Shown: piece after piece, positions 1 through 64,000 of the stretch
How the letters are laid out: every line of letters starts with the position of its first letter
Numbering within the stretch: position 1 is the first letter of the stretch
Virus record (IMG/VR): IMGVR_UViG_3300037631_006232
Location: 64,001 to 128,000 of that record
DNA: 64,000 nt
Direction: 5' to 3' (one strand)
From: a virus
Taxonomy: Duplodnaviria > Caudoviricetes
Made by a program: the position numbers and the translations under genes
The notes under the pieces: generated by a model
Told to the model about the DNA's origin: nothing
Database searches by the model: none
What the model saw: only the letters and a program-made list of their open reading frames with translations

Positions 1-533
1 TTTACGAAACTCGTCGTTAAGATACTGCCCAGAAAAGTAGGGGAATAAATAGGATCTGAGCCCGTACCTTCCAAGGTAAGCTTATCACCTTCTTCTATAA
101 AGCCGAAGAAGTCTCTGGCTGATTTCTGTTTATCAGCTGAGATAGCGGAGGCTTTTACTTTTCTAAAACTTACGGGTAGTATAGGCAAGGAGGTGTCCGT
201 ACGCTCTCGTGTGTGTAAGATCATACCTACGGTTTCTCTCAGGAATACATCCCGCATCTCAAACGTCTCTCGCTTACTAATAGGAGCAGATGCTAGGATT
301 TCTAACATCAGGTTCTCTAGGTCTAATCTATTCTGGTGACCTTTAATAGAGGCTTCCGATAGTTCTAGCACGGGGTTGTCTAGGTGCTTATTCGCATATA
401 GTAGATCTGCAAATAACGGGTAGTTTCGGTAGGTCTCTGCAAACTCAGTTTTAGGTGAGTCGCTTTGAAACTTACGGGGCAATTCTAGTTGCGGGTTTTG
501 AGCCTCGCTGGGCTTTCTATTTCTTTTTGCCAT
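1..533 (-). CDS. Hypothetical protein, truncated by window edge (MAKRNRKPSEAQNPQLELPRKF...)
   Basis: Manually read open frame from ATG 533 to the window start; GAAGGAG RBS upstream; phage promoter copy at 624-654. Confidence 0.8.
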   Translation of the reverse strand, partial: MAKRNRKPSEAQNPQLELPRKFQSDSPKTEFAETYRNYPLFADLLYANKHLDNPVLELSEASIKGHQNRLDLENLMLEILASAPISKRETFEMRDVFLRETVGMILHTRERTDTSLPILPVSFRKVKASAISADKQKSARDFFGFIEEGDKLTLEGTGSDPIYSPTFLGSILTTSFV

Positions 534-598
534 GACAAACTCCTTCATAGGCAAGTAAAGGGGAGTGTAACCCCATATCTAGCGCTACCACACAGACC

Positions 599-627
599 TT
601 GAAATCAGGGTGTGTAGTGCATATACT
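599..627 (+). promoter_or_regulatory. sigma70-like promoter for the RNAP/virion operon
   Basis: TTGAAA-N17-TATACT; overlaps the divergent phage-type promoter. Confidence 0.5.
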
Positions 628-654
628 TATGACACATACAGAGTAAATTTTGTG
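624..654 (-). promoter_or_regulatory. Conserved phage promoter motif copy
   Basis: CACAAA-N14-TGTCATAAGTA upstream of the 1..533 gene. Confidence 0.7.
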
Positions 655-663
655 AGTTTTACT

Positions 664-3600
664 ATGGCAAAAAGTACAAGATATCTTAATGCTTCTCCTG
701 AGGAGAGGCAGAGACAGCTGCGTCAAAAAACCCTAGAAGGTGTGCAGAGTTTATTTCCTATAATAGGAACTCACCATACCATAGAAGCGGACAATTTTGA
801 GGTTCAAGAAAAAGAAGTTAACTATAGTGATCATAAAAAAGCTTTGTTTAAAGGAGGGTCTATATATGAGCCTATAAAGGCTACGGTTGTTATAAAAGAC
901 AAAGCCGGTAATGTCGTATCTAAGAGGAACAAACATACGGTTATGCACCTGCCTAGAGTGACTCATCATAATACTTTTATAGTCAACGGTAACGAGTACG
1001 CACTTAAACACCAGCTTAGAACCAAGCCTGGGGTGTATACTAGAAGAAGAGGTAGTGAAGAATTAGAATCTAGCTTTAACCTGGCTAAAGGAGCTAACTT
1101 TAGGTTAAGCCTAAATCCTACTAGAGGCGGCCTTCAGATGGAGTACGGAAGCTCTAAAATTCCTATGTACCCTATACTAAAACAAATGGGTATTAGCGAT
1201 ACTGACATGTCAAAATATTGGGGCAAAGACCTAGTGCAGCGCAATAGGGACTTGTATGGTAAAACCTCCGATAAAGCAGTAGCTAAGCTTTTTTCTAAAA
1301 TAGTGCCTAAGTCGGAACAGTCCTTATACGAGAGTGTACAGGATAAATCACAAGCTATATTGAGAGCTTACGAAAACACTATCTTAGATCCAGAGACTAC
1401 TAAAACAACCTTAAAAAAATCTTTTGATAAAGTAACCCCAGAGGCCTTGTTAGTAGCTAGCAAGAAGCTTGTATCTGTGTATAATGATGAAGATTCAGAG
1501 GACGAGCGAGATAGCTTACAGTTTCAAAAGGTTGTAGGTCCCGAGGACATATTTAAAGAACGTTTGGAGTTGAAGGCTAGGGAACTTAAGTGGAAAATTA
1601 AGAATAAGTTAGACCTTAGTCCGAATGTTAGCGTTGCTAAAGTAATGCCTAGTACTTCGACTAATGGGGAACTTAAAAAGTTTTTGAGTACGGCCCAACT
1701 AGCTAGCTTACCTTCTCAAATAAACCCTGTAGAAATGCTGGATAGCTCCCTAGCGGTAACTCGCTTAGGGGAAGGTGGTATATCTAACGAAAGAGCAGTT
1801 CCTGCTTCTGCTCGTAAATTACACTCATCTACATTAGGTATTATAGATCCTTTTAGGACACCAGAATCAGGTAATGTCGGAATAGATCAAAGATTTACTT
1901 TAGGTGCTCGGAGGGACGATGCGGGAAATCTATACGCCTCTATGGTAGATGCTAAAACAGGAAAGGCGGTAGCCATAGCTGCTAAAGATATGGCCAACAA
2001 AGTTATAGCCTTCCCAAATCAAGACACCAAAACTGGTAGTGTAGACGCCATGATACGAGGTAAAGTAGGTAAAGTAAAACCCAGAGAGGTTGACTATCTT
2101 ATAGCCAATGCTCCTAAGATGTACACTACTAATACTAATCTAGTGCCTCTGCTTGATAGTACTCAAGGTAATAGAATTATTATGGGTTCAAAAATGGTAG
2201 GGCAAGCTATGCCTTTAGTTAATAGAGAGAAACCTCTAGTAATGAGTTCTTTTGTTAGCGACGGGGATGATGAGTCTAAATCTATAGAAAGGGTTGTAGG
2301 CTTATCTACAACTCCCGGAGTTGGGGCAGAAGACGATGGGGTCGTTGAAGAGGTTTCAGACACCCATATAAAAATTAAATACAAGACTAAGGGAGACGTA
2401 TCCTACGAGATACCCAAAAATATGCCTTTAGCCTCCAAGACTTTCTTAGACGGGGTGGTTAGGGCTAAAAAAGGGGACCGTGTTAAAGTAGGAGATACTT
2501 TAATGGATACTAACTTTACTAAAGACGGTACCTTAGCTTTAGGTCGTAATTTAAAAGTAGGTTATTTAGCCTACCACGGTTTAAATTCAAACGACGCAGT
2601 AGTTATGAGCAAGCAAGCCACAGAGAAAATGGCTTCTATAAACATGACTAAATTTGTAATAGAGACTGATAGAGATACTTTGATAGATAGGAATAAGCAC
2701 TCTGCAAACTTCCCCAGACAATTTACTAAAGACCAGTACTCTAAGATGGATAAGGGAGTTATACAGGTAGGGCAGAAACTCAGGTCAGGAGATCCTATAG
2801 CGGCAGTTCTTAGAAAAAAAACACCCAGTATAGAGAACCAAATACTAGGTAAAATACATAAATCTCTTAGGCAGGAGTACTCTGACGCCGCAGAGACTTG
2901 GGATAAAGAATCCGAAGGAGAAGTAGTGGCCGTAGAAAAAGAGGGTAAAAGAACTACTGTTGTAGTTCGGAGTGTTGAGAAATTAAAAATAGGGGACAAG
3001 GTAAGTAATAGGTATGGAGGTAAAGGGGTTATTAGTAAGATAATACCTGATGAGGATATGGTGCAAGATGAGTCGGGTAAACCTATAGATATACTCTGGA
3101 GCTCTTTAGGGGTTGTTAGCCGTATCAATCCTTCGCAAGTAATTGAAACTGCCGCCGCAAAAGTTGCTGAGAAGATGGGTAGATCTATTGCTATACCTTC
3201 TTTTAAAAAACGTAATAATGTTGAGTGGGTGCGAGGCTTGATGAAAAAGCATGGGGTAAAAGATAAGGAGACTGTGTTTGACCCTATAACAGGTAAAAAG
3301 ATACCCAACATAATGGTAGGGCCTCAGTACACCTATAAGTTATTTAAAAGTTCAGACACTAACTATGCCGCTAGAGGCCTTAATGGAGGGTATGACATTA
3401 ATGAGCTGCCTAGTAAAGGAGGGGTTACAGGAGCAAAGGGCACTGGTATAATGGAAATCAATGCTCTTCTAGCGCATGATGCTAGAGATATTATTAAAGA
3501 AAATGCTATTATTAAAGGCACTCGCAATACTGAGTTTTGGAGAGCCTTCCAACTAGGCAGGCCCTTGCCTCCTCCCAAGTCTAGCTTCGCATTTGATAAG

Positions 3601-5025
3601 TTTAAAGGTATGCTTGCAGGGGCTGGTATACGGTTTAAAAAGGAAGGGAATCATATGTCGTTGGTGCCTATGACAGATTCTGAAGTTAGAGGCATGTCTA
3701 ATGGGGAAATAGAGAATGGGAGAATGGTTTTGGCTAAGAATTTAAAAAGTGAAAAAGGAGGGCTATTTGATATAGGTAAAACAGGAGGTATAGTAGGTAC
3801 TAAGTGGACGCATGTAGAACTGCCCGAGCCTATAGTTAACCCCTTATTTAAAGACGCTAGTAGGCGATTACTAGGGCTGACAGATAAACAACTAGATGAG
3901 CAGACCTTTTCTAAAGGTGGGGATTTTGTTAAAAAAGAGCTCAACTCTATAGATATAGATTCCCGATTAACCTCCCTTAAGAAAGCACTGCCTACTTCTA
4001 AAGGTGCTGATAAAGATAATGCTTATAAGCAGATAAAGGCTCTAAATGCTTTAAAAACTAACAATATTAAACCCGGTGATGCTTATACTATGAAAGCTTT
4101 CCCGGTGCTACCTCCAAAACTAAGACCCGTAGTTCCTGGTGCTAAAGGCGATCTTTTGATATCCGATGTTAATCATGTATACAAAGATCTTATACTAGCC
4201 AAGCAAAAGCTTAAAGAAGCCCAAGATCTAGGCTTACCAGATGAAGATGTTGCTAGTATGCGTAAGCATGTTTCTGAAGCTGCAGGAGCTGTTATTGGTA
4301 CTAGAGAACCTGTGTCTTCAAAGCTGGCGGCTAAGCAGGTTAAAGGTCTTGTTAATACTATTACAGGTACTAAAACAGGCTTCTTTAATGGTAAAGTTTT
4401 AGCTAGGAGACTAGACTTTACAGGTAGAGGTACAGCTGCACCGGACCCTAGCCTAGGTATGGATGAGGTGGGTCTTCCAGAATCTATGATGTGGGATATG
4501 TACGCTCCTTTCGTTATGAAAAACTTATCCAGAGGAGGGTACTCTGCCCTACAGGCTAAAAAAATGGTGGAAGATAAATCAAGTCGAGCTAGAGAAGAGC
4601 TTATGATAGAATCTAACAGACGTCCTGTTATACTTAATAGAGCACCTTCTTTACACAGATTTAATGTTATTGCTTTTAAGCCCAAACCAGTTAGCGGTAC
4701 TACTATACAAGTTAACCCTTTTATGGAGGATGGTATGAACTTAGATTATGATGGAGACGCTCTACAAGTACATGTCCCTGTTACTGACGGAGCGGTCACT
4801 GATGCTAAAAAACTGTACCTATCTAATAATGTACTAGGCGATAGAAATAGAGGCACTTTACTAGCTTACCCTAAGCAGGAAGCTATGGCAGGTATTTTTA
4901 AAGCTACTTCAGCTAGTAAATCCTCAGGCCCTATTAAAAAATTTAAAACAAGTAAAGAAGCTATGTCTGCTTACCGGCGGGGAGACGTTTCTAGTACAGA
5001 CATGGTGGAGATAGAAGATGACTAG
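664..5025 (+). CDS. rpoBC: Multisubunit RNA polymerase: beta subunit fused to N-terminal catalytic half of beta'
   Basis: beta motifs FIVNG, TPESGNVG, MGSKMVGQA, GDKVSNRYGGKG, GVVSRIN, GIMEINAL; then beta' motifs HVELPEP, PVLPPKLRP, RLDFTGRG, NRAPSLHR and catalytic NLDYDGD. ATG 664 preferred as start. Confidence 0.95.
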   Translation: MAKSTRYLNASPEERQRQLRQKTLEGVQSLFPIIGTHHTIEADNFEVQEKEVNYSDHKKALFKGGSIYEPIKATVVIKDKAGNVVSKRNKHTVMHLPRVTHHNTFIVNGNEYALKHQLRTKPGVYTRRRGSEELESSFNLAKGANFRLSLNPTRGGLQMEYGSSKIPMYPILKQMGISDTDMSKYWGKDLVQRNRDLYGKTSDKAVAKLFSKIVPKSEQSLYESVQDKSQAILRAYENTILDPETTKTTLKKSFDKVTPEALLVASKKLVSVYNDEDSEDERDSLQFQKVVGPEDIFKERLELKARELKWKIKNKLDLSPNVSVAKVMPSTSTNGELKKFLSTAQLASLPSQINPVEMLDSSLAVTRLGEGGISNERAVPASARKLHSSTLGIIDPFRTPESGNVGIDQRFTLGARRDDAGNLYASMVDAKTGKAVAIAAKDMANKVIAFPNQDTKTGSVDAMIRGKVGKVKPREVDYLIANAPKMYTTNTNLVPLLDSTQGNRIIMGSKMVGQAMPLVNREKPLVMSSFVSDGDDESKSIERVVGLSTTPGVGAEDDGVVEEVSDTHIKIKYKTKGDVSYEIPKNMPLASKTFLDGVVRAKKGDRVKVGDTLMDTNFTKDGTLALGRNLKVGYLAYHGLNSNDAVVMSKQATEKMASINMTKFVIETDRDTLIDRNKHSANFPRQFTKDQYSKMDKGVIQVGQKLRSGDPIAAVLRKKTPSIENQILGKIHKSLRQEYSDAAETWDKESEGEVVAVEKEGKRTTVVVRSVEKLKIGDKVSNRYGGKGVISKIIPDEDMVQDESGKPIDILWSSLGVVSRINPSQVIETAAAKVAEKMGRSIAIPSFKKRNNVEWVRGLMKKHGVKDKETVFDPITGKKIPNIMVGPQYTYKLFKSSDTNYAARGLNGGYDINELPSKGGVTGAKGTGIMEINALLAHDARDIIKENAIIKGTRNTEFWRAFQLGRPLPPPKSSFAFDKFKGMLAGAGIRFKKEGNHMSLVPMTDSEVRGMSNGEIENGRMVLAKNLKSEKGGLFDIGKTGGIVGTKWTHVELPEPIVNPLFKDASRRLLGLTDKQLDEQTFSKGGDFVKKELNSIDIDSRLTSLKKALPTSKGADKDNAYKQIKALNALKTNNIKPGDAYTMKAFPVLPPKLRPVVPGAKGDLLISDVNHVYKDLILAKQKLKEAQDLGLPDEDVASMRKHVSEAAGAVIGTREPVSSKLAAKQVKGLVNTITGTKTGFFNGKVLARRLDFTGRGTAAPDPSLGMDEVGLPESMMWDMYAPFVMKNLSRGGYSALQAKKMVEDKSSRAREELMIESNRRPVILNRAPSLHRFNVIAFKPKPVSGTTIQVNPFMEDGMNLDYDGDALQVHVPVTDGAVTDAKKLYLSNNVLGDRNRGTLLAYPKQEAMAGIFKATSASKSSGPIKKFKTSKEAMSAYRRGDVSSTDMVEIEDD

Positions 5026-5266
5026 AATGCAGTTAGCCTATATTGCCGGAGTCAAATTAGCTTATGCTGTTAAGTTGTCTGACGAAAGCCCTGATGTTAT
5101 CAAATCAGAAGAACAATTACGTTCTCTTTTAAAAATTATAGGCGGGGATTCTCCTAAAAGCTCTCCTAATAAAGTAGTTATTAACTCTGAAGATAAGCAA
5201 TCTAAGGCCTCTTGGGGAGATAAAATTGAGCTAGAAGCAGGTAGCTCTACCGGCATAGAGGTTTAG
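5018..5266 (+). CDS. Small putative virion/internal protein with AYIAGVKLA leader
   Basis: Overlaps RNAP stop; leader motif shared with neighbouring genes. Confidence 0.65.
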   Translation: MTRMQLAYIAGVKLAYAVKLSDESPDVIKSEEQLRSLLKIIGGDSPKSSPNKVVINSEDKQSKASWGDKIELEAGSSTGIEV

Positions 5267-5272
5267 AAGAAT

Positions 5273-6118
5273 ATGGATTCTAATGATATTACGAAGGCTT
5301 ACGAAGCAGGTAAGCAACTAGCTTACGAAGGTAGAGAGAAGAGTGCTTTCTTATCCTCAGTTTTAAAAGGCGGAAAGTTCTTATTTACTGGAGGGCACTT
5401 AGGCAAGCCAGGGTCTCTTATATCTAAATTAAGCCCACATCATATAGGGGCTCCTTTAGGAGGGGGTGCTATGGGGGCTTACTTTGCTGAAGACGGTGAA
5501 AAATCTAAAGGGTTTATTAAAGGTTTTGCCGGAGGTCTTTTATTCAATGCTGCTATGCCTCTAGGTTCTAGTATAGGTAAAAGGATACTGGCCCCCGGGT
5601 TCTCTGGAGCAGGGTCTGCTAAGATAATGAAAGGTATTGGTTTCTCCGATGAGGCTACCGCAGCTATGAAAGCTTCTCAGAATATAAATAAGGCTCTTAA
5701 TACTAGACAAGGAGTATTTAGAGGAGTTACAGAACGTGCCTTATCCTCCGGTAATTTCAAAGGCTCAGCCAAACTAACCCAATCTATAGATGATGTATTA
5801 AAAAATCAGGGTAAAATGTTACCTGATGCTGTAAAAACTAGGCTAACTAACTTACAATCCCAACTATCAGCGGGCTTATCTCCAACCAACCAGAAAAAAT
5901 TCCTTGAAGAATTGCAAGATGTAAGCAGCACCTTGTACCGAACTGGTTATGCTACAGGTACTAAAGGACAGCAGTTTGCCCTTAAAGGTACTAGATTCGC
6001 AAAAGGAGTAGGCATGATAGGTGGTGGTATGGGGTTAGGTATGGCTTTAACAGGGCCTATGGAAAGATCTTTGGACTCTACTCCCTCTTCTTACTTTAAC
6101 TCTACGGGAGGACACTAA
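5273..6118 (+). CDS. Gly-zipper putative internal virion protein
   Basis: AYEAG leader, EKSA motif, GxxxG hydrophobic segments. Confidence 0.65.
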   Translation: MDSNDITKAYEAGKQLAYEGREKSAFLSSVLKGGKFLFTGGHLGKPGSLISKLSPHHIGAPLGGGAMGAYFAEDGEKSKGFIKGFAGGLLFNAAMPLGSSIGKRILAPGFSGAGSAKIMKGIGFSDEATAAMKASQNINKALNTRQGVFRGVTERALSSGNFKGSAKLTQSIDDVLKNQGKMLPDAVKTRLTNLQSQLSAGLSPTNQKKFLEELQDVSSTLYRTGYATGTKGQQFALKGTRFAKGVGMIGGGMGLGMALTGPMERSLDSTPSSYFNSTGGH

Positions 6119-7893
6119 TGGTCCGTGGTAAATTTGCCGATGTCATTTTAAATAATTCTTTGCCCAAGGACTACAGGATAGAAGGGGAGATGGATACTAA
6201 AAAGTTAAAAGCAAGTATGTTACGTATGGCTAAAACTAGCCCAGAAACTTATAAGGTAGTTATCCCTAAGATTAAAAAATTAGGGGACGAGTTTTCTACC
6301 TTCGAAGGTATTTCTGTAGGGCTAGAAGATATAGAGCCGGAGTATAGTAAAAGAAATCCTATACTAAATAACGCCAAACGAAAATTACGTATGGTAGGTA
6401 CAGATGCTAAAAAGAAAATGGCTATATTACTTGATACCCAATCTAAATTGCGGGATATAACAACTAACCACCCTGGGGATATGGGTATGATGGCTAGATC
6501 AGGTAGTAGGGGTAATATGAATCAACTAATGAAAATGGTAGCTAGCCCAGGGATTGTAGGAGATTGGGACGGTGCCCCTATACCTTTCTTAATAGAGAGG
6601 GGGTACTCTGAAGGCTTGTCTCCAGCAGAAGCTTGGATAGCCGGAGATGAGAGTAGGGCTCAAGTTATTAAGGGTCAGTTAGGTACTGCAGAACCCGGGG
6701 AGATGCAGAAAGTTTTGGCATCAGTGATGACTGAAGAAGTGATTGCTTCTAATGATTGCGGTACCAGTAATGGAATATTACTGGAAGCGTCGGACCCTTC
6801 AGTAGAAGGTAGGTACCTAACCACGGGGTCTTTAGCTACGGCTTCTGTAGCCGCTACTCTAGCAAGGAAAGGTAATAAAGTTAGGGTACGCTCTCCTATG
6901 ACGTGCGAATTAGACTCAGGGGTTTGTCAAAAATGTATGGGAACAAGTAACTCCGGTAAGAACTACTCAATAGGGATTAATGTAGGTATACGCTCCGCAC
7001 AAACGCTAAGCGAACCTCTAACCCAAATGGCTCTTAGCGCTAAACACGGGGTGTCTTTAGTAGAAGGTGATCATAAAACTCCTAAAGGGTTAGCTGCCTT
7101 CAAGCAATTTGTGGAAGTCCCTAAAAACTTTTTTCAAAGAGCTCCAGTATCCGATATTGATGGGAGGGTGGAGTCTGTCGCTAAAGCACCTCAAGGAGGG
7201 TTTGATTTAGTCATTGAAGGCTCCCAGCATTACATACCTCCTAATAGAGATTTAAAAATAAAAGTGGGATCTAAAGTGCGTGCGGGAGATGTGTTAGCTT
7301 CAGGTATACCCGCTCCGGATGATGTTATTAAATATAAAGGTCTGGGTGCTGGTAGAGATTACTTAATGAAATCTCTTAGAAAGGTTTACTCTGAGTCAGG
7401 TAAAGAAGTTGATCCTAGACACTTGGAGTTATTAGCTAAGTCTCAATTAAACTATGTACGAATAGATGGAGGCTCCAAAGAATTCTTACCAAACGATATA
7501 GTATCCATTTCTAAAATTAGGAGTTCATTTAAAGATAAAGGGCAGGCAGTACCTTTAAACCAAAGTGTAGGCAAAGTGCTAACTAAGTCTGTAGGAGCTC
7601 ACCTACCGGGCACTAAAATAACTTCCGTAGTTAGGGATGAGTTAGGAAAAGAGGGCGTAGGTACCGTCTATGCTGTTGATTCTAATATAAAAATCACACC
7701 TATAATGGCCGCCGCTACCAGAACACCCTTACTAAACCCTAATTGGATGCAACGTCTAGGTTACAGATACCAAAAACAAACCCTTATAAACGCCGCGACT
7801 TTTGGAGAAAAGTCGGATTTGCACAGCCATAACCCCGTACCCGCTCTAGCTGTAGGTAGTGAGCTTAGAAGAGATGCGAAAGGTAGATACTAA
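6118..7893 (+). CDS. rpoC: RNA polymerase beta' C-terminal half (RpoC2-like)
   Basis: GISVGLEDI, MARSGSRG, bridge-helix region, DCGT and CELDSGVCQKC Zn site, trigger loop SEPLTQMALSAKH, DPRHLE. Confidence 0.93.
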   Translation: MVRGKFADVILNNSLPKDYRIEGEMDTKKLKASMLRMAKTSPETYKVVIPKIKKLGDEFSTFEGISVGLEDIEPEYSKRNPILNNAKRKLRMVGTDAKKKMAILLDTQSKLRDITTNHPGDMGMMARSGSRGNMNQLMKMVASPGIVGDWDGAPIPFLIERGYSEGLSPAEAWIAGDESRAQVIKGQLGTAEPGEMQKVLASVMTEEVIASNDCGTSNGILLEASDPSVEGRYLTTGSLATASVAATLARKGNKVRVRSPMTCELDSGVCQKCMGTSNSGKNYSIGINVGIRSAQTLSEPLTQMALSAKHGVSLVEGDHKTPKGLAAFKQFVEVPKNFFQRAPVSDIDGRVESVAKAPQGGFDLVIEGSQHYIPPNRDLKIKVGSKVRAGDVLASGIPAPDDVIKYKGLGAGRDYLMKSLRKVYSESGKEVDPRHLELLAKSQLNYVRIDGGSKEFLPNDIVSISKIRSSFKDKGQAVPLNQSVGKVLTKSVGAHLPGTKITSVVRDELGKEGVGTVYAVDSNIKITPIMAAATRTPLLNPNWMQRLGYRYQKQTLINAATFGEKSDLHSHNPVPALAVGSELRRDAKGRY

Positions 7894-8600
7894 TGAAGTT
7901 ACCTCCCAACCTAACTAAACTGGTAAGCAAGTTCTTAATCGGCACAGAAAAACTATCCCCTAAAGTAGAATCTAACCTGCGACGGTTAATAACCTCCTCC
8001 GGAAGAGCCTTAGAAACCTCTGCTAATTCCCGAGGATTCTTAATGGATACTCTAATAGGTCGTAAGGGCGGGCTTGATGTTATCAAAGCAAGAGTTCAGC
8101 AAGGCGGCTTACTAGGCCCAGGAGGAGCTATCTTAGGCGATGCTGCCCTAGATCCTAAATTTAAGCAGCTTGTTAGAAACATAGCTAGCTCAAAAGGGGC
8201 TAAGGAAATAGTGAATCCAGATACGGGTAAAGCTATAAGCAGAACTTCTGCTTACGGTAAAGCCTTAGGTATGGGCGCCTTGGAAAGCCTCAACCCTATT
8301 TTTAGTTTAGGTATGCCCGTACTAGATGCTAGAGCCGCTATGCTAAGGCCCGATCACGAAGAAGATGGGGGGTACTCCGGCATATTAAAAGCTCTGGGTT
8401 CCGGAGCGGGTTTCGCTATAGGAGGGCCTCTAGGCCTTATAGGTGGCTCTATAACCGGAGAATTGGGAGGTAGGCTAGGAAAGTCTATAGGAGAAATGTT
8501 TGACCCGACTAATACGGACTTAAAAAATATTAATGTTGCTCTTAAAAAAATTCCCAGTAATTATATACTAGACGAAGCTGTTCCGTCACAATATACTTAA
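7893..8600 (+). CDS. Gly-zipper hypothetical protein
   Basis: Coupled to the rpoC stop; GSGAGFAIGGPLGLIGG segment. Confidence 0.7.
   Translation: MKLPPNLTKLVSKFLIGTEKLSPKVESNLRRLITSSGRALETSANSRGFLMDTLIGRKGGLDVIKARVQQGGLLGPGGAILGDAALDPKFKQLVRNIASSKGAKEIVNPDTGKAISRTSAYGKALGMGALESLNPIFSLGMPVLDARAAMLRPDHEEDGGYSGILKALGSGAGFAIGGPLGLIGGSITGELGGRLGKSIGEMFDPTNTDLKNINVALKKIPSNYILDEAVPSQYT
8569..8597 (+). promoter_or_regulatory. sigma70-like promoter
   Basis: TAGACG-N17-TATACT upstream of 8640. Confidence 0.45.
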
Positions 8601-8639
8601 CCATGAAACAAATATGTTAAACCTAGTATTGGAGAAATC

Positions 8640-9758
8640 ATGTCTATACTAAAATTTGCTTACGTGCGTGGTGCTCAAAATGCTCTCGTATCCTCAGGAG
8701 CTATCGAGCCTTACCCTAACGAATATAGAGCGGATCTAGCTGTTAAGCTAGCAGCAATGGCTCTTGAAGATGACGCTGCTGAAGATGTTAATGATGATGA
8801 GTTAGCGCAGGCCTTAGCTTCCATGGCAGCTCAGGCCGAAGACGAGCTGAGTCCAGAAGAAGAAGCCATGCTTATGGAAAATAAAGATGAGCTAGAAGAG
8901 GCTATGGATGAAGACGAGAAGAATGCTAGAGCCGTAGTTTCCTACTTGAAACAAGCTGCTGCAGGCCACTTCCAAGGAGGCGTAGCCAACCCTAAACCTG
9001 TAAATCCCGGCGATTTTGAGCAAGATTCTAGAGCTCCTGGTGCTTACCATATGAATGGTAAGAATGGTCCCTTGGTAGGAGACTATAATGCTACCCCAAG
9101 CACTGCTTCTATGCAATCTTTACGTGAAGGCATTACTCCTCAAGTGGCGGGGAAAAAGAAAAACGACCTAGACGCTAAAACTGCAGCCGCAATTTTACGT
9201 AAGCTAGGGGGTACTGCTGCCTTAGGTGGAGATGCTGGAGAACTTCTTAGTCAAGAAGATAAACAAGACGACGGTCGAGCTGAAAACTACGCGGTTAACG
9301 CTACAGTAGGTAATTCTACAGGCAAATCCAATTCGACTCCTGGAAATGCAGAGATGCTCGCACATGATGAGGATACCCCAGCTAACAAATTAGATCATGA
9401 AAATGATTCTAAAACCAAGAGTGCTGCCTACAACTACTTGCTATATAAAACAGCTGAAGAAGTGGGACCTTTCTTACCTTCAGAGCTAACTGAGACTGAT
9501 AAACTAGCAGCTCTTAGAACTATGATAGGGATGACTCAACCTGAAAGAGCCCAATATATCCAACGAATTAAATGGGCTATGGATGATTCTGAAGAAGAGC
9601 GGGACGATGCCGACACTAAAGAAGAGAAAGAGAAAGAAGATAAACAAAAAAAGTTACCTCCAGAGCTTAGAGAGGCTATAGCTAAGAAGGAGAAGGACGA
9701 TGATGATGCTGAAAAAGAAGCTTCTTATATTTTAAGACAGCTAGGGTTGAGGTACTAA
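8640..9758 (+). CDS. Acidic KxA-rich putative internal head protein
   Basis: AYVRGAQNA leader; KLA, KNA, KQA, KTA, KSA, KEA motifs; GGAG RBS. Confidence 0.7.
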   Translation: MSILKFAYVRGAQNALVSSGAIEPYPNEYRADLAVKLAAMALEDDAAEDVNDDELAQALASMAAQAEDELSPEEEAMLMENKDELEEAMDEDEKNARAVVSYLKQAAAGHFQGGVANPKPVNPGDFEQDSRAPGAYHMNGKNGPLVGDYNATPSTASMQSLREGITPQVAGKKKNDLDAKTAAAILRKLGGTAALGGDAGELLSQEDKQDDGRAENYAVNATVGNSTGKSNSTPGNAEMLAHDEDTPANKLDHENDSKTKSAAYNYLLYKTAEEVGPFLPSELTETDKLAALRTMIGMTQPERAQYIQRIKWAMDDSEEERDDADTKEEKEKEDKQKKLPPELREAIAKKEKDDDDAEKEASYILRQLGLRY

Positions 9759-9761
9759 GAT

Positions 9762-10133
9762 ATGGACTTACGAACTGCTTACATCGCAGGTATGTCTCAA
9801 GCTTTTACTAATAGCGGTCTTCTACCTTCTATACCTTTAGAAAAGGTAGCCCAAGGAGCCGAGATAGCTGCTCAAGCTACCCCTCAAGAAGCTCAGATGG
9901 TAGGCCAGGCCATAGGCCCGCAAGATCTAGAATCTATGATGAAGATACTAGAGGTACTAAGTATTTTGTTTGAACAATACCAGGCGCAAATGGGTGGCGC
10001 ACCTCAGGGAGCTGGAGCACCTCCTCCTCCAGGCGGTATGCCCCCTCCTCCTCCTCCAGGCGGTATGCCCCCTCCTCCTCCTCCTCCAGGTGGTATGCCT
10101 CCTCCTCCTCCAGGTGGTATGCCCCCCATGTAG
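9762..10133 (+). CDS. Putative internal head protein with polyproline tail
   Basis: AYIAGMSQA leader, EKVA motif, repeated GGMPPPP C-terminus. Confidence 0.75.
   Translation: MDLRTAYIAGMSQAFTNSGLLPSIPLEKVAQGAEIAAQATPQEAQMVGQAIGPQDLESMMKILEVLSILFEQYQAQMGGAPQGAGAPPPPGGMPPPPPPGGMPPPPPPPGGMPPPPPGGMPPM
10020..10130 (+). repeat. Coding tandem repeat (cct)n-cca-ggy-ggt-atg
   Basis: Four P(n)GGM units visible in the DNA. Confidence 0.9.
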
Positions 10134-10180
10134 TGTACTATACTTAACAGAATATACTTTAATCTGTTGAGATAGTAACT

Positions 10181-10789
10181 ATGAAAATAAAAGATCTAGC
10201 GACCTTATCTGGCTCGGAAAGGATAAGACTAGCTTTAGGATTAGATAAAGAGCAAGCTAATAAGATTAAACTTATTGCTAAATCTATGACAGAAGTAAAC
10301 CCTCATATAAAAAATTTACGTGTGGGTAAGTCTAAACCAGGGGTTAGTTTTTTTGATTTTAAAAATAATCAAGTAGGCATTGGACATAAGTCTCCGGATG
10401 TATTAGCCCATGAGTTGGGGCATGCTATATCCTTAGCTAACTCCTCTAAGTTTTATAGGAGTCTTTTAAAAAGCACTAAGAAACTTACTAGCCTCAGCAA
10501 CGCTGCCTCCTTTCCTTTAGCAGGGTTTGCTGCATTAAGCCCAACCATGGCTAAAGATAAGAAGATGCGACTTCTTAACTATGCTACTATAGCCAGCACT
10601 GCTGTTACTATGCCTAACTTATTCGAAGAGCTTAAAGCTACTGCTTTAGCCGCTAAGCATAGTCCTAATAAAATTACCACAGGTATATCTTTGTTACCTG
10701 GGTTAATTAGTCATCTAAGCCATGACCTAACGGCACCCGCAACCTATTTATTAACTAAACAACTACTTGGAGCCAGTACCAATGATTAA
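10181..10789 (+). CDS. HExxH zinc metallopeptidase-like, membrane-associated protein
   Basis: LAHELGHA with a downstream FEELKA motif and hydrophobic helices. Confidence 0.7.
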   Translation: MKIKDLATLSGSERIRLALGLDKEQANKIKLIAKSMTEVNPHIKNLRVGKSKPGVSFFDFKNNQVGIGHKSPDVLAHELGHAISLANSSKFYRSLLKSTKKLTSLSNAASFPLAGFAALSPTMAKDKKMRLLNYATIASTAVTMPNLFEELKATALAAKHSPNKITTGISLLPGLISHLSHDLTAPATYLLTKQLLGASTND

Positions 10790-12842
10790 ACTATCCGCAA
10801 TCTCTCCAAAGACTATGCTGTCTGGGGAGCAACAAGGAGCGTCTTCTCCTGAGGAATCTCAGCTTAAACAACTATTTTCAGAACTATCTTACGCTATGCT
10901 TGAAGGTAAAATGCCTACTATAGCACCCAATATACTTAGTTTTAAGGTGTTAGAAGTAGACCTAGATAAGCGTAGAGGGGTGGGTGTATTTAAAGCCAAG
11001 GTAGGTCAGAATACGGCTAGTATTCCTATAGTAATGAACGACGGTAAAGTACTAACTCCAGAAGTAATTTACTCCGATAAAAGTAAAACTTACTTACCTC
11101 TTAAAAATAACTGGATGGAAGAGCTTAAAAATCCTTCGGAAAACTACTTAGGTAAGTCCGCTAAAGCCCCTAAAACTCTTAGTTCTGATATGGATGTTAG
11201 AGCTTTAACATTACCTCCTAGTACAGGTAGGTTCGTATATGCTTCTTATGATCGAAGTTCTTTACCTTTTATCATAGATTCAGCCAGCGATTCGGCCAAA
11301 ACAAAATTAGCCAGTGCTTTTAAAAGCTCCCCTAACCTACTAAAAACAGCTGTAAAATACCATGGTAGTAGGATTATTACAGCGCTACAGCCTTCTATTA
11401 AAAAAGAGGCCGAGGCCTCTTCTACCGTTGTAGTACTGGGCCCTGAAGATTCTTTTTCTAGTTTTGAGGATGGTTTTGGGTCTGCTATAAAAGAAGCGTA
11501 CTCTATGGCTTTGCATGAAGGAGTTGTTACTAGAGATCTTAGACCTAGAGCTAAAGTAGCGGTAGATACTACGTCTACTTTAAGCATATCCAAAGACCAA
11601 GAGACTGGCTTGAGCGAACCCAAGTATCCGGGACTATACTCTTTGATGACTTCTTCAGGTAAACAAGAAAAAGTTGTTATTATCCCTAAGCCATTTACGC
11701 AGGTATCTCTAGAAGCGGGTTCTTCCGAGATGGGGTCTAACAAAAGTAGTTACCTAATATTAAGGCCTACAGGTAGGTACACCTTGCATAGAGGGGATCT
11801 ATTGGCTATCTCGGATAATCTCCCTCTACCCGAAGGTTCTAAATTATCTAAGGCCATTCTTAGGAAATCACCTCCTCAGAATGGTGCAAACTTATTTGTA
11901 GGTGTTAATGGGGTGGGTGTTACTAATGCAGTCGTACTAGAAGAGCCTCTAACTAAGGTAACTAAGAATGTATCTGGGTATACCGCGTTTTCAGGTGGGA
12001 CTAAAGTTATAATAACTAGCTCCAAAGGTGTAAGTATCCCTAAACGGGTGGAAGGCGTCTTGTATATACCTTCTAAGTACGTTGCCTTTAAAGGAACTAA
12101 AACAAGCACCTTAGATAATCTAATAACTACTCCGGAAGAGCTTTCTTCGTTAGTTGAGAAAAAATTAACTAACCTATCGGACGATGTGATTAAGGTATCT
12201 TTTGTCAGATCAGGTAACTACTGGGTACTTAATGGTAGTAACTACGACACTAAGAAAGATCTTTTAACTAAAGCCGCTTCTTACAATATAAATGTAGACT
12301 CTCTCAGAAAGAGTTTAGAGCGTATTAAAGAAGCGGGGGCTACTAGGATGTACTTAGTAGACCCTATCCATATAAATAAATTGGCTAGTATTTTTGGACC
12401 AGACCCTTCTACTCCTCCTCCTCCTCCTCCTCCAGGTATGGATCCTAACATGATGCCTCCTCCAGGTATGGGTCCTAACATGATGCCTCCTCCCCCTCCT
12501 CCAGGTGGTATGCCTCCTGAAACTACCCAAACCATGGAGGCTGCTATGGGCACCGGGAGTCAAGAAGCCTTTGATTCGGCAGTAGCTGGTTCGTTATTAC
12601 AAGAAGATCCTTTCAACGAGTCTTTAGCTACTGAGCTACCTAATATAGAGTCTGCTATGGACAGTATTGCTAAGATCCTGGTTACTTTGCAATTACGAAA
12701 TTCTGAACTTAAAGAGCAGATGGGTGAGGAAGATTTTTTCCAACTAGAGACAAATATGCGAAAAGTACTGGGCGGGTTAGGGGACATTATACTTTCTACA
12801 TACAACCAGAAGAGAATGGATTCTCTTCCTCAAGTCATGTAG
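10782..12842 (+). CDS. Large KxA-motif virion protein with Pro/Met-rich linker
   Basis: ATG 10782 with GGAG RBS; KLAS, KTA, KEA motifs; PPPPGM repeats. Confidence 0.75.
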   Translation: MIKLSAISPKTMLSGEQQGASSPEESQLKQLFSELSYAMLEGKMPTIAPNILSFKVLEVDLDKRRGVGVFKAKVGQNTASIPIVMNDGKVLTPEVIYSDKSKTYLPLKNNWMEELKNPSENYLGKSAKAPKTLSSDMDVRALTLPPSTGRFVYASYDRSSLPFIIDSASDSAKTKLASAFKSSPNLLKTAVKYHGSRIITALQPSIKKEAEASSTVVVLGPEDSFSSFEDGFGSAIKEAYSMALHEGVVTRDLRPRAKVAVDTTSTLSISKDQETGLSEPKYPGLYSLMTSSGKQEKVVIIPKPFTQVSLEAGSSEMGSNKSSYLILRPTGRYTLHRGDLLAISDNLPLPEGSKLSKAILRKSPPQNGANLFVGVNGVGVTNAVVLEEPLTKVTKNVSGYTAFSGGTKVIITSSKGVSIPKRVEGVLYIPSKYVAFKGTKTSTLDNLITTPEELSSLVEKKLTNLSDDVIKVSFVRSGNYWVLNGSNYDTKKDLLTKAASYNINVDSLRKSLERIKEAGATRMYLVDPIHINKLASIFGPDPSTPPPPPPPGMDPNMMPPPGMGPNMMPPPPPPGGMPPETTQTMEAAMGTGSQEAFDSAVAGSLLQEDPFNESLATELPNIESAMDSIAKILVTLQLRNSELKEQMGEEDFFQLETNMRKVLGGLGDIILSTYNQKRMDSLPQVM
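12414..12518 (+). repeat. Coding Pro/Gly/Met repeat (PPPGMxPNMM)
   Basis: Direct repeats cctcctccaggtatg..cctaacatgatg. Confidence 0.85.
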
Positions 12843-12860
12843 GCTACTAGGAGGTACATT

Positions 12861-13580
12861 ATGGGCAAGGCCCTACCCAAACCTAAGGTTCTTAGAAGCC
12901 CTTCTTGGAGATTAGAAATGTCCTTGAAAGAGTCTTGCACTGAAGGGCTAGAGGACTCTTACTTACAAGAGGCTTGTAACTTAGTTGGGGGCGAGGTTGT
13001 TTCCACTAGTGTGCAAGAGGCGTATTTACTATACTACTTACCTCAATCTAGAACTATTATGAATAGCCTCATGATAAGCGACGCCCCTCTTAGTGACTTA
13101 GCTATTTCTGTAGGGGCCTCTGAAGAGGTGCTAGTAGCTTATTCTAAGATATTTTTTGATAAGTCTGTATTCCCTAATAGACTAGTTTTAAAAGAGTTTA
13201 TAGATATGTTACCTGAACATACTTCTATAGAAGTTAACTATAAAGCACTTATGCGGGCTAGTTTTTCTTTGGGTTATGAGTATATATTGTGGAAGATGTC
13301 CTTAGATTTAAACACCTCTGCTAACCCTAATTTAGATAAACTAGCTTACGGTATTTTAAAAGATGGCTACTGGCGTTCAAGAGAGCATAAGGGGTTTTCT
13401 ATACAAGATTCTAGGTGTAAAGAATCTAGAAGTTGGATACCCTCAGTACTTAAAACTATGGAGATGACTAAGAATCTATCCTCTAGTGGTGATAGCGATA
13501 TTGAAACACTAAGATTAAAGTTAGTAAAAGCAGATACTACTGTATCTATAGAAGATTTTTCAGATGAAATAAAGGGGTAA
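12861..13580 (+). CDS. Hypothetical protein
   Basis: AGGAGG RBS, in operon. Confidence 0.75.
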   Translation: MGKALPKPKVLRSPSWRLEMSLKESCTEGLEDSYLQEACNLVGGEVVSTSVQEAYLLYYLPQSRTIMNSLMISDAPLSDLAISVGASEEVLVAYSKIFFDKSVFPNRLVLKEFIDMLPEHTSIEVNYKALMRASFSLGYEYILWKMSLDLNTSANPNLDKLAYGILKDGYWRSREHKGFSIQDSRCKESRSWIPSVLKTMEMTKNLSSSGDSDIETLRLKLVKADTTVSIEDFSDEIKG

Positions 13581-13582
13581 GA

Positions 13583-14401
13583 ATGCCTTCTTTCTCGAGA
13601 CATGATATAGACACTATGGCATCAAGAGCTGTCGATGCATTCAACTCTGGATCCACTTTACACGATAGCGTAGTAAAACTGGCTTCGGAGAACTCTATGA
13701 ACCCAGAACAAATAAAGAGGTTGGTGGAATCTGCTAATACCTCAGCATTCTTAGAGCAGTTTAACTCTAAAACAGGTTCTGATAGGATGGTAGAGTTTAA
13801 GGTAGCCGATCCTTCTAAAGTAATCGAAGAGTCTCTAGGCAGTGGTTCAGGCGACTCTACTTCTCAAAAAATAACTATAACTATAAGTGCGGACCCTTCG
13901 GTAGATTTAAGCGAAGATATTAAAAATGAGTTTACAAGCACTCCCGAAACCAAAGTTGCTTCCTACCAAGAAAGTAACGAAGGGTTCTTTTTAACCAGCG
14001 ATAAAGAATACTATTTGAACGAGTATAGTAGGCACCAAGCTAAAGAATCTTTGCTAACTAAAATTGCTAGTTGTAATTATAATGCCCAGGATCTAGCGGA
14101 TGAGTTGCATATTGATTTCAGAGGTATTTACAATAGTAAAAAGTATGCTTCTTTTGAGCTCGATGCTCTTAGCATACATGGGAATAAAGCTATACCTGGG
14201 TTGCAGATGGTTAGAAATAGGCTAGGAATGCCTAAGTTAGCCCGTTCCTTAAGTGATGGAGAAAGATTTTTCCTAGCGGATAGGCATGTGGTTGACACAA
14301 GTAATTCTGACGCACTTACTAAAATATCAAAAGTAGTAGATATAACTGAATCGTTAACATCTTACGAAACTTCATTAACGTATCTTAATAAGAGTAGGTA
14401 A
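13583..14401 (+). CDS. KxAS-motif putative head protein
   Basis: KLAS, KVAS, KIAS, KYAS motifs. Confidence 0.7.
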   Translation: MPSFSRHDIDTMASRAVDAFNSGSTLHDSVVKLASENSMNPEQIKRLVESANTSAFLEQFNSKTGSDRMVEFKVADPSKVIEESLGSGSGDSTSQKITITISADPSVDLSEDIKNEFTSTPETKVASYQESNEGFFLTSDKEYYLNEYSRHQAKESLLTKIASCNYNAQDLADELHIDFRGIYNSKKYASFELDALSIHGNKAIPGLQMVRNRLGMPKLARSLSDGERFFLADRHVVDTSNSDALTKISKVVDITESLTSYETSLTYLNKSR

Positions 14402-14404
14402 CTT

Positions 14405-15037
14405 ATGAACAGTGCTAAAAAAGCTGCTGTAGAATCAGCAGATATTTTTGAAAAAGTAGCTTTTGGGGATGATTTAGCTAGAGCGGTTGTTAAAGCCACT
14501 AAAGAAAAGCCTTTTTTAACTTTAGCTACAGGACTTACTTTAGGTGGTCTGGCAGGCAATGTTGTAGGCGGAGGTTCTAAAGGTATTTCCGCTAGGCCTA
14601 CAGAAACAGCCTCTTATAAAGTGGATCGATTTTTTAATCCTGGAGTGGGCGGAGTAATGGATCGTATTAAATACGATGAGTTGTTAGCTAATAGCCTCAC
14701 TAAGAATGTAGGTGAGCTGGCAAACTCTACTATTAATTCCTACGCAGAGAACTTAAGCAAAGCTTATAAAAAAACTATTAACAAACCCCAACAGCAAGCT
14801 ACTTTGAAAGCCTTGCTAGATTCAGACGATATGATTAGTGTGGCAGATCCTAATCAGGTAGCTAACTTATTTAATACTATGGTAGATATAGCCCCAAGAA
14901 TGACAAAACACAGGGAAGCCGTAAGAAGTTTCCTACGACAAGGATTAGCTCACGAAGGGGGAATAGACCCTGTATTACTAGGTGAGTTAGCTAAAGCAGA
15001 AGCTCGCTTAGGCGGGAGAGGATTAGATGCGTCATGA
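14405..15037 (+). CDS. KxA/Gly-zipper putative head protein
   Basis: FEKVAF; GLTLGGLAG segment. Confidence 0.7.
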   Translation: MNSAKKAAVESADIFEKVAFGDDLARAVVKATKEKPFLTLATGLTLGGLAGNVVGGGSKGISARPTETASYKVDRFFNPGVGGVMDRIKYDELLANSLTKNVGELANSTINSYAENLSKAYKKTINKPQQQATLKALLDSDDMISVADPNQVANLFNTMVDIAPRMTKHREAVRSFLRQGLAHEGGIDPVLLGELAKAEARLGGRGLDAS

Positions 15038-15255
15038 ATGATTTAAATAATCAAATAATAAATAAAATGCCTACAGAAGTTTTTAAACTACTAGAGTCAA
15101 ATAACCTACACAAACTAGCATCTTTGAGAGCAGGCACTGTAGATTTCGGGTTAGATACTGCAGTTGCCCACCTAGGTAAAAAAGCTTATTATCAGAGACA
15201 TGTTAATAAAGCTATCGCCAATGGCATAAATTCTCTTACTTCGTTCGAGGGGTAA
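15034..15255 (+). CDS. Small KxA protein
   Basis: HKLAS; translationally coupled ORF. Confidence 0.7.
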   Translation: MNDLNNQIINKMPTEVFKLLESNNLHKLASLRAGTVDFGLDTAVAHLGKKAYYQRHVNKAIANGINSLTSFEG

Positions 15256-15259
15256 TCTT

Positions 15260-15874
15260 ATGCTCCCTATAGTAAAAGCTTTTTTACCGGAAATAGTTAA
15301 GCTGTCTCATGAGAATATGCAGTGGCTACAAGAGCAAGAAGACGCATCTACCCTGCTTAAAAAAGCTTCTATAGCTAGTACTAAGAAAGAGGTATCTGAG
15401 AGGCTAGTAGTAGAAGTTGTTAAAGTAGGGTCTATGCTACTAGATTCTTTAAAATCTAATAACTTGAAAAACTCTTTAAAAAAGTACAGCCCAAGTAAGG
15501 AAGAGGATGAGGTAAAACCTGTAACAAAGGAATCTCAATCTATTTCACCTATGCGAGCCTTAGGCTATGGAGCAATGGCGGCAGTTCCTCTAGGATTGAC
15601 AGCTAATTACGCTATAAACAAAGCTAGTGACGAGATGGATTCTAAAATGTATGCGATTCCAGGATTGGCCGCAGCAACCGTTGGGGCTATATTAGCTATG
15701 CGTAATAAACATAAAATAGATGATTTAGAGAAAGCTAAAGAGTTACAAGATGCTTTATTAGCTAAAGAGGTTATCGGTACGGCCGAAGAGCAGAAAGTAG
15801 GCAGCTACTCTAAGTTAGCCCATATTAATTCAGAGCACATAGCTAACATCATTTCAGATCTTTTAGTGAGGTAA
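15260..15874 (+). CDS. KxA protein with two hydrophobic segments
   Basis: In operon; KKAS, KLAH; ALGYGAMAAVPLG. Confidence 0.7.
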   Translation: MLPIVKAFLPEIVKLSHENMQWLQEQEDASTLLKKASIASTKKEVSERLVVEVVKVGSMLLDSLKSNNLKNSLKKYSPSKEEDEVKPVTKESQSISPMRALGYGAMAAVPLGLTANYAINKASDEMDSKMYAIPGLAAATVGAILAMRNKHKIDDLEKAKELQDALLAKEVIGTAEEQKVGSYSKLAHINSEHIANIISDLLVR

Positions 15875-15878
15875 GGGC

Positions 15879-17348
15879 GTGAGTTTAAATAAAATACTAG
15901 AAGTAGATGACTATTTTAGAGGGTCTAATGGGCTCGAACCTACTGTTCAACTTATAGACTTCAATAGCAAAACTGCTTCTGTTGCGTCTGACTGGGCTAC
16001 TAGGGTTACTCCCGTAACAGGTAAGACTTATATACTAGTTTTAGCTATGGGCGCTAGTGAGTTTTATGGGCCTAATAGGAACGGAGATGCTTTTGAAGAA
16101 AAAGAGTTGAAAGAGCATCACCACACTTTTGAAACCAACGCTCATGTTTTTAAGTCTCACGTCAACAAGGACCCTGCTAAAAGCTTTGGTAAAGTGATTA
16201 AAAGTTTTTACAACGATGATATGCATAGGGTAGAGCTAGTCTTAGAGATAGATAATGGTAAAGCTCCAGACATAGTTACTAAGATTAATTCCGGTAACAG
16301 TGTAGCCGTATCAATGGGGTGTAAGATTAAGTATGATGTTTGTAGTATATGCGGTAACAAAGCACCTACTCGTGCGCAGTACTGTAAACACCTAAAAAAT
16401 GAACTCAATAAAATCTACCCAGATGGAAGGGTAGTGGCTGCGTACAACCCTAAGCCTAATTTTTTCGATATATCTATAGTATGGCGGCCGGCAGATAAAA
16501 CCGGTTATATGCTAAAAAAAGTGGCTAACTCAAGAGAGTTGGGAGCTAGTTCTGCGTGGTTAGCGGAGAAACTAGCCGCTAGAGTAACCTTGTCTAAGTA
16601 CTTAGACAAGGCTGCTGAGATAGAAAAAATGGTTAGTGGCGTAGGTATCGGTATGACTTCCAACAAGGAAGATAGTAATCCTTCTAGCTACTTGAATAAG
16701 CAGTGGCTTAAATCAGTGGTTCCGAAACTTAAAAATTCTTTTATAGAATTGAACGATGAAGATAAAGATTACTTGAGTAAGAAAAACCTACCTAAAGTAC
16801 TTTCTAGTTTAAGTGATATGGGGATATTTCTAGCTACCCCGGAATTTTTAGACTTGGTATATTTGAAGGCTGTGGGTAAAAAAGCTCCTGAAGGTCTAGC
16901 ATCAAATCTTATCTCCTTACAATCAGATATATTTAGCATGGTGGCTAAATACCCAGACTTGGCAGAAGATTTGATATACAGTGATATAGCACCCACGGGT
17001 TCCGAAGTTATTGATCCTGAGGTTCAAGATAAAGTTGCTAAATATATACCGCTTAGATCCTTAGACGAGGCTTGGTTACTATCTAGACCTACTCAATTTT
17101 TAAAAAACTCTAGCGAGAATCTGTGTTCTAGCTCCACCATATTACCAAGAAGCTCTGTTGCTGTGCCAGAATTAGATAAAGTGGCCAGCATTAGTTATGC
17201 TGTGTATATATCTACTATACTGGATACTATTGACAACCCTTCATATACTAAGCTAGCTTCTATTAGGTCTCAAGACACAGAAGGGCTTAGAGATAGTAAG
17301 TCTCGTCCTTGGACCGCCCTAACAGTATTGGCCTTAAACCATATTTAA
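15879..17348 (+). CDS. Prohead maturation serine protease with Zn-finger insert
   Basis: NRNGDAF, H in FKSHVN, VSMGC followed by CSIC...CKH; lies upstream of scaffold and capsid genes. Confidence 0.8.
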   Translation: MSLNKILEVDDYFRGSNGLEPTVQLIDFNSKTASVASDWATRVTPVTGKTYILVLAMGASEFYGPNRNGDAFEEKELKEHHHTFETNAHVFKSHVNKDPAKSFGKVIKSFYNDDMHRVELVLEIDNGKAPDIVTKINSGNSVAVSMGCKIKYDVCSICGNKAPTRAQYCKHLKNELNKIYPDGRVVAAYNPKPNFFDISIVWRPADKTGYMLKKVANSRELGASSAWLAEKLAARVTLSKYLDKAAEIEKMVSGVGIGMTSNKEDSNPSSYLNKQWLKSVVPKLKNSFIELNDEDKDYLSKKNLPKVLSSLSDMGIFLATPEFLDLVYLKAVGKKAPEGLASNLISLQSDIFSMVAKYPDLAEDLIYSDIAPTGSEVIDPEVQDKVAKYIPLRSLDEAWLLSRPTQFLKNSSENLCSSSTILPRSSVAVPELDKVASISYAVYISTILDTIDNPSYTKLASIRSQDTEGLRDSKSRPWTALTVLALNHI

Positions 17349-17351
17349 TTA

Positions 17352-17380
17352 TTGGTTACGGGCTTTATGTTTATTACTAT
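17352..17380 (+). promoter_or_regulatory. sigma70-like promoter for scaffold/capsid genes
   Basis: TTGGTT-N17-TACTAT in the intergenic gap. Confidence 0.45.
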
Positions 17381-17419
17381 TTATTATGAAATCTAATTAC
17401 ACCCTAATGGAGTACTGAA

Positions 17420-18031
17420 ATGGAATTATCCTCAATTTTAGACGCCCTTTCTAACGATACTGCTACTACTGAAAAGGTAGCTCACGTATCCGAGTCTCAC
17501 TCTAACAAGCTTGATAGAGCTTTGGAAGAGGCGCTTTCTATGGACAAAACAGCGAGCGTAGCTCAGGCATCTGAACCTTCTGAAGATCTAATAAAGATAG
17601 CCCAACGACTAGCGGATGCCGAGCAATTAGCTTTAGTAAAAGAAGCTGAGATGTACGGAGCAGCGGTCTGCGATGGGTTCTTAGCTAGAATGACTGAACA
17701 TGATGCTAATGGGGTCAAAGTAGCTAGTTTTGGCGGCGCTGTGGACGTGGACGAAGTGTTATTAAAACAAGCTATGGAACTGGGTTACCGAGAGACGACT
17801 AACCAGTTACAAGGTCTTGCTAATGAAGCCTTCGCTACTGGCTATCAAAATGTTTCTGAAAAAACTGCTGGCCATACTCAAGCTGAAGAAGAAGCTGCTA
17901 TGGAAAAAATAGCCTCTGAAGCTATTACAGCAGGTTATCAAGAAGCTAAACAAATGATTAAGGTAGCTGCAGAATCTAGAGCAGAAACAGGATACTCTCA
18001 CGCAATTAATATCTTATCTAATCTGGGATAA
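17420..18031 (+). CDS. Putative scaffolding protein
   Basis: Acidic and helical, nine KxA motifs, repeated AxxxGY units; between protease and MCP. Confidence 0.6.
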   Translation: MELSSILDALSNDTATTEKVAHVSESHSNKLDRALEEALSMDKTASVAQASEPSEDLIKIAQRLADAEQLALVKEAEMYGAAVCDGFLARMTEHDANGVKVASFGGAVDVDEVLLKQAMELGYRETTNQLQGLANEAFATGYQNVSEKTAGHTQAEEEAAMEKIASEAITAGYQEAKQMIKVAAESRAETGYSHAINILSNLG

Positions 18032-18037
18032 CTATAA

Positions 18038-18397
18038 ATGTCTGCTCAAAAACAATACGAACTTTTACTAAGTAAGATATCGGCTACTTCTACTACGGAT
18101 GGAATAGAGGTTTCTTTAGACTATGCTTCTAATAAGACCGCTTCTACTTCTAGCATTCTTTCCGATATAGCATTAGCTACTGCAGTAGGGGCTCCTTTAG
18201 CTTACATGGCGGGCAAGAAATCAGGTAAATCTGATGAAAAAAGAAAGCATCTAAATTACGCTTTAGCTGGCGCGGGCTTAGGAGCTACTGTACCTTACTT
18301 GCTAAAAGCACTGAGCAATCCTAGCGAGGCAGGATTAAGTACCGTGGGCTTTAGCGCAGACGATATTCGTTCCCTTAAACTAGAAGATATTGGATAG
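18038..18397 (+). CDS. KxA/Gly-zipper small protein
   Basis: NKTAS; two hydrophobic Gly/Ala segments. Confidence 0.7.
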   Translation: MSAQKQYELLLSKISATSTTDGIEVSLDYASNKTASTSSILSDIALATAVGAPLAYMAGKKSGKSDEKRKHLNYALAGAGLGATVPYLLKALSNPSEAGLSTVGFSADDIRSLKLEDIG

Positions 18398-18405
18398 AGG
18401 TAGAA

Positions 18406-18612
18406 ATGGCTACATCAAAATTTGAACAAGCTCTAGCTAACATTATAGAAGAAGCCCATAATGAGCCTATTGAAAAAGTTGCTAGCGTAGATGAGCGGAT
18501 TGAGGCACTGAATGGCGATGTAGCTAAGTCGCTTACTAAAGTCGCTTCTGTCTTGCGAGAAGTTTCTACTGAGCCTACCTATCAAGACATACTTGATTTT
18601 ATAGGAGAGTAG
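18406..18612 (+). CDS. Small KxA protein
   Basis: EKVAS, TKVAS. Confidence 0.75.
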   Translation: MATSKFEQALANIIEEAHNEPIEKVASVDERIEALNGDVAKSLTKVASVLREVSTEPTYQDILDFIGE

Positions 18613-18613
18613 A

Positions 18614-18757
18614 ATGGATACTAAAAAAATTAAAGTAGTTGCTCAACAACTTCGTAAATATGCTCAGGATCTCGAAGCCACTAAGCGAGAGAAGACCGCT
18701 AACTTGGTTGTTGCAGCCACAGGTCTAGAATTACTTAGACGAAAGTTAGAGGATTAA
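18614..18757 (+). CDS. 47-aa KxA protein (MDTKKIKVVAQQLRKYAQDLEATKREKTAN...), absent from ORF track
   Basis: AGGAG RBS, fills the gap exactly, KYA and KTA motifs. Confidence 0.75.
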   Translation: MDTKKIKVVAQQLRKYAQDLEATKREKTANLVVAATGLELLRRKLED

Positions 18758-18761
18758 TATT

Positions 18762-19106
18762 ATGAGTAATCACTTTTTAATGAAAGTAGCTGATGTACTT
18801 GACGCTATTGCTGAAGAGAAATCTGAATTAGAGCAAGAGCTAAGTACTATTAAAGAAGCTAAGCGTAAAGAGCAACTAACTCCGGTAGTTGAAAAGCTAA
18901 GCTTTATTACTGGAGATGATCCAGAAGATCTTCAAAGCAAACTAGCTGGTGTAGACGAATCTGTCTTAACTATGCTTAGTGGCTTGGCTGGAGCTGAAGC
19001 TCCTAGCATGGGTGCTTCTGGCACTGTCAAGACTGCTGGTCTAGACGGTAAGGTTAGTTCTTCTAATAGAGCTGATCGTGATTTTGCTAATTGGATTTTA
19101 AGTTAA
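18762..19106 (+). CDS. Coiled-coil scaffold-like KxA protein
   Basis: MKVA, VKTA; coiled coil; GAGG RBS. Confidence 0.7.
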   Translation: MSNHFLMKVADVLDAIAEEKSELEQELSTIKEAKRKEQLTPVVEKLSFITGDDPEDLQSKLAGVDESVLTMLSGLAGAEAPSMGASGTVKTAGLDGKVSSSNRADRDFANWILS

Positions 19107-19132
19107 ACAAATAATTTATAGGAGAAAAAGCC

Positions 19133-19687
19133 ATGGTTGCTTTAACATCTAAATTTGATATTCTAAGAGGCTGGCCTAATGGGTCTGCTGTACAAGAAGA
19201 TTTTATTATCGGGGCTTCTGGAAACCAATCCGGATGGACTCACCCACATGCCGCAGGTACCTGGGTAAAACTAGCTAGCACTAATGATGGTACTATGAAA
19301 ACTGACGACGCTGCTGCTTCTAGTGCGTTTGATACTAAGTGCTATCTTGTTATTGAAGGCGCTGATGACTACTCTTCTAGGTTCTCTCATAGAGTTACCT
19401 GCCTTCTCGGCGGTGGATACATGGTTAGAGTACCTCAAAACTACAAAGATGCAGATGGAAACACCGTTGTATGTTTAGCAGCCGCAGCTAGTACTTTTAC
19501 AGTAGGCGATCAGCTAAAAGTTGTTTCTAACCAGCTTTCAGAGTACGTAGCAACCGTAGGTTTCCCAGCCAGTGGTGAAGTTGCTAATGATGTTAATACT
19601 ACTGAAATTACTAATAGATCTGGAATTGTTGCTACTGTTATGGCTGTAAATTCTGCAGATAATACTATTGACGTATACGTACACTAA
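19133..19687 (+). CDS. Capsid decoration/cement protein (putative)
   Basis: Size, beta-rich composition and position directly upstream of MCP. Confidence 0.6.
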   Translation: MVALTSKFDILRGWPNGSAVQEDFIIGASGNQSGWTHPHAAGTWVKLASTNDGTMKTDDAAASSAFDTKCYLVIEGADDYSSRFSHRVTCLLGGGYMVRVPQNYKDADGNTVVCLAAAASTFTVGDQLKVVSNQLSEYVATVGFPASGEVANDVNTTEITNRSGIVATVMAVNSADNTIDVYVH

Positions 19688-19711
19688 TAACTCGCACTAA
19701 GGAGAAAACAC

Positions 19712-20860
19712 ATGAATACAGAGCGTGAGCGCCTAAGTGCGCAGTTTATTAATCAAAGCTTTGTCCGTAAATTGGACGAAGGACGAGTAAAAGAAGCAGC
19801 TGACGAAGGTAGTCGGTTCATTAGATCAAAGCTACGCCAAGAAAGCTTTGCACGAGAAATCTTGCAACCTATTGAGCTTAGCCCAGACGAGATCGATCGT
19901 GACGAGCACACAGATCAACCTAAGAAAATCATCGAAAAAGAGCCTGATTCAACAGCTACTTTCGTAACTTTCAAAGGATCTGGACAACGTACTTTCTTCC
20001 GTGGACCTCGTTACTCAGTATTCTTCGGAAAAGTTGAATCACAACATTTCATGAAGAGCAAGTTCGAACTTCTTACTTACCAAAACGACATCCGCAAAAT
20101 CTTAACTGACAACTCAGTTAAAGATATGGCTGACGTAGAAGATCAAAAGTTCATTGAAACTATTGAAGCTGCTTTAGATGATGCAGGATCTACTTTAGAT
20201 AAACGCTCCAGTGACGGAGCTGCTTCTATTGATGGTGATAATGTAACCTCTTTTGGCGGAGTAGAGTTCTTACCTCTTGCAGATTCAGCAGTAGGTGCAA
20301 ATCTAACTGGTAATCTAGGAGCAACTCAGTTTACTGGAGAACAACTTCTCAATGGTAACAACTTTGTGGCTAGGGCTGCAGAACGTGATGCTGGAGGAGC
20401 TACTGAAATTAGTGGTTCTAAGTTCGATCTTGGAGCACAAGCACCTCTTAGCAAAGAACTTATCGCACAGTTGTTCCAAGCTATGACTGCTAAGAAACTT
20501 CCTATCGGTAAAATGCTTATGAGCAAGACTACCTTCATGGAAGCTCTTAAATTTGACTATAACGATGTTGGTAACGACATTGTTTCTCGTCACTATGACA
20601 ACGGTCTTGAAGGCGAAGATAAGCTCTTTGGTGTACCTGTAATTACTACTATCAAGAATGACATTATTCCTGATAACGTAATCTACTTGTTTGCTCCTGA
20701 GAACTACCTCGGTAACTTCTTCCTTCTACAAGACGCTACTCTATTCATTAAGCAAGAAGCTGATATGATTGAGTTCTGGTCTTACTCTTCTCCTGGAATT
20801 GGTATTGGTAACACTAAAGGTGTTATTAAACTTTCTGGATTTAAGAGCGTAGGCGCTTAA
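19712..20860 (+). CDS. Major capsid protein (HK97-fold)
   Basis: Position, AAGGAG RBS, strongly optimised codons, LFGVPVITTIK and APENYLG motifs, followed by a terminator. Confidence 0.85.
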   Translation: MNTERERLSAQFINQSFVRKLDEGRVKEAADEGSRFIRSKLRQESFAREILQPIELSPDEIDRDEHTDQPKKIIEKEPDSTATFVTFKGSGQRTFFRGPRYSVFFGKVESQHFMKSKFELLTYQNDIRKILTDNSVKDMADVEDQKFIETIEAALDDAGSTLDKRSSDGAASIDGDNVTSFGGVEFLPLADSAVGANLTGNLGATQFTGEQLLNGNNFVARAAERDAGGATEISGSKFDLGAQAPLSKELIAQLFQAMTAKKLPIGKMLMSKTTFMEALKFDYNDVGNDIVSRHYDNGLEGEDKLFGVPVITTIKNDIIPDNVIYLFAPENYLGNFFLLQDATLFIKQEADMIEFWSYSSPGIGIGNTKGVIKLSGFKSVGA

Positions 20861-20893
20861 TAGTAGATAGTAATAGTCTCCACCGGTAGGACC

Positions 20894-20922
20894 TTGGTCT
20901 CACCTTAAAAGCCTCGTATACT
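20894..20922 (+). promoter_or_regulatory. sigma70-like promoter with -10 inside the MCP terminator
   Basis: TTGGTC-N17-TATACT. Confidence 0.45.
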
Positions 20923-20950
20923 TTGTTAAGAAGTATTCGAGGTTTTTTAT
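20907..20950 (+). terminator. Intrinsic terminator after MCP
   Basis: gcctcg-tatactt...aagtatt-cgaggt stem followed by T-tract. Confidence 0.7.
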
Positions 20951-20961
20951 TGGAGAAACTA

Positions 20962-21498
20962 ATGCAAAAAATTAAACTAACTAATGTTAGAGCTGGTGGC
21001 AGCTTTAAATTACCTGGTGGCCTGAGACTTAAAAAAGGTCAATCCGTATCCGTACCTACATCAATGCTTACTCATAAAAGTGTTCGACATCAAATGAGCC
21101 GTGGCCGCATAGCGGTTACTACTATTGGTGGATCAGTAGAAGTAGTTACCGATAACTTAATAGAAGAAGGCCGTGAGAAACTAGATGATCTTGTAGACAT
21201 GGCTCTAGATGTAGTAGATCCGTTCTTAGATACCACCGCAGCTAGGGCAGTAGTAGATTCAGTACTTACTAAAGTAGAGGATACTATTGAGAATGCCGTA
21301 GATAACGCTATCGATGCTGCAGAAGACGCAGTAGCTGATGTAGTAGAAGATATTACTGAGGCAGTTAGCGACGCTGTAGGTAGCGTGGTAGAAGGCATAG
21401 GCGACATGCTTGGTTTTGGGGATGACGAAGAAGATGTAAAAGAAGAAGCGACTAAGCCAAAACGCAGGCGTACTAGAAAGAAAAAATCTGACTCGTAA
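20962..21498 (+). CDS. Hypothetical protein with acidic V/D/A repeats and basic C-terminal tail
   Basis: ATG 20962 with GGAG RBS. Confidence 0.75.
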   Translation: MQKIKLTNVRAGGSFKLPGGLRLKKGQSVSVPTSMLTHKSVRHQMSRGRIAVTTIGGSVEVVTDNLIEEGREKLDDLVDMALDVVDPFLDTTAARAVVDSVLTKVEDTIENAVDNAIDAAEDAVADVVEDITEAVSDAVGSVVEGIGDMLGFGDDEEDVKEEATKPKRRRTRKKKSDS

Positions 21499-21509
21499 GG
21501 AGCTTTCTT

Positions 21510-21902
21510 ATGGCTAATATACGTATTATCGAAATAGAGCAAAGCGAATTAACCCCGGAACAGTTAGCCATAATTAACGCTGGCGGCGTGGTATTCGACG
21601 AAACCTCTCAATGGAAGTACACTAGTAGCACTTCGGACCTAGTGCCTTCTGCCCAATTAGTAGGTAGGGGTGGCATGTGGACTGCTAGTTTTAATACTAG
21701 CCTAGATCCTGATGATGCGCCTCCTTTCGTAGAGTGGAAGTATATTGATGCCGAAGATGTAGTGGACCTAGGTATAGCTAGTGAAGCTAGCCGAGCTCCT
21801 TTGCGCTCTAGAAACATAGATCTTACTCCCAATCCTTCACAATTCCACCCAGACTCTTTCTGGCAGAGAAACGGTCAAGATATAATACCTAGGAGTTCAT
21901 AA
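21510..21902 (+). CDS. Hypothetical virion protein
   Basis: AAGGAG RBS, in operon. Confidence 0.7.
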   Translation: MANIRIIEIEQSELTPEQLAIINAGGVVFDETSQWKYTSSTSDLVPSAQLVGRGGMWTASFNTSLDPDDAPPFVEWKYIDAEDVVDLGIASEASRAPLRSRNIDLTPNPSQFHPDSFWQRNGQDIIPRSS

Positions 21903-22489
21903 TGGCTACGCCTAATATAGTCCCACAATCGGAAAATGATGGTAACTTAGGAAGGCACAGTTTACGCTGGGCTAGTACTTATACCTATAGAGTTAGCTCC
22001 CCCGCTATTAGGGTGGTAAGAGACGCTACTGCTAATGCGGAAGTCTTCACTACTATAGCTACGGATAGCAATGGTGATATTACTATTAATAAAGAGGATG
22101 GTAATGGAGCTAAGCCCTTAGCTACTGCTGAGAGTGTTACTACTCTTAGTGGTACCGTCACTACTATAAATAGCTCTTTGCTCACTAGGCCCTCTGTTAC
22201 TGAGATTACTGGTGCTACTACAGTGGCTAATATCTCAGGTACAGAGCAGCACAGAATTTACTATGCTACAGGCGCTGTCGGGGTAACCTTAACCCTCCCT
22301 ACCGCTGCAGGTGTCGCTGGTTTTAAAATAACTGCTAAGAGCCTACTTACAAATAATGCTAACCTAACTACCACTCCTCAAGCAGATCAGAGCGTTGATG
22401 GGGGTGTTAATGGCGCTAGTATTCTTTTGACTAACAACAATACTCAAATAACTTTGGTATCTACTGGTACTAACTGGATTTCTATTTAG
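21902..22489 (+). CDS. Fibre-associated structural protein
   Basis: Thr-rich; C-terminal TLP...G...NW beta module. Confidence 0.65.
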   Translation: MATPNIVPQSENDGNLGRHSLRWASTYTYRVSSPAIRVVRDATANAEVFTTIATDSNGDITINKEDGNGAKPLATAESVTTLSGTVTTINSSLLTRPSVTEITGATTVANISGTEQHRIYYATGAVGVTLTLPTAAGVAGFKITAKSLLTNNANLTTTPQADQSVDGGVNGASILLTNNNTQITLVSTGTNWISI

Positions 22490-22499
22490 GAGATAAGCT

Positions 22500-23963
22500 A
22501 TGGCTTTTATTAAAGGTAAACAAATTAAGGACGCTAGTGTTTTAACTACAAAACTTAGCGGTATTTCTAGTACCCCCGATGCTGGCGATATTCTAGTAAC
22601 TGGAGCTAGCGGTGTTCTTGCTGCTGTTACAGTAAGCGGCGATGCTACTTTAGCTGCTAATGGTGCTTTGACTATTGCTAGTGGTGCTATCGAAACCGCA
22701 ATGGTTAATGCTAATGTAATTACTGGTCAGACTGCAGAAGCTACTGTAAATGATGCCGATCTAATTCTTATTTACGATGCCTCTGCTTCCGCGCTCCGTA
22801 AGATGACTCGAGCAAACTTCACCGATGGGTTGGGTGGTGGAGGAGGCAGTAGTGCTGCTGATGATATCACAACAGGGGATGCTGCGGTTACTATAGCGAC
22901 TTCTTCTGGTAATATTACAATCGATGCGCAAGCTAGCGATAGCGATATTATATTTAAAGGAACTGATGGCGGTTCCGACATTACGATGCTGACCTTAGAT
23001 GGATCTGATGCGGGCGCAGCTTCTTTTAATAGCTCTGTCTCTGTAGGTGGGGCTTTAACTGTAACAGGTAATCTCACAGTAAACGGTACCACTACCACAG
23101 TTAATTCTACTACCGTAACTGTAGATGATCCCATCTTTACGTTGGGTGGAGATGCTGCTCCTAGTTCCGATGATAATAAAGACCGTGGTATTGAGTTCCG
23201 ATGGCATAACGGCACTGCTGCTAAGGCAGGTTTCTTTGGGTTTGATGATAGTACTGGTCGCTTCTCATTTATACCTGATGCTACCAACAGCAGTGAAGTA
23301 TTCTCAGGTACCTTAGGTGATATTGATATTAACGCTTTGTATATTGGCGGAACATCAATGGTTACTTCGGACGGTGCTGCTAAGGTACAAAGTGGGGTTG
23401 CTGGGTATGGTATTGCTTACGATTCAGGGGCGTTAAAATTTGCCCCTAGTGAGCTTGGTGCTACCACTGATTGGTTAAGTACCATGTCTTTTGTTTTAGA
23501 TGACGATGGTATCGCTAAACGTATGACTAGGAATACTCTAGCAACTAATATAGTAGGCGGGATTGCTTCTGATGGTTTAGAGTCTAATTCAGGTGCATTA
23601 AAAATTAAGTTAAATGGGTCTAGCCTTGATTTATCTTCGAGCGGTGTAAGAGCTGGCACTTTCCAAAAAGATGATCTAGGCCAAACTGTATCTTCTAATG
23701 TAACTGCTGACAATACCGATACTGGTTTAGACATCACAAACACTCCTAATGCAGACCAAATTGTTCGTGTAGAAGTTAATGGCGTTGCTGTCGAACTAGG
23801 CGATGGTGTTAAAACTAAGACCTGCTACTTTAGTGGGGATAGCGGTTCTAATGCTAGAGCTATGGGAGATATTGCTGCAGGAGATTCTCTGTACTGGAAT
23901 GGATCTAGCGTCTATTCTCTAGAAACAGATGATATCGTAGACTTTATCTATTCGTCTCTATAG
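22500..23963 (+). CDS. Mosaic tail/head fibre protein
   Basis: G/T/S/A-rich; LTVTGNLTVNGTTTTVNST and DRGIEF modules typical of phage fibres. Confidence 0.75.
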   Translation: MAFIKGKQIKDASVLTTKLSGISSTPDAGDILVTGASGVLAAVTVSGDATLAANGALTIASGAIETAMVNANVITGQTAEATVNDADLILIYDASASALRKMTRANFTDGLGGGGGSSAADDITTGDAAVTIATSSGNITIDAQASDSDIIFKGTDGGSDITMLTLDGSDAGAASFNSSVSVGGALTVTGNLTVNGTTTTVNSTTVTVDDPIFTLGGDAAPSSDDNKDRGIEFRWHNGTAAKAGFFGFDDSTGRFSFIPDATNSSEVFSGTLGDIDINALYIGGTSMVTSDGAAKVQSGVAGYGIAYDSGALKFAPSELGATTDWLSTMSFVLDDDGIAKRMTRNTLATNIVGGIASDGLESNSGALKIKLNGSSLDLSSSGVRAGTFQKDDLGQTVSSNVTADNTDTGLDITNTPNADQIVRVEVNGVAVELGDGVKTKTCYFSGDSGSNARAMGDIAAGDSLYWNGSSVYSLETDDIVDFIYSSL

Positions 23964-23975
23964 TGTTTCTATAGT

Positions 23976-24050
23976 TAGCTCCTTAAAATTGAAGTAGACT
24001 TAGTAGCATACACACGATAGTATACTAACTGCTTAGATTTTAGGGAGCTA
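23976..24050 (+). promoter_or_regulatory. Long hairpin occluding the SD of 24054, with internal sigma70-like promoter (23995-24023)
   Basis: tagctccttaaaat pairs with attttagggagcta; TAGACT-N17-TAGTAT inside. Confidence 0.55.
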
Positions 24051-24053
24051 CAA

Positions 24054-24533
24054 ATGCAGATAAAACCTAAACAATTAAAGGTTACACAGAATAAATTAGT
24101 GATAGGTAATTCTAGCAATAATGGTGCAGAATTAGCTTACACTATACCTAGTACTGTAGGCACTAGCGGCCACGTACTCACTAGCAACGGTACTAATGTA
24201 GTATTTCAAGCAGTTAGTGGCGGAGGTGGTGGCTCTAGTATTAGCTTTTCTAGAAAATCCGCTAGCTTTTCGGCAGCGGTTAATTACCACTATTCAATAA
24301 CTACAGCCTCCGGTGCCGTTACTGTTACACTACCTGCCTTATCTGGAGCCAGTGATGGGGATACTATACGAATATTCTTTAGAGTCCGAGGTAGTACAAA
24401 TAATGTGGTAGTTAGCAGAGCGACTAGCACTAGTGACTTAATAAATGATGAGACTAGTTTCACCTTAGATGTAGAGCATGACTCTATTACTCTTATAGCT
24501 AACACTACTGATTCTATATGGGAGCTAATATAA
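24054..24533 (+). CDS. Fibre-associated structural protein
   Basis: IKPKQLK N-terminus, GHVLTSNG motif, TLP...W module. Confidence 0.7.
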   Translation: MQIKPKQLKVTQNKLVIGNSSNNGAELAYTIPSTVGTSGHVLTSNGTNVVFQAVSGGGGGSSISFSRKSASFSAAVNYHYSITTASGAVTVTLPALSGASDGDTIRIFFRVRGSTNNVVVSRATSTSDLINDETSFTLDVEHDSITLIANTTDSIWELI

Positions 24534-24883
24534 TGGCTAAGATAACTCCAAAACTAGAACGACATGTTTATGTATCAGGCACGCTAACCACTTCTTCCGG
24601 AGGAACTCCTTTTTACCCTAGGCAGGCTATGCATATTAAATCAGCCAAAGCTACTCTACAAGTAGCTCCTAGTGGTTCTGGTTCTACGGTGGTAAATCTT
24701 ATAAAGAACGGAGACGCTAGCGATATTGTTTATGCAGCTACTTTCTCTGCAGGTACTACCAGTGTTAGCCTTTCTACAGAAGCCACTGTAACTGCGGATA
24801 CTAAACTAAGTGTTGATGTATCTTCTGTAGCAGGAGGTTCTGCGGGTACTGATTTAATTTTTTCATTCACCTATCACAATTAA
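24533..24883 (+). CDS. Structural beta-sandwich protein
   Basis: ATG 24533 coupled; Ser/Thr-rich. Confidence 0.7.
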   Translation: MAKITPKLERHVYVSGTLTTSSGGTPFYPRQAMHIKSAKATLQVAPSGSGSTVVNLIKNGDASDIVYAATFSAGTTSVSLSTEATVTADTKLSVDVSSVAGGSAGTDLIFSFTYHN

Positions 24884-24895
24884 GGATAAACTATA

Positions 24896-25099
24896 ATGCA
24901 AGTAACTGTGCCCGGTAGAGGGACTTACACACTAGCTTTAAATGCTGGTAACTTAGAAGTTAGCCTAAATGGTTCTATTATATTTAAGACACTCGGTAAT
25001 CCTACTAAATTAGGTAATCCCGGCTTTGCCGACCTAAACGAAGCCAACGCTTATTTTCAAACAATCAGTTTATCTCGGACCGTAGTAGAGGAGGAGTAG
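24896..25099 (+). CDS. Hypothetical protein
   Basis: AAGGA RBS, in operon. Confidence 0.7.
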   Translation: MQVTVPGRGTYTLALNAGNLEVSLNGSIIFKTLGNPTKLGNPGFADLNEANAYFQTISLSRTVVEEE

Positions 25100-25101
25100 A
25101 A

Positions 25102-27099
25102 ATGGCTCTTTTAAAAACAGTAAAAGCAAAAAGAAGCGGCTCTGCTGATTACGAGCTATCTCATAAAGGTACAGCTGTGGTTATATCTCCTAATGAAGAC
25201 TTAATATTTATTAAGGATGAGGCTTATGATTATGATACTTTGCTACCTCAGTTTGATAAAAAACTAGCAGGGGGGGTAGATGTTTTTGCAGGGTACAAAG
25301 ATATCCCAACGGCCACAGCCTTGCTCTATGATAAGCCTGTAGTATTTTGCAGTCAGAATACTAGGTGGGATGAGTCTCCGGGGTCCAACCAAGGTGCTAC
25401 TTATTTTGCAAGTAATTCTAACTTCTCGTATGATAGAAACTTAGATAAAACAGCTAGGATGAACAATGGGAGTTTGTTGAAATTTTCAGATTCCGGAGGT
25501 AATGTTCACTATATAGCAACACATAACCAAGAGTACAATGCAAGTGGTTACTCTACACTAACACTGATACAGGGTTCTGATATTACCAACCCTACTAACT
25601 ATGTTATTAAAACTGGTATTACCAATCAGCAAGGAGATACAGTCGCTTCTACCAATCATGCTTGGTTATATATACCCATAGGTGTTGATACTACTAATAA
25701 ATTTATTTATTTAACCAGTGATTGTTTTAGGTCTAGTTATGCGTACCATACCCAATCTACAGATATATTCAAAGTAGCTTATACTACGGTGCCTGTAGAC
25801 GGCTCCATAACCTTAGGTACACCTACCCATGTTGATTTAAGTGTTTTTGAGGGTAATGGTAGGTTTTTAGATTCACAGCCTAGTTTTCTTGTAAGTATAG
25901 CCTCAGGCACAGCTTATTTTCTAACTATCGTAGAGAATGAGTACGACTATTGGGGCACTTCTAATAGTTCTAGTAAACAACCCTCTACCGCTGTTAAATC
26001 AGCTCATAAAGGTAGATACCGTTTTACCAGTTATAACCCAGCAACACAGACAGCTACAAGCTTGGCTGATTTAAAAGGTACTGAGGGCTTTGTAGGTAAT
26101 ACGGATAACGCGACAGAAGCAGTGTCTGATCATCTTAGCTTGCAAGCACCTAGCCACTTTGAGACCAGTCCTATAAGCGGCGAGGGTGCTTTTAAGTATG
26201 CTTACTCTGCTGGCTTTAATGCCAGTACGGGAGTGATGAGTCTACTTTCCCATAAGTGGAATACCAGTACTAATGCTTATACTGTTTCTGTATGTAGCGT
26301 AAGTTTTAGTAGCGGGTCTATGACTGATTATATTACTTATGGACAACAGGATGATCCTAAAAACTTACTAACAACACATAGATGCATCCTTACTAAAAAC
26401 GGATCTGACTACTATATTAGTGTCTGCTACACTTACGGTAGCCAAGATAACTTGGGTGCAAATACTGCCGCTACCTTAAGAAATTTAGTTACTTTTTCTA
26501 TATCGAGTACAAACTTTACAAGCTTAACTTATCACTCAAGTACTAGTTTTCCTGCTTTAGCTGTAATAGGTTTAGATTCAGATAATACATCGCTACTTTC
26601 TATTGAGGGCTCTGCTATGAAGCAGTGGTCTTTTGCAGGTAGTGGCTTTACCGAGACTGCTTCTGAATCAGGAAGTTTCGTAGCTGGGACTAAGGATTCT
26701 GATGGCCGTATATTTGGGGTAGCCTATAATCATAGTGACATGGCAAATGTGAGTGATATTACCGTATATGATGGAGGTACTGCTCATAAACCATTTAATA
26801 CCCACCTACACGTGGTTTCTAGTAGCCTGGCTAATGCTGCTACGGTCGAATTCGAGGACGCCACTATTACCTATGCCGGTAGTAATCTTTCTAAGAACGT
26901 TTTGGTTAATGCCTATAACACAAGTAGTGCTCGGGTAGCTAAAAGTGTTAAACTAGTTATTACTAGTGGTAACGCAGTGTTTACAAGTAACTCTTCTACT
27001 ACTTCTACAGTTACTACAAGTACTAGTGCGGATACGACTGTAGGTTTAACTATTAGCGGGGCAGGTATGATTACTATAAGCGCCTCATTTACTCTATAA
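25102..27099 (+). CDS. Large S/T/Y-rich fibre or receptor-binding protein with C-terminal Ig-like domain
   Basis: Composition, context, beta-rich C-terminus. Confidence 0.6.
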   Translation: MALLKTVKAKRSGSADYELSHKGTAVVISPNEDLIFIKDEAYDYDTLLPQFDKKLAGGVDVFAGYKDIPTATALLYDKPVVFCSQNTRWDESPGSNQGATYFASNSNFSYDRNLDKTARMNNGSLLKFSDSGGNVHYIATHNQEYNASGYSTLTLIQGSDITNPTNYVIKTGITNQQGDTVASTNHAWLYIPIGVDTTNKFIYLTSDCFRSSYAYHTQSTDIFKVAYTTVPVDGSITLGTPTHVDLSVFEGNGRFLDSQPSFLVSIASGTAYFLTIVENEYDYWGTSNSSSKQPSTAVKSAHKGRYRFTSYNPATQTATSLADLKGTEGFVGNTDNATEAVSDHLSLQAPSHFETSPISGEGAFKYAYSAGFNASTGVMSLLSHKWNTSTNAYTVSVCSVSFSSGSMTDYITYGQQDDPKNLLTTHRCILTKNGSDYYISVCYTYGSQDNLGANTAATLRNLVTFSISSTNFTSLTYHSSTSFPALAVIGLDSDNTSLLSIEGSAMKQWSFAGSGFTETASESGSFVAGTKDSDGRIFGVAYNHSDMANVSDITVYDGGTAHKPFNTHLHVVSSSLANAATVEFEDATITYAGSNLSKNVLVNAYNTSSARVAKSVKLVITSGNAVFTSNSSTTSTVTTSTSADTTVGLTISGAGMITISASFTL

Positions 27100-27108
27100 G
27101 GAGTTACT

Positions 27109-27468
27109 ATGATACCTAGTTTTGTAGATGTAGTTAACTCTGTTGTAACCGTGTTAGTTGATGATAAATCCTCCAATAAAACTAAACTAGCTGCAAGCCA
27201 TGCTTATAGTAGGGTTAATCTTACTGTAGCTTCTCCTGACTCTGGTAAAATGTACGTTACACATGCCAGTAAGGTGGTTGCTAATAGTAGCTTTACTAGA
27301 GTAGAAGCTGAGGATTATACTAGCACTTCTGCATCTAAGATGGTATTAAGTACAGGTACTGAGTTCAAGCTAATAGTAAATATAGATAACTCTTCTATGA
27401 AGATAGCTAAGCAAGACTCAGAGGTTCCTACACCTACTGTATTTAATCCTACTACAACTTGGAGCTAA
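27109..27468 (+). CDS. Hypothetical structural protein
   Basis: AAGGAG RBS. Confidence 0.7.
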   Translation: MIPSFVDVVNSVVTVLVDDKSSNKTKLAASHAYSRVNLTVASPDSGKMYVTHASKVVANSSFTRVEAEDYTSTSASKMVLSTGTEFKLIVNIDNSSMKIAKQDSEVPTPTVFNPTTTWS

Positions 27469-27469
27469 C

Positions 27470-27745
27470 ATGGCTGACAAAGACCCTTTTAACTACAAAC
27501 GTACCAAAGAACGCAACTTACCTTTTACCAGGGCCTCTAGATGTTTACTTGCAAACAGTAACATTAAGAAAGTTTTAAATACCTCAGGACTAAGGTTCGT
27601 AGGGGAAAATTTTCTAGAAGACGCTCTAGCAGAAGAGGGTGAAGAGGGGTACTTGGATGCGGAGAATGTTATTATGGTTCTAGTTAGGGAGATTGCTAAG
27701 CTTCATAACAAAGTTACTGAGTTAGAGGTATTACTAAATGGCTAG
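27470..27745 (+). CDS. Hypothetical protein, possible fibre chaperone (C-terminal coiled coil)
   Basis: LVREIAKLHNKVTELE end resembles fibre chaperone coils. Confidence 0.55.
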   Translation: MADKDPFNYKRTKERNLPFTRASRCLLANSNIKKVLNTSGLRFVGENFLEDALAEEGEEGYLDAENVIMVLVREIAKLHNKVTELEVLLNG

Positions 27746-28052
27746 GAAGCGTATGGACTTTAGAAAGTATACCTTGAACAGAGTTGGGGATACTCAATTT
27801 TCTAAAGGTATAAGAAGAGTAGTGTATCTTATGCCTAGTAACTACATTCTTAGTGCTTCTAATCATATAGTTTTTTTAAATAACTATGTGGCTACCTTGC
27901 CGGATGCCAGTGACCACTCTGGTAGAGAATTTGTCATACATAATTCAGGAGCCCAAGCTAGTACTTTACTTGGAATTACAGGGGTTACCTTACAGCCTGG
28001 AGACACTGCTACTGTAATAAGTGACGGAGCTACTTGGCATCGCTTATATTAG
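27738..28052 (+). CDS. Fibre-associated protein
   Basis: TLPDA..GREF...SDGATW module. Confidence 0.65.
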   Translation: MARKRMDFRKYTLNRVGDTQFSKGIRRVVYLMPSNYILSASNHIVFLNNYVATLPDASDHSGREFVIHNSGAQASTLLGITGVTLQPGDTATVISDGATWHRLY

Positions 28053-28365
28053 CGAGTTCTCGTTGCAAGTACCAAATTGCTTTTTCAAGATCTTCCTTAG
28101 GCGTACCTGCTTTTAACCCGGCCCTACATACGTACTTAACTACGTTTCCTAGGTTGAAGTTTAAACCCCAAGCTTCTATTGCTTCTATTGCTTCCACACC
28201 CGAGCTAGCTCGGTAGTGATTGGGGTGGTCTACGTTACTAGGTTCTTCTACTAAATGCATAGTAGCGTCTAGTAAGTTAGTAATCATAGGTCCTGCTCTT
28301 AAGGTAGTAGGGATAGATTCTGCTATAATTTGTAGAGCGGCTTTGCCAAAGATATCATCGTTCAT
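28030..28365 (-). CDS. DUF3310 family protein (T7 gp1.7-like nucleotide kinase)
   Basis: VDHPNHY, EAIEAI, FNLGNVVKY..RAG, EDLEKAIWYL. Confidence 0.85.
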   Translation of the reverse strand: MNDDIFGKAALQIIAESIPTTLRAGPMITNLLDATMHLVEEPSNVDHPNHYRASSGVEAIEAIEAWGLNFNLGNVVKYVCRAGLKAGTPKEDLEKAIWYLQRELANISDAK

Positions 28366-28385
28366 AGTTACTCCGGAGAATATTT

Positions 28386-29315
28386 ATGGGTACCCTAGCA
28401 CATTCCTTAGCCAGAGACACGGGTAATACTGCGTTTGCTTTCCTTACTAGAGAGAGTGATAATGCAGTGTACGATAACACTAATAGTGTTTTTGTAGAAA
28501 ATCAACAATTACATTTAACTAATGACCAAGACACTAGATCGCACTTTAGAATAAGCTACACTGAGATTAAAACGGGGCTGTACCGCTTAGAAATAGATGT
28601 GACTAATTTTTTAGACGGTAATTATACTGTTCAAAGCAGATTTTTAGACTCTAATATAGAGTCCTTGCCTATAGACGTGGTTAGTCTAGTTATATCGGGA
28701 GGAGAAGTGCAGGACGGGGCTATCAATATAGAAGCTACACTTCCAGCAGGTCTAAATATATTTGCTTATATAAAAGATGCTTTTACAGGTACCTACTTAA
28801 AAAGTGATATGAGTGGCTTTTCTGTTTTCTACCCTTTAGATGCTTTAGCAGCTGTTAGAGCTAACTTTAGGCATAGCTTTACAGGAAGTAGTACGCAGTA
28901 TCTCTTGAATAAGAGTTTAGCTACTATAGAAGATACCGTATTAGAAGTTTCTGTATACAATCTAAAAGAGGGTGTGGAGTATAAAGCAGGTTCTCCTGTT
29001 AGGGTGCATGTTTCTAACAATAAGCAGCAGAGGGGCGTCCTGTTCACTACTGTACTGGTAGACCACAACACCCCCTCGCCAGATAATCTTCAGTACTTAG
29101 CAGGTAATGGTGCTTTTATAGAAGGTGCTGATGTATATATATTTAAGCAATCTGAGTATACTTCTGGCGTCTATGATAACGCTGTAGGTAGAACAAAAAC
29201 CGACTCTTATGGTAGGTGGGTGGACTCTCTACCTGTAGAGGCAGGCAATACTTACGTAGTAGTTTTATTTAAACCATATGCTTATGGACCTGATAACACA
29301 CAAATACAACTTTAG
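28386..29315 (+). CDS. Hypothetical structural protein with Ig/prealbumin-like C-terminus
   Basis: GGAG RBS; IEGADVYIF..GRTKTDSYGRW. Confidence 0.65.
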   Translation: MGTLAHSLARDTGNTAFAFLTRESDNAVYDNTNSVFVENQQLHLTNDQDTRSHFRISYTEIKTGLYRLEIDVTNFLDGNYTVQSRFLDSNIESLPIDVVSLVISGGEVQDGAINIEATLPAGLNIFAYIKDAFTGTYLKSDMSGFSVFYPLDALAAVRANFRHSFTGSSTQYLLNKSLATIEDTVLEVSVYNLKEGVEYKAGSPVRVHVSNNKQQRGVLFTTVLVDHNTPSPDNLQYLAGNGAFIEGADVYIFKQSEYTSGVYDNAVGRTKTDSYGRWVDSLPVEAGNTYVVVLFKPYAYGPDNTQIQL

Positions 29316-29324
29316 GGAGGCCTC

Positions 29325-29807
29325 ATGGCTATTCAAGGTACCGCTGTAAATATTAATGATGAATACTCTGCTTGGGTTATTAAACCGGATGATGTTCGAG
29401 AGTTTATGCGAGATTTCCCAGATAACAACATATTATTAGATGGGGTGGAGTTTTCAGACCCAGATATAAAGAGGGCTATTACATTTACGCTTTCTATGGG
29501 TAACGTTACTGCTCGCCCTACTAATTACACTATTACGAATTTTCCAAATGCCTACACACTTCTTATGGGGGTATGTAGCTTCCTTCTCAAATCTGAAGGC
29601 TTACGGCAACTTAGAAACGAAGCTATGTATCAAGATGGTAATATACAGCCTGTAGGTATTGATAATAAGCAGCAGGCTTATGCAGCCTTAGCTGCCCAAT
29701 ACCAGCAAGAGTTTATACAAATGCTTACCGCCATTAAAATACAGGATAATTTAAATTCTTTTGGTCAAATGGGCTCTCCTGTAGGGCAAAGTAGATACAT
29801 AAGATGA
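29325..29807 (+). CDS. Head-tail adaptor (putative)
   Basis: Helical, VREFMRD..FSD motif, position. Confidence 0.55.
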   Translation: MAIQGTAVNINDEYSAWVIKPDDVREFMRDFPDNNILLDGVEFSDPDIKRAITFTLSMGNVTARPTNYTITNFPNAYTLLMGVCSFLLKSEGLRQLRNEAMYQDGNIQPVGIDNKQQAYAALAAQYQQEFIQMLTAIKIQDNLNSFGQMGSPVGQSRYIR

Positions 29808-30607
29808 TTATCGCTACTATACAGAAAGTTCTACCCGTATACCCTGAGTATATGCATGTACAGTGGACTATCTCCGATCCTAATTCTCAATCTGGTAAGG
29901 TAGATTTGCTTAGAGCGGGATCTCCCGAAGGACCTTTTGAAGTGGTCGCAGAAGGCCTTCCTACAGATACGTTCTTTTATCAGGACTATGAGCTAGCTAA
30001 GTTTGGTCTTAGTCAAAACTTTTGGTACAGGTTACGAGTTACCTCTAAAGTAAAACCTGATGAGGTAGTTCTTAGTGACCCAAGAACTGTAGAGTTTAAT
30101 GCTCAGCCTCATAGATATAGAGTTGTTAGGAAAGCTAGGCGGGACTTATATATAACACTAAGCAAACTGAACGGTAGCATCTATGTTTTACTTAAAAGAA
30201 AACGGTTTGGGCCTAGATGTAGTACTTGTTATAATGAGTTTACCCAAGACGTAGTACTCAGTAATTGTGGGGAGTGTTATGCTACTGGGTACGAAGGTGG
30301 CTACCATGACCCTGTTAGTATTTGGGGTAAGTTAGACCCTACTCTCATACGTCAACAGTTTGGTACACAAGGTATTAGCGAATCCTCTATGTTAGGATTT
30401 GTAACTCTGGATTACCCCCTAATAGATCTAGAAGATATACTTGTGGAGCAACAAACTAATAGACGGTTCTTAGTAAAACAGAAAATACAGACACAGTCTA
30501 GTGGCATTCCTGTACACCAAGACTTGCAAGTCTCGGAGCTTGCTAGGACAGCTGTGGAGTATTCTATCCCTGTGAGGTTAACAGATGGCGCAGTACGAAA
30601 ATACTAA
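29804..30607 (+). CDS. Head closure/neck protein (putative) with CxxC..CxxC
   Basis: CSTC and CGECYATG..GGY; position before terminator and sheath. Confidence 0.55.
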   Translation: MIIATIQKVLPVYPEYMHVQWTISDPNSQSGKVDLLRAGSPEGPFEVVAEGLPTDTFFYQDYELAKFGLSQNFWYRLRVTSKVKPDEVVLSDPRTVEFNAQPHRYRVVRKARRDLYITLSKLNGSIYVLLKRKRFGPRCSTCYNEFTQDVVLSNCGECYATGYEGGYHDPVSIWGKLDPTLIRQQFGTQGISESSMLGFVTLDYPLIDLEDILVEQQTNRRFLVKQKIQTQSSGIPVHQDLQVSELARTAVEYSIPVRLTDGAVRKY

Positions 30608-31178
30608 TAAGTATGTAGGTGAAAAATTTACTCTTGATATCATAGGTGCTTTTGTTTACGTAGTGAGGGACAGGTTTACTAATCAAAGGTTTAAAGAGTT
30701 TCCATGGAAATACTCAGAGGATTCTAATAAGACCAGGGTATTCATAGAAGCTGGCTCTGTAGATTCTTATGAGCAAAAAGATGCTCGTCCGGGAATATAC
30801 CTAGATAGGTCTAGCATGGTGTTCTCTAAGTTGGCCATTAACAACATGGCTAACTACGATGTTACTACTGGTGTAAAAGACTTTTATTGTCTAGGAGGTG
30901 GTCAGATATCCATAGACTGTATCTCACAAAATAGAGGAGAGTCTACGACATTGGCAGATATAGTGGCTAGCCATGTATTAATGAGTGAGGATGTCTTTAG
31001 ATCTGTACTGAGTTTTAGAGACATGAGTCCTGTTACTTTAGGAGCTACTCAACCTTGGGAAAAGGATGATAGAACTTTTATAACTAGGGTTACTACTGAG
31101 TTTACTTATGACTTATCTTGGAAAATAGACCCTCTGGCTGTAAGATTAGAAAGAATATTTACTTCTGTAAAAACATAG
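30585..31178 (+). CDS. Tail terminator/completion protein (putative)
   Basis: Size and position immediately before sheath. Confidence 0.5.
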   Translation: MAQYENTNKYVGEKFTLDIIGAFVYVVRDRFTNQRFKEFPWKYSEDSNKTRVFIEAGSVDSYEQKDARPGIYLDRSSMVFSKLAINNMANYDVTTGVKDFYCLGGGQISIDCISQNRGESTTLADIVASHVLMSEDVFRSVLSFRDMSPVTLGATQPWEKDDRTFITRVTTEFTYDLSWKIDPLAVRLERIFTSVKT

Positions 31179-31183
31179 CCTAC

Positions 31184-31212
31184 TTGTTAAAAACAGCCAG
31201 TCTAAGCATAAT
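31184..31212 (+). promoter_or_regulatory. sigma70-like promoter for sheath/tube
   Basis: TTGTTA-N17-CATAAT. Confidence 0.5.
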
Positions 31213-31245
31213 TCTTATATACATCTATGTTTATAATTTAGGAGA

Positions 31246-33696
31246 ATGACAATGCCTAGGCCATTGGTAGAAGTGCGTCAGTCCGTACTTAATCCTGTTG
31301 TAACCATAAACGATCCTCAGCAACAGGTTTGTTTAGTCGGTTTACACGTTAAGGATGTTGAAAACAAAATTTTAAAATCTGTAGATCGCATAGCTGATGT
31401 GCCTGCAGGTAATTCCCTATATATAACTGCCCAGTTCGCAGACCATCAGGCAGTGTCGGTCAGTGAGCCTGGAACAGTTATAAATCAGGATATTGATCTA
31501 GGAGATGATGCTTATGATATTGAAGGTGATTTAGAAGTCATCTTTAAAAAAGTTGTGGTAGCTGAGGCCGAACTTACTGCAGGATATTCTAACGCAGTTG
31601 ATGCTACTTTTGTATCAGGTAGCATACTTTTGGCGGACCCCGACCTTCTAGATGCGTATGCAGATAGAGATCTAAGTAAGATGAGTATCGCTTTACAGCC
31701 CGCATCCACTCATTTTAATAAATTGGTGGCCTCCACAAACTCCAGCGTAGATTTTTCCACAGGAATCCTAGGTACAGGAAACTCTGCCGAAGTTAATGAA
31801 TTCTTGCGAGATCTAGCTCCCGGAGGCTCGGTATTTCTGTATGACACTGTTAATACTGCTTTCAGGACTTTTAAGGTTATTAGAAAAACTGCGAGCGCTA
31901 TTTACCTAAGAGGCATTGATGCAGTTTCTCGAGCTATGTTGGTGGAAAACTCTTCAAGCTTTAGTGTCTATTCGACTGCTGCTCTGGCTGATATTATTCC
32001 TGGCGTATCCTTTGATTTAAATTACCCAGAGGTTTTTGAAGCCGCTATTACAGGGTTTTCTGCAGAGGGGAGTGACCCTTATGCTCGGGTAGAATTCGAT
32101 GCCGAACCTAATTTCGCAGTGGATGTAGGGGATAAGGCCAGTGCTAAAGGAGCCTTGCTCCATACCATCGAAGACGCTGATGCTCCAGTAAGTAAAACTA
32201 CGGATGCAGCGGACGCGCTTGTTGTTACCTTGACAGCCACAGGTGCCGAATTCACTATTCATAGAGACAAATTTGTAGCTACGCCCAGCTACTCAGGAGC
32301 TGCAGCAAAGAAAATTGTTAGAGCAGATTTAGTCACTAGTTATAGTGTTGCAAATACAACATACTCTACAGGTGCTGTTTCTGTAAACGCTAACACCAGG
32401 AGCTCTGTTCTTGGGGCTTCTTCTAGTACTAACCCTCTTAGCCTTGCTGCTGAGCTAGCTTTGTTAAACTCGGGTGATAGCTCTATTTCTGTCTTAGGAT
32501 TGGACCTAAGTCCTGAAGAAGGTGCGACTACTCCTAGGTCTTTAAAAGCTGCTTTTACCCAAGCCCTAAGTATTCTTAATCGTAATTCTAATATTTACGC
32601 TATGGTACCCTTAACACAAGATCTCAGCATTGCTAAACAATTTGCTAATGCGGCGGATAGTTTAAGCCTACCTGCTAAAGGTAAGTTTAGAATATGCTTA
32701 GGTACTAGCCCAGGAGCTCCTAGTGTTGAATACCTTATTGGAAGTGCTACAACACCCAGTACTTCCGGTTCTTATACCCACAATACTACTTCTATCATTG
32801 ATACTGTTAATTCTTTTAAACGAAGTGGATCTGCAGTTTTGATAGGGGATACTATTACATTAACAGAGGCAAGCACAGTCTATACAGGAGCAGTATCCGG
32901 AGTAACTAGTTCTAAGCTAACCATTACTTGGGATACTAATAGTGCTCCTACAGGGGATATCGCTGCAGTAGACGCCTACACCGTAACAAGAAGCTTGCTT
33001 GCGTCTACTAAGATTGATAGGCAAATAGAGTTACTTAGCGCAGACTCTGCAGGAGTAGCTTCTAAACGGTTATTTATCACTTTCCCTGGAAAATGTACTG
33101 TAACAGCTACTACCGCTGAGGGAGGGGTATCTCTGGCGGGGGCTCCTGGGTACTACCTAACGGCAGCATTCTCAGGACTACTGGCTAGAGTAGAGATTCA
33201 TAGGCCTAAAAACTTTATAGGTCTGCAAGGGGTTACTAACCTCGCTAATTGGAATCGTTTTACAGATAGCCAACTAGATCAGATTTCTGATGCAGGATAT
33301 TTAGTGTTCCAACAGAATACTAGTAGCTCGTCTCCTTTCTGTATTCACCAAGTAAATACTTTCCATGGGACTCAAGCCGGCACACAAGAATTCACAGAGT
33401 TGTCTGTGCTAGCTAATTTTGACTTTGTATCTAGGTACTTTAAAGATATTGTTAATCCTTTCGCAGGCACTGTTAATATTGTTCAAAGTACTTTAGGTAT
33501 TATTAAAGCCAGCCTAGATTCTGGTATAGCTAATCTACGTTCTAGAAGAGTATCTACTATCGGAGCTCCTCTCATAAGCGGGACTGTAGATTTTGTAAAA
33601 CAATCTGCCAGTGATGATGGTACAGTAGAAACTCAAATTACTGTGTCCCTTCCTAAGGTTTTAAATAAGATTACCATAGACGTAGTCTCTAGCTAA
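31246..33696 (+). CDS. Contractile tail sheath protein
   Basis: 816 aa; N-terminal PxVEVRQ; C-terminal QLDQI..G..V, ELSV...DFV, VLNKITI pattern. Confidence 0.8.
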   Translation: MTMPRPLVEVRQSVLNPVVTINDPQQQVCLVGLHVKDVENKILKSVDRIADVPAGNSLYITAQFADHQAVSVSEPGTVINQDIDLGDDAYDIEGDLEVIFKKVVVAEAELTAGYSNAVDATFVSGSILLADPDLLDAYADRDLSKMSIALQPASTHFNKLVASTNSSVDFSTGILGTGNSAEVNEFLRDLAPGGSVFLYDTVNTAFRTFKVIRKTASAIYLRGIDAVSRAMLVENSSSFSVYSTAALADIIPGVSFDLNYPEVFEAAITGFSAEGSDPYARVEFDAEPNFAVDVGDKASAKGALLHTIEDADAPVSKTTDAADALVVTLTATGAEFTIHRDKFVATPSYSGAAAKKIVRADLVTSYSVANTTYSTGAVSVNANTRSSVLGASSSTNPLSLAAELALLNSGDSSISVLGLDLSPEEGATTPRSLKAAFTQALSILNRNSNIYAMVPLTQDLSIAKQFANAADSLSLPAKGKFRICLGTSPGAPSVEYLIGSATTPSTSGSYTHNTTSIIDTVNSFKRSGSAVLIGDTITLTEASTVYTGAVSGVTSSKLTITWDTNSAPTGDIAAVDAYTVTRSLLASTKIDRQIELLSADSAGVASKRLFITFPGKCTVTATTAEGGVSLAGAPGYYLTAAFSGLLARVEIHRPKNFIGLQGVTNLANWNRFTDSQLDQISDAGYLVFQQNTSSSSPFCIHQVNTFHGTQAGTQEFTELSVLANFDFVSRYFKDIVNPFAGTVNIVQSTLGIIKASLDSGIANLRSRRVSTIGAPLISGTVDFVKQSASDDGTVETQITVSLPKVLNKITIDVVSS

Positions 33697-33707
33697 GGAG
33701 TTGAACA

Positions 33708-34439
33708 ATGGCGTTAAATAAAGTAACAAGTATAAGTCAATGGAACCCTCAAGGAAGTTGCATTGAAAGATTTATGGATAATGCTGCCTACACTAGTGCA
33801 CATCCCGACGATACGCTAGTATTGGTAGGGCCTGCTAGGTATTCCAGCGTTAATGATAATGGCGGAGGCACCGATAAATTAACTGCAATCGGTATGATGC
33901 AGCAAATGTCTGTGGCACAACAAAGAGCAGTGCAGCCGGTGCAAGCTATCGGGTCAGGTAGAAGTTACTTCTTAGCAGGTAAACCTAACGTGCAACTTAA
34001 TATCGGACGTCTCTTTGCTAAAGGCCCCAATCTAAATAGGGCTCTGTACAAAAATCTAATTAATGATGAGAACGTGACAAAGTTTAATCCCGAAGAACCG
34101 GCTTCTTCTCAAGCCTATACTGATGGGGTATTTAATTTAGATTCGGAACTGTTCTTGATACCTTTTGGACTATGCGTCTTATTTAGAGATAAATCGGGAG
34201 GTAATTTAGGTAGTTTTTACGTCGAATCCTGCATGATTCAGAGCTACAATATAGGTATAGCCTCCGGACAAAATGTAGTTATGGAGAATGTTACTGGACT
34301 AGCTGACAGGATTCTACCTATTGATATTACGGCGGCTACTGATGCCACTGCTAACTTCTTTAGAACTGAGTCGGGTGGAAATACCGTGACTTCTTCTGAA
34401 GGAGATTACACCGACTTTGGTACAGGTACCTTGCGTTAA
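33708..34439 (+). CDS. Tail tube protein
   Basis: Follows sheath; IGMMQQMSVAQQR...IGS motif. Confidence 0.7.
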   Translation: MALNKVTSISQWNPQGSCIERFMDNAAYTSAHPDDTLVLVGPARYSSVNDNGGGTDKLTAIGMMQQMSVAQQRAVQPVQAIGSGRSYFLAGKPNVQLNIGRLFAKGPNLNRALYKNLINDENVTKFNPEEPASSQAYTDGVFNLDSELFLIPFGLCVLFRDKSGGNLGSFYVESCMIQSYNIGIASGQNVVMENVTGLADRILPIDITAATDATANFFRTESGGNTVTSSEGDYTDFGTGTLR

Positions 34440-34443
34440 TATA

Positions 34444-34472
34444 TTGCAAACTAGGCAGGAGAGCAGTACACT
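34444..34472 (+). promoter_or_regulatory. sigma70-like promoter
   Basis: TTGCAA-N17-TACACT. Confidence 0.5.
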
Positions 34473-34500
34473 CTTACAACTAATATAAGGAGGTGTTCTC

Positions 34501-36024
34501 TTGCCTATACAACAATCTTTTAACATACAGCACGGGGTAGTAGTTACCTCTAGCCCCAACACCTATACATGCGAAGTCAGAGAAGACTCTGCTATAGGCT
34601 CTTCTAAAGATACAATAACGTGCAACATACTACAGTCTGTATACTCTTCCAAAGAAGATTCTATTGGGTTTTTCTTGCCAGAGGCGGAGACTAAAGTTCT
34701 GTTTATATCTACAGTATCTGGGCACGGTACTATACTTGGGTACCTACCAGAAACATCCGCAGAAAGACTGCCTCCTTCCAGTTTAGATCCTATAGCTAAT
34801 CAAGATGTAGCTAATTATAAAGGTAACTTAGATAGCGACATATTGCCGGGCGATCTTATAACTAGGATAGGATCAAGCTCTGTTCTTCTTACAGACTCTA
34901 GTTACTCGGCTAAATCAGGTACTGCTGAGATTGTTCTAGATAATCAATACGGCAACTCTTGTATTAGAAGTTCTGCTAATACCGTAAAGCACGATAATTC
35001 CTTGTTTTCCTTTATGGTTTCTGACCCAGGAGGTTCTAGCTCTCCTAGAATGGATATGGATTTTTTCTTAGGAAATAAATCTAATAGAGGATCTTACAAA
35101 ACTAGTTACAAAGAGAGCTCTACTCCTACCATGAGTATAACCTCTTCTGTAGATAAACCTCTAGAGCTGAAAATGCCTAAGTCCAGTATAAGTATAGATA
35201 GTATGGGCCGGTTAGTTCTAGAAGGTAAAAGTGTTACTATAAAGAGTGATGGTAAGGTGCAATCTTGGGGAGAAGGTGAAGAGGAAACCTTGCATAGGGT
35301 ACTATCTACAGATATCCACTTAGAGTCTACTCGCAATGTGTCTATAAAAGCTGATTATGGGACCCTAGATTTACACGGGAATCAAGCTAAGTTAAAAGGG
35401 GATTCTGGCGTTAGTATCGATGGTGCTAAGGTAAGTATTATCTCTAATGATACACGAGAGAATGCTCTGCCAGGGATAGACCAGACACTGCTACTTAACG
35501 CAGCTCGAGGAGGTATAGAGATAAAATCCGGATTAAAAATACCTAATGATAGCAGTATAACAAAACCGGGTATAGCACTGGAGTCGGAGGCGGGAGGTGA
35601 TATACACATAAAAACTAACCCTAATGTAGGGTCGGGGTTTTCTACGGGATCTATAGTTTTAGATGCTTCGCTACCTCTTAGTGTGAGTGGTTCAGGGGGT
35701 GTAGGGAGTTATGGTATTGTACTAAACTCCCCTAATGTAATACTTGGTGGTTATGCTGGCGTTCCCGACACTCCTAAAGGCGTTATTAGTCCTTTCGCCC
35801 CTCCAGTACCTCCTATAGTAGATGGTCCTTTAAAACACTTTTCACAGATGACCATACATTATCCCGCGCTACTAGCAGCCGGTAATAAAGGGCTTACTGC
35901 GGCTTTTCCTATAACGTCTTTTATATCAGTACCTATTTTTACAGGTATAATGGCTACTGCTTTAGCTCTAATGGCGGCTCCTACAATAGGTAGGCCTACT
36001 TCAGTACATTTAGGAGGTATATAA
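34501..36024 (+). CDS. Baseplate spike/hub-like protein (N-terminal OB fold, beta-helix)
   Basis: LPEAETKVL..ILGY OB-like motif, repetitive beta strands; AGGAGG RBS with TTG start. Confidence 0.55.
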   Translation: MPIQQSFNIQHGVVVTSSPNTYTCEVREDSAIGSSKDTITCNILQSVYSSKEDSIGFFLPEAETKVLFISTVSGHGTILGYLPETSAERLPPSSLDPIANQDVANYKGNLDSDILPGDLITRIGSSSVLLTDSSYSAKSGTAEIVLDNQYGNSCIRSSANTVKHDNSLFSFMVSDPGGSSSPRMDMDFFLGNKSNRGSYKTSYKESSTPTMSITSSVDKPLELKMPKSSISIDSMGRLVLEGKSVTIKSDGKVQSWGEGEEETLHRVLSTDIHLESTRNVSIKADYGTLDLHGNQAKLKGDSGVSIDGAKVSIISNDTRENALPGIDQTLLLNAARGGIEIKSGLKIPNDSSITKPGIALESEAGGDIHIKTNPNVGSGFSTGSIVLDASLPLSVSGSGGVGSYGIVLNSPNVILGGYAGVPDTPKGVISPFAPPVPPIVDGPLKHFSQMTIHYPALLAAGNKGLTAAFPITSFISVPIFTGIMATALALMAAPTIGRPTSVHLGGI

Positions 36025-36164
36025 TGAATAAGTCAGAATTAAAAAAATCTTTACAAGAACTTCAAAAAGCCCTGGATAAGCTAGGTAAGATGAAGATAGC
36101 CGAAGCTCAAAAAGAGATCAGTACTTATGTAGAAGCTCTTAATAAGAAGGATCGAGGATCATAA
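36024..36164 (+). CDS. 46-aa coiled-coil protein (MNKSELKKSLQELQ...)
   Basis: AGGAGG RBS, coupled, fills the gap. Confidence 0.7.
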   Translation: MNKSELKKSLQELQKALDKLGKMKIAEAQKEISTYVEALNKKDRGS

Positions 36165-36167
36165 AGT

Positions 36168-38453
36168 ATGCCTGCCACTACCTTTACACCTATAAAAAAG
36201 CATTTAGGCGAGTTTATAAAAGCCACCTCAGATGTTAACAATACTTTGCTAGGGTTCTCTAATGATTACAGTACTGTGTATTCTGCAGGTTCTGGGGTAG
36301 TTAAGCCGCAGCTTGAAGATTCTTACTACTGGAACGCCGCCAACCTATTTACAGGTGTTAATGCCGAAAGTTTCGAAGAGCTCACTAGCATACGAGATGC
36401 TTTAAAGGTTTTTAACGTAGTACTAGGCGGCGCTATAGAGGTATTACAGATAGTGATATCCCTATCCACTGATTTAGTTAAAGGGCCTACTCAACTTATT
36501 CTGCAATCCATAGCCAGCTTGATAGATAAATTAATAGCCTTATTTAACCCTTCTATAAATTTATCGGCACTCTACATTCCTCCTATGTTTGGTAAAGTCA
36601 CAGAAGATTTAAAAACCTATAGTAATAGTACTGCGCAAGAAAAAGCCTACGTTAGTAGCATTACAGCTAAAAATACCTTGATAGATAGTTTGACTAGAAC
36701 TACTGCTTTTTTACCTACTTCTTTAAGAAGTAACATAGATTCCTTAATAGCAAATAATTCACCTTCTTTTGGAAGTGCCTACTTGCTATCTACTCTACGT
36801 AAAAAGGTACGTGATAAAGAAGATAGCAATAGACCAGAACTCAGTGCTAATAGCTTTTGGTGTGGGTTTGGTGTGTTTATAGGTAGCCCTTTGCCTCATA
36901 CTGTTCTAGAAAGTTGGAATTCTTTTAACAGCTTACTAAAACCAGGTACTACCTTACTGTTACCTCCTCCTGAGAACTTCCCCCCTACGCCTACTATACA
37001 AGCGCATAAGGTTAGTGAGTTATCGGGTAGGCTATCTAGCACTCCGGATAGCATTTCGCTAAGCCCCGTACAAAGATCTATAGTATGTAGGCCTTTAGTT
37101 CCTACCGACTACTCGTCCCCTACTACTACCTTCACTTTTACAGCTCGCTTAATCTATTTTAGTATACGTAGTGAGCTAACCTCGGATAAAGCTATTCCTT
37201 TAGCTAGCGATTTAGCCAAGGATGTAAACACTTTCTTACATAGTTCCGGAGGAGTAGCTAATGAGCTTAATGTAGAGACTAGGAATACAAATACTAATTT
37301 TATGTTATTTTCTAGAAGTGTGCCGAGTACTACTAGAGTAGTTAATTTAATTAAAAAACTAGACACCTCTGTAGTAGAGCTTGAAGCTCTCACTTACTCT
37401 ATTCCAGTGTATAAAGCGTTCCTAGCTGTAGACGTATACTCAGTTACCGCTAACCAAACTACCTTACATTATCCCATGCTATCTGGACCAATGGTGACTA
37501 AGGTTCTTCCTGCTAATTCGGGAGGTAGTTTTGATATTAGCTACACCTCAAGCAATCCCCTATTAAATCCCGGAGGGGGCTTATTTCCTAGCTGGTACTC
37601 CGCAGGGTTTGCAATAAACATACTGCCCAATGCGTTATCTGAAGTGGTAAATTTTTTAGATCTTTTTAAAACCTATATAGATGCTTTCTCTGATAGCGTT
37701 TTAGATTTTTTAACTAACTTACTTAATGGCTTAAAAGATTTTCTAAATATGGTTCAGGATCTTATAGCGCAGATTGACTCTTTTATTAAGTTACTAGATA
37801 GTTTAACTAGTATATCTACAAGCATTGGTGCTTCCGTTATGGCGTTTTCAGGAGAAGGAGGTACCTCTCCTTTTCTAAATATGTTTGAAGAGTATCTCAG
37901 CACAGAAGAAACTAAGCCTACTAGCTTATCAGAAGTACTTACTGAGTACCCACAAAGAGAAACAGTGGATGTAACCTTAGACGGTTTAGTTAAGGTGGCT
38001 AAAGAGTCTCCTTCTTCTGTAGAGACTGTAGTAGGTAACTATAAGGACTACTTATCTAAGCTAAAAGATGAGACTACTAATAACTATGCTACCAGTTCTA
38101 ACATAGTCCCTAAAAGACGTAGTGGGACTTTTGGAACATATTCCGGAGCAAAAAGCCCTATGTTTACAGATAATGACACTACTTGTGGTATTATCCTAGT
38201 AGCTACTAGTAGGACTTTGGACGAGCTTAATAATATAAAGAAGTTACTAGATCTGTTATTTGAAGAAGAAGATACTCCTAGAGTAGAACCCCTATCAGAG
38301 GCTTTAGCTAAGGTTGGAAATCTTTCAGTAGACTTACCTAATTTAGTACCTCAAGAGCTACTGTTAACAGAAGAGGCGCCTATCCCCTTATTTAGTTCTA
38401 ATATGTCTTTGACTACTAATACAGAAAAAAGTCCTTTTGATTTTTGTCCCTGA
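36168..38453 (+). CDS. Large hypothetical protein, probably baseplate-associated
   Basis: Long ORF with amphipathic helices. Confidence 0.65.
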   Translation: MPATTFTPIKKHLGEFIKATSDVNNTLLGFSNDYSTVYSAGSGVVKPQLEDSYYWNAANLFTGVNAESFEELTSIRDALKVFNVVLGGAIEVLQIVISLSTDLVKGPTQLILQSIASLIDKLIALFNPSINLSALYIPPMFGKVTEDLKTYSNSTAQEKAYVSSITAKNTLIDSLTRTTAFLPTSLRSNIDSLIANNSPSFGSAYLLSTLRKKVRDKEDSNRPELSANSFWCGFGVFIGSPLPHTVLESWNSFNSLLKPGTTLLLPPPENFPPTPTIQAHKVSELSGRLSSTPDSISLSPVQRSIVCRPLVPTDYSSPTTTFTFTARLIYFSIRSELTSDKAIPLASDLAKDVNTFLHSSGGVANELNVETRNTNTNFMLFSRSVPSTTRVVNLIKKLDTSVVELEALTYSIPVYKAFLAVDVYSVTANQTTLHYPMLSGPMVTKVLPANSGGSFDISYTSSNPLLNPGGGLFPSWYSAGFAINILPNALSEVVNFLDLFKTYIDAFSDSVLDFLTNLLNGLKDFLNMVQDLIAQIDSFIKLLDSLTSISTSIGASVMAFSGEGGTSPFLNMFEEYLSTEETKPTSLSEVLTEYPQRETVDVTLDGLVKVAKESPSSVETVVGNYKDYLSKLKDETTNNYATSSNIVPKRRSGTFGTYSGAKSPMFTDNDTTCGIILVATSRTLDELNNIKKLLDLLFEEEDTPRVEPLSEALAKVGNLSVDLPNLVPQELLLTEEAPIPLFSSNMSLTTNTEKSPFDFCP

Positions 38454-38613
38454 CATCGGTATCTGAAGCCTCTAAACTTTTTGATAAAAAGTAAAAAGTT
38501 TTTGCGTAGTCCATAACGGTACCTAGATCTACTACATAGTGATCTCTATCTTTACGTAATAAGTCTATAGCTAGGTTAGTACATAGCTTTCTTAACTCAA
38601 TATCCATATCCAT
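38416..38613 (-). CDS. Hypothetical protein
   Basis: GGAGG RBS. Confidence 0.65.
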   Translation of the reverse strand: MDMDIELRKLCTNLAIDLLRKDRDHYVVDLGTVMDYAKTFYFLSKSLEASDTDVRDKNQKDFFLY

Positions 38614-38662
38614 ACAACCTCCATGATAAGCAGTACCTGAGGGTTAGCTGAAGACCTGCGCT

Positions 38663-38962
38663 CTATTTTTCTAAAGATTTAAGAGATTCTTGGAGTTCCT
38701 TTCGGAATACCCATACTCCCCCATAACCATAAGATAAAAATCCTAAAGTTACAATACTGATTAGGGATCTAATCAGTATACTTCCTAGAGAAGCGTTAGG
38801 TAGCATACTATTACGTAAACTAAAGGAGTGCAAGTCCCATCCTTGGGAGTTTAGTTTGTCCACGTGGTTTTGTGTATCTTTTTCGTAATCATCAAAGATC
38901 CTCCACCAGTATGACCATCCACTATTAGTAGTAACTTTGTAGATGTATTTAGGCTGCGCCAT
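38663..38962 (-). CDS. Small membrane protein, DUF4177-like
   Basis: LNSQGWDL motif, C-terminal VFRK, one TM segment. Confidence 0.55.
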   Translation of the reverse strand: MAQPKYIYKVTTNSGWSYWWRIFDDYEKDTQNHVDKLNSQGWDLHSFSLRNSMLPNASLGSILIRSLISIVTLGFLSYGYGGVWVFRKELQESLKSLEK

Positions 38963-38988
38963 TTTAGTATCCTTTTTATTGAATTCTA

Positions 38989-39061
38989 TGGGCCCTCTGG
39001 GACTTGAACCCAGGACCGCCCGGTTATGAGCCGGGTGCTCTAACCACTGAGCTAAAGGCCC
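38989..39061 (-). tRNA. tRNA-Ile2 (CAT anticodon, lysidine type; tRNA-Met less likely)
   Basis: Full cloverleaf GGGCCTTTAGCTCAGTGG...CTCATAA...GGTTCAAGTCC...GGGCCCA; C4-G69 and C5-G68 pairs. Confidence 0.9.
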
Positions 39062-39225
39062 GAATTTGCTAGCAATATTTTAGCTTCTTTAGATATACTT
39101 ACTGTATCCTTAGAAGACATACTTAGGACTTGTTGCCTGTGTCGGTCTACCGGAGAAATATACTTAACTCTATGTACATCCCTCATATCATAGTATTTAG
39201 ATACTGCCTCTGGTAGAGAAGTCAT
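39052..39225 (-). CDS. 57-aa hypothetical protein ending inside the tRNA 5' end
   Basis: Starts 3 nt after the upstream stop; contains DTVSISKEAK. Confidence 0.55.
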   Translation of the reverse strand: MTSLPEAVSKYYDMRDVHRVKYISPVDRHRQQVLSMSSKDTVSISKEAKILLANSGL

Positions 39226-39228
39226 TTA

Positions 39229-39810
39229 TTAAAATCCGACGTCAAGACTCTTTCGAGCCTGTGCGTCCAAGTACTCTTTAGTCGCATCACACACAAAAGA
39301 TAATGATGTCATTTTAGCACTAGCGCTAAGTACTAGCCGTACTCCGTCATCGCCCTCATTCCATGTGACTTTGATTCCGCCATTATCGTCTGCTGATGAA
39401 TCATCGGCCTTTCGGCCGTATTTAGCGTTGATTTTCTTAGCTAACGCTAGCGCAGCACTTTGCCATCCCCCTGCCCGAGACAAGAAGGAGTCACTGTACA
39501 TCCAGATCATTGCGTACGTTACATTGTCTTTCGATAAGGCACCGAACCCGGCGAAGGTGCGGTCGTGCCGCCCCTCTTTCATTTCTGCAGTTAAAAGTAC
39601 TTGGCCAGATCCCTGTTGGATCTCTTTAATCTTTCCTTTTTTGGCCCACTTCTTTTTCATCCCGCGCTTATTCTGGTTAACGCTCTTACCGATAACCGCT
39701 CCGTGCGGTAATGGTTTAAGTTTAAAATTACTGCAGTCAGGGATCTTAGCCCAAGAAAAAGCAGGTGTTAAGGCCAGTAGTAATAGTAATGTGTATATAG
39801 AAGATTTCAT
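39229..39810 (-). CDS. Secreted/periplasmic hypothetical protein
   Basis: Signal peptide ending AFSWA; GAGGAG RBS. Confidence 0.75.
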   Translation of the reverse strand: MKSSIYTLLLLLALTPAFSWAKIPDCSNFKLKPLPHGAVIGKSVNQNKRGMKKKWAKKGKIKEIQQGSGQVLLTAEMKEGRHDRTFAGFGALSKDNVTYAMIWMYSDSFLSRAGGWQSAALALAKKINAKYGRKADDSSADDNGGIKVTWNEGDDGVRLVLSASAKMTSLSFVCDATKEYLDAQARKSLDVGF

Positions 39811-39839
39811 CTTTGCTCCTCATGCATAGGTTAGTAAAC

Positions 39840-39909
39840 CCCGAACACTTACGGGTGCACCAACTCGCAGATGGAGGGGCATCTACGGATTGAACTGCAA
39901 GTGTTCGGG
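39840..39909 (-). ncRNA. Candidate structured RNA (long imperfect hairpin)
   Basis: 11-bp outer stem, 8-bp inner stem; G-U pairs favour the minus strand. Confidence 0.4.
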
Positions 39910-39966
39910 AGCGTGATAATTTCACACTCTTTTATAGAAAGCAACCCCCTCTCACCGAATACACAC

Positions 39967-40000
39967 AAAAAAAAACAGAGACACCCGAAGATGCCTCTGC
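39967..40000 (-). terminator. Intrinsic terminator downstream of the Arg tRNAs
   Basis: CAGAGGCATC-TTCG-GGTGTCTCTG followed by T9. Confidence 0.9.
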
Positions 40001-40041
40001 TTAAGTAATACTTCTTTTTCTCTTTCTATCACAAAAGAGAG

Positions 40042-40113
40042 TACATCTGGTAGGATTTGAACCTACGACCAATGGCTTAGAAGGCCACTGCTCTTCCACT
40101 GAGCTACAGATGC
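40042..40113 (-). tRNA. tRNA-Arg (TCT)
   Basis: Cloverleaf with anticodon loop CT-TCT-AA and T-arm GGTTCAAATCC. Confidence 0.92.
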
Positions 40114-40123
40114 GGGTTAAACC

Positions 40124-40201
40124 TTATTTACCTTTAGGGGTATTTCCACGACCACCACCTGAAGAGTTGCCGGTAGAAGAAGGATAGTTTGGATTACTCA
40201 T
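40124..40201 (-). CDS. 25-aa micropeptide MSNPNYPSSTGNSSGGGRGNTPKGK
   Basis: CAGGAGA RBS at correct spacing; lies between two tRNAs. Confidence 0.55.
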   Translation of the reverse strand: MSNPNYPSSTGNSSGGGRGNTPKGK

Positions 40202-40349
40202 AGTAAATCTCCTGTTCTATTCTGTTTAGCTCTCAAGTGTAGTGAGGGTCTTAGGTCTGAGAGATTAACCCACCGCATTATTTTGTTACTTAGTATTCTA
40301 CGCTTCGGGCTTTTACGAGAACACTGTCTTCCTAGGAAGCGGTATTATT

Positions 40350-40422
40350 TACACTCAACAGGGCTCGAACCTGCGACACCCACTTTAGGAAAGTGGTGCT
40401 CTTCCGACTGAGCTATAAGTGC
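40350..40422 (-). tRNA. tRNA-Arg (CCT)
   Basis: Cloverleaf with CCACT-TTCCTAA-AGTGG anticodon arm and GGTTCGAGCC T-arm. Confidence 0.9.
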
Positions 40423-40451
40423 TTGCTCATATCTAACATAGATACTATAAT
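40423..40451 (+). promoter_or_regulatory. Near-consensus sigma70 promoter
   Basis: TTGCTC-N17-TATAAT upstream of 40489. Confidence 0.65.
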
Positions 40452-40488
40452 ATAAGTATACCGTCAATACTTAATACAGGTGCTTTAT

Positions 40489-40986
40489 ATGAATTCTACT
40501 ACAGATATCGAAGCTATGGTAAAGCAGGCCAATATACTTAAAAGGTTAGCGGCTACTGCTACGGGAGGCTTAAAAGGAGCAGGTAAAGGTGCTCTATTAG
40601 GGGGAGCTCTTGCTATACCTATTGCTTTGGCTACCGGTATGGGTTTGCCCGCTGCTTTAGGCGCTGGAGGTGCTGGTATGTTTTCTGGAGCTAAAGCTAC
40701 GGGGGGCTTTATGGGAACTACTTCGGCGTTACGCAACTTATTTAGTAGAGCACCTAAAAATTTAGCTGCATCAACTACTAAGAATATTACTCAAAATCTA
40801 GCAAAGAAAGTCCCTGCCCACTTAGCGATACCTAGAGGTTTACCTCTTATTGCGGGTGCTGGTTTGGGGTATGCTTTAAGCGATGATGACAATAAATTTC
40901 TAGGTTCTAGCCTAGGAGCTATTGCTGGATTAGCCGCTAGGCCCGCTTTAGTTAAAGCGTTAGAGCGAAGAGCCGCAAGAGGTTAA
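40489..40986 (+). CDS. KxA/Gly-zipper putative virion protein
   Basis: VKQAN followed by multiple GxxxG segments. Confidence 0.7.
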   Translation: MNSTTDIEAMVKQANILKRLAATATGGLKGAGKGALLGGALAIPIALATGMGLPAALGAGGAGMFSGAKATGGFMGTTSALRNLFSRAPKNLAASTTKNITQNLAKKVPAHLAIPRGLPLIAGAGLGYALSDDDNKFLGSSLGAIAGLAARPALVKALERRAARG

Positions 40987-40989
40987 ACT

Positions 40990-41679
40990 ATGAAGTCCAT
41001 TTTAGATAGTTTAAGAAAAGGTTTTAGGTCTCAAAAAGCCAAGAGCTTAGCAGGTCTAAGTTTAGACTCGGGTCTTTCACTGGCCCAAGCTAAATATCTA
41101 GATGGGTTTTTTACCAATTTAAGTAAACCTTCTGGTCCTAAGTCAGATCTAGTAAGTAAATTTACTTACGCTAAGAACGTTTTACCCAACACTTTAAAAG
41201 GTGGTAAGCAGGACGCAGCAACTATAGCGGCCGGTTTAGCTAGTTACGGCTTATTTAATTCTACTCCACTAAGGTACGGAGGTGCCGCAAGTAAGCCTTT
41301 TCTTACTTCTATTCTTAATATGGGTAAGGCCATAGATCCTGTGTTAGGAAGTACGTCGTTAGCTAATAATCCTAGATTATTACAAGGCGTTTCTGCCTTG
41401 CATAAGCCGGGAGCCGCACTACTAACCGCACCTATGTCTTGGACTGCTAAAGGGTTGGATTCGGCATTAGGTACTAAGCTAGTTGCTTTAATGCAAGCTA
41501 ATCCAAAAACAGCCTTACTCCTTGCAGGAGGTACGGGGGCGTTAGCAATACCTAGACTTCTTCGTGGTGCCTCCAAAGGGTTTTCTAATATGGCCACCTC
41601 TAGACGAATCAAACAACTACAAAAAGGTATTGCCCCTAAAAAATATAAAGGCATTGCCCAACAATACGGTTTAAAATAA
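40990..41679 (+). CDS. Basic Gly/Ala/Leu-rich protein
   Basis: In operon; hydrophobic segments. Confidence 0.7.
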   Translation: MKSILDSLRKGFRSQKAKSLAGLSLDSGLSLAQAKYLDGFFTNLSKPSGPKSDLVSKFTYAKNVLPNTLKGGKQDAATIAAGLASYGLFNSTPLRYGGAASKPFLTSILNMGKAIDPVLGSTSLANNPRLLQGVSALHKPGAALLTAPMSWTAKGLDSALGTKLVALMQANPKTALLLAGGTGALAIPRLLRGASKGFSNMATSRRIKQLQKGIAPKKYKGIAQQYGLK

Positions 41680-41691
41680 GGAGATCGTTAC

Positions 41692-42135
41692 ATGCAAAAA
41701 GTAGCTAATTTTATTAATTTTTTTAGTGCCTTAGGAGCTCAAGCAGCTTTAGATGGTAATCAACCACATATTAAAACTGCTTTTCTTAAAAGACTTATAC
41801 CCAAATCTAGAGGCGGTAGAGTAGCTTTGGGACTAGGTGCTTTAGGAGCAGGTGTCGCAGGTATGCGGGCTTCCAGAGAAGAGCCTTCTACTTTAGATAA
41901 TATGCTAGATGGTGGTAAAGAGATGCTAAGTGACATGAGTCCTGAAGAAATTATGGGTTACATAAACCTAGCCAGATCTATGCAAGATCCTCAAGCTGCT
42001 ATGATGGGTTACTCAGCACCTGGAGCTATGGACTATGCTATGCCTATGGATCCGCAAGAATCTATGGGGTACAGCGCTGATATGAGTCCTGAAGAATATA
42101 ATCAGTACTTAGATTACTATGGCTCTCAAGGCTAA
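41692..42135 (+). CDS. KxA/Gly-zipper protein with acidic Met-rich tail
   Basis: QKVAN, LGAQAAL, IKTAF; DMSPEE occurs twice; AGGAG RBS. Confidence 0.75.
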   Translation: MQKVANFINFFSALGAQAALDGNQPHIKTAFLKRLIPKSRGGRVALGLGALGAGVAGMRASREEPSTLDNMLDGGKEMLSDMSPEEIMGYINLARSMQDPQAAMMGYSAPGAMDYAMPMDPQESMGYSADMSPEEYNQYLDYYGSQG

Positions 42136-42188
42136 GCTAATTACAGCTAGCAACATTACACTTTGTAATTTTTTAATATCATCATCAG

Positions 42189-42503
42189 TCATCTTCTTGT
42201 AGTACCTGTAAGATGTAAGGATTCGTGTGTACGCATTGCGTTCCTAACCTCATTCAAGGTAGTGCTCATGTTTTCTAAGGTGACCTGAATCTTACCTAAC
42301 ATTGCAGCATTTTTACTAACTAATCCTTTAACCTTAGATAATTCGTCTTCTTGCTTAGCGACTTTTTCTTGAAGTATTTTTATGCTCTGAGCTTGTATAG
42401 CACGTTCTACTTCTAGAGTGTTTAACCAAAATAAGGTGGGTATTATCATCATACTTAAAATCTTGGCTACCCATTCTAAGGCTATTGTAAGATTAGAGTT
42501 CAT
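42189..42503 (-). CDS. N-terminal TM plus coiled-coil protein (holin-like?)
   Basis: Single TM followed by coiled coil. Confidence 0.55.
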   Translation of the reverse strand: MNSNLTIALEWVAKILSMMIIPTLFWLNTLEVERAIQAQSIKILQEKVAKQEDELSKVKGLVSKNAAMLGKIQVTLENMSTTLNEVRNAMRTHESLHLTGTTRR

Positions 42504-42543
42504 AAGGTATTGTCTCCGTACACGTTTTTATAGGCGGTAAGAT

Positions 42544-42990
42544 ATGTTTATAACAAAACAATTAATGGATTGCACTTGGTACCTAAAAAAAGAACTTGGG
42601 CTAAACCATAAATGGGCTTTCTCAAGTGCTTTTGAGCTTAGCGCTATGTCTAAGCCATTTACTTTAATTATACACACTCCAGAGTCACCTTTTAAACCTT
42701 GGAGTAAATATAATGTAAAAAATGTATGTGCTTACTTTATACACCTATCCAGAGATGCGGAGGGTGTTCTAGCGGAGTCGTTGGTTAACGCAGTTCTTAA
42801 ACTCAGAAAACTAGAACGTGAGTGTACGCGGATTGATCTAAGTAGCTTAGCTAACATTAGAGGCGGAGAATTAGTTTACTATGTACTAAGCTACTATGCT
42901 ACTAGTCAAGATTGTGTTGACTATGCTTCTGACATGGATTCCTACAATACTTACTCACACTTACCTAGTTGGGGCTTGCCTCCTATATAA
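42544..42990 (+). CDS. Hypothetical protein
   Basis: 148-aa ORF. Confidence 0.65.
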   Translation: MFITKQLMDCTWYLKKELGLNHKWAFSSAFELSAMSKPFTLIIHTPESPFKPWSKYNVKNVCAYFIHLSRDAEGVLAESLVNAVLKLRKLERECTRIDLSSLANIRGGELVYYVLSYYATSQDCVDYASDMDSYNTYSHLPSWGLPPI

Positions 42991-43050
42991 ACTCTGGTAG
43001 CTAAAGAAAAAGGTTAAGAAAGAAGGATAGAGAAATAGAGAAATAGAGTA

Positions 43051-43602
43051 TTATCCTAAGATGAATACTTCTTTCTCTGTATTGTTTCTTAAGGTGATCG
43101 CAACGCAACCACCTCTCTTTTTGGAGCCTTTGACTATTATGAAATCTTCGCCGGTTTTTCGAAACTCCTTTAAGGAATAGGCCATGCTAATATTAGTAAT
43201 AGTATGTTCCTTAAAGGTGTCATCCTTCTTGATAAAAGAAGTGATATCTTCTACCGTCAAAGGACCCTTCTTCTTTTTGCCCTTCAATCGATCCTTGAAT
43301 CGTTGAAGGTCTTCTTTTTCCTGGTCGGACAGGGTTGGAGCAGGTTTCAAAGGTGGGGGAGGAGGCTCCGATTTCTCAGGAGTCTCTACCTTTTCAACCT
43401 TCTTCTCCTTCACCTTCTTCTCCTTCTTCTCAGAAGGAGAAAAGGAAATAGAAACTGAAAGCATAAAGAATAGAAAAACTAAAATTATTAGAAATTTAGA
43501 TTCCGGTTCTTTTACTGCAAGCGCGGCGCATAAAGGGTTAAAAGCAATGACGCCCATAGTTAGGGCGCCTACAATACCAATTAAGTGTCGTAGTGAGTTC
43601 AT
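43051..43602 (-). CDS. 2TM membrane protein with K/E/P-rich linker (cassette gene)
   Basis: AAGGAG RBS, phage promoter upstream. Confidence 0.8.
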   Translation of the reverse strand: MNSLRHLIGIVGALTMGVIAFNPLCAALAVKEPESKFLIILVFLFFMLSVSISFSPSEKKEKKVKEKKVEKVETPEKSEPPPPPLKPAPTLSDQEKEDLQRFKDRLKGKKKKGPLTVEDITSFIKKDDTFKEHTITNISMAYSLKEFRKTGEDFIIVKGSKKRGGCVAITLRNNTEKEVFILG

Positions 43603-43662
43603 AAATACTCCTTATGAAAAGTTTACTACTGAGACTTTCAGAACCATTCTGGTAGCCTCATA

Positions 43663-43696
43663 TACTTATGCCATAAAGGAGGTACCTATTTGCGTG
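43663..43696 (-). promoter_or_regulatory. Conserved phage promoter
   Basis: CACGCAAA-N15-TGGCATAAGTA. Confidence 0.8.
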
Positions 43697-43710
43697 CTTA
43701 TCCCCTACCC

Positions 43711-43739
43711 TAGCCATCTAAGGGATGTTTTACTATACT
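43711..43739 (+). promoter_or_regulatory. sigma70-like promoter
   Basis: TAGCCA-N17-TATACT upstream of 43759. Confidence 0.45.
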
Positions 43740-43758
43740 TGTAGTAAAGGAGATTACT

Positions 43759-44142
43759 ATGAACGATTTACAAAGATATTATGCCGAGCTAGGTGTTATA
43801 CAAGCTTGTAAGGAAGCAGGGCTTACTAAAGAAGCTAACTTTTTAAAGAACCTATTGAAAAAAATTATGCCTAGCGGCCCTAGGCAGATAGCTTTAAGGT
43901 CCGCACCTAAAGCCCCTATTTCTGCTTTAGCTAAATTAAATAAGCCTCTAGTTTCTATAGCGGATGCTGGATTGATATCTAGTGGAACTGCTGCGGGGGC
44001 TTACAAAGGCGGTAAAATCTTACCCAACCTTTTGCCCGAGCAATATGATAATGAGATAAGTCAGCAAATTATGAAGTATCTAGGAAATCTAAGCGGCGGA
44101 GCGTTAGGTTATAAAAAGGCTAGGAAACTTATAAAGAAGTGA
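43759..44142 (+). CDS. KxA/Gly-zipper putative virion protein
   Basis: YAELGVIQAC leader followed by TKEANF; AAGGAG RBS. Confidence 0.75.
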   Translation: MNDLQRYYAELGVIQACKEAGLTKEANFLKNLLKKIMPSGPRQIALRSAPKAPISALAKLNKPLVSIADAGLISSGTAAGAYKGGKILPNLLPEQYDNEISQQIMKYLGNLSGGALGYKKARKLIKK

Positions 44143-44149
44143 GGTCCTA

Positions 44150-44446
44150 ATGATTAGTTTAAATGTTTTAGCAAAAGCTGCTTCTAGCGTAGCCGAATAT
44201 AAAGTATATGTAATTAGCGCCGCTGCTATTATAGCGCTGATTAGTTCTGTATGGGTTAGGTGCGATAACGAAAAAACAAATCGCTTACTAGGTACCTCTA
44301 CTGGCGAGGTTATCCAAGCACAAGAAACTTTAGAGGCCATAGATTCTGCTGCAAAAAAAATTACAATACCTACTAAAAAAGAAGTAGTCGGCAAGAACAA
44401 ACCAAAGAATGCTAAGGAGCAGGATAATGATTCGGCGACTTTTTAG
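44150..44446 (+). CDS. N-terminal TM protein (possible lysis accessory)
   Basis: One TM segment and charged tail; overlaps next gene. Confidence 0.6.
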   Translation: MISLNVLAKAASSVAEYKVYVISAAAIIALISSVWVRCDNEKTNRLLGTSTGEVIQAQETLEAIDSAAKKITIPTKKEVVGKNKPKNAKEQDNDSATF

Positions 44447-44936
44447 TATACTAGTAATTGCTAGTCTTATAGCTATGCCTAAGGTAGAGGCTAACGTTTG
44501 TTTACCTGGAGAAGGTATGTGGATTTCTAGTGGCGGCACTCAAACTTGTAAGCCTTGCCCTAAGAAACATGACTACAAAGATGGGTTAGCATTAAAAATG
44601 CCTCTTAGTTGTATGGCTCCTATAACAGGAGCTTTACTAAGTGTTGGGGACTATAACTCTTTAAAAGATACTAGGGATTACGCAGCTAGCTTAGAGCATT
44701 TTAAAGATACCTTAGCCCCTAATTTAAAAAAACTTCAAGCAGGGTTGTCCTTAGCTAGGCTTGATTTGGAGAAGAGTATTATTAAACAGCAACTTCTTAT
44801 TAACGAGCTAACCATAGTTAAGATTGAAAGAGAAGAGTATAGAACCTCTCATAGAGTCTACTTTTGGTTGTTGGTAGGTATGAGTGGTTTAGCAGTGGGT
44901 TTAGCGGGCGTACAAGCTTACCAAGTTTTAAGATAG
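44427..44936 (+). CDS. Signal peptide, Cys, coiled coil and C-terminal TM protein (spanin-like?)
   Basis: AAGGAG RBS before ATG 44427; architecture only. Confidence 0.55.
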   Translation: MIRRLFSILVIASLIAMPKVEANVCLPGEGMWISSGGTQTCKPCPKKHDYKDGLALKMPLSCMAPITGALLSVGDYNSLKDTRDYAASLEHFKDTLAPNLKKLQAGLSLARLDLEKSIIKQQLLINELTIVKIEREEYRTSHRVYFWLLVGMSGLAVGLAGVQAYQVLR

Positions 44937-44997
44937 CAGAATGGGATGATTACCAACTTATAGACTTCATCTTACTTTACGGGATAGCTTTTTAACT

Positions 44998-45627
44998 ATG
45001 AAATCTAAAACTAAAAAAATATTAGCTGGAGCCGGAGCAGGTGCTTTAGCCGCGCCAGTAGCTAGTTTAGCTGCAGGACCTGCAGTAGTTAACTTAGCTG
45101 AATCCTTACCGGATTCTAGCCTTAAAGACTACTTTGGAGGATTAGCTGCAGAAATGTCTAGATCCGATCTAGAAGATTTTTTTACTAGGCCTTTTGGGCC
45201 CTTACCTGATAGGCTGAATAGAGTTTTAGAAGGCTACGCTGGAGATGCCTTGCAGAATAAGCACCTGTTTGGGGCTTTGAAAGCCTCGCAACCAGTAGAT
45301 GCTCTGCTAGGTAATACGTCTATCCCGGCCTCTATGCTGTCGGCTGTGGCTGATGAAATGGCTCCTGCTAGTTTAACTAGGGATGCTATAGCGGCTAGCG
45401 TTAAGGATAGGCTTCTTAAAGGTACCGGTGCTTTAGCAAGCGGAGGTGCTGCGACAGGCAGTTTAGTAGGTGCTCTTCTTGCTAGAGGCGGTAAGCAAAA
45501 AGTGCCTTCTAGTTCAGTAGCTAAAGCTATTACTAAATCCCCTGTAGCAGATAGTTTGTTGTCTAAATATTTAAATAAAGCAACAAATACAGATACTTAC
45601 AGAGCTTTATTCTCTAAGTTTATGTAA
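44998..45627 (+). CDS. Gly-zipper protein
   Basis: AGAGAGALA and GALASGGAATGSLVGALL segments. Confidence 0.7.
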   Translation: MKSKTKKILAGAGAGALAAPVASLAAGPAVVNLAESLPDSSLKDYFGGLAAEMSRSDLEDFFTRPFGPLPDRLNRVLEGYAGDALQNKHLFGALKASQPVDALLGNTSIPASMLSAVADEMAPASLTRDAIAASVKDRLLKGTGALASGGAATGSLVGALLARGGKQKVPSSSVAKAITKSPVADSLLSKYLNKATNTDTYRALFSKFM

Positions 45628-45662
45628 GCTAAAAAAACCGTCTCTCACCCGGTTTTCTTTTT
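45627..45662 (-). terminator. Repeated bidirectional hairpin/junction element
   Basis: agctaaaaaaaccgtctctcacccggttttc, near-identical at 47081 and 51930. Confidence 0.8.
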
Positions 45663-45990
45663 AAGGGGTATTGCAGCAGCACTCCTCGAGAGAAACATCC
45701 TCTCGGCAGTTATCCGCATAGCCCATTAGAGTAACTTCTTCAGGGGTTACCTGGAAGAAGGCTACTCTTATAATCCACCGGGCTTTCCCCGGAGGAGCAA
45801 TTTCAACTCCACCCACTTCATAGAAGGTGGCTTTTACTAGGCCACTGTAATTGTCCGGGATGTCTTGTATACAAGGATACCGGAACTCTTTTTTCTTCTT
45901 ATGGAAGAACGAGAGCGATACCCCCGATGCTGGCACCTGTTTTAGCTCCAGAACCTGGTACACTAGCTCATTGTATATAAGTTTATTCAT
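45661..45990 (-). CDS. Hypothetical cassette gene
   Basis: GAGG RBS, promoter upstream. Confidence 0.75.
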   Translation of the reverse strand: MNKLIYNELVYQVLELKQVPASGVSLSFFHKKKKEFRYPCIQDIPDNYSGLVKATFYEVGGVEIAPPGKARWIIRVAFFQVTPEEVTLMGYADNCREDVSLEECCCNTP

Positions 45991-46058
45991 AGCTATACCT
46001 CACAATGAAAAATTAAGAACATCATATAGATAGAATTACCTAGATGATTTGGTTCAAT

Positions 46059-46090
46059 TACTTATGCCAGAAAAGAGAGGTTATTTTGTG
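46059..46090 (-). promoter_or_regulatory. Conserved phage promoter
   Basis: CACAAA-N15-TGGCATAAGTA. Confidence 0.8.
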
Positions 46091-46209
46091 AGCTAAAAAA
46101 ATGTAAATTTAATAGTACAACGAATAAGATTTAGTACTACCAAACAAGGTAAACCTTTGTATATCTTATTCCTTAGCAAGGTTATTAACTAAGGGATCCT
46201 TGAAACTTT

Positions 46210-46998
46210 TTAGTCAAACAGCACGAATTTGCTGTTATGACTTTTTACCAAATTATAATATTTGGTATTATTATCTAATTTAACTACCTTACAGTTTCCT
46301 GTAAGGAATGGCACTGCAGTTTTACCTGCAGTAATAGTATTGTTTTCAAACAAGAAGAACTTGCCCGCAAGGGAGTTCTTCTTAATTTTGAGATCTTCTC
46401 CGGTCGAAAGACCGTTGAAGAGAACAGTGTCTCCTGAGAAACAGGTAACGTGGTAGACACCACCGTCAAGTGCTTCTCCACCTCCATCACCACTACTACA
46501 TAAAGCAGCAATGAGGGCGATAAAGAGGGCGAGGGAGAAGAGGCCGATGATTCGGAAGAATGGAGCGGCCTTACGGCTGATTGCGTCAACTTCCACCACA
46601 GGGGCTTCTGCTTCTGCTCGTTCTTCTGCTTCCACCACAGGGGCTTCTTCTTCCACTACTGGGGCGGAAGCTTCAGCATGAAGTCGGCGAGCTTCATTAA
46701 GAAACTCTTGAAGACGCTCTTGTTCAACTGAGGCTTCAGCTTCCACTTCAGCTGGGGCTTCCACCTCTGGGGCTTCAACTTCCGCCACAGGGGCTTCAGT
46801 TTCAGCTTCCACCACTGGAGCTTCAGTTGGAGCTTCCACCACTAGGGCTTCAGTTTCAGCTGGGGCTTCAGTTTCAGCTTGTTCCATAGCCAGAGCTAAG
46901 TCCTTTTCTAGGTGACGGATAGCCCCTTCATCCTGTGAAGCACGTGCCGCTTTTAAAGCGGTACTTAGAGCCGTAATTAGCAATTCATTATTTGCCAT
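46210..46998 (-). CDS. Membrane-anchored protein with EAPVVE repeats (cassette gene)
   Basis: A/E/P/V repeats, one TM, AAGGAG RBS. Confidence 0.8.
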   Translation of the reverse strand: MANNELLITALSTALKAARASQDEGAIRHLEKDLALAMEQAETEAPAETEALVVEAPTEAPVVEAETEAPVAEVEAPEVEAPAEVEAEASVEQERLQEFLNEARRLHAEASAPVVEEEAPVVEAEERAEAEAPVVEVDAISRKAAPFFRIIGLFSLALFIALIAALCSSGDGGGEALDGGVYHVTCFSGDTVLFNGLSTGEDLKIKKNSLAGKFFLFENNTITAGKTAVPFLTGNCKVVKLDNNTKYYNLVKSHNSKFVLFD

Positions 46999-47036
46999 GA
47001 TGTATACTCCTTTCTGAGTATGTTTTTTGGTTCACA

Positions 47037-47070
47037 TACTTATGCCATAAAAGAGGTACTCTTTTGCGTG
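47037..47070 (-). promoter_or_regulatory. Conserved phage promoter
   Basis: CACGCAAA-N15-TGGCATAAGTA. Confidence 0.8.
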
Positions 47071-47080
47071 CTACTCTCGG

Positions 47081-47118
47081 AGCTAAAAAAACCGTCTCTC
47101 ACCCGGTTTCTTTTTTTT
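47081..47118 (-). terminator. Repeated hairpin/junction element
   Basis: agctaaaaaaaccgtctctcacccggtttc plus T-tract. Confidence 0.8.
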
Positions 47119-47407
47119 ATTTATTACGCTTGTATAGTACTTTTCTCAAAAGAGAAAAGAACCCTTTCAAGGTAAGGTCGAGTGCCCATTCGGCGGGCTG
47201 CGACACCTTACGAGTAGTGTCAATCACATACTCGAACTGCGTTACAGGCCCAGCCTTGCGAGAACGGGTTGGGGGGTTAGGCGGCACTGAGGCCACCGGT
47301 TTGTGGAACTGGGGCTCGAGACCATAGTCTCTTTCCCCAAGTTCGCTATAGCGGACTTCGACCCACTGCTGTAGGTCTTCATCGAAGTAAAATGCTTGTT
47401 CTAACAT
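47117..47407 (-). CDS. Hypothetical cassette gene
   Basis: AAGGAG RBS before ATG 47407. Confidence 0.75.
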   Translation of the reverse strand: MLEQAFYFDEDLQQWVEVRYSELGERDYGLEPQFHKPVASVPPNPPTRSRKAGPVTQFEYVIDTTRKVSQPAEWALDLTLKGFFSLLRKVLYKRNK

Positions 47408-47458
47408 AAGAACTCCTTGTGTGTAAGGGTGAGTGAGCACTATTGCTCTATTATCAAA

Positions 47459-47490
47459 TACTTATGCCACAAAATAGGTAGTGATTTGTG
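47459..47490 (-). promoter_or_regulatory. Conserved phage promoter
   Basis: CACAAA-N15-TGGCATAAGTA. Confidence 0.8.
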
Positions 47491-47524
47491 AGCTAAAGAA
47501 AACCTGCTCTCACCAGGTTTCCTT
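47491..47524 (-). terminator. Repeated hairpin/junction element (variant stem)
   Basis: aaacctg-ctctcac-caggttt; same hairpin at 49468. Confidence 0.75.
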
Positions 47525-47526
47525 GA

Positions 47527-47739
47527 TCAACGGTACTTAGTGTAAGGCACTAAGTCATTACCGTTGTAGTGGTATCCCACCACCTTCCATAGCCGGAGAT
47601 TGGGGGTTAGGGGTGGATAATCCTCAAGAATTAACTTAGCCCCTGTTGGAAGCAAGTTCTCTCCTTTTAGATTTAACGACGGTCCGCAAACAAGCTTAGT
47701 TGCTTGTTGCTTAGTGAGTTTTATATACATATGCTGCAT
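47527..47739 (-). CDS. Hypothetical cassette gene
   Basis: AGGAGAGG RBS. Confidence 0.75.
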   Translation of the reverse strand: MQHMYIKLTKQQATKLVCGPSLNLKGENLLPTGAKLILEDYPPLTPNLRLWKVVGYHYNGNDLVPYTKYR

Positions 47740-47773
47740 ACCTCTCCTTTCTAAGTAGTGTTAGAGGTTCACT

Positions 47774-47806
47774 TACTTATGTCATATACGTACCTTTATT
47801 TGCGTG
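47774..47806 (-). promoter_or_regulatory. Conserved phage promoter
   Basis: CACGCAAA-N14-TGACATAAGTA. Confidence 0.75.
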
Positions 47807-47842
47807 TTTGTGTTTTACTTGTAGAAACCCTATTAAGCTTAA

Positions 47843-48799
47843 ATGAGTGTTAAACTAGAAAGGGATTATTCTATGTATGAAGTAAACACATTCGAAGTTT
47901 CTAGCAGTGCTATCAACAAATTGTGTAAGCACAAAGAATTACCGCTTAGCAGCGTTAAGGAAATGCTGGAAGGTGAGAGCTTTGTTAATTTAACCAACGA
48001 AGCTAATTCACAAAGTGTGCTAGCTCATGTAGAGGCTAGTGAGAAATTGGTTCACGTTAATACTAAGGATATGCAGTTTCAAGGATGGAAACCCAGAGAC
48101 AAGGCGCAGAGCTGTTTTTTTTGGAGTTTAAAGAATAAGGGATTAACTATATGTTTTGGTGCTGCGGGTACTGGAAAGACCAGCATAGCTCTAGCTGCAG
48201 GAGTACAAAGATTATTCAAAGAAGACAAGAAGCTTATACTTTGCAAACCCACCGTGTTTGTGGGTATGAAATCTAATGCTATAGCTGCAGTCCCTGGGGA
48301 TGAAAAAGATAAACTCAGGCCTTACGTAGACTCTTATATGCCTGGTCTAACTAAGCTACTAGGGCGAGATGTGCAGCATTATATATATGAATGGGAAGAG
48401 AAAGGTCTTATAGAGTTTAGGGCTGTAGAACTTATGCGTGGACAACACTTTGAAGACTGTACACTTATACTTGATGAAGCTCAGAACCTTTCGCTACATG
48501 AGCTAGCAAGTGTTTTAAGTAGGGTGGGTGAGAACAGCCATGTGGTTGTGCTAGGCGATCCTGCTCAGATTGATACAAGGAGCCGTTGGCATGATACTGG
48601 TTTATATTTGTTTGCAGATTCTATGTCTATTCACGATTCAGATTTTGTTGGGATGGTTAAGTTGGAAAGCCAATACCGAGGACCAATGGCGGGATTATGC
48701 CAAGAAATACTGGCCGAATATTCTCAGTTAAACGACGAAGCTGACGACGGCTTTATTACTACTCTTCCTCGGTTTGTTGTAGGTAATCAAACTCGTTAG
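47843..48799 (+). CDS. phoH: PhoH family ATPase
   Basis: GAAGTGKT, VPGDEKDK, MRG, LDEAQN, SRVGENS, GDPAQID. Confidence 0.92.
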   Translation: MSVKLERDYSMYEVNTFEVSSSAINKLCKHKELPLSSVKEMLEGESFVNLTNEANSQSVLAHVEASEKLVHVNTKDMQFQGWKPRDKAQSCFFWSLKNKGLTICFGAAGTGKTSIALAAGVQRLFKEDKKLILCKPTVFVGMKSNAIAAVPGDEKDKLRPYVDSYMPGLTKLLGRDVQHYIYEWEEKGLIEFRAVELMRGQHFEDCTLILDEAQNLSLHELASVLSRVGENSHVVVLGDPAQIDTRSRWHDTGLYLFADSMSIHDSDFVGMVKLESQYRGPMAGLCQEILAEYSQLNDEADDGFITTLPRFVVGNQTR

Positions 48800-49424
48800 T
48801 GTCCCCTAGAGGATCTTCTAGTTCGTGGCTAAACCAATAAGGCTCCGTGAATACTTTAAAAGGAGGTCGCTCCGGACTATTAGTTCCTAAAGAAGTATGC
48901 TCGTACCTAACTTTGTTGTTAGGTCCGCAGCATAGCGCCCCTGTTTTGTCGTCAAAAAAGAAGTTCTTTTGTTTATGCTCTGTCCAGTAAATAGCTTCTG
49001 TGTAATCTATACCAGAGTTCATTTCGGGTGGTCTATAATCTATAGTAAACAAGTAGTTACCCCGCACAGTAGTCTTAGTACGAGTCTGCATAGAAACAGG
49101 AGAGTTTACTAACATAGCTTTAACGTAGATTTGTATATTGTCGCTCAAACAATCCCACCAAGCAATATCGGTTAAGTGTATCTCGGTCTCTGGAGAAGAG
49201 TCTCTACAGAAGATAGCGCACTGCATAACTTTATCGTAGCAAGCGTTATATTTTGGGAGGTACACTTCAAACAAGGGCGGTTCGTACCTAGTGGCTCGGA
49301 CTCCAACCAAGTAGCCTTCTAACATGTTTTCATCTTTACCAAAGATGAACTGATCGCTGCCTTTGAGAAAGCTTTCTTTTACCCATACCCTAGTGTATGG
49401 GAGATTCTGATACATCATATGCAA
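48759..49424 (-). CDS. Conserved phage hypothetical protein
   Basis: NLP...WDC.S...YLFTID...EHK...PNN pattern recalled from marine phage proteins. Confidence 0.75.
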   Translation of the reverse strand: MHMMYQNLPYTRVWVKESFLKGSDQFIFGKDENMLEGYLVGVRATRYEPPLFEVYLPKYNACYDKVMQCAIFCRDSSPETEIHLTDIAWWDCLSDNIQIYVKAMLVNSPVSMQTRTKTTVRGNYLFTIDYRPPEMNSGIDYTEAIYWTEHKQKNFFFDDKTGALCCGPNNKVRYEHTSLGTNSPERPPFKVFTEPYWFSHELEDPLGDTNEFDYLQQTEEE

Positions 49425-49439
49425 AACTCCTATGCAGCT

Positions 49440-49468
49440 AAGTTACTAGGCTACTAGGTACTTTGCAA
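49440..49468 (-). promoter_or_regulatory. sigma70-like promoter
   Basis: TTGCAA-N17-TAACTT on the minus strand. Confidence 0.4.
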
Positions 49469-49501
49469 GCTAAAAAAACCTGCTCTCACCAGGTTCTTTT
49501 T
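49468..49501 (-). terminator. Repeated hairpin/junction element
   Basis: agctaaaaaaacctgctctcaccaggttctttt. Confidence 0.8.
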
Positions 49502-49814
49502 ACTTGGAGAAGAACTCCAAGTTTAGGTTTAAGGGTTTGCCCACCCAGATTCCCTTCTGGTGAGAGTTTATCTCATCTTCAGGGTTGTCTAGGTGAACTA
49601 GGAAGCTCATGGAGGGGTCTAGGGCTACCCAGTCCTCCATCCATTTTTCAATCCACTTTGATAGGGGTCTTTTGGCAACTAAGCCTATTTGCCCCTTCGG
49701 GTGCGGACCCACGGGTCCGTCTTCGTCTTCTAAGATAGAGAGACCTGGTTCCTGCTTAAGCAAGTACCGAGCAGCCTCTTTCCTAGAGGACCCGTAAATA
49801 TGTATGTGGTACAT
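49500..49814 (-). CDS. Hypothetical cassette gene
   Basis: AAGGAGG RBS. Confidence 0.8.
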   Translation of the reverse strand: MYHIHIYGSSRKEAARYLLKQEPGLSILEDEDGPVGPHPKGQIGLVAKRPLSKWIEKWMEDWVALDPSMSFLVHLDNPEDEINSHQKGIWVGKPLNLNLEFFSK

Positions 49815-49848
49815 ATTTACCTCCTTAAAGATAAAGGTTATTAACAGT

Positions 49849-49882
49849 TACTTATGCCATATTTGATAAACATATTTGCGTG
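49849..49882 (-). promoter_or_regulatory. Conserved phage promoter
   Basis: CACGCAAA-N15-TGGCATAAGTA. Confidence 0.8.
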
Positions 49883-49943
49883 TTACTTTAACACCTAAAA
49901 AAGACCTGCAAGGATTCTCACGAATGCTTACAAGCCTAAACCT

Positions 49944-50522
49944 TTACCGACGCCCTTTACGTTTGTCGGCTAAGGTTTTTCCATGGGGCTTTTGCGAACC
50001 ACGTCGTCCCTTTCGGGTTGGTGCAGTCCACAAAGCCTTTCGGTGAGGAGCGGGATACCTGTCCTCAAACTGAGACTCAAATCCTGTGATGTCCGCCATA
50101 TACGAGTTGGCTTGGATAAATCCAAGCCACTCCCAGTAGCGGTAATCTTCACGGAACTCTAGCATATCAACTGAGAGTCCCATCACCCCTCGTTCATCCC
50201 CCCATAGCTCTAAACTAGACTCACGAATGTAAGTCCATCTCACAGAGTTATCAGGGAGTTGATGAAGGAAGTACTGAGTACCTCCGGAGCTTGTGTAGCC
50301 CCAGCATTCGCCTTCATCAACCTCAACTTGATACCAAAGGTTCCACCCGCAAGGATAGTCCCAATGTTCCTCGGTGGTTTTAAAAAGCTCGTGCTCTAGG
50401 TCAATAAGACCCATCACACCCTCGAAACCGATTGGAGTACCAGGTACCCATACATTGAAAATGTAATGGGAGAGGATGGTGGTTGCAGGCCCCCACCCAT
50501 TAAGCGAAAAGAAAAACTCCAT
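49944..50522 (-). CDS. Trp-rich hypothetical cassette gene with basic tail
   Basis: AAGGAGG RBS. Confidence 0.8.
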   Translation of the reverse strand: MEFFFSLNGWGPATTILSHYIFNVWVPGTPIGFEGVMGLIDLEHELFKTTEEHWDYPCGWNLWYQVEVDEGECWGYTSSGGTQYFLHQLPDNSVRWTYIRESSLELWGDERGVMGLSVDMLEFREDYRYWEWLGFIQANSYMADITGFESQFEDRYPAPHRKALWTAPTRKGRRGSQKPHGKTLADKRKGRR

Positions 50523-50558
50523 GATTATTACCTCCTTAAGGATAGAGTTTTGTTCAAA

Positions 50559-50590
50559 TACTTATGCCTGATTAGGTAGTATATTTGCGT
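50559..50590 (-). promoter_or_regulatory. Conserved phage promoter
   Basis: CGCAAA-N14-AGGCATAAGTA. Confidence 0.75.
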
Positions 50591-50619
50591 AGAAGCTATA
50601 CTTATACTAGGAGGTAAGT

Positions 50620-51450
50620 ATGCAGTATGAAGTAGCAATGAAAGAAGTTAAGCTAGCCATTGTATTACTAGATATTATCGGTAGTACTAAGTACGTACAG
50701 CGCGCAGGTGCTGTACAAGCTGCTAAGTTATTTCAAATACATGACCGCCTAGCTCGTAGTTTAATCTACAAGTTTAACGGTAGGGAGATAGATAGGAGTG
50801 ATGGTTTCTTGTGTTCTTTTGAGCGTACTGTAGATGCTGTTAATTTTGCACTACATTACCAGAAGACCATACCTCCTAAAACAGGCTTAGGATGTAGGAT
50901 AGGAATACATTGGGGCACTGTAATAGAAGTGCAGCAGGACGATGTGTTTGTAGCGGCCAACGCTAAGCGCATAGAATTAGAAGGTATTAGTAAAAACATT
51001 GCTGCTAGAACTATGAGTCTATGTGGCAAAGGGCAAGTACTACTTACCAAAGAATCTATGCAAGCTGTTCGCGGCAGAACTAACATGCATACTCCTAAGA
51101 GTACGCGTTATGTATGTGTGGGATTGTACAAGTTTAAAGGTGTTAGTAAGCCTCAAGAGATATACGCAGTAGGTGAGACCTTAGAAAGCTTACAACCCCC
51201 CCTAGGTAGTGAGAAGGTAAAGAGGCTTGGAGGTCCTAATAAGATAAAGCAGCGTGCTAAGGATAGAAAAATGTGGGATTGGTTATGGTGGTTTACACTA
51301 CGGGCTGGGCTACTATGCTTCTTGGTACTTGTGTACTTGTTGCTACCCGTACTGCTGGATCCTTCGGAACGTTTCTTTTATGGTATTGAGGGATTTGAGT
51401 GGTTGGATTCTATAGTTAGTTATTTAAAAGGACTAGAGGTAAGTAAATGA
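50620..51450 (+). CDS. Class III nucleotidyl cyclase domain protein with C-terminal TM
   Basis: LLDIIGST, DRSDG, RIGIHWG, NIAAR, GQVLLT, FKG motifs; AGGAGG RBS. Confidence 0.88.
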   Translation: MQYEVAMKEVKLAIVLLDIIGSTKYVQRAGAVQAAKLFQIHDRLARSLIYKFNGREIDRSDGFLCSFERTVDAVNFALHYQKTIPPKTGLGCRIGIHWGTVIEVQQDDVFVAANAKRIELEGISKNIAARTMSLCGKGQVLLTKESMQAVRGRTNMHTPKSTRYVCVGLYKFKGVSKPQEIYAVGETLESLQPPLGSEKVKRLGGPNKIKQRAKDRKMWDWLWWFTLRAGLLCFLVLVYLLLPVLLDPSERFFYGIEGFEWLDSIVSYLKGLEVSK

Positions 51451-51935
51451 GTACACAAGCAAATCTAAGCAACAAGCAGCAAAAGCAGTTAGATAAAGCT
51501 AGGCGTGGTTGGTGGTTTAGTGTTATCTTTTTAACCATGGTAGTAGGTCTTATTCTTTTCTTAACTTATGTAAAAATAGTTGACGAAAATAGAGATGTGC
51601 TTATAGGTATACTAGGCGTTATTACAGGTAGTATTTCTAGCATGATGGCTATTGCTAGTGGTAGAGATCCTTCCGAGGTTGAGGAGCTAAAAGATAAGTT
51701 ATCAGCAGCCAATGCAGACAGAACTGCTTTGATCTCTAGGTTACGGGATGCGCAGATACAGCTGGAGCTAAGAACTCAGCAAATATGTGAACTACAAGAA
51801 TCTGTGATAGAGAAGCTAAGTGTGTTTGCAGGACAGAATCCAATACGTACTAGGTCTCCTGATGATGTAGTGCTTCCTCCTCAAGTATCTGAGTGGTTGC
51901 CGGCCTCTAAAAGAGATGACGAGTTTGATAGCTAA
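51447..51935 (+). CDS. 2TM plus coiled-coil protein coupled to the cyclase
   Basis: ATGA overlap, two hydrophobic helices, coiled coil. Confidence 0.8.
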   Translation: MSTQANLSNKQQKQLDKARRGWWFSVIFLTMVVGLILFLTYVKIVDENRDVLIGILGVITGSISSMMAIASGRDPSEVEELKDKLSAANADRTALISRLRDAQIQLELRTQQICELQESVIEKLSVFAGQNPIRTRSPDDVVLPPQVSEWLPASKRDDEFDS

Positions 51936-51967
51936 AAAAACCGTCTCTCACCCGGTTTTCTTTTTTT
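51930..51967 (-). terminator. Repeated bidirectional hairpin/junction element
   Basis: Hairpin identical to the 45627 element. Confidence 0.8.
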
Positions 51968-52112
51968 ACAGCCCCCCAAGCACCCCCCACATATGTAGGA
52001 GCTTGACGCCCCCAACAAAGGCTGTTACCAATAGCAGCAGAACAATTTGCACCATGATAAGCGTAGCGATCAACTCGCCACAAGCCTCTCGAATCAGTCT
52101 TTCTTTTCTCAT
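51966..52112 (-). CDS. 48-aa single-TM cassette protein (MRKERLIREACGELIATLIMV...)
   Basis: AGGAG RBS, promoter upstream, terminator downstream. Confidence 0.75.
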   Translation of the reverse strand: MRKERLIREACGELIATLIMVQIVLLLLVTAFVGGVKLLHMWGVLGGL

Positions 52113-52173
52113 AATGTATCTCCTATGAGAAAGGGTTAATGCAGTAGTTCAGAACCATTCTTTGTACTGCATT

Positions 52174-52204
52174 TACTTATGCCCTATTTACCTTAGTATT
52201 TGCG
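52174..52204 (-). promoter_or_regulatory. Conserved phage promoter
   Basis: CGCAAA-N14-GGGCATAAGTA. Confidence 0.75.
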
Positions 52205-52267
52205 CATCTTTGGGAGCTAAAAAAACCGTTCGGGATTCTCACGAATGCCTACTAGGTTTGCCTTCCT

Positions 52268-52546
52268 TTATAGTCCGAAATTATCTTTCGGAAGTTTGGA
52301 GGGGCTATGTTTGGAGCGCAGAATATCTCTCAAGAGATACTGCACTCCGACTTCGCAACGAGTACGTGCGAGTGGGTTGCACTCGCTGCAGGTTGCACAA
52401 TGGAGCGCCCAAGTAGGGTGCTCCAACTTTTCCTCTAACTGCTGGAGCGTTAGAAGCTCCAGCTTTTTTACTTGTTTTATTTCTTTGAGGTTTTTTATAC
52501 CCCAAAGAACGCCTAAGCAAAGTAAAGTATAACTTACTAACAACAT
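52268..52546 (-). CDS. Membrane-anchored Zn-finger-like cassette protein
   Basis: N-terminal TM; HCATCSEC...C. Confidence 0.7.
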   Translation of the reverse strand: MLLVSYTLLCLGVLWGIKNLKEIKQVKKLELLTLQQLEEKLEHPTWALHCATCSECNPLARTRCEVGVQYLLRDILRSKHSPSKLPKDNFGL

Positions 52547-52583
52547 GATTTATCTCCCTTCTATGCATATTAGTTTGTTCAAA

Positions 52584-52616
52584 TACTTATGCCATATATA
52601 GCTGTGGATTTGTGTA
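52584..52616 (-). promoter_or_regulatory. Conserved phage promoter
   Basis: CACAAA-N14-TGGCATAAGTA. Confidence 0.8.
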
Positions 52617-52717
52617 GCTTTGCGAGCTAAAAAACATAGCGGCAATGCTACTATGCTTCTTTACCCTTTGCTCCAGGAGCTCACTACTTCACGGGATTTT
52701 GTGAGTAGCTTTGCTGA

Positions 52718-53245
52718 TTAGACGAACATACTTAAATGCTCGTCTTTGTCCAGCTTCACTTTGGGGAAGTAAAACTTCTTCCAGGCGAAGCTGGCTCCAT
52801 TGGGCTTTGCCCAAAAGTGCACGGGGAGTTTAACCCCCTTCACCTCCAGGCTGACATGCCATTGGATAAGCCCCTCTTCGATGAGGGTTTGTCCAATGGT
52901 ATGGGTGATTTTGGGGAAAGGAAGCACAAAAGTTTGAGTCAGCCAACGCTTTTGGCATTCCTTCTTCGCTTTCTTTGCTTCCTTTCGGAAGGTTTTCACC
53001 GCTGCCGGGTAGTCCTCCTCCTTATCAGGGTAAGGGAATGGAAGATCTCCAGGCCAAGACAACAAGAACCACGCTTCCTCAAACGCTTTCTTCACAGCGG
53101 CAGGGGCGTCTGCGATGTTGCAGAACCCTCCCACTCGAATGTCCGAAGACCATCCTGGGATTGAGTTGCAAGCAACAATTTCAGGCATGTCGTCTTTCAA
53201 TACCTGACGGATAAGCTCCGCTGGGCTTTGAGTAGTGTTACTCAT
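52718..53245 (-). CDS. Hypothetical cassette gene
   Basis: AAGGAG RBS. Confidence 0.8.
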   Translation of the reverse strand: MSNTTQSPAELIRQVLKDDMPEIVACNSIPGWSSDIRVGGFCNIADAPAAVKKAFEEAWFLLSWPGDLPFPYPDKEEDYPAAVKTFRKEAKKAKKECQKRWLTQTFVLPFPKITHTIGQTLIEEGLIQWHVSLEVKGVKLPVHFWAKPNGASFAWKKFYFPKVKLDKDEHLSMFV

Positions 53246-53283
53246 GATCTTTTCTCCTTTCTGAGTGTATTTATAAGATCAAA

Positions 53284-53313
53284 TACTTATGCCAGAAAAG
53301 AGAAGTTATTTTG
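53284..53313 (-). promoter_or_regulatory. Conserved phage promoter
   Basis: CAAA-N15-TGGCATAAGTA, near-identical to the 46059 copy. Confidence 0.75.
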
Positions 53314-53315
53314 GT

Positions 53316-53404
53316 AGCTAAAAGAAAAGCTTCATCGGCTGGTTGGTTTAATTACCAGTACTAACTCCCTCAGGAACCAGTACCGCTTATTAGCTTTTCT
53401 TTTT
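53316..53404 (-). terminator. Long hairpin terminator with AGCTAAA junction
   Basis: aagaaaagct...agcttttctt outer stem with inner ctggtt/aaccag. Confidence 0.55.
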
Positions 53405-53471
53405 ACCTAACACACATAGCACCCTAGGATTTTAGAGTGCTTTACAGCAGCAGCAGCAGGTATAAGGATTG

Positions 53472-53975
53472 TTAGTCCTTTTTACCTGCTAGAGCATGCT
53501 CTTTCCAAATCGCCTCGGCTTCGGCTTTCGCCTCAGCGTTGTTTGGATCATTGAAGAAAGGGTCAAACAATTCCCGTGGAGCCACCACACCGGCCAGCGA
53601 GCCGTATGCGGTCCATAGGATTTTATTAGCTTGACCGATGATAACAATGTTCCGACATTCACGCAAAGGACGGTTGGTCATTCGGCTTTCGCCAGAACGA
53701 TCTCCTCGCACCTGATAGAATACCTCAGGTTCATCCACAGGGCTGTCACCATTAATTGGACCCCAGAGGGCGTCCAACAACGGTGGGCAGGAATCGGGAA
53801 GTTCGAACGAAGCACAGATAAACTCGCCATATTCAAACCCATCCATCACCGACTTGATAAAGGAAGCGTGTTCCTCCGTCAAGCCGTGATCTCCGTGAAC
53901 AATGGTGAACCCATGGACGTCTACTGACGTGCTGTCTCGATGTAGGTCATCACCCGTGAGTTTTACTGAACTCAT
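53472..53975 (-). CDS. Hypothetical cassette gene
   Basis: AAGGAG RBS; GC-richer codon usage. Confidence 0.8.
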   Translation of the reverse strand: MSSVKLTGDDLHRDSTSVDVHGFTIVHGDHGLTEEHASFIKSVMDGFEYGEFICASFELPDSCPPLLDALWGPINGDSPVDEPEVFYQVRGDRSGESRMTNRPLRECRNIVIIGQANKILWTAYGSLAGVVAPRELFDPFFNDPNNAEAKAEAEAIWKEHALAGKKD

Positions 53976-54058
53976 GATACACTCCTTAAAAGTGTCTGTG
54001 CCCGGGAATCTAACCCAGGCGTTACGATCGCAGGGACACCATCATTAGTGTTTGCAAT

Positions 54059-54091
54059 TACTTATGACAAATAGGAGCCCATTTTTGCGTG
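54059..54091 (-). promoter_or_regulatory. Conserved phage promoter
   Basis: CACGCAAA-N14-TGTCATAAGTA. Confidence 0.75.
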
Positions 54092-54163
54092 CTACTCTCG
54101 GAGCTAAAAAGTAGCTTCGACCTCTACTTACAGGCCCTCGTCCTACAACCCGGACGGGTAGGT

Positions 54164-54493
54164 TTAGTGTCTCCGGAGGTAACCCTTCCAGAGCCCTCTA
54201 CCCCACCATCGAGACTGTCGCATCTCGTCTAGGTGGGCTAGAAGTTTTTCCTTAACAGGCCCTTCGGGGTAGTTAAGGAGGAAGGCTTCGTGATCACCTT
54301 CCTTTGGCAAGCCACTTTGGATAGCGGCCGCCAAGAACACTACCTCTGCTGGGAGAGGTAGCTCGGTTTCTATACAAGTCACCGAAGCGAACTTGTATAG
54401 AAGTGTTGTGGCGTCGCACTCACCAGGGAATCCTGGTAATTGCACGACGCCCATCGCCCAATCAAAAGGGCAGTCTGTATTGTACATTCTCAT
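54164..54493 (-). CDS. Hypothetical cassette gene
   Basis: AAGGAG RBS. Confidence 0.75.
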   Translation of the reverse strand: MRMYNTDCPFDWAMGVVQLPGFPGECDATTLLYKFASVTCIETELPLPAEVVFLAAAIQSGLPKEGDHEAFLLNYPEGPVKEKLLAHLDEMRQSRWWGRGLWKGYLRRH

Positions 54494-54522
54494 TTTTTAC
54501 TCCTTAAATGAGTGTTATCACT

Positions 54523-54556
54523 TACTTATGCCACAAAGTGGGTATAGATTTGTGTG
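54523..54556 (-). promoter_or_regulatory. Conserved phage promoter
   Basis: CACACAAA-N15-TGGCATAAGTA. Confidence 0.8.
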
Positions 54557-54650
54557 TATCTATGGGAGCTAAAAAAGTTAATGAAAAGTCTTAGTAAGTA
54601 TTATTCCATAGCAAGACTATTAACTATGGTACTAATGGCGCTTTTGCTTT

Positions 54651-54752
54651 TTACAGCATCCACGCCAAGTCGGTAATTGCTTCGGCGTATTCGCCCACCA
54701 AAGCAAAGGCGGTAGCCGCAGCAACTACTGCAGCTATGATAAAGTATTTGAT
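54651..54752 (-). CDS. 33-aa hydrophobic peptide with ATC at the expected start (non-canonical start or decayed gene)
   Basis: AAGGAA RBS then ATC-AAA-TAC-TTT; has its own promoter. Confidence 0.45.
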   Translation of the reverse strand: MKYFIIAAVVAAATAFALVGEYAEAITDLAWML

Positions 54753-54788
54753 AACGTATTCCTTTCTAAGAATATGTTCATTGTCAAA

Positions 54789-54822
54789 TACTTATGCCAC
54801 AAAATAGGTAGTGATTTGCGTG
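54789..54822 (-). promoter_or_regulatory. Conserved phage promoter
   Basis: CACGCAAA-N15-TGGCATAAGTA; 35 bp identical to the 47454 copy. Confidence 0.8.
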
Positions 54823-54831
54823 ATCTGCACT

Positions 54832-55050
54832 CTAGGTATCTTCTTCAGAATTAGAGTTCTCAGCTATCTCTGTAACTACGATTTCTAATAGGTCTTGCAT
54901 TAGTTGTTCTTCTGCTCGACACACTGCTTTAGTAGTAAGGTAGTTATCTAGTACTTTATCTTTTAGTTTTGAAGCTGCAAGAAGGTCTTCGACCCCTATA
55001 ACCTCAAACACTGAATCTAGTAACTCTGAGAGGCTTATAGTTATATTCAA
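54832..55050 (-). CDS. Hypothetical protein
   Basis: Coupled ORF at end of operon. Confidence 0.65.
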   Translation of the reverse strand: MNITISLSELLDSVFEVIGVEDLLAASKLKDKVLDNYLTTKAVCRAEEQLMQDLLEIVVTEIAENSNSEEDT

Positions 55051-55268
55051 GGATTATTACTTTCTTTAGGCTTGTGCTCTTCATAGCCGTCAAACCAAAC
55101 ACCGAAGTTTTTAGTTCGTAAAACAGCGTCTAGGGAAGTCGCAGTACTGTAAGATGTTTCTGGATCCTTACAATGTGCTCTGGCTTGCTCTAGCGTAAGA
55201 CCTGTTTTTATGATTTGATCTGGAATAGCATCGTTCTCAAATGTTCTAATAATGTAGTAGTTACTCAT
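55047..55268 (-). CDS. Hypothetical phage protein
   Basis: GLTLEQARAHCKDPETS...WFDGY; coupled ORF. Confidence 0.75.
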   Translation of the reverse strand: MSNYYIIRTFENDAIPDQIIKTGLTLEQARAHCKDPETSYSTATSLDAVLRTKNFGVWFDGYEEHKPKESNNP

Positions 55269-55561
55269 TATTTTTTATTTTCTTTCCTAAATTCTTTCAA
55301 AGTTTCTAGGTACTCCGGTAAGAAGCTTCTTGGATACTCGTCTACTATTCTGATTAGTAGTACTACAGCCAAAACCACATGAGTTACCACTTCAGGACTG
55401 ATTAACAGCACTACGGCTAAAAACACAACACTCCCTAAGGTTATCACTGCGCTTAGTACTTTGTCAGTTTTACTTACTAACATAAGTGCTAGATTAACTA
55501 GGTCTCTAATAAAGTCTAGCCCGAACCATAAGGTGGCTAGTAGTAAAATACCTGCTATCAT
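55268..55561 (-). CDS. Small multi-TM protein
   Basis: Three hydrophobic segments. Confidence 0.75.
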   Translation of the reverse strand: MIAGILLLATLWFGLDFIRDLVNLALMLVSKTDKVLSAVITLGSVVFLAVVLLISPEVVTHVVLAVVLLIRIVDEYPRSFLPEYLETLKEFRKENKK

Positions 55562-55809
55562 CTATAGCACCATTTGCTTCTAAGTTTTGAGTAATAAGTA
55601 GTTCTACGTAGCAGAGCCCTGCACTTTTTCTTTTTGTAGTTTTTAGTGCAGTCCCACTCTAGAGACTTATGGAGAGCATCCATAAATTTATTATCATAGG
55701 TAGAGCAGTATGTGGGCACTTCGTGCTCAGCGAAGAAGTACCACTGTTCTTCTGGGTGTTCTAACTCTACTACCATAATTAAAAAACTAAAGATGAGGTG
55801 CGTCATCAA
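55558..55809 (-). CDS. Hypothetical protein
   Basis: Overlapping operon ORF. Confidence 0.65.
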   Translation of the reverse strand: MMTHLIFSFLIMVVELEHPEEQWYFFAEHEVPTYCSTYDNKFMDALHKSLEWDCTKNYKKKKCRALLRRTTYYSKLRSKWCYR

Positions 55810-56137
55810 TAGTTACCAACTCTGGGTATCTCTGGTAGAGGAAGTCTATAGAGAGGAAGTATCTAGCATCATCTACGACCTCTCCTTTAAACAGTTCCAC
55901 TAAGGAATAGAGTTTTGGGTTACTAGACTCTTTGATGTCTATTTTATCCCAATCTACCTTTTGGTTAGTGATAAAGTCACTAACTATAGCATCTAAGAGA
56001 ATTAAGTCTCCTTTGTCTAAGATGATGTTGGGCGTAGGTTGGGTGAGAAGTGCTACTAGGAGAGCGTCCTCTTTAGAAGAGGGCCCTGTTACCCAGTATC
56101 TAAGTTTTAATAATAATAGTTTTAATTTATTAAGCAT
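55787..56137 (-). CDS. Hypothetical protein
   Basis: Operon ORF with AAGGA RBS. Confidence 0.7.
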   Translation of the reverse strand: MLNKLKLLLLKLRYWVTGPSSKEDALLVALLTQPTPNIILDKGDLILLDAIVSDFITNQKVDWDKIDIKESSNPKLYSLVELFKGEVVDDARYFLSIDFLYQRYPELVTIDDAPHL

Positions 56138-56414
56138 CTGATTCCTTCCCTTCGATAACCCCTAGTTTTTCTCCTGCTAGGTCTTTATATAAAGACCATA
56201 GACTTACTAAGGTGGCTCTTAGCTTTTCTCTATGTTCTCCACTGCCCTCGGCAGTCTTGAAGTAAGGGTGATAGAGTAGGGACTCTTCTAGAGTCCGCCC
56301 TAATAGGTGCGTAGTATACCGCACTTCTAGAAGCAAGGCTTCTAGGTGGTATTGCTCACCATCATCGTCTTCTACAATAGTTATTTCTATATTTTGTTTT
56401 TTAGGGTTAGTCAT
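56130..56414 (-). CDS. Hypothetical protein
   Basis: AAGGAG RBS. Confidence 0.7.
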   Translation of the reverse strand: MTNPKKQNIEITIVEDDDGEQYHLEALLLEVRYTTHLLGRTLEESLLYHPYFKTAEGSGEHREKLRATLVSLWSLYKDLAGEKLGVIEGKESDA

Positions 56415-56419
56415 GTTAA

Positions 56420-56668
56420 TTACTCCTTTTTGTCATCTGACGTTAATTCTATACTAAAACTTACTGGGTATAGAGGCTCACCATCCCATACGCCATACTC
56501 ATCTACATAGCCCTTACCGCATAGGTACATATTCTGTGAATCTCCTATGTAGTAAATACCTGTTAAGCCTAGACGACCTCCACGAGGCTTATCTCCTACT
56601 TGTCGATATACCTCAGACGAGTTAGTGTGGGTCTCCCCTGTTTTATACAGTTTTAGTTTATCGCTCAT
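56420..56668 (-). CDS. Hypothetical protein
   Basis: Operon ORF. Confidence 0.7.
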   Translation of the reverse strand: MSDKLKLYKTGETHTNSSEVYRQVGDKPRGGRLGLTGIYYIGDSQNMYLCGKGYVDEYGVWDGEPLYPVSFSIELTSDDKKE

Positions 56669-56849
56669 CTTCCACTACTGTTTCTACTGTTTCTACTGTA
56701 GCACTCCAGGTTTCTACTAGGTCGCCTTCGGTATCTAGCTCTGCTATGTTCTGGAATACCCAACGGTATACCAGATTCTCAACTTGGGCAATAGGTAGTT
56801 TAGATCCGTGGAACTCTATGTAGAGCTCACACTTGACTTTGTGCTTCAT
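56658..56849 (-). CDS. Hypothetical protein
   Basis: AGGAGG RBS. Confidence 0.7.
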   Translation of the reverse strand: MKHKVKCELYIEFHGSKLPIAQVENLVYRWVFQNIAELDTEGDLVETWSATVETVETVVEDER

Positions 56850-57078
56850 GAATCTCTACCTCCTTAGCTCCAATGCCCACTAGGCGACTAGTTACTAGGG
56901 ACTTGGCCTCTTCTAATGAGTCGGCCTTAGTTTCTATTATAATAGTTACCATGAAGCTATGGCTAGCTTCTTCCACTTCAGGAGGCCTGAGTTGGGCGAT
57001 GTCATTAGAACTGTTTAGCAGTGGCAGTAAGTGCGTAGCCGCTAACTCTAGGAGTGGGTAGATAGTCTTAAGATTCAC
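56827..57078 (-). CDS. Hypothetical protein
   Basis: Operon ORF. Confidence 0.6.
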   Translation of the reverse strand: MNLKTIYPLLELAATHLLPLLNSSNDIAQLRPPEVEEASHSFMVTIIIETKADSLEEAKSLVTSRLVGIGAKEVEIHEAQSQV

Positions 57079-57481
57079 TTAGAGCTCTAGCGCCGGCTTG
57101 ACCGTGGTAGGTCCGTACGGAGGACTCCGTACACTCTTTACGGATTAATCCGTTTCTTACTAGCGTTGTTTGTAGCTCAAAGAGCTCTTCCCAGGTTAGC
57201 TCGCTTACGCGTTGATAATGGTGCTGGGTCCATCTTCTAAGGGATATAGGATGTAGGTCTCTATTAGGCTCAACCTCTTCAGGTTTTGCTATTAGGATAG
57301 TCTCTACTGCTGCAGTAGGTGCGGGTGTAGTTGTAGCTTGAACAGCTAGAGCTACTGGTTCGTCATCTATGTGACATTCTAGCTGCGTAACAACATCTAC
57401 TACAAGATTTGCGTCTGTAGTAGTGAGTGTAAGATTAGTGCCATTAGCGTCATTAGTATATGTGATTGTAAACATCTTCAT
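57068..57481 (-). CDS. Hypothetical protein
   Basis: Operon ORF. Confidence 0.7.
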   Translation of the reverse strand: MKMFTITYTNDANGTNLTLTTTDANLVVDVVTQLECHIDDEPVALAVQATTTPAPTAAVETILIAKPEEVEPNRDLHPISLRRWTQHHYQRVSELTWEELFELQTTLVRNGLIRKECTESSVRTYHGQAGARALSES

Positions 57482-57487
57482 AGGGAT

Positions 57488-58390
57488 TTAACCTTTCAGG
57501 TATTTTAAGAGCGCTAGCTCTTTCTGTTTTGATTCTAGTACGATATCTAGGTCCATAGCAGGTAGAGGCATTGTTTTGTAATACCAATCCGTATGGGCTG
57601 CTAGTTTAGAAGTAGGGTCTTCCCACTCTTTTCTGGAATTACTCCAGTGACAAGTGGGAACTATGTTACCCCAGGTAGAGGTAGCACGTAGGAAGTCTTC
57701 TTGGTAAGTACCGGACTTAGCGCCGACTTCCCAGTGGTGCCCGTCGAACACGGTTGCTACACCGAATTCTTCGTACACCTTGTAGAGATCAGCTACACTG
57801 TAGAGTGACTCTTTGTCGTCATTCTCTAAAGTAAACCGACTAGTAGCGGCAGCGTTAAGTTTGGGGAAGTTAATGCTAAAACGTTTCATAGCTGCTGCTT
57901 TGTCTCCGTACATCCCACCCATGTGAATGTTAATTTTAGCCTGCCTAGATTGTGGTTGGCCTAGCCAATCCATAACTTCACTGTGAGCTTCTAGCTCTCG
58001 TATAGTGTTTTTAATCACCCGAGGGTTCTCACTAGTAAAATTGTTGTAGGGCCCCGGATGGAAGCTCACTCTCATACCAGTGCGGTTGATTAGAGCACCA
58101 CATTCTTCCATAAGCGGTCTAATGTCAGACCACTGAGGAAGTTCAGGAAGTGAGTACTCAGTCATCCAGGGAAATAGCCTTGAACTCAGCCGGTATACAT
58201 AGATACCTTGTGTAAGATTCCAGTTAAGGATCTCTAGCATACCTTGCATGTTTAGTAAGGCACGCTCACCGCATACGGTAAGCCCTTCTTCAGCTAGGGT
58301 CTTGTATTGCAGACCTCTATTGCAGGTAATGCCCTGCTCCTTGAGCGTCTCATTAATACAGGCGTAGCCGTAGCGTTGCTTAGGGCGCAT
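57488..58390 (-). CDS. uvsE: UV damage endonuclease UvsE/UVDE
   Basis: GYACIN, RLSS.LFP, SFHPG, INIHMGG, LENDDK..YSV.DL, FD.HH, AH.D, E.KQKE.A motifs. Confidence 0.93.
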   Translation of the reverse strand: MRPKQRYGYACINETLKEQGITCNRGLQYKTLAEEGLTVCGERALLNMQGMLEILNWNLTQGIYVYRLSSRLFPWMTEYSLPELPQWSDIRPLMEECGALINRTGMRVSFHPGPYNNFTSENPRVIKNTIRELEAHSEVMDWLGQPQSRQAKINIHMGGMYGDKAAAMKRFSINFPKLNAAATSRFTLENDDKESLYSVADLYKVYEEFGVATVFDGHHWEVGAKSGTYQEDFLRATSTWGNIVPTCHWSNSRKEWEDPTSKLAAHTDWYYKTMPLPAMDLDIVLESKQKELALLKYLKG

Positions 58391-58751
58391 AGAATACAGT
58401 ACTGGTGTAGGCAAATCCAGATGCCAACATCCATTTAGAAAAGTGAAGTTCTGTGTGGAATTTTTTAGACACTAATTTGCCTATGTGAAGCATAAACTCC
58501 TCCATACTAGCAAAGTACGCAGTAATAGCGGGTTCGTTTACATCTAGCTTGTACTCGTACTCTATGATTTTCCCTAGATCCTCTTTAGGCCCTGATCTGA
58601 CAATAGCCCTAGCGGCCATAGCCGTAACATCTACTTGTAAAGAGATCAGGTGCTGCATACTCGCATTAAGTTCTCGTAGCTCTCTCACTAGAGCGGGGAA
58701 GTCCCGCTCGTAGTGTTGGCGTCCTAGATTAGTCTCGTGGAATCTAACCAC
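58380..58751 (-). CDS. Hypothetical protein
   Basis: Operon ORF. Confidence 0.7.
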   Translation of the reverse strand: MVRFHETNLGRQHYERDFPALVRELRELNASMQHLISLQVDVTAMAARAIVRSGPKEDLGKIIEYEYKLDVNEPAITAYFASMEEFMLHIGKLVSKKFHTELHFSKWMLASGFAYTSTVFYAP

Positions 58752-58753
58752 TA

Positions 58754-59020
58754 TTATTTCACCAACTTTACTTTAATTACGGAAGGTGTGATAGCGTAGT
58801 CCCCATGGTACTTTACACGAAGTACTTGTAGAAGCTCTTCACCAAGCTTTGGAATATTTTCATCTTCCATTACCTCTTCTAGTATTTCTTTTATAAAATT
58901 TTTTGCTTCCTCTAGTGTACCAAACACTTGAGTTTGAGGCTCATCATGGTAGTCCATTTCAACCTGAGCTAGATAGGTTGTGATTTCAGTATATCTTTCT
59001 TGTGGTTTATTTTTGTCCAT
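58754..59020 (-). CDS. Hypothetical protein
   Basis: Operon ORF. Confidence 0.7.
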   Translation of the reverse strand: MDKNKPQERYTEITTYLAQVEMDYHDEPQTQVFGTLEEAKNFIKEILEEVMEDENIPKLGEELLQVLRVKYHGDYAITPSVIKVKLVK

Positions 59021-59204
59021 GTTTATTTTTCTTTCTTTTAGATTTGACTCCCCACTCGGAGAATCTATTGTATAGCGTAGCGTCGGAGACTCTGAGGTCT
59101 CTTGAAATTTCTATTACAGATTCTCCTAGAGTGAAGTATCTGTGTAGAATTTCTTTTTTATCTAGCGGTATATAGCCCGACCCGAGCTTTCTACCTCTAG
59201 GCAT
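59007..59204 (-). CDS. Small HTH DNA-binding protein
   Basis: GESVIEISRDLRVSDATLYNRF. Confidence 0.75.
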   Translation of the reverse strand: MPRGRKLGSGYIPLDKKEILHRYFTLGESVIEISRDLRVSDATLYNRFSEWGVKSKRKKNKHGQK

Positions 59205-59712
59205 CTGTTTGCCACTTTTTGATGCTTACTAGAATGTCTCCTTCTAGATTATTTTCTAGTATAACTTTTTTTACGAAGTTGCTAGCTTCTGTCCTAGTAG
59301 GGCTTATTCCCGAGTAAGTAGTAGAGGTAGCTTTAGGCGTTATAGCCACTATGTAGCAAAGCCGAGCCCTTACAGCATTGGGTTGCCTGTTTAAAGGTAC
59401 CTTTAGTTTATTTAGGTACTTAAACACGTCGGTAGCACTAATGTCTAGTGCTTGACCGATGTCCTGGGTTCGAACTCCTTGATGGTATAAGGTTGTTAAC
59501 CTTTCCACAAACACAGGATCAGATAGCTTAGTAGAGGGCGCGCCTCTTGACCTACCTTGAGTAGGTACTCCATGTCTTTTCAAGATGGAATACAAGACAT
59601 TTTTGTAAGAAAGTCCTGCTTCCTTACAGATATCGTCAACAGGAGTGCCTGCTTGGTATAGCCGGCACACCTCTTCTTCTGAAATTAGTATCTTTATTCT
59701 TTTTCTACCCAA
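59197..59712 (-). CDS. Tandem HTH DNA-binding protein
   Basis: Two LY..G....I......S...V....L repeats. Confidence 0.75.
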   Translation of the reverse strand: MGRKRIKILISEEEVCRLYQAGTPVDDICKEAGLSYKNVLYSILKRHGVPTQGRSRGAPSTKLSDPVFVERLTTLYHQGVRTQDIGQALDISATDVFKYLNKLKVPLNRQPNAVRARLCYIVAITPKATSTTYSGISPTRTEASNFVKKVILENNLEGDILVSIKKWQTDA

Positions 59713-60101
59713 TCTTCTAGCTCCTTTCTGGAAATTATTTCACCCTCAAGAATGTAGGTTGCACACTCTTCGGGGCATTCTTTATAATCTAGGGGCGTAG
59801 TTTCAACTCTAGCGCCTGTAGGTAGAGCACCTTCCCAGTAGAATTGGTCGTCCCATGTTTCGTGGAGTTTCCAGGTGATCTTGCTGAGAGGTCTAAAAGG
59901 TTTTAGCCCTTTAGCTAAATTCTTGCGTTCCGTAGTTGTGATCTCACGGAAGTAAAGAAACTCTAGGTTGTCTGTGTAGACCGCCTGGTACCTCTTGGTT
60001 TTTTTACCAAGTTGGGACCTAACTAAGACGCAAGGCGCTTTGCTGCTTAAGGATACAATCTCTGAATTAGGAGGTATACCCGTAAGGTGTGTTTTATTCA
60101 T
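59694..60101 (-). CDS. Hypothetical protein
   Basis: AAGGAG RBS. Confidence 0.75.
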   Translation of the reverse strand: MNKTHLTGIPPNSEIVSLSSKAPCVLVRSQLGKKTKRYQAVYTDNLEFLYFREITTTERKNLAKGLKPFRPLSKITWKLHETWDDQFYWEGALPTGARVETTPLDYKECPEECATYILEGEIISRKELEDWVEKE

Positions 60102-60138
60102 AACACTCCTTTGAAATTAGACTGTTAGGAGCATAGTC

Positions 60139-60459
60139 TTATACCACATTATCACTATTTTTTTCGTGCTTGGACATCTCTGCTTCTGCTTCCTTAGCTA
60201 CCTGCAATCCTAGTTGATCAGCTTTCCAAAAGAACCTAGGTTTCGTAGCTGCCCACAAAACTATTTTTGATATTTCTAGGCAGTAACTAGTGTCTTCTGC
60301 TATTAGGTTCATAGCTTTAAAATAAGTAACTGTAGAACCTTCTGTTTCTATTATAAAAATACCAGTGTCCGCATCGTATATAGGTACGGGTATACTATGA
60401 CCTCGAAGTACTTGGTAAGCAGCGTATACCCTAGCTAAAAATCTACTAATATAAGACAT
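60139..60459 (-). CDS. Hypothetical protein
   Basis: AGGAGG RBS. Confidence 0.75.
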   Translation of the reverse strand: MSYISRFLARVYAAYQVLRGHSIPVPIYDADTGIFIIETEGSTVTYFKAMNLIAEDTSYCLEISKIVLWAATKPRFFWKADQLGLQVAKEAEAEMSKHEKNSDNVV

Positions 60460-60468
60460 ACGATCCTC

Positions 60469-60831
60469 CTAGTGAATAGTGATAAGATTATTATCAATAC
60501 TAGCTCTGTATAGAGCTTCTGCCACTTTTTTTCTGAGAGCTAAAAGAAAGTCTGCAAGCAAATCTTTTAAGCACAGCTTATTAAGCTGCACTACGTTAGT
60601 TAGTTGCAAACATATTTCTATATCCTCTAAAGTTAAGTCTAATGTCTCTAGTACTCTAAAAGCTGCGTAGCCTTCAGTTAAAGCTCTTATAGATTCTTCA
60701 TAACACTTATTAGACGTAGCCCACTCTCTCAGATGTGCTACTGTTAAATCAACGTATACGTAACGAACACCCACTATATGCTCTAGTTCTGGCATCAGCT
60801 CTATCTCTAACTCTGCATGTATAGAATCCAT
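60469..60831 (-). CDS. Hypothetical protein
   Basis: Operon ORF. Confidence 0.7.
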   Translation of the reverse strand: MDSIHAELEIELMPELEHIVGVRYVYVDLTVAHLREWATSNKCYEESIRALTEGYAAFRVLETLDLTLEDIEICLQLTNVVQLNKLCLKDLLADFLLALRKKVAEALYRASIDNNLITIH

Positions 60832-61766
60832 TTGTTCTTCTCTTTGGGTGAATACTGTAATGTGAAAGTATTAGCATACTCTAAGAAGAAATGGAACTCA
60901 GGCAATTCAGGGCCATCAAAATGATCAAACCAATAAGAAGGCTTTACCTTTATTTTATCAGGTACGCCGGTTTTAAGATTAGTACGGTACACGCTTTTAG
61001 TAGAATCCATAAAACCTTCCCCATTTTGGTTTTTTAATATACTTCTTTTCACCCAAAACAGGTCGCCTTCCTGATTTTCCATAACCAGTTTTCGGTAATC
61101 TTCTCTAGTCTCAGGACCTTTCATAAAACCTAGCCTATTCATGTTTTGCTTAATATCAAAATAATCGGAATAAGGGTTTAATATAAGCCCTAGAATAACC
61201 GCTAGGGTTTTTCCTAAGCGCATTGTGAGGGTAGTGCCCCACCTAAGTAGAGAGATGCCGGGACTTGATTGAGGTAAATCACAGCCCCAACTGCGTATTG
61301 TAGTGTAATAGACTTCAGAGTTGTAACCCACTACGTCTCGAGTATATTGCCCGGCTTCTATCTCATCTTGTAGAGTCAGTCCATATACTAAGAAGGTCAA
61401 TTCTTTTATGCGCTGTATAGCTTGCTTCCTAGTTTTAGCTTTGGGTTTCTTTCTAATAGTTACTAAACCCGCGGGCTGGGTCGTAGGTAGTACTTGGTAC
61501 GGCCCGAAAGAGCCTCCTCCGGAGTCGGCGAGGGATTTTATCCGGCTTACTAGCAGTTTAATTACGACATCTATATCTCTTTTAGAAAGCTTATTTCTAA
61601 CACTGTCTAAAGTTAGGGGGGCTTTTTCTTTAAACCCCCAAGGCAAGGTATGTAGAGGGTCTGTATTTGTTATGGCGGTGTGATATGCTTTTAATACATC
61701 TGTATTAGCATAGTAACTAGTTATATAAGCAAGTCTAGGTAGTGTATCTCTTTTATATAGTAACAT
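60807..61766 (-). CDS. Hypothetical protein
   Basis: ATG 61766 with AGGA RBS just after the upstream stop. Confidence 0.7.
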   Translation of the reverse strand: MLLYKRDTLPRLAYITSYYANTDVLKAYHTAITNTDPLHTLPWGFKEKAPLTLDSVRNKLSKRDIDVVIKLLVSRIKSLADSGGGSFGPYQVLPTTQPAGLVTIRKKPKAKTRKQAIQRIKELTFLVYGLTLQDEIEAGQYTRDVVGYNSEVYYTTIRSWGCDLPQSSPGISLLRWGTTLTMRLGKTLAVILGLILNPYSDYFDIKQNMNRLGFMKGPETREDYRKLVMENQEGDLFWVKRSILKNQNGEGFMDSTKSVYRTNLKTGVPDKIKVKPSYWFDHFDGPELPEFHFFLEYANTFTLQYSPKEKNKWILYMQS

Positions 61767-61771
61767 GTGTC

Positions 61772-62146
61772 CTATTCTGGGAAGTAAAACGTTGAACAAG
61801 TATCTTTTATCTGAGGGTAAGGGTTGGTATAGTCCTGAGACAGGCAGAAAGCGCCTTCTAGTTCTAGAAAAGAACTTACCCAAGACTCTTTACCGTCTAG
61901 TACTAAAAACAGCTGCGAGAGAGGCATTTTGTGCACTACTAACTCGCCTATACTGGTACTTAAGTGAAGATCAGAAGCCTTAAGAACTTCTATCCTATCT
62001 TCTAGGCTTAGTAACGGGTGTTTATCAAATATATCGAGACTTTTAGAGTAAGTCTCGTAATCATAAGCACCTGGGCACTTAATTAACTGTTGTAGGAGGG
62101 CAGCCCGGCTTAAGCCGGCCGCTTTTTGGGCGTTTAAAGAAGACAT
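61772..62146 (-). CDS. Hypothetical protein
   Basis: GAGG RBS. Confidence 0.6.
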   Translation of the reverse strand: MSSLNAQKAAGLSRAALLQQLIKCPGAYDYETYSKSLDIFDKHPLLSLEDRIEVLKASDLHLSTSIGELVVHKMPLSQLFLVLDGKESWVSSFLELEGAFCLSQDYTNPYPQIKDTCSTFYFPE

Positions 62147-62588
62147 GATTTACCTCACTCGAAAAAACTGGTCTTAATCCAGTCCATTCCCACACTTGTT
62201 GGATAGTGTAACCCCGACAGCGTCTGTGTTTAGCAGTTAATCGTTTCTTTGTTGCGTAATGTGTAACTAATTTATTATTAAGAACGGACTCCTTAGCTCT
62301 AATATCTCCTAGAAGAGTGGTTAAAGCAAGCGAATAGTGAAAGTTTCGCAGCCATTTAGCTTTTTTTCCCGTACACACACGGTAATTAAACTGGTAAGGA
62401 CGAGTAGCTTCTACTACTATACTAGTTTTTCTTAGTTCCGCTCTGTTTCTTACTACTCTCAGCACTCTAGCGGCTTCTTTTCTAGACCAGCCCGCCTCGG
62501 AACAGGCTAAGCGAGCTAGAAGTTGTTGGTGTTCTAGTATTTCGAAAGGCAGTAGAGCAGGTAGTAGTAAGAATAAACTTAGTATCAT
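62079..62588 (-). CDS. SleB/Hydrolase_2-like cell wall hydrolase
   Basis: Hydrophobic N-terminus; LARL..SEA, V..V.NR, QF, THY, H.FF motifs. Confidence 0.7.
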   Translation of the reverse strand: MILSLFLLLPALLPFEILEHQQLLARLACSEAGWSRKEAARVLRVVRNRAELRKTSIVVEATRPYQFNYRVCTGKKAKWLRNFHYSLALTTLLGDIRAKESVLNNKLVTHYATKKRLTAKHRRCRGYTIQQVWEWTGLRPVFSSEVNHVFFKRPKSGRLKPGCPPTTVN

Positions 62589-62824
62589 GGTACTGAGTGT
62601 ACTCTATCGGGGCTTTCGAACGCATGGTTACAGCTAGGGCAGGTTATGTTAACCTCTCCCGGTAGAACCTCGATCTCTTCGATGCTGAAATTCACAAAGC
62701 CTCCTTGTTCTACGTCTATGCTTTTTACTTTACTATGTACTAGGTTCTCAGAAGAAGCCCTATAGTACTCTATTGTCTGGCCTTTAAGTGGTTTATAACC
62801 AGAAACTTTAAAAATTTTACTCAT
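62585..62824 (-). CDS. Small protein with CPSC motif
   Basis: GAGG RBS. Confidence 0.7.
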   Translation of the reverse strand: MSKIFKVSGYKPLKGQTIEYYRASSENLVHSKVKSIDVEQGGFVNFSIEEIEVLPGEVNITCPSCNHAFESPDRVHSVP

Positions 62825-62827
62825 ATC

Positions 62828-63178
62828 TTAATCCTCATCGGGAAAGGGGGTTAAAAAGGTCATTAGCCAACGAGTTTTTCCGACTCTTTGAGCTATGTAC
62901 CAGGTAGAATAGTGGCAATCCTCAAGCTGCCTCTCAGATGCTAGGTCACTAGGTACCCAAAATAGGCCTTCTTGGGATATTTGTAACTTGGAACCATCTT
63001 TGAACACAAAAAAATTGTGAACTGCGTTAGGATTCTTAGTAGAGAAGTACTTCTGGAAAGCATCTAGTACTACCCAAGACTGGGGGTTATCGTCGTGAGC
63101 CCTAATCCTAGCTAACAAAGCAGTCTCTACAGAAGAATCTCTTAGGATAGAATGTAAATTTTTCCTCCAATGCAACAT
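62828..63178 (-). CDS. Hypothetical protein, first gene of the minus-strand operon
   Basis: GGAG RBS, phage promoter upstream. Confidence 0.75.
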   Translation of the reverse strand: MLHWRKNLHSILRDSSVETALLARIRAHDDNPQSWVVLDAFQKYFSTKNPNAVHNFFVFKDGSKLQISQEGLFWVPSDLASERQLEDCHYSTWYIAQRVGKTRWLMTFLTPFPDED

Positions 63179-63194
63179 AAATAGTCTCCGCAGG

Positions 63195-63224
63195 TACTTA
63201 TGACAGAAAAAAGCTAGTTATTGC
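63195..63224 (-). promoter_or_regulatory. Conserved phage promoter heading the 55-63 kb operon
   Basis: GCAAT-N14-TGTCATAAGTA. Confidence 0.65.
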
Positions 63225-63227
63225 ATA

Positions 63228-63859
63228 TCTTAGCTATAGAGCTAAGTCAATATTTATTTACTTAGCCATATTTTGTAACGAAAATACCACTTTATTTGCA
63301 AATGGGATTTAATTTACATAATTTTGCAACTATACTATGTGTTACTTAACACTTTTATGCCACGAAGCTAATATAAATTTGCACTTTGCCGTTAACAGGT
63401 AGTTAGCTACGTAGCTAACTTAAGGTCCTTTATTAAGATTTCTTCTGTAAAACCAGTACTTTACTAAAAAACCTATACAAAAGTTCAGTAGTATCTAAAT
63501 CGTTAATAATACTTATATATAGGAAACTTAAAAAAGTAAAGTATGTATATAATGCAATAGTTACATATTTACTACATCTTTATTAACACCCAATATTTTT
63601 TTTTCTATATATAGAGATGTGTTTTTTATTTTTCGTAAAAAACCGACATCTTGCTTTTGCTAACTTATAAACCCTTGATTTAATTACATAAAAAAAAAGT
63701 TAGCTACGAAGGGCTTTTTAGTTAGCCCTAGAGCTAACTCCTAAGTGCTGGATTTATATACGTATTTTACTTAGTAAAAACTCTGAGTTAGCTACGTAGT
63801 TAAGAAAAAGGCTCGAGTTAGCCCTAGAGCTAACTTCGGTTTTACGGCAAAGTGCAAAT
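63228..63859. repeat. AT-rich non-coding region with five TTAGC-N6-GYTAA palindromes and a 16-bp inverted repeat (candidate origin or packaging site)
   Basis: 20-bp copies at 63228, 63401, 63720, 63786, 63816; inverted repeat 63377-63392 / 63844-63859. Confidence 0.7.
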
Positions 63860-64000
63860 CTCTATGTTATTTGCTACATAACTGCGCATCAAAGTGCCAA
63901 TAATGTTATAGACGTGTTACGAAATTTTGTTAAGATTGTTATAGTTAATTTAACATATGCTGTATATTAGCTATAATAATTTGTTCACTATGTAATATTA

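Follow-up and report, generated by a model that had tools for sequence, protein, structure and literature searches.

A bacterial-type RNA polymerase, two sigma70-family factors and two promoter classes in an Arash-like marine phage: a possible self-contained transcription system

Introduction

Which enzyme transcribes the late genes of a phage that carries its own multisubunit RNA polymerase (RNAP) and, at the same time, promoters resembling those of bacterial sigma70? The question arises from the genome of an uncultured marine phage, represented by a 147-kb IMG/VR record that is ~87% complete. What we call here the window is the whole stretch analysed, 64,000 nucleotides from positions 64,001 to 128,000 of that record, and it is the head, tail and early-gene portion of an Arash-like phage. 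Phage N4 provides the precedent of a packaged RNAP for the early genes and the host RNAP later, and a sequence-only reading of the window had proposed a two-polymerase programme of the same kind. As described below, the two promoter classes and the presence of the RNAP in the head module are sustained, whereas the assignment of the late genes to the host RNAP is not, a reading with two sigma factors being the stronger one. We give a probability of roughly one half to a self-contained transcription of bacterial type, in which a single phage core enzyme, with two sigma70-family factors also of the phage, would serve two promoter classes. According to reviews up to 2026, large phages have either their own multisubunit RNAP without sigma factors, or sigma factors without an RNAP (PMC7824862, PMC13282480), and our literature searches for a described phage RNAP-plus-sigma system found none. 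The lineage described here has both, with a polymerase close enough to bacterial RNAP to be recognized by Pfam.

A bacterial-type RNA polymerase among the head genes

The genes of this module are the following:

664..5025, + strand, RNAP large subunit, beta fused to the N-terminal half of beta' (up to the catalytic NxDxDGD), orthologue of Arash gp206
5018..10133, + strand, small RNAP-flanking proteins (genes 5018, 5273, 8640 and 9762), candidate head cargo
6118..7893, + strand, C-terminal half of RNAP beta' (bridge helix, trigger loop), orthologue of Arash gp216
15879..17348, + strand, prohead protease-like head protein (PHROG head maturation protease, 9e-12; 53% identity to Arash gp222)
19712..20860, + strand, major capsid protein (44% identity to Arash gp226, annotated as major capsid protein)

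The large subunit, whose start is the ATG at 664, conserved in relatives, matches Rpb2_6 (5e-45), Rpb2_3, Rpb1_1 and Rpb1_2 in Pfam, and rpoB (6e-88) and rpoC (1e-65, positions 152-534) in NCBIfam. It aligns to Thermus thermophilus beta 109-1080 and Salmonella beta' 174-550, its NLDYDGD falling on NADFDGD. The second subunit matches Pfam Rpb1_5 (5e-18) and Rpb1_4, and NCBIfam rpoC (4e-54). All these Pfam domains score above or close to the cut-off, and the domains of both beta and beta' are present, the catalytic two barrels among them. PF01000 and PF01192, the families searched for alpha and omega, gave no match at E<=10 in the 87%-complete record. The possibility of a further RNAP set, as in phiKZ, was discarded, as the record holds a single set only.

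The phage core is close to bacterial RNAP, with the beta' clamp helices and the beta flap tip present and aligned gap-free. The clamp helix has an A and an M at the positions matching R275 and E295, which bind sigma70 in E. coli; given these altered residues, sigma binding by the phage core is putative.

The RNAP genes do lie among virion-type genes, as the sequence-only reading had proposed: they are embedded amid head genes with K-x-A-S sites and a common N-terminal leader, between the portal and the protease/capsid genes, and this gene order, portal - RNAP - protease - capsid, shows synteny with Salmonella phage Arash. The leader (L/K)xxAYxxGxxxA(Y/F) of the small RNAP-flanking proteins, which gave no Pfam or PHROG match, was read from their translations; a strict K-x-[AS]-[SEN] leader does not occur near the N-terminus of either RNAP subunit. 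In the mass spectrometry of Arash virions, gp206 is the top protein (128 unique peptides, 3516 spectra), followed in this comparison by gp216 (40/1210) and the sigma factor gp10 (24/467), whereas replication enzymes gave 2-3 peptides only and gp196 is not listed; the preparation contained 116 'virion' proteins including metabolic enzymes, and is thus not clean (PMC10585845). Packaging of the RNAP in the virion is plausible, since its Arash orthologues are top virion proteins.

Sigma70-like sites and the class B element

The sigma70-like pattern, T(T/A)Gnnn, 17 nt and a TAnnnT-like hexamer, is found exactly as claimed at all nine positions for which it had been reported; these sites are of uneven quality:

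599, + strand, TTGAAA/TATACT, kept in relatives
8569, + strand, TAGACG/TATACT, kept in relatives (8569/8592)
17352, + strand, TTGGTT/TACTAT, poorly conserved
20894, + strand, TTGGTC/TATACT
23995, + strand, TAGACT/TAGTAT, with TATACT 3 nt further on
31184, + strand, TTGTTA/CATAAT, an ordinary weak match
34444, + strand, TTGCAA/TACACT
40423, + strand, TTGCTC/TATAAT, an ordinary weak match
43711, + strand, TAGCCA/TATACT

The related-locus search with proteins 25102-27099 and 31252-33696 found no relatives, and orthologues of proteins 22500-23963 and 24054-24533 are absent from the fetched loci.

Whether such sites exceed chance depends on what is counted. A scan with the standard consensus (TTGACA-N17-TATAAT) against dinucleotide shuffles gave, for three 20-kb segments, 32 versus 38.7±5.9, 42 versus 44.5±7.8 and 24 versus 31.7±4.9. 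A region-wide generic enrichment is thus refuted, by the comparison that the sequence-only reading had itself put forward, with counts below the shuffle means in every segment. Strict matches upstream of + genes numbered 7 versus 3.7±2.0 (p=0.09). What stands is the enrichment of the loose T(T/A)Gnnn-N17-TAnnnT pattern in the stretches upstream of + genes (12 versus 5.4±2.2, with 0 of 300 shuffles reaching 12) and, in the same stretches, of TATACT (13 versus 5.0±2.0, with 0 of 300 reaching 13); upstream of - strand genes neither was enriched over shuffles. Given the lack of generic sigma70 enrichment, the claim is narrowed to the TATACT element.

This element, (c)TATACTT(aa), defines what we call class B. 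TATACT is the top-enriched 6-mer upstream of + genes in an unbiased k-mer enrichment (13 versus 1.56 expected from the genome-wide background, p=1e-8), and the hexamer is almost invariably TATACT(T), with no spread around TATAAT. T[TA]G stands exactly 17 nt upstream at 4 of 21 gene-proximal TATACT sites versus 2 of 142 elsewhere (p=0.003), the -35 being absent at the other 17. CTATACT is the sigmaS -10 consensus (PMC9793710), and the class B element is of this type. It is located 17-63 nt from gene starts, at the portal and RNAP genes, ahead of further head and tail units and ahead of a few more + strand genes, and is kept at orthologous sites in relatives with 40-52% GC. Representative class B sites are:

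599..627, + strand, class B promoter of the RNAP gene (TTGAAA, 17 nt, TATACT; 10/12 match)
8564..8597, + strand, tandem TATACT pair (8564, 8592) ahead of gene 8640
43711..43739, + strand, class B promoter TAGCCA-N17-cTATACTTg (9/12 match), 25 nt before gene 43759, with no significant RNA structure
50597..50608, + strand, tandem cTATACT TATACT directly before the Shine-Dalgarno of gene 50620

At the first of these, TTG and TATACT at 17 nt are kept in the related loci L012-L015, with varying spacer and flanks, and L016/L019 have TTAGGT. At 8564..8597, L012-L015 and L019 all retain TATACT, be it as the final two codons or after the stop; conservation of the '-35' TAGACG (8569) is uninformative, because it is coding sequence (L-D-A). 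Class B was also considered as class A on the opposite strand, the core TACTTA/TAAGTA being common to both, and this was rejected because class B has no GGCA and CGCAAA parts and occurs inside long + operons with no nearby minus genes.

The class A element and the divergent overlap

The minus-strand genes have a separate motif, again as proposed, with 16 sites in the window by PWM scan. This class A is bipartite and of the extended -10 type, aCGCAAAt-N~18-TGGCATAAGTAnnTGA, the early motif being CGCAAA-N18-TGGCATAAGTA. The whole record has 19 sites, of which 17 were used to build the PWM and two came from the scan, one of these being the only + strand site. Those of the window are:

616..654, - strand, class A promoter facing a 419-aa minus-strand gene (PWM 33.7)
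43631..54833, - strand, 13 arrayed class A promoters, each ahead of a small gene (PWM 33-55), with ATAAGTA core starts at 43669, 46065, 47043, 47465, 47780, 49855, 50565, 52180, 52590, 53290, 54065, 54529 and 54795
60136..63239, - strand, two more class A sites, with core starts at 60142 (weaker, PWM 22.8) and 63201 (PWM 39.6)

Sites of the array are mostly 36-45 nt before the ATG, and a hairpin, a T-run and AGCTC come before many of them. Class A directly precedes the SNF2 helicase gene and heads minus-strand blocks with PD-(D/E)XK nuclease and DNA polymerase A genes, as well as small single-gene cassettes. A distinct, conserved early promoter class is present, the motif being conserved in Arash, D69 and G1. 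Both classes are found again within the family, as TGGTATAAGTAA and CTAAAATA in Arash, TGTTATAAG(T/A)A and TAAAATAT in Vibrio phage D69, and GCATAAGTA and CTATA(T)ACTT in the G1 contig. Overall, the evidence supports two classes of promoters, sorted by strand and gene class.

Ahead of the RNAP gene both classes meet. The divergent overlap proposed at 599-654 is real and its arrangement is conserved in relatives: the class A -10 core (623-630) overlaps the + strand TATACT, and in alignment A2 conservation is strongest at ATACTTATGACA and ATTTTG.G, extending as far as the 50% relative L021. A 'TA' extension of class A sites occurs only in divergent regions (3/5 versus 0/12, p=0.015).

Two phage sigma70-family factors

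Two factors of the sigma70 family are encoded by the record, just beyond the limits of the window:

record 56153-56821, sigma1, RpoS-like, orthologue of Arash gp196
record 24751-25452, sigma2, orthologue of Arash gp10 (a virion protein)

Sigma1 matches Pfam Sigma70_r2 (35.5 bits) and Sigma70_r4 (35.1 bits), both above cut-off; its top NCBIfam match is rpoS (1e-27) and its best PDB matches are RpoS chains. For sigma2, the Pfam Sigma70_r3 match is of 27.8 bits against a cut-off of 25.3, and the top 50 Foldseek hits of its AF2 model (pLDDT 83) are sigma70-family chains only, with probability 1.00 over ~240-270 columns; the protein is thus predicted to have a sigma fold with sigma2-sigma3-sigma4 domains. 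A weak Sigma70_r4 match (E=0.007) raised the possibility that a 282-aa protein encoded immediately beyond the window is a third sigma factor. It had no Pfam, NCBIfam or PHROG match, and only weak HTH/XRE leads from the Atlas, and is not counted.

The DNA-reading regions of sigma1 follow the late motif. Region 2.4 reads HWVLMSMRK/YWILMYIRK in the TATACTT clade and WWVMQRQLK/WWVYQRQMK in the TAAAATA clade, and ERVRQ in region 4.2 is kept only where the late promoters have a TTG -35; this covariation involves two clades only and is phylogenetically confounded. The sigma1 gene itself is without a class A promoter and has an aTGACA-N18/19-GATACT site instead, because of which the host RNAP could be needed to make sigma1. 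Its upstream region is alignable, among relatives, only with the near-identical L089.

Which enzyme reads the late promoters

The step from 'sigma70-like' to 'host RNAP' is unsupported as it had been stated, and a use of the host RNAP by the late genes is weakened, because the record encodes these two factors. It is more likely that the late promoters are read via a phage sigma factor than via the unaided host enzyme, even though the host RNAP could be the core used by sigma1 or the transcriber of its gene.

Under the original proposal, the packaged RNAP would read class A and the unaided host sigma70/sigmaS holoenzyme would read class B, in the manner of N4, with the phage sigma factors serving otherwise. 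The sigma70 architecture of class B, with the 10/12 match at 599, and the loose pattern being enriched only upstream of + genes fit this proposal, as does the fact that host sigma70 and sigmaS holoenzymes would also recognise TTGAAA-N17-TATACT, their specificities overlapping at TATACT (PMC9793710). We consider it unlikely, however, in view of a generic sigma70 score not above shuffles, a near-invariant TATACT with no -35 at most sites, a -10-only TAAAATA in the late promoters of the Salmonella and Vibrio relatives, which is poor for unaided host sigma70, and the retention by the phage of an RpoS-like sigma factor whose DNA-reading regions track the late motif.

Alternatively, sigma1 could act on the host core, like gp55 of T4 or gp28/gp34 of SPO1, to read class B, the phage RNAP being early only; this would make it a genuine two-polymerase programme, albeit via a phage sigma factor. 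It is the usual role of phage-encoded sigma factors (PMC7824862, PMC13282480), and region 4.2 of sigma1 (ERVRQ) is canonical. Nevertheless, region 2.2 of sigma1 has A and N at the positions matching sigma70 Q406/E407, and the phage beta' differs at R275/E295. Q406/E407 of sigma70 and R275/E295 of beta' are sigma-core contact positions, and the two differences may be matched changes in the two partners; we give this alternative a low probability.

Hairpins at + strand junctions

Four + strand junctions fold far better than shuffles, with z from -3.6 to -5.2:

10130..10181, + strand, hairpin with tandem cTATACTTAA / TATACTT, ending at the start codon of gene 10181 (-20 kcal/mol, z -5.2)
20885..20952, + strand, small hairpin and intrinsic terminator after the capsid gene, then a U-run (-26 kcal/mol, z -4.3)
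23976..24050, + strand, long hairpin with TATACT (24021-24026), which holds site 23995 (-34.9 kcal/mol, z -4.4)
34444..34505, + strand, TTGCAA-N17-TACACT in a hairpin sequestering the TTG start of gene 34501 (-23.6 kcal/mol, z -3.6)

The orthologous hairpin of the first in L012 has z -3.6, and its G-U pairs work on the + strand RNA only. In the second, TATACT (20917-20922) lies in the terminator 5' arm and the '-35' of site 20894 in the small conserved hairpin; CGTATACTT in that 5' arm is invariant across L041, L042, L044 and L048, while the 3' arm varies. In the third, for which the fetched loci contain no orthologues, the 3' arm covers the Shine-Dalgarno of gene 24054.

A further alternative is that the + strand elements act chiefly at the RNA level, as terminators, RNase III-type processing hairpins or means of translational occlusion, TATACTT being part of a structure rather than a promoter. 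This agrees with the folding of these junctions, of which one is a plain terminator and two bury a Shine-Dalgarno or start codon, and with the conservation of the hairpin at 10139 in L012 with G-U pairs, but is very improbable, since the same element is unstructured at 8592, 43734, 50597, 72588/72615 and the portal site, keeps a promoter-like distance from gene starts, and shows a fixed heptamer in a 5' arm whose 3' arm drifts, which a hairpin does not require.

Proposed transcription programme

Under the preferred reading, with one phage core and two phage sigma factors, core and sigma2 would be made late, packed in the head and injected with the DNA, as the proteome of the homologue suggests. 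This virion holoenzyme would then read the class A promoters, after which sigma1 would drive transcription from class B, with either the phage or the host core as its partner. We infer these sigma-to-promoter assignments from analogy and from covariation across two clades only, which is phylogenetically confounded. Ahead of the RNAP gene and of the portal gene, the -10 elements of both classes are on the same bases of opposite strands, and therefore only one would be occupied at a time. At the four junctions, where the B element is nested in a hairpin, read-through RNA would be terminated or have the ribosome site of the next gene buried, whereas a transcript begun at the internal B promoter would be without the 5' arm and escape the hairpin.

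We advance tentatively, at somewhat less than even odds, that a widespread group of phages of 150-190 kb, which includes Arash, the Vibrio D69 group and numerous marine contigs, has a complete bacterial-style holoenzyme of its own, with an alpha- and omega-less core and beta fused to the N-terminal half of beta'. If true, this would be the first virion-packaged sigma70-type holoenzyme and an exception to the RNAP-or-sigmas rule of the reviews. Should the phage sigma factors serve the phage core, the system would represent a minimal sigma-dependent RNAP assembling without alpha, a natural test of the co-evolution of sigma-core and sigma-promoter specificity, and a compact set of orthogonal transcription parts. 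As cultured members of the lineage grow on Salmonella and Vibrio, these predictions are directly testable.

Relation to known systems

The closest systems are Salmonella phage Arash (OQ632216; BMC Microbiol 2023, PMC10585845) and the Vibrio phages D69/D148/D181, which share the RNAP made of fused beta-beta'N and beta'C (34% identity over 98%) and the portal - RNAP - protease - capsid arrangement, together with both sigma genes (orthologues of gp10 and gp196) and two motif classes sorted by strand. They differ in RNAP sequence, the identity being only about 34%, in the late motif, TAAAATA without a -35 in place of TATACTT, and in an early motif without the CGCAAA -35 element. Promoters are unmentioned in the Arash paper, where the word 'promoter' occurs 0 times (PMC10585845).

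Jumbo phages of the phiKZ/AR9 type also package a multisubunit RNAP in the head for early genes, which here is suggested by homology, and likewise have no alpha or omega and a strongly conserved, computable early promoter motif (PMC7598289). Contrary to the single, near-bacterial set described here, they have two RNAP sets (virion and non-virion), each of 4-5 very divergent polypeptides, and no sigma70-family factor (PMC7824862, PMC13282480) instead of two. Their late promoters are TATG or AACA-N6-TA, whereas both classes here have a sigma-type architecture.

N4 and the crAss-like phi14:2, whose logic the sequence-only reading had invoked, use a packaged RNAP early and a different activity late. 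Their virion RNAPs are single-subunit enzymes (T7-like in N4, single-chain two-barrel in phi14:2), neither is known to involve a phage sigma factor, and the early promoters of N4 are DNA hairpins, unlike those described here.

Late transcription in T4 (gp55/gp33, TATAAATA) is alike in its -10-dominated promoters read by a dedicated sigma-family protein, a role that sigma1 would have here. T4 differs in working with the host core and encoding no RNAP, and sigma1 retains a region 4. The family late motifs TAAAATA and TATACTT resemble both the T4 TATAAATA and the sigmaS -10 (CTATACT).

An RNA polymerase and two sigma factors in one phage genome

The window represents bases 64001-128000 of a single, linear IMG/VR virus record of 147,116 bp (CheckV completeness 87%); GC is ~41%, and simple gene calling yields 169 genes. 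Head and tail genes form one long run on the + strand (window 664-38453), and window 43-63 kb holds mostly small minus-strand genes. By tblastn with the large RNA polymerase (RNAP) protein, the closest cultured relatives are Salmonella phage Arash (180.8 kb) and Vibrio phages D69, D148 and D181 (~187 kb), with ~34% identity each over 96-98% of the query, and many uncultured contigs are closer than Arash (50-85%). The transcription genes are the following, both sigma genes lying inside the record and outside the window.

Transcription genes
664-5025, +: RNAP large subunit, beta fused in frame with the N-half of beta' (Pfam, NCBIfam); gp206 in Arash
6118-7893, +: beta' C-half (Rpb1_5, Rpb1_4); gp216 in Arash
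record 56153-56821: sigma1, 222 aa, Pfam regions 2 and 4 over cut-off; orthologue of Arash gp196
record 24751-25452: sigma2, 233 aa, Pfam Sigma70_r3; orthologue of Arash gp10

The large subunit matches Rpb2_6 (5e-45), Rpb2_3, Rpb1_1 and Rpb1_2 in Pfam, and rpoB (6e-88) and rpoC positions 152-534 in NCBIfam. Searches of the record, 87% complete, found neither a further RNAP gene set nor alpha or omega homologues. Unlike phiKZ-type RNAPs, this enzyme aligns with its bacterial counterparts nearly from one end to the other (T. thermophilus beta 109-1080; Salmonella beta' 174-550, 32% identity), has the beta flap-tip helix, and aligns without gaps to bacterial beta' over the clamp helices. At the positions of E. 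coli beta' R275 and E295, which we take to be sigma70-binding residues, it carries A and M.

The best NCBIfam model for sigma1 is proteobacterial RpoS (1e-27), and RpoS chains head its PDB matches. At the sigma70 region 2.2 positions Q406 and E407, which presumably contact R275 and E295, sigma1 has A and N; the changes on both sides hint at a matched sigma-core pair. For sigma2, encoded in a late operon immediately after a cell-wall hydrolase gene, Sigma70_r3 scores 27.8 bits (cut-off 25.3), and the top 50 Foldseek matches of its AlphaFold model (34 homologues as input, pLDDT 83) are all sigma70-family chains with probability 1.00. The Arash-like lineage has RNAP and sigmas together, contrary to the division drawn in reviews, where large phages with an RNAP have no sigma and those with a sigma have no RNAP (PMC7824862; PMC13282480). 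The only promoter candidate of the sigma1 gene is an aTGACA-N18/19-GATACT site, with no early-type site there, so that the host RNAP may have a part in making sigma1.

Early-type promoters

In an unbiased k-mer test, the words most enriched upstream of minus-strand genes were TAAGTA, ATAAGT, CATAAG, TGGCAT and CGCAAA. A PWM trained on 17 sites finds 19 of these early-type (class A) sites in the record, 18 of them on the minus strand, with the consensus aC(G/A)CAAAt, ~10 variable bases, TAT-n-TGGCATAAGTA-nn-TGA, mostly 36-45 nt from the ATG. With its -35 box, spacer and TG-n extended -10, class A has the layout of sigma70-family promoters, the hexamers being unusual. Class A sites precede small cassette genes and, directly, an SNF2 helicase gene, and they head minus-strand blocks that encode PD-(D/E)XK nuclease and DNA polymerase A.

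Many sites have a hairpin, a T-run and AGCTC upstream. AGCTC, conserved after each cassette terminator T-run on the minus strand of window 43-55 kb, lies immediately ahead of the class A -35 box or ~10 nt further upstream, and may belong to the terminator or act as an upstream promoter element. Class A-type promoters pointing outwards (63201, minus; 64200, plus) also flank a ~900-nt stretch without called genes (record 127179-128246; in window numbering, 63179-64091 and slightly further). The sole + strand class A match in the record is that at 64200; the gene downstream encodes 282 aa (locus L040:247-1095), with weak HTH/XRE-like leads.

The late-type element

Upstream of + strand genes, the same unbiased test ranked TATACT first, above Shine-Dalgarno words (13 vs 1.56 expected, p=1e-8). 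The sequence-only reading had proposed sigma70-like promoters of the form T(T/A)Gnnn-N17-TAnnnT at 599, 8569, 17352, 20894, 23995, 31184, 34444, 40423 and 43711, and all nine are present with a spacing of exactly 17 nt. The expected enrichment of a generic sigma70 consensus over shuffles was absent from every 20-kb segment, but when the stretches upstream of + strand genes were themselves shuffled conservatively, both the loose pattern (12 vs 5.4+-2.2) and TATACT (13 vs 5.0+-2.0) exceeded the background; upstream of minus-strand genes, neither did. T(T/A)G lies exactly 17 nt from TATACT at 4/21 gene-proximal sites vs 2/142 elsewhere (p=0.003), so the -35 of this late-type (class B) element is real in a subset of sites only. 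The observation is thus real, and narrower than first stated. The fuller consensus, (c)TATACTT(aa), is often found in tandem (8564/8592, 10139/10153, 50597/50603, 72588/72615).

Three minus-strand tRNA genes (Met-CAT, Arg-TCT, Arg-CCT; 38989-40422) separate the tail genes from the early cassette region, and the site at 40423 adjoins tRNA-Arg(CCT).

Conservation and divergent overlap

Conservation footprinting covered three sites. Upstream of the RNAP gene, in eight relatives (50-77% protein identity, 40-52% GC), the invariant columns are ATACTT, the CA of ..CA after it, and ATTT..G.G; the five closest sequences retain TTG 17 nt away from TATACT, with variable spacers and flanks. After gene 7893-8600, TATACT is retained both as the last two codons and beyond the stop; the '-35' here, TAGACG, is coding sequence, and its conservation is therefore uninformative. 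At the third site, behind the capsid gene, four relatives have CGTATACTT unchanged in the terminator's 5' arm, and the 3' arm drifts. The site at 17352 is poorly conserved.

The two promoter types indeed overlap divergently at 599-654, as had been proposed: + strand TATACT (622-627) and minus-strand CATAAGTA (630-623) share the same bases, each -35 lies inside the transcribed region of the other promoter, and the arrangement is conserved in the aligned relatives. Among the 17 PWM-building class A sites, the two bases completing an opposite-strand TATACT occur in 3/5 divergent intergenic regions vs 0/12 others (p=0.015). It is a fair inference that occupancy by A and B is mutually exclusive here; the proposed regulatory switch at 599-654 is hypothetical.

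The two-class layout is found in relatives as well. Arash has TGGTATAAGTAA(A/G)GT before minus-strand genes (at least 16 copies) and TAAA(A/C)TA 24-52 nt (mostly 26-38) ahead of + strand genes; D69 has TGTTATAAG(T/A)A (15 vs 0.7 expected) and nTAAAATAT (14 vs 0.2 expected, p=5e-21); and a 133-kb contig, G1, has GCATAAGTA and CTATA(T)ACTT. In phages of Salmonella, of Vibrio and of a marine host, the early core is YATAAGTA, having G at the position where a nearly invariant T is required by sigma70; its retention across hosts so different speaks for a reader carried along by the phage.

At structural-gene junctions of two relatives of 60-64% GC (loci L052, L053), cTTGTGtAGG-N-CCTA(C/A)TATTCC reads as TTGTGT/TTGTGA-N17-TACTAT/TAATAT, a late class whose sigma70-like layout is preserved even at high GC. 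Arash also carries five dispersed copies of a ~150-200 bp element (loci L007-L011; 26630/26783, 66377/66530, 100133/100286, 138480/138633, 173254/173407) with inverted AACGTTGTAACC repeats at the ends and near-identical flanks, resembling a miniature mobile element or a homing-site repeat.

Hairpins at + strand junctions

Four + strand junctions fold far better than shuffles.

Folded junctions
10125-10185, +: hairpin, -20 kcal/mol, z -5.2
20875-20952, +: capsid-gene terminator, -26 kcal/mol, z -4.3
23955-24060, +: hairpin, 3' arm burying the SD, -34.9 kcal/mol, z -4.4
34430-34505, +: hairpin burying the TTG start, -23.6 kcal/mol, z -3.6

The first is conserved in a relative (locus L012), and its G-U pairs work only on + strand RNA. 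Since a -10-like element lies ahead of or inside the structure in all four, RNA started there would lack the 5' arm, and we read these elements as putative promoters nested in read-through control structures. That they are RNA-level signals only is kept as a rival, against which comparable structure is missing at 8592, 43734, 50597, 72588/72615 and the portal site.

Which holoenzyme reads the late class

The proposal that the host RNAP reads the structural-gene promoters, equating 'sigma70-like' with 'host', is the weaker reading, and four observations speak against an unaided host holoenzyme. The hexamer is nearly always TATACT, with no spread around TATAAT. A -35 is missing from most class B sites. 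The late sites of Arash and D69, two phages with known hosts, consist of a -10 alone (1/11 in each has T[TA]G at the -35 position, the background level) and are poor for sigma70, similar to T4 late promoters, which require a phage sigma. Finally, the DNA-reading regions of sigma1 shift with the late motif: region 2.4 is HWVLMSMRK / YWILMYIRK in the clade with TATACTT and WWVMQRQLK / WWVYQRQMK in that with TAAAATA, and the canonical, -35-reading ERVRQ of region 4.2 occurs only in the clade with TTG at some late promoters. With two clades only, this covariation is a lead, not proof. A longer sigmaS-type -10, TCTATACTTAA, comes from work in E. coli. CTATACT is cited as a sigmaS -10 (PMC9793710), and TATACT together with its flanking C and TAA equals this sigmaS-type element; of the phage's own sigmas, sigma1 is RpoS-like.

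One phage core with two phage sigmas is the most likely mechanism; at late genes, sigma1 may work with the phage or the host core.

Head module and possible packaging of the RNA polymerase

Local tblastn against Arash, combined with its annotation, gives the gene order portal, RNAP large subunit, beta' C-half, structural protein, protease-like protein, major capsid protein and baseplate.

Head-module genes
-3319..-1613: portal; gp204 in Arash
10782-12842: structural protein; gp218
15879-17348, +: protease-like protein; gp222
19712-20860, +: major capsid protein; gp226
after the major capsid protein gene: baseplate genes; gp233-237

The RNAP genes had been described as interleaved with KxA virion-type genes, and this is borne out by eight head-module proteins with K-(T/V/L)-A-S within residues 24-46 and by an N-terminal leader, xxAYxxGxxxA(Y/F), common to four small RNAP-flanking proteins (5018, 5273, 8640, 9762). 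The K-(T/V/L)-A-S positions fit prohead protease cleavage sites.

In Arash virions, mass spectrometry detected gp206 most (128 unique peptides, 3516 spectra), with gp216 (40; 1210), the adjacent helicase gp217 (38; 1148) and the sigma factor gp10 (24; 467), compared with 32 unique peptides for the portal and 30 for the capsid protein; the second sigma, gp196, is absent from the table, and replication enzymes, evidently contaminants, have just 2-3 peptides (PMC10585845). Its authors name early transcription as a possible role of the RNAP, and the word 'promoter' is absent from their paper (PMC10585845). By homology to Arash, packaging of the RNAP in the virion is plausible.

The eight K-(T/V/L)-A-S proteins are consecutive (window 13583-19687) and include the protease-like protein. 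The four proteins beside the RNAP genes (window 5018-10133) are otherwise unrelated, and their leader, (L/K)xxAYxxGxxxA(Y/F) in full, may be a capsid-targeting signal different from the K-x-A-S cleavage sites.

Follow-up and report, generated by a model that had tools for sequence, protein, structure and literature searches.

The stretch of DNA analysed here (the window, 64,000 nucleotides) belongs to the 147-kb genome of an uncultured marine phage and encodes a bacterial-type RNA polymerase (RNAP) as two chains. The first gene (664-5025, plus strand) starts with an ATG at position 664, in a frame that is open from a GTG at 610, and specifies a 1453-residue protein identical to one already on record (P0005). 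Its open reading frame (ORF) has no internal stop and carries the Pfam domains Rpb2_3 and Rpb2_6 (the latter matched at 5e-45), followed by Rpb1_1 and Rpb1_2. The beta module, of about 990 residues, covers 664-3639 (plus strand), as defined by Rpb2_3, Rpb2_6 and colinearity with a single-chain relative, P0181. It contains the active-site loop GDKVSNRYGGKG (2992-3027, plus strand), in which both lysines (GDK...KG) are kept. Alignment and an AF2 model place the fusion point at 3637-3642 (plus strand): the last beta residue, equivalent in position to the C-terminus of E. coli beta, abuts beta' residue ~20, and no linker between beta and beta' was found in the alignment. The beta'N module (3640-5022, plus strand; 461 residues), delimited by Pfam and alignment, comprises Rpb1_1, Rpb1_2, the clamp helices and the catalytic barrel, and stops at about position 543 of E. 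coli beta'. Within it are found the site of a deleted zinc ribbon, GLFDIGKTGGIVGTKWTHVEL (3760-3822, plus strand; 16 Cys-free residues flanked by GLF and THVEL), and, from translation and alignment, the catalytic loop NLDYDGD (4738-4758, plus strand), which reads NADFDGD in bacteria.

The second RNAP gene (6118-7893, plus strand) encodes the beta'C chain of 591 residues. Pfam matches and structure alignment assign to it Rpb1_4, Rpb1_5, the bridge helix and the trigger loop, and the chain aligns to beta' 600-1100 of solved structures. Its translation carries the second beta' zinc site (Cys 214, 263, 270, and 273 of the chain; 6757-6936, plus strand), of which all four Cys are invariant in a five-sequence alignment. 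Between the two genes lie an 82-residue ORF (5018-5266, plus strand), whose start overlaps the stop of the fused gene, and a Gly-rich ORF of 281 residues (5273-6118, plus strand, from the ORF list), both with an N-terminal leader of the AYxxGxxxAY type. The beta'C ATG in turn overlaps the stop of the preceding ORF (TAATG) and is served by a GGGAGG ribosome-binding site. The RNAP genes and the intervening ORFs form a tight operon. Among the relatives examined, the 82-residue ORF has no conserved counterpart, and the 281-residue ORF shows no more than marginal similarity to its positional equivalent in one relative. Both were considered as conserved RNAP subunits or partners and rejected, since neither behaves like one.

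The beta motifs, the NLDYDGD loop and the zinc-ribbon gap quoted in the original prediction are each present in the translations. Its central claim, a two-chain phage RNAP combining a beta-beta' fusion with a split beta', is borne out by the Pfam domain map and by the relatives described below; the placement of bridge helix, zinc site and trigger loop in a separate downstream gene agrees with Rpb1_4, Rpb1_5 and the four Cys encoded in 6118-7893.

In the structural models, both boundaries fall in tight hairpin turns. The fusion point is modelled in a two-residue turn between strands E103-108 and E111-116, within a block of pLDDT 86-92, and the single-chain model puts the fission point between strands E91-95 and E98-100, again in a turn, with pLDDT >90. 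A Foldseek search with the junction model returned ordinary beta' chains only. The beta' split had been predicted to lie near the cyanobacterial rpoC1/rpoC2 point and indeed lies 9-16 residues from the cyanobacterial RpoC2 start (8syi_Z, 8h3v_B, 8gzg_Z). The phiKZ-type boundary matches as well: in these phages too, the break in beta' follows the catalytic barrel and coincides with the cyanobacterial one (PMC7598289).

Gene context and promoter-like motifs around the virion block

The RNAP genes head a virion gene block, and the window is colinear with the virion module of Salmonella phage Arash. Neighbouring genes were assigned by mapping onto Arash instead of PHROGs, whose annotation gave next to no matches for them. 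The two best-matching PHROG families, 24349 (profile length 1191) and 25354 (1216), were considered as phage relatives of the RNAP. They probably represent contamination with bacterial rpoB/rpoC, since only bacterial-type contigs emerged at that level when the phage collection was searched by tblastn.

The phage carries a repeated bipartite promoter-like motif. Its core was found 16 times against 1.66 expected, always on the minus strand, and one copy (624-656, minus strand) points away from the RNAP gene, toward ORF 3-554. No copy of this motif, which accompanies the non-structural genes, occurs in the RNAP/structural block. Upstream of the RNAP gene, at 599-627, there is a hexamer pair of the sigma-70 type; such matches are at chance level.

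Virion-packaged phage RNAPs are exemplified by N4 gp50, phiKZ vRNAP and crAss gp66. For the present family, the evidence is indirect and comes from Arash and from gene position. In its virions, purified on a sucrose gradient, the fused chain gp206 gave the most spectra (3516, with 100% coverage), above the major capsid protein, and the beta'C chain gp216 gave 1210 (PMC10585845). Both chains rank among the best-detected proteins of the particle, and since the RNAP genes of the window head the virion block, its enzyme too is likely to be packaged.

The same enzyme, of the same origin, could instead act outside the virion, in middle/late transcription within the cell, with host RNAP reading the early genes; its detection in Arash would then be carry-over. 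The Arash authors themselves allow for carry-over of abundant enzymes in a proteome of 116 proteins that includes ribonucleotide reductases (PMC10585845). Moreover, both RNAP chains lack the N-terminal leader typical of the neighbouring head proteins, and neither shows the enrichment in K-x-A-type sites of these proteins (z = 0.8 and -1.2 for the RNAP chains, about 4 for the head proteins). The hexamer pair upstream of the RNAP gene would also fit such a role, albeit at chance level. We nevertheless consider this account unlikely. In every relative examined the RNAP genes lie between portal and head genes, the block is devoid of the promoter motif of the non-structural genes, and the spectra of gp206 exceed those of the major capsid protein. 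Finally, the phage genome contains one RNAP set only, and a sole enzyme produced only alongside the late structural genes would serve little purpose if it did not travel to the next cell.

The K-x-A-type sites of the neighbouring head proteins also bring up a polyprotein, in which the head-maturation protease would cut the fused ORF at the beta/beta' junction and release a conventional separate beta and a beta'N. This is very improbable: the RNAP chains do not share the enrichment, the junction has neither a K-x-A site nor a linker, it is a two-residue turn in a confidently modelled hairpin, and its conserved sequence forms one unbroken structural element.

Distribution and phylogeny of the layout

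The split layout, with beta-beta'N and a separate beta'C, is found in 211 of 275 relatives, including the Salmonella phage Arash and the Vibrio phages D69, D148, and D181. A further 41 have a single-chain layout, with beta and the entire beta' in ~2040 residues, and the architecture census found no free-standing beta among the top relatives. The two chains together are colinear with the ~2040-residue enzymes, with nothing missing: the end of the fused ORF corresponds to residue 1474 of the single-chain P0181, and beta'C residue 10 to residue 1485. In the complete IMG/VR genomes G001 and G002, the RNAP frames are of 2580 residues in one and of 1999 and 599 residues in the other. In relative L098, beta and beta' are in different frames with a 4-nt overlap, and relative L099 shows a genuinely distinct order, with beta' (1008 residues) ahead of beta (1357 residues).

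The original prediction named a frameshift or misassembly at the junction as a threat to it. This is excluded by over 200 independent relatives, taken from many samples, in which the frame runs on across the fusion point and is conserved. More generally, an artefact has practically no chance, be it two genes joined through a frameshift, misassembly or missed stop, or a captured cellular rpoBC: L098 indicates that single-base changes can toggle the state, but the frame is continuous in more than 250 relatives from several assembly sources (TARA, JGI, ENA, and Logan) and four cultured phages, the surrounding genes are phage throughout, and identity to bacterial RNAP is 27-29%, with the clade on a long branch. 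On these sequence comparisons, the fused-then-split layout is genuine and widespread, the property of a large clade rather than a one-off.

Trees were built with FastTree on 121 and 123 taxa and with IQ-TREE on 39 taxa, with FastTree local supports and SH-aLRT as the only supports and with taxon sets free of archaeal, eukaryotic or named mReC sequences. The main split clade has a support of 99.6 (IQ-TREE SH-aLRT, 39 taxa). The phage clade is set off from bacterial RNAP by a long branch of 0.9-1.5; close branching with a cellular bacterial RNAP, also named in the original prediction as a threat, was not seen. L099, which belongs to the mReC size class, is the outgroup of the entire fused clade. 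Because single-chain forms are basal and paraphyletic in the rooted trees, with split forms nested, the trees place the fusion as the older trait and the split as a derived, clean fission of a ~2040-residue single-chain enzyme. Fission may have happened more than once, or a re-fusion may have taken place, since basal nodes are weakly supported, the root lies on the long branch and the single-chain P0185 nests inside a small split clade.

Conserved and missing parts of the enzyme

Motif counts were read from the alignment columns of 119 clade members. At both positions of the beta active-site lysines, K is found in 119/119. The zinc-ribbon site has 15-18 residues and no Cys in 118 of the 119, and its bacterial counterpart has 48 residues with 4-5 Cys. 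Hence the deletion of the N-terminal beta' zinc ribbon, predicted for the window and visible there as the 16 residues without Cys, is shared by nearly the whole clade.

Profile searches for alpha and omega gave no PF01193, PF01000 or PF01192 match in the phage genome to which the window belongs, and sequence profiles gave no PF01193 match in five clade genomes, two of them complete. A divergent scaffold protein or the use of host alpha is possible. In contrast with its apparent lack of alpha, the phage has a sigma factor: a sigma-70-family gene of 222 residues that covers both region 2 and region 4. It is part of the same phage record, ~7 kb upstream of the window. Sigma is present in four of five clade genomes; the complete genome G001 has no match to sigma region 2. 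The clamp-helix region, the predicted docking site of sigma, aligns to beta' 260-310. The original prediction had found neither alpha nor sigma, which stands for the window but not, as regards sigma, for the phage. The holoenzyme would thus comprise more than two chains, because the phage encodes its own sigma outside the window.

Comparison with known polymerases and proposed mechanism

The rpoB-rpoC fusions of Helicobacter and Wolbachia join the beta C-terminus to the beta' N-terminus, as is the case here. Cellular enzymes, however, retain alpha, omega and the zinc ribbon as well as lineage inserts, and we know of no cellular enzyme that combines an rpoB-rpoC fusion with a beta' split.

Among phage enzymes, those called mReC (multisubunit-RNAP-encoding Caudovirales; Weinheimer and Aylward 2020) come from metagenomic tailed phages of ~100-300 kb, with a minimal, bacterial-like beta of ~1000 residues, a beta' of ~900-1000 residues and a long branch from cellular RNAP (PMC7481178). 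Their module sizes match those of the window (beta about 990, beta'N 461 and beta'C 591 residues). Yet every mReC entry has beta and beta' at full length, each in a gene of its own; 1364-1371 and 1005-1010 are among the tabulated gene lengths. The screen demanded a beta' of at least 800 residues with NADxDGD, and the paper mentions fusion for crAss phages only (PMC7481178). Here, beta is fused to beta'N, beta'C has 591 residues and the motif is NLDYDGD. The published mReC enzymes, cited as known phage RNAPs in the original prediction, are relatives of a different, unfused architecture.

The jumbo-phage RNAPs of the phiKZ/AR9 type are likewise phage-encoded and without alpha and omega, have beta' split after the catalytic barrel, and exist in virion-packaged and non-virion versions (PMC7598289, PMC7824862). 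They differ in that their beta is divided into two to three chains, none of them ever joined to beta', each genome has two paralogous sets, and no sigma is encoded. The present phage has a single set, an undivided beta fused to beta'N, and a gene of the sigma-70 family. Sequence similarity to them is far below that to bacterial RNAP.

The same architecture is that of Arash gp206/gp216 (OQ632216) and of D69 (OZ195729), D148 (OZ196545), and D181 (OZ196140), with a fused chain of 1525-1527 residues and a beta'C of ~606 residues, the same position in the virion module, and a sigma gene. Identity in the fused chain is 34%, across 98% of its length. Their two chains are separated by more genes than here, and by different ones (in Arash nine, of which some lie on the opposite strand). 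Their GenBank records bear just the labels "RNA polymerase subunit beta" or "hypothetical protein," and the fusion is passed over in the Arash paper (PMC10585845). Our literature search, mostly outside subscription journals, found no account of a beta-beta' fused phage RNAP of this type, and the fused-then-split layout is apparently undescribed.

We propose, with a probability of about 0.7, that the two chains form the minimal core of the phage's only RNAP, an enzyme derived by fission of a single chain, directed by sigma, independent of alpha and delivered by the virion. In chain 1, the last beta strand is joined directly to the first beta' strand, and the chain ends just past the catalytic barrel; chain 2 contributes the bridge helix, the trigger loop and the second zinc site. 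The covalent beta-beta' link may stand in for the alpha dimer in assembly, and chain 2 may dock by completing a shared beta-sheet. The phage sigma would guide this core to phage promoters, and transcription by the delivered enzyme would be predicted to start at motifs of the TGGCATAAGTA type. The RNAP would be produced along with the virion proteins, enter the particle and reach the next cell with the DNA, so that early transcription would not depend on the host polymerase. The fission lies at a structurally permissive site, also split in cyanobacteria and phiKZ-type phages; it was probably near-neutral and may have been caused by the insertion of small, fast-evolving head-protein genes.

A broader scenario is more tentative, and we give it somewhat less than even odds. 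The ancestor of a large and ecologically widespread group of tailed phages would have had a sigma-dependent, cellular-type RNAP in a single chain of ~2040 residues, free of alpha, omega and zinc ribbon, in which the beta-beta' link replaced the universal alpha platform; the lineage of the window would have split this enzyme, and would package it in the capsid and inject it, never needing the host polymerase.

Cellular-type RNAPs are thought to need an alpha-like platform for assembly, a rule broken by the very divergent phiKZ-type enzymes. The present clade is alignable residue by residue with bacterial RNAP and keeps sigma, yet no alpha, omega or zinc ribbon is detected. Its one-chain, two-chain and frame-shifted versions constitute a series of natural experiments on the assembly of the large subunits. 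Some members are in culture, on Salmonella (Arash) and on Vibrio (D69), which puts biochemistry, cryo-EM and experiments on rifampicin-independent infection within immediate reach. For annotation, hundreds of entries named only "beta subunit" conceal half of beta'. If the broader scenario is true, this would be the simplest known cellular-type RNAP that still uses sigma, and a 2040-residue single-chain, sigma-dependent RNAP would be a compact transcription tool for in vitro work and synthetic biology.

Gene layout in the window and in its relatives

The window covers positions 64001-128000 of an IMG/VR virus record of 147,116 bp with an estimated completeness of 87%. A stop-free frame runs from 610 (GTG) or 664 (ATG) to 5025, and in its single product Pfam identifies beta domains (Rpb2 domains 3 and 6) and, after them, beta' domains (Rpb1 domains 1 and 2). 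Rpb1 domains 4 and 5 are found in the 591-aa product of 6118-7893. Because the frame is open, the domains follow in this order and every motif quoted in the original prediction is found at its position, the proposed fusion of beta to beta'N with a separate beta'C is correct as an observation. The four genes of 664-7893 overlap or abut, with tight spacing and ribosome-binding sites, and sigma-70-like promoter matches around them do not exceed chance level. The two ORFs between the RNAP genes (82 and 281 aa) share an AYxxGxxxAY-type leader; neither has any family match and neither was found conserved in relatives.

A word-indexed search gave 584 relatives, more than 100 of which have about 1450 aa and the same Rpb2_6, Rpb1_1 and Rpb1_2 set, on contigs of up to 196 kb from TARA, JGI, ENA and Logan assemblies. 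The fused chain is also matched over 96-98% of its length in one place, at 34% identity, in four deposited phages, Salmonella phage Arash and Vibrio phages D69, D148, and D181. With this repetition in separate assemblies and deposited phages, the fused-then-split layout is neither an artefact nor unique to the window phage. In Arash, gp206 (1525 aa), labelled simply “subunit beta”, corresponds to the fused chain and gp216 to beta'C. Gene order is kept in relatives at 44-52% identity, with the fused gene, two to six variable small genes (including a DNA ligase at one locus) and a beta'C gene of 589-599 aa, and every record checked has one RNAP set per phage.

An exhaustive search with beta'N retrieved 1669 cluster representatives at <1e-30. 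When 275 collected relatives were scored with three modules (beta, beta'N, and beta'C) as queries, 211 contained beta and beta'N ending in a stop, as in the window, 41 carried all three modules in one chain, 12 were beta'N-only pieces, mostly fragments, and 11 had extra tails or inserts. Four long forms (2028-2074 aa) hold all beta and beta' Pfam domains within one ORF, and one of these, the single-chain relative P0181, lies on a phage contig alongside terminase and PAAR genes. Among 80 fetched IMG/VR loci with a beta'C alignment, the majority are single-chain and about ten are split.

Other architectures were also observed. Two complete phage genomes, G001 and G002 (IMGVR_UViG_3300017987_000006 and IMGVR_UViG_3300014204_000001), encode a 2580-aa single chain or chains of 1999 + 599 aa. 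In a 174-kb ENA contig (L100:9001-12381), the 1126-aa protein P0364 joins the C-terminal half of beta, corresponding to residues 501-1010 of the window fused chain, to beta'N and stops shortly after GADFDGD. Near-identical clusters with lengths of 1126-1136 aa number about 20, and beta itself must be split in this clade. An inorganic pyrophosphatase domain (InPase, PF18823) is inserted in beta in many members (L095:1867-7866, L012:578-5380 and about 30 matches in the word-indexed search); it is unusual for an RNAP to incorporate a pyrophosphatase. The locus L029:2902-10644 has a LAGLIDADG intein inside the catalytic Rpb1_2 domain, adjoining the DxDGD loop. In D181 (OZ196140) and D148 (OZ196545), the fused-chain match at about 144.1-149.6 kb is broken in two, and a homing endonuclease is annotated beneath it, whereas D69 has a single uninterrupted gene. 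This points to an intron or intein interrupting the RNAP gene in cultured phages.

Fusion point, split point, and conserved core

In the alignment, the position of the bacterial beta C-terminus is joined directly to a beta' segment that begins at about residue 20. Window 3322-4479 was modelled with AlphaFold using 35 relatives; the model (mean pLDDT 82.5, pTM 0.80) superposes on the N-terminal domains of bacterial beta' and has the fusion point in a two-residue turn between two strands (block pLDDT 86-92). By alignment, the end of the fused chain corresponds to about position 543 of E. coli beta'. Both window chains align colinearly with P0181: in its numbering, the fused ORF runs to residue 1474 and beta'C resumes, with its own residue 10, at 1485, so that the break is clean and no segment is missing. 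Since beta'C residue 45 corresponds to residue 36 of cyanobacterial RpoC2, with similar offsets in two other cyanobacterial structures, the split lies 9-16 residues from the rpoC1/rpoC2 boundary, with which, according to a review (PMC7598289), the phiKZ-type beta' split coincides. In the model of a single-chain relative, strands 91-95 and 98-100 flank the turn that contains the break (local pLDDT >90). In the models, fusion and split thus both sit in hairpin turns, which explains why both rearrangements are tolerated.

Both beta active-site lysines are kept in 119/119 clade members, as is the first Asp of the beta' triad; the second is kept in 118/119, and at the third, inteins disrupt the alignment column. 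The bacterial zinc-ribbon segment (48 residues, 4-5 Cys) is reduced to 15-18 residues with 0 Cys in 118/119 members, so that the loss of the N-terminal beta' cysteines predicted for the window extends to the clade; the second beta' zinc site is intact. Among solved structures, the window chains come closest to ordinary bacterial beta' rather than to phage enzymes. The original prediction recognised neither alpha nor sigma in the window. Profile searches gave no match for alpha or omega in the genome of the window phage, nor for alpha in five clade genomes (two complete, and including both cultured phages tested). A sigma-70-family gene encoding 222 aa, in which both region 2 and region 4 are present, is located about 7 kb upstream of the window in the same record. 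Its homologues are annotated as sigma in the Vibrio D phages, and region 2 was found in 4/5 clade genomes.

Order of events and relation to published enzymes

Trees were built on the beta + beta'N region, trimmed ahead of its variable part, with rpoB + rpoC of Acinetobacter and Staphylococcus as the outgroup (FastTree, 121 and 123 taxa; IQ-TREE LG+F+G4 with SH-aLRT, 39 taxa). Every tree sets the phage clade apart from the bacterial sequences on a long branch (0.9-1.5), rather than close to a cellular bacterial enzyme. The basal positions are taken in all three by single-chain forms, which are paraphyletic, and the split forms, among them those of the window, Arash and D69, are a nested group (SH-aLRT 99.6 for the main split clade in IQ-TREE), with the deepest nodes weakly supported and the root branch long. 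One single-chain form, P0185, is placed inside a small split clade. Since single-chain forms are basal and split forms nested, we conclude that the beta-beta' fusion is probably ancestral to the clade and that the split of beta' would be a later fission.

A 115-kb contig (L098:5894-12210; JGI Ga0194131_10000129) has separate adjacent genes for beta (1036 aa) and a complete beta' (1069 aa), in different frames with a 4-nt overlap, and is nested among single-chain forms (98). This could be a real secondary un-fusion, a programmed frameshift or an assembly indel; owing to the overlap and the nesting, it looks like a secondary one-base change or an assembly indel. Another locus, with beta' (1008 aa) ahead of beta (1357 aa), branches outside the entire fused clade and is of the size class of many contigs of the mReC lineage.

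The deep-branching mReC phage enzymes always have beta and beta' in two genes, tabulated for two contigs as adjacent genes of 1364-1371 and 1005-1010 aa, whereas beta is fused to beta'N in the window, a layout that the mReC screening filters would have rejected (Weinheimer and Aylward, 2020; PMC7481178). Jumbo-phage enzymes are split, never fused, and lack sigma, unlike the window enzyme, which is fused and accompanied by a sigma gene (PMC7824862, PMC7598289). The Arash paper takes gp206 as beta (PMC10585845), but we find beta + beta'N. Phage multisubunit RNAPs, rpoBC fusions and a beta' split at this site are already known. In the literature searched, whose coverage is incomplete so that this is absence of evidence only, we found no described beta-beta'N / beta'C enzyme and no bacterial-type single-chain phage RNAP of about 2040 aa; what appears unreported is the combination of fusion and split, its spread through a whole clade and its derivation from a single chain by fission.

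Expression class and probable packaging

Gene order in the window follows that of the structural module in Arash: gp206, gp216, gp218, gp220, gp222, gp226, and tail genes. There, gp218 and gp220 are structural, gp222 is protease-like (53% identity to its window counterpart) and gp226 is the major capsid protein (44%); a portal-like gene precedes the RNAP in relatives. Directly after beta'C, Arash gp217 is labelled “DNA helicase” and is abundant in virions, with 1148 spectra (PMC10585845); the 235-aa product at this position in the window (7893-8600) matches no family and was not matched to gp217 by tblastn.

A bipartite motif, CACRCAAAT-N(14-16)-TGGCATAAGTA, stands ahead of minus-strand non-structural cassettes, with copies at window 624-656 and 43-55 kb. 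Its core, TGGCATAAGTA, occurs 16 times vs. 1.7 expected, always on the minus strand. As the motif is absent from the plus-strand RNAP/structural block, and as the minus-strand copy abutting the RNAP start codon (624-656) is oriented away from the gene, the RNAP belongs to the structural expression class.

In Arash particles purified on a sucrose gradient, no protein yielded more spectra than gp206 (3516; 128 unique peptides, 100% coverage), and 1210 came from gp216 in the same preparation; the authors warn of possible carry-over of abundant enzymes into particles (PMC10585845). The neighbouring head proteins show an excess of K-x-A-type sites (z ~4) that neither RNAP chain shares (z = 0.8 and -1.2), which argues against protease cleavage of the fused chain. 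In view of the expression class and of the Arash virion data, the RNAP is most likely packaged in the particle and delivered to the host.

What the first reader, a model, noticed from the sequence alone, without database searches (positions are those of the whole stretch)
43051..54822. Array of single-gene cassettes each driven by a conserved bipartite non-sigma70 promoter CRCAAA-N14/15-TGGCATAAGTA
Seen: 15 copies (624, 43663, 46059, 47037, 47459, 47774, 49849, 50559, 52174, 52584, 53284, 54059, 54523, 54789, 63195). All are on the minus strand, intergenic, with fixed 14-15 bp spacing, and lie just upstream of an SD and ORF. None precedes a structural gene. The motif is not the sigma70 consensus; its geometry loosely resembles sigma28 (TAAA-N15-GCCGATAA) but the -10 element differs. 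Inference: an early promoter read by the phage's own RNAP, giving a candidate recognition sequence for this enzyme class.
Basis: partly seen in the sequence, partly recalled or inferred. Interest (0 to 1): 0.85.

Follow-up and report, generated by a model that had tools for sequence, protein, structure and literature searches.

The report
Clade-wide promoter of RNAP-carrying phages
The repeated signal is a real promoter placed in front of the non-structural genes of an uncultured marine phage. The same core sequence recurs in distant cultured relatives (Salmonella phage Arash, Vibrio phage D69) that carry their own RNA polymerase and sigma factors, so it is probably the start signal of that phage-encoded transcription machine.

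Summary
All 15 listed copies exist, all lie on the minus strand and between genes. The bipartite pattern CAAA-N13-16-GNCATAAGTA occurs 14 times against 0.02 expected by chance. Three more copies exist: window 60136 and genome 60626 and 47925.

The geometry is that of a sigma-70-family promoter: a -35 box (C)GCAAAT, a 16-17 bp spacer ending in TGG, a -10 block YATAAGTA, then N2-TGA.

The 147-kb phage encodes one multisubunit RNAP and two sigma-70-family proteins, both outside the window. The same -10 block, with the same strand bias, is the top repeated word in Salmonella phage Arash (20:1) and recurs in Vibrio phage D69 (32:3) and two IMG/VR relatives (14:1, 8:1).

In Arash, published virion proteomics found the RNAP subunits and the sigma-1 homolog (Gp10) inside particles.

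My best reading is that these are early/middle promoters read by the phage RNAP with its divergent sigma-1.

The cassette architecture (terminator, promoter, ORFan gene) matches the PeSL modules of T4-type phages. A relative keeps the module but holds homologs of none of the 13 minus-strand cassette genes tested.

I found no published promoter consensus for this phage clade. An earlier scan note on the half-site ATAAGTA concerns unrelated phage-plasmids.

The parts
619..658 (-). Class A promoter (CTCACAAAA-N13-TGTCATAAGTATATGC). It drives the 419-aa gene that runs leftward out of the window and is divergent from the RNAP gene.
   Evidence: The orthologous site is conserved in L148, L150 and L151, followed by a leader hairpin with compensatory changes.
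664..5025 (+). Phage RNAP subunit: beta fused to the N-terminal half of beta' (1453 aa).
   Evidence: Pfam Rpb2_6, Rpb2_3, Rpb1_1 and Rpb1_2. Residues 76-986 align to bacterial beta and residues 1072-1448 to beta' about 176-548, a span that by position should include the clamp coiled-coil and the catalytic region.
6118..7893 (+). Phage RNAP subunit: C-terminal half of beta'.
   Evidence: Pfam Rpb1_5 and Rpb1_4.
43658..43697 (-). Class A promoter for the 183-aa ORFan 43051-43602.
46054..46093 (-). Class A promoter for the 109-aa ORFan 45661-45990.
47032..47071 (-). Class A promoter for the 262-aa ORFan 46210-46998. It sits directly after a terminator hairpin with a GTGAGAG loop and the tail TTTTTTTAGCTCC.
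47454..47493 (-). Class A promoter for the 96-aa ORFan 47117-47407, preceded by a terminator.
47769..47807 (-). Class A promoter for the 70-aa ORFan 47527-47739.
49844..49883 (-). Class A promoter for the 104-aa gene 49500-49814 (DOPA-dioxygenase-like). The following gene 48759-49418 has no promoter of its own.
50554..50592 (-). Class A promoter for the 192-aa ORFan 49944-50522. It is divergent from the plus-strand cyclase-like gene 50620-51450.
52169..52207 (-). Class A promoter with a structured leader, followed by a 48-aa ORF (51966-52112).
52579..52617 (-). Class A promoter for the 92-aa ORFan 52268-52546, preceded by a terminator.
53279..53318 (-). Class A promoter for the 175-aa ORFan 52718-53245.
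54054..54092 (-). Class A promoter with an 83-nt structured leader, for the 167-aa ORFan 53472-53975.
54518..54557 (-). Class A promoter for the 109-aa ORFan 54164-54493.
54784..54823 (-). Class A promoter (best-scoring copy) with no canonical ORF downstream. The product may be a 33-aa hydrophobic peptide with an ATC start, or a non-coding RNA.
60131..60169 (-). Weaker internal class A-like site (CACGAAAAA-N13-TGGTATAAGACTATGC) in front of gene 59694-60101 inside the long operon.
63190..63228 (-). Class A promoter (TATGCAATA-N13-TGTCATAAGTACCTGC) at the head of the tightly packed minus-strand operon 54832-63178. The operon includes UvdE and an HTH_7 protein.

Best explanation
These elements are transcription promoters of the phage's non-structural (early/middle) genes.

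Each has a -35 box (C)GCAAAT, a 16-17 bp spacer that ends in TGG (the extended -10 position), a -10 block YATAAGTA, and a conserved TGA two bases further on, where initiation is predicted. In the 43-55 kb region each promoter follows the intrinsic terminator of the previous cassette, so each small ORFan gene is its own transcription unit.

The signal is most likely read by a phage-encoded sigma-70-family factor bound to the phage's own beta-beta' RNA polymerase. The favoured factor is sigma-1 (genome 24751-25452, homolog of Arash Gp10). By analogy with Salmonella phage Arash, this enzyme is packaged in the virion and delivered with the DNA.

Shown here:
- the motif, its statistics, its placement and its conservation across the clade;
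- the presence of the RNAP and of two sigma genes.

Taken from a paper: virion packaging of the RNAP and Gp10 in Arash.

Inferred:
- that transcription starts at these sites;
- which sigma reads them;
- which polymerase core is used;
- the early timing.
For: Placement and statistics:
- The bipartite pattern gives 14 matches against 0.02 expected, all on the minus strand, and 20:1 strand bias in the whole record.
- Leaders to the Shine-Dalgarno sequence and ATG are mostly 29-38 nt. Terminator hairpins with a T-run lie just upstream.

Conservation among close relatives:
- The motif is kept at three orthologous intergenic sites in relatives whose sigma-2 is 84%, 57% and 47% identical, while flanking sequence has diverged.

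Conservation across the clade:
- The same -10 block is the most frequent minus-strand 9- to 11-mer in Salmonella phage Arash. Its RNAP is 34% identical over 99% of the length.
- The block also recurs in Vibrio phage D69.
- Strand counts are Arash 20:1, D69 32:3, G010 14:1 and G011 8:1.
- In the own record and in Arash, D69, G010 and G011 these copies lie on the strand opposite the RNAP gene, and all of these encode the fused RNAP and sigma-1.

Virion packaging in the cultured relative:
- In Arash virions the beta fusion Gp206 is the protein with most spectra (3516). Beta' Gp216 has 1210 and sigma Gp10 has 467 (PMC10585845).

The sigma factors:
- The own genome has a Gp10 homolog (E 1.8e-28).
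- Its model (pLDDT 84) matches full-length SigA, RpoS and SigB.
- It has region 3, which in known sigma factors reads the TG element.
- Its region 2.3 aromatic residues (Y..WW) are replaced by H..NN, and its region 4.2 differs from the canonical form. This fits a non-canonical -10 and -35.
- Sigma-2 keeps the canonical Y and W residues and an ERVRQ region 4.2, and lacks region 3.

The polymerase:
- The fused RNAP aligns to bacterial beta across nearly its whole length, and to beta' about 176-548, the span that should contain the sigma-binding coiled-coil.
Against: - There are no transcription start sites, no rifampicin data and no in vitro transcription for any member of the clade.
- Virion packaging is known only for Arash, which is 34% identical. 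The authors themselves note that abundant infection proteins could contaminate particle preparations.
- The known hosts (Salmonella, Vibrio) are gamma-proteobacteria, and this phage's host may be too. Conservation across phages therefore does not by itself exclude a host enzyme. TGnTATAAG differs from the host extended -10 consensus at only one hexamer position.
- The assignment to sigma-1 rather than sigma-2 rests on domain content and contact residues, not on a test.
- The -35 box is present in this lineage and in L159 but is not evident in Arash.
- The record is 87% complete.
Confidence: 0.58

Rival explanations
1. A phage sigma factor (sigma-1 or sigma-2) redirects the host core RNA polymerase to these promoters, as SPO1 gp28 and other phage sigmas do. 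The phage's own polymerase would then serve another gene class.
For: - Both phage sigmas are bona fide sigma-70-family proteins close enough to RpoS/SigA to be detected by sequence.
- Phage sigma factors are usually assumed to use the host core (review PMC13282480).
- The promoter geometry is canonical for a bacterial holoenzyme.
Against: - Sigma-1 and the fused RNAP co-occur in every lineage examined.
- Both are found together in Arash virions.
- The phage beta/beta' retains the regions that align to the sigma-docking parts of bacterial RNAP.
Confidence: 0.2
2. The sites are ordinary host sigma-70 extended -10 promoters (TGnTATAAg) used for early transcription by the unmodified host holoenzyme, as in T4 early promoters and PeSLs.
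For: - TG(G/T)TATAAG matches TGnTATAAT at 8 of 9 specified positions in Arash, D69 and several sites here.
- PeSL modules of T4-type phages use host early promoters (PMC4122927).
Against: - The base at the -7 position is G in every copy in five lineages. In established knowledge of sigma-70, T at -7 is one of the two most critical -10 positions.
- Conservation extends well beyond a sigma-70 hexamer, to TA and N2-3-TG downstream.
- The -35 box GCAAAT matches TTGACA at 1 of 6 positions.
- The sigma-70-type scan finds fewer promoter-like sites in the cassette region than in shuffles, 12 against 19.9.
- The cultured relative packages its own RNAP.
Confidence: 0.12
3. The repeat is mainly a recombination or regulatory module, such as an operator for a phage DNA-binding protein or a boundary for cassette shuffling, and not the site where RNA polymerase is positioned.
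For: - GCAAAT-like words and TTAGCT..AGCTAA palindromes are clustered in the 1-kb intergenic region 63179-64246.
- The stretch TTTTTAGCTC..AG..TA upstream of the -35 box is also conserved here and in L159.
- The module bounds swapped genes.
Against: - The strict orientation, the fixed distance to Shine-Dalgarno and ATG, and the position after terminators.
- Bipartite geometry with a 16-17 bp spacer.
- In Arash the -10 block alone is conserved in front of genes and tRNAs, without the upstream boxes.
- A role in shuffling is compatible with being a promoter, as for PeSLs.
Confidence: 0.05

Closest known systems
PeSLs (promoter-early stem-loops), the composite terminator/promoter modules of T4-type phages (Arbiol et al. 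2010, PMC2839356; Comeau et al. 2014, PMC4122927)
   Same: - A short conserved module made of a terminator stem-loop followed by a promoter separates single ORFan genes in a variable region.
- A relative (L159) keeps nine copies of the module in 11 kb, but none of this phage's 13 minus-strand cassette genes tested has a homolog there.
   Different: - PeSL promoters are host sigma-70 early promoters. Here the -10 block (YATAAGTA, with G at -7) and the -35 box (GCAAAT) are not the host consensus.
- This phage carries its own RNAP and sigma factors.
- Recombination at the modules was not demonstrated here.
Early promoters of virion-packaged multisubunit RNAPs of jumbo phages (phiKZ, AR9) and of the crAss-like phage phi14:2
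   Same: - A phage-encoded two-barrel RNAP is delivered with the virion (shown for Arash only).
- A phage-specific consensus sits in front of early genes, on the strand opposite the structural genes.
   Different: - According to reviews (PMC13282480, PMC7824862), those polymerases have no sigma-70-family homolog and use unrelated specificity subunits (gp68, gp226).
- This clade encodes two recognisable sigma-70-family proteins, and its promoter has -35 / TGn / -10 geometry.
- There is one RNAP set here, not two.
Phage sigma-factor-dependent promoters (SPO1 gp28 and gp33/34; T4 gp55 late promoter TATAAATA)
   Same: - A phage-encoded sigma-family protein would impose a new consensus.
- YATAAGTA shares 6 of 8 positions with the T4 late box. 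This comparison is from my own knowledge of the T4 consensus, not from a tool.
   Different: - Those sigma factors act on the host core polymerase.
- T4 late promoters have no -35 box and need gp33 and gp45.
- Here the partner is probably a phage polymerase.
Salmonella phage Arash (OQ632216; PMC10585845) and Vibrio phages D69, D148 and D181
   Same: - The same fused beta-beta'N plus beta'C RNAP, and the same two sigma genes (shown for Arash and D69).
- Arash shares the gene order sigma-2, helicase, portal, RNAP; D69 has a similar order but with sigma-2 on the opposite strand.
- The same TG(G/T)TATAAGTA block on the non-structural strand in Arash and D69.
   Different: - RNAP identity is only 34%.
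- No conserved -35 box is evident in Arash.
- The downstream element is N3-TGTAA there, against N2-TGA here.
- The Arash paper does not discuss promoters: the word 'promoter' does not occur in its text.

Membership tests
Sigma-70-family bipartite promoter | Two conserved boxes separated by a 17 +/- 1 bp spacer | tested here: met
   The 9-mer CACGCAAAT lies 13-14 nt from TGG. That places GCAAAT 16-17 bp from the hexamer CATAAG.
Sigma-70-family bipartite promoter | Extended -10 TGn immediately upstream of the -10 hexamer | tested here: met
   TG(G/T) directly precedes YATAAG in 14 of 17 copies here and in Arash, D69 and L159.
Sigma-70-family bipartite promoter | The -10 hexamer has A at position 2 and T at position 6 (housekeeping consensus TATAAT) | tested here: not met
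   A at position 2 is present. Position 6 is G in every copy. The element is therefore not a housekeeping-type -10 and implies a different sigma specificity.
Sigma-70-family bipartite promoter | Transcription starts about 7 nt downstream of the -10 and depends on a sigma factor | not testable with these tools
   This needs 5'-end mapping or in vitro transcription.
Sigma-28 (FliA) promoters, TAAA-N15-GCCGATAA | The -10 is GCCGATAA and a FliA-type sigma is present | tested here: not met
   The -10 is GGCATAAGTA. The phage sigmas match RpoS, SigA and RpoH best. FliA appears only as a weak region-3 hit (E 4e-4).
Sigma-54 promoters, -24 GG / -12 GC | GG-N10-GC spacing | tested here: not met
   TGGCATAAGTAttTGA gives GG-N10-TG. 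The G falls one base too far downstream, and the strongly conserved ATAAGTA lies between the two elements. No sigma-54 gene was searched for.
PeSL-type composite terminator/promoter cassettes | A terminator stem-loop directly followed by a promoter, repeated between single variable genes | tested here: met
   Hairpin plus T-run plus AGCTC lies upstream of the -35 box at 47037, 47459, 49849, 52174, 52584 and 54059. There are 13 cassettes in 12 kb.
PeSL-type composite terminator/promoter cassettes | The module is conserved while the enclosed genes differ between relatives | tested here: met
   L159 has nine copies of the module. Only PhoH, the cyclase-like pair and one other gene are shared. None of the 13 minus-strand cassette ORFs tested is shared.
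PeSL-type composite terminator/promoter cassettes | The promoter is a host sigma-70 early promoter | tested here: not met
   See the -10 and -35 comparison above. The sigma-70 scan of the region is below the shuffled expectation.
Virion-RNAP early promoters (phiKZ / N4 / crAss type) | The polymerase that reads them is packaged in the virion | not testable with these tools
   Packaging is shown by mass spectrometry only for the homologs in Arash (PMC10585845). In this phage the RNAP and sigma-1 genes lie in plus-strand structural blocks.

The most novel reading that the evidence does not exclude
A widespread clade of about 150-190 kb myoviruses, spanning marine metagenomes to Salmonella and Vibrio phages, injects a complete, self-encoded sigma-dependent holoenzyme. 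It would consist of the beta-beta' fusion, beta'C and a divergent sigma-70-family factor. It would recognise the clade-wide promoter TGnYATAAGTA-N2-3-TG. This would be the first phage multisubunit RNAP that works with a true sigma-70 homolog, and the first promoter consensus for it. A second sigma would switch the enzyme to canonical-looking late promoters.
Probability: 0.45. Interest if true: 0.8.

Novelty: new variant of a known kind. Interest (0 to 1): 0.64.

Why it matters
Reviews state that phage multisubunit RNA polymerases lack sigma homologs and that phage sigma factors serve the host enzyme. This clade has both. In one cultured member both are found in the virion.

A conserved, simple promoter word (TGnYATAAGTA) gives a direct experimental handle. 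It can be tested in Arash or D69 by 5'-end mapping and by in vitro transcription with defined subunits. It can also be used to annotate the transcription units of the many uncultured RNAP-encoding relatives.

The finding also shows that PeSL-like promoter/terminator cassette shuffling is not restricted to host-dependent T4-type promoters.

Tried and rejected
- **Close DNA relatives in the phage collection.** A megablast of the cassette region found none.
- **Loose bipartite pattern across IMG/VR.** A tighter pattern recovered three true relatives and five probable chance hits.
- **PhoH and the 761-aa protein as anchors in viral contigs.** Neither gave related loci. PhoH homologs found through the protein database did.
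- **Pfam and PHROGs on ten cassette ORFs.** Only one weak DOPA-dioxygenase hit. The rest are ORFans.
- **Sigma-28 and sigma-54 readings.** Both rejected on sequence; see the membership tests.
- **Bacteroidota -7 motif TAnnTTTG.** Considered by eye and rejected: the register does not fit, and strong Shine-Dalgarno sequences are present.
- **Yeast mitochondrial Rpo41 promoter.** TATAAGTA is identical to the core of that nonanucleotide promoter, which surfaced in the literature search. No T7-like RNAP Pfam match is found in the record. The control genomes also gave no hit, so this absence is weak evidence. I treat the identity as coincidence.
- **Earlier scan note e1-279508.** It concerns an ATAAGTA half-site palindrome in unrelated phage-plasmids.
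- **Rfam.** It found only the three tRNAs in the window.


Full report
**Setting.** The window is bases 64001-128000 of a 147,116-bp IMG/VR phage record, estimated 87% complete. GC content is about 41%. The plus strand of window 664-38453 carries a multisubunit RNA polymerase followed by large ORFs that are probably structural. The polymerase consists of beta fused to the N-terminal half of beta' (664-5025) and the C-terminal half of beta' (6118-7893). Only one RNAP set is present in the record. The minus strand carries three tRNAs, the cassette region 43-55 kb, and a tightly packed operon at 54.8-63.2 kb.

**The observation.** TGGCATAAGTA occurs nine times exactly and six times with one mismatch at the listed coordinates, always on the minus strand. 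The 11-mer with two mismatches allowed is not above chance. The bipartite form is: CAAA-N13-16-GNCATAAGTA gives 14 matches against 0.02 expected.

- In the whole record the count is 20 minus to 1 plus at one mismatch or fewer.
- Aligning 17 copies gives cAcGCAAAt, 13-14 nt, TGGCATAAGTA, two variable bases, then TGA. Two of these copies lie outside the window, at genome 60626 and 47925.
- A weight-matrix scan adds a weaker site at window 60136 and finds no plus-strand site with both boxes.
- Most copies lie 29-38 nt upstream of a start codon with a strong Shine-Dalgarno sequence. The full range is 16-90 nt.
- Many copies lie directly downstream of a hairpin plus T-run, often followed by AGCTC and with shared GTGAGA loops.
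- Site 54789 has no canonical ORF and site 52174 has only a 48-aa ORF.

**What the motif drives.**
- The ORFan cassettes. Nine of ten have no Pfam or PHROGs match.
- The long operon headed by site 63195, which includes UvdE and an HTH_7 protein.
- The 419-aa gene divergent from the RNAP gene.
- Outside the window, the SNF2-helicase operon and the region where earlier notes place a retron-like RNA array.

These are non-structural genes. No copy precedes a plus-strand structural gene.

**Geometry.** If CATAAG is taken as the -10 hexamer, TGG occupies the extended -10 position and GCAAAT lies 16-17 bp upstream. This is the canonical layout of sigma-70-family promoters. The content is not canonical: position 6 of the hexamer is always G, and GCAAAT matches TTGACA at one position. 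The sigma-70 consensus scan of the region finds fewer hits than in shuffles.

**Sigma factors.** The record encodes two sigma-70-family proteins, both outside the window.

- *Sigma-2* (genome 56153-56821, 222 aa) has Pfam regions 2 and 4 and matches RpoS, RpoH and RpoD models.
  - It sits in a conserved block: terminase, DNA polymerase A, primase, nuclease, sigma-2, ParB-like protein, nuclease, SNF2 helicase, portal, RNAP. Relatives keep this block.
  - It keeps the Y and second W of region 2.3 and an ERVRQ region 4.2.
- *Sigma-1* (genome 24751-25452, 233 aa) was found only through its Arash homolog Gp10 (E 1.8e-28).
  - Pfam sees only region 3.
  - A 31-sequence alignment gave a model with pLDDT 84 whose best structural matches are full-length SigA, RpoS and SigB.
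  - A profile aligns regions 2.2 to 4.2 with RpoS. In that alignment the region 2.3 aromatic residues Y..WW are H..NN, and the region 4.2 recognition helix differs.

A sigma with region 3 and altered DNA-contact residues fits a promoter with a strong TG element and non-canonical -10 and -35 boxes. That is the reason for preferring sigma-1. It is an inference.

**Conservation.** At three orthologous intergenic sites, relatives whose sigma-2 is 84%, 57% and 47% identical keep CGCAAAAA-N14-TG(G/T)(T/C)ATAAGT while the flanks diverge. The leader hairpin after one site shows compensatory changes.

A tblastn search with the fused RNAP finds cultured relatives at 34% identity over 99% of its length: Salmonella phage Arash and Vibrio phages D69, D148 and D181.

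- In Arash (GC 53%) the most frequent minus-strand 9- to 11-mers are GGTATAAGT, TGGTATAAGTA and GGTATAAGTAA. The copies sit in front of minus-strand genes and tRNAs and continue as N3-TGTAA.
- D69 has TGTTATAAGTAATATGTAA.
- Strand counts for TGKYATAAGTA at one mismatch or fewer are Arash 20:1, D69 32:3, and IMG/VR relatives G010 (complete, with terminal repeats) 14:1 and G011 8:1. Reversed-pattern controls are 5/7 (Arash), 7/14 (D69), 1/0 (G010) and 0/2 (G011).
- In the own record and in Arash, D69, G010 and G011 the copies lie on the strand opposite the RNAP gene, and all of these encode sigma-1 and the RNAP.

**Who reads it.** The Arash paper reports virion mass spectrometry. The beta fusion Gp206 has the most spectra of any protein (3516). 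Beta' Gp216 has 1210, and sigma Gp10 has 467 with 100% coverage. The second sigma, Gp196, is not in the list (PMC10585845). The authors suggest a role in early transcription but also allow carry-over of abundant proteins.

In the phage studied here the RNAP genes lie at the head of the plus-strand head-gene block and sigma-1 lies inside another plus-strand structural block. This is the same arrangement as in Arash. The fused subunit aligns with nearly all of bacterial beta and with beta' about 176-548, so the parts that dock sigma in bacteria should be present.

Taken together, the most economical model is an injected holoenzyme of phage RNAP plus sigma-1 that reads these promoters. The alternatives are a phage sigma on the host core, or the host holoenzyme using the sites as extended -10 promoters. 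Sequence alone cannot exclude either, particularly because the known hosts are gamma-proteobacteria with the same housekeeping consensus.

**The cassette architecture.** A relative found through PhoH (L159, 57% identical PhoH, GC 50%) has nine copies of TTTTTAGCTnCGAGnCTAAnnCGCAAAT-N14-TGGCATAAGTWTATG within 11 kb on the same relative strand. Only PhoH, the cyclase-like gene pair and one other gene are shared. None of this phage's 13 minus-strand cassette ORFs tested has a homolog there. This matches the behaviour described for PeSLs in T4-type phages (PMC2839356, PMC4122927), with a different promoter type.

**Literature.** Searches found no description of promoters for Arash-like or RNAP-encoding non-jumbo myoviruses. 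The paper that defined the RNAP-encoding clade does not mention promoters or sigma (PMC7481178). Reviews state that phage multisubunit RNAPs lack sigma homologs (PMC13282480; PMC7824862).

**Verdict.** The motif is real and almost certainly a promoter. Its -10 block is a signature of the clade. Assigning it to the phage's own sigma-dependent polymerase is the best-supported reading, but it has not been tested.

Noticed in passing
window 622-629, 8592, 10139, 24021, 43734, 50597; genome 60618, 136588, 136615: A second, plus-strand motif (c)TATACTTA(a) lies 20-45 nt upstream of plus-strand genes, including the RNAP gene itself. TATACTTAA occurs 8 times on the plus strand against 1 on the minus strand. 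At the three divergent intergenic sites the class A -10 reads TAAGTATA, so its reverse complement supplies this motif. In Arash and D69, plus-strand genes carry CTAAAATA instead. These are candidate late promoters with a canonical-looking -10.
   Followed up: partly
window 63179-64000 and beyond the window end, to genome 128246: A 1-kb intergenic region is packed with TTAGCT..AGCTAA palindromes and (T/G)GCAAAT / ATTTGCA words. The latter are the same word as the -35 box. It may be a replication origin or a regulatory hub.
   Followed up: no
outside the window: genome 56100-56152 (L145:1300-1356): The sigma-2 gene is preceded by TTGGTAGAAT (TTGGTAAAAT in L148). This is a canonical extended -10 sequence and resembles the Arash/D69 plus-strand motif.
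   Followed up: partly
window 43610-43655 and 52120-52165 (minus strand): The leaders of two unrelated cassettes share AGAATGGTTCTGAA inside a hairpin. L159 has a similar GGTTCTGG leader. This may be a processing or translational control element.
   Followed up: no
window 540-618 (minus strand): The 5' leader hairpin after site 624 is kept in L148 and L150 with compensatory base changes.
   Followed up: partly
window 53990-54050 (minus strand): An 83-nt leader contains a tRNA T-arm-like GGGTTAGATTCCCGG. Neither ARAGORN nor Rfam calls it.
   Followed up: partly
window 54600-54770 (minus strand): The best-scoring promoter copy (54789) is followed by a Shine-Dalgarno sequence but no ATG, GTG or TTG start. 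An ATC-initiated 33-aa hydrophobic peptide or a small RNA is possible.
   Followed up: partly
window 47070-47100, 47490-47520, 49880-49920, 52205-52240: The terminator hairpins upstream of several promoters share the loop GTGAGA(G). This suggests that the whole terminator-promoter module is copied as one unit.
   Followed up: no
window 50620-51935 (+) and 48759-49418 (-): A nucleotide-cyclase-like gene and its downstream partner are conserved in L159 (67-70% identity). The 219-aa gene 48759-49418 is conserved too, but lies on the opposite strand relative to PhoH in L159.
   Followed up: no
motif core: TATAAGTA is identical to the core of the yeast mitochondrial Rpo41/Mtf1 promoter. No T7-like RNAP was detected in the record, so this is probably coincidence.
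   Followed up: partly
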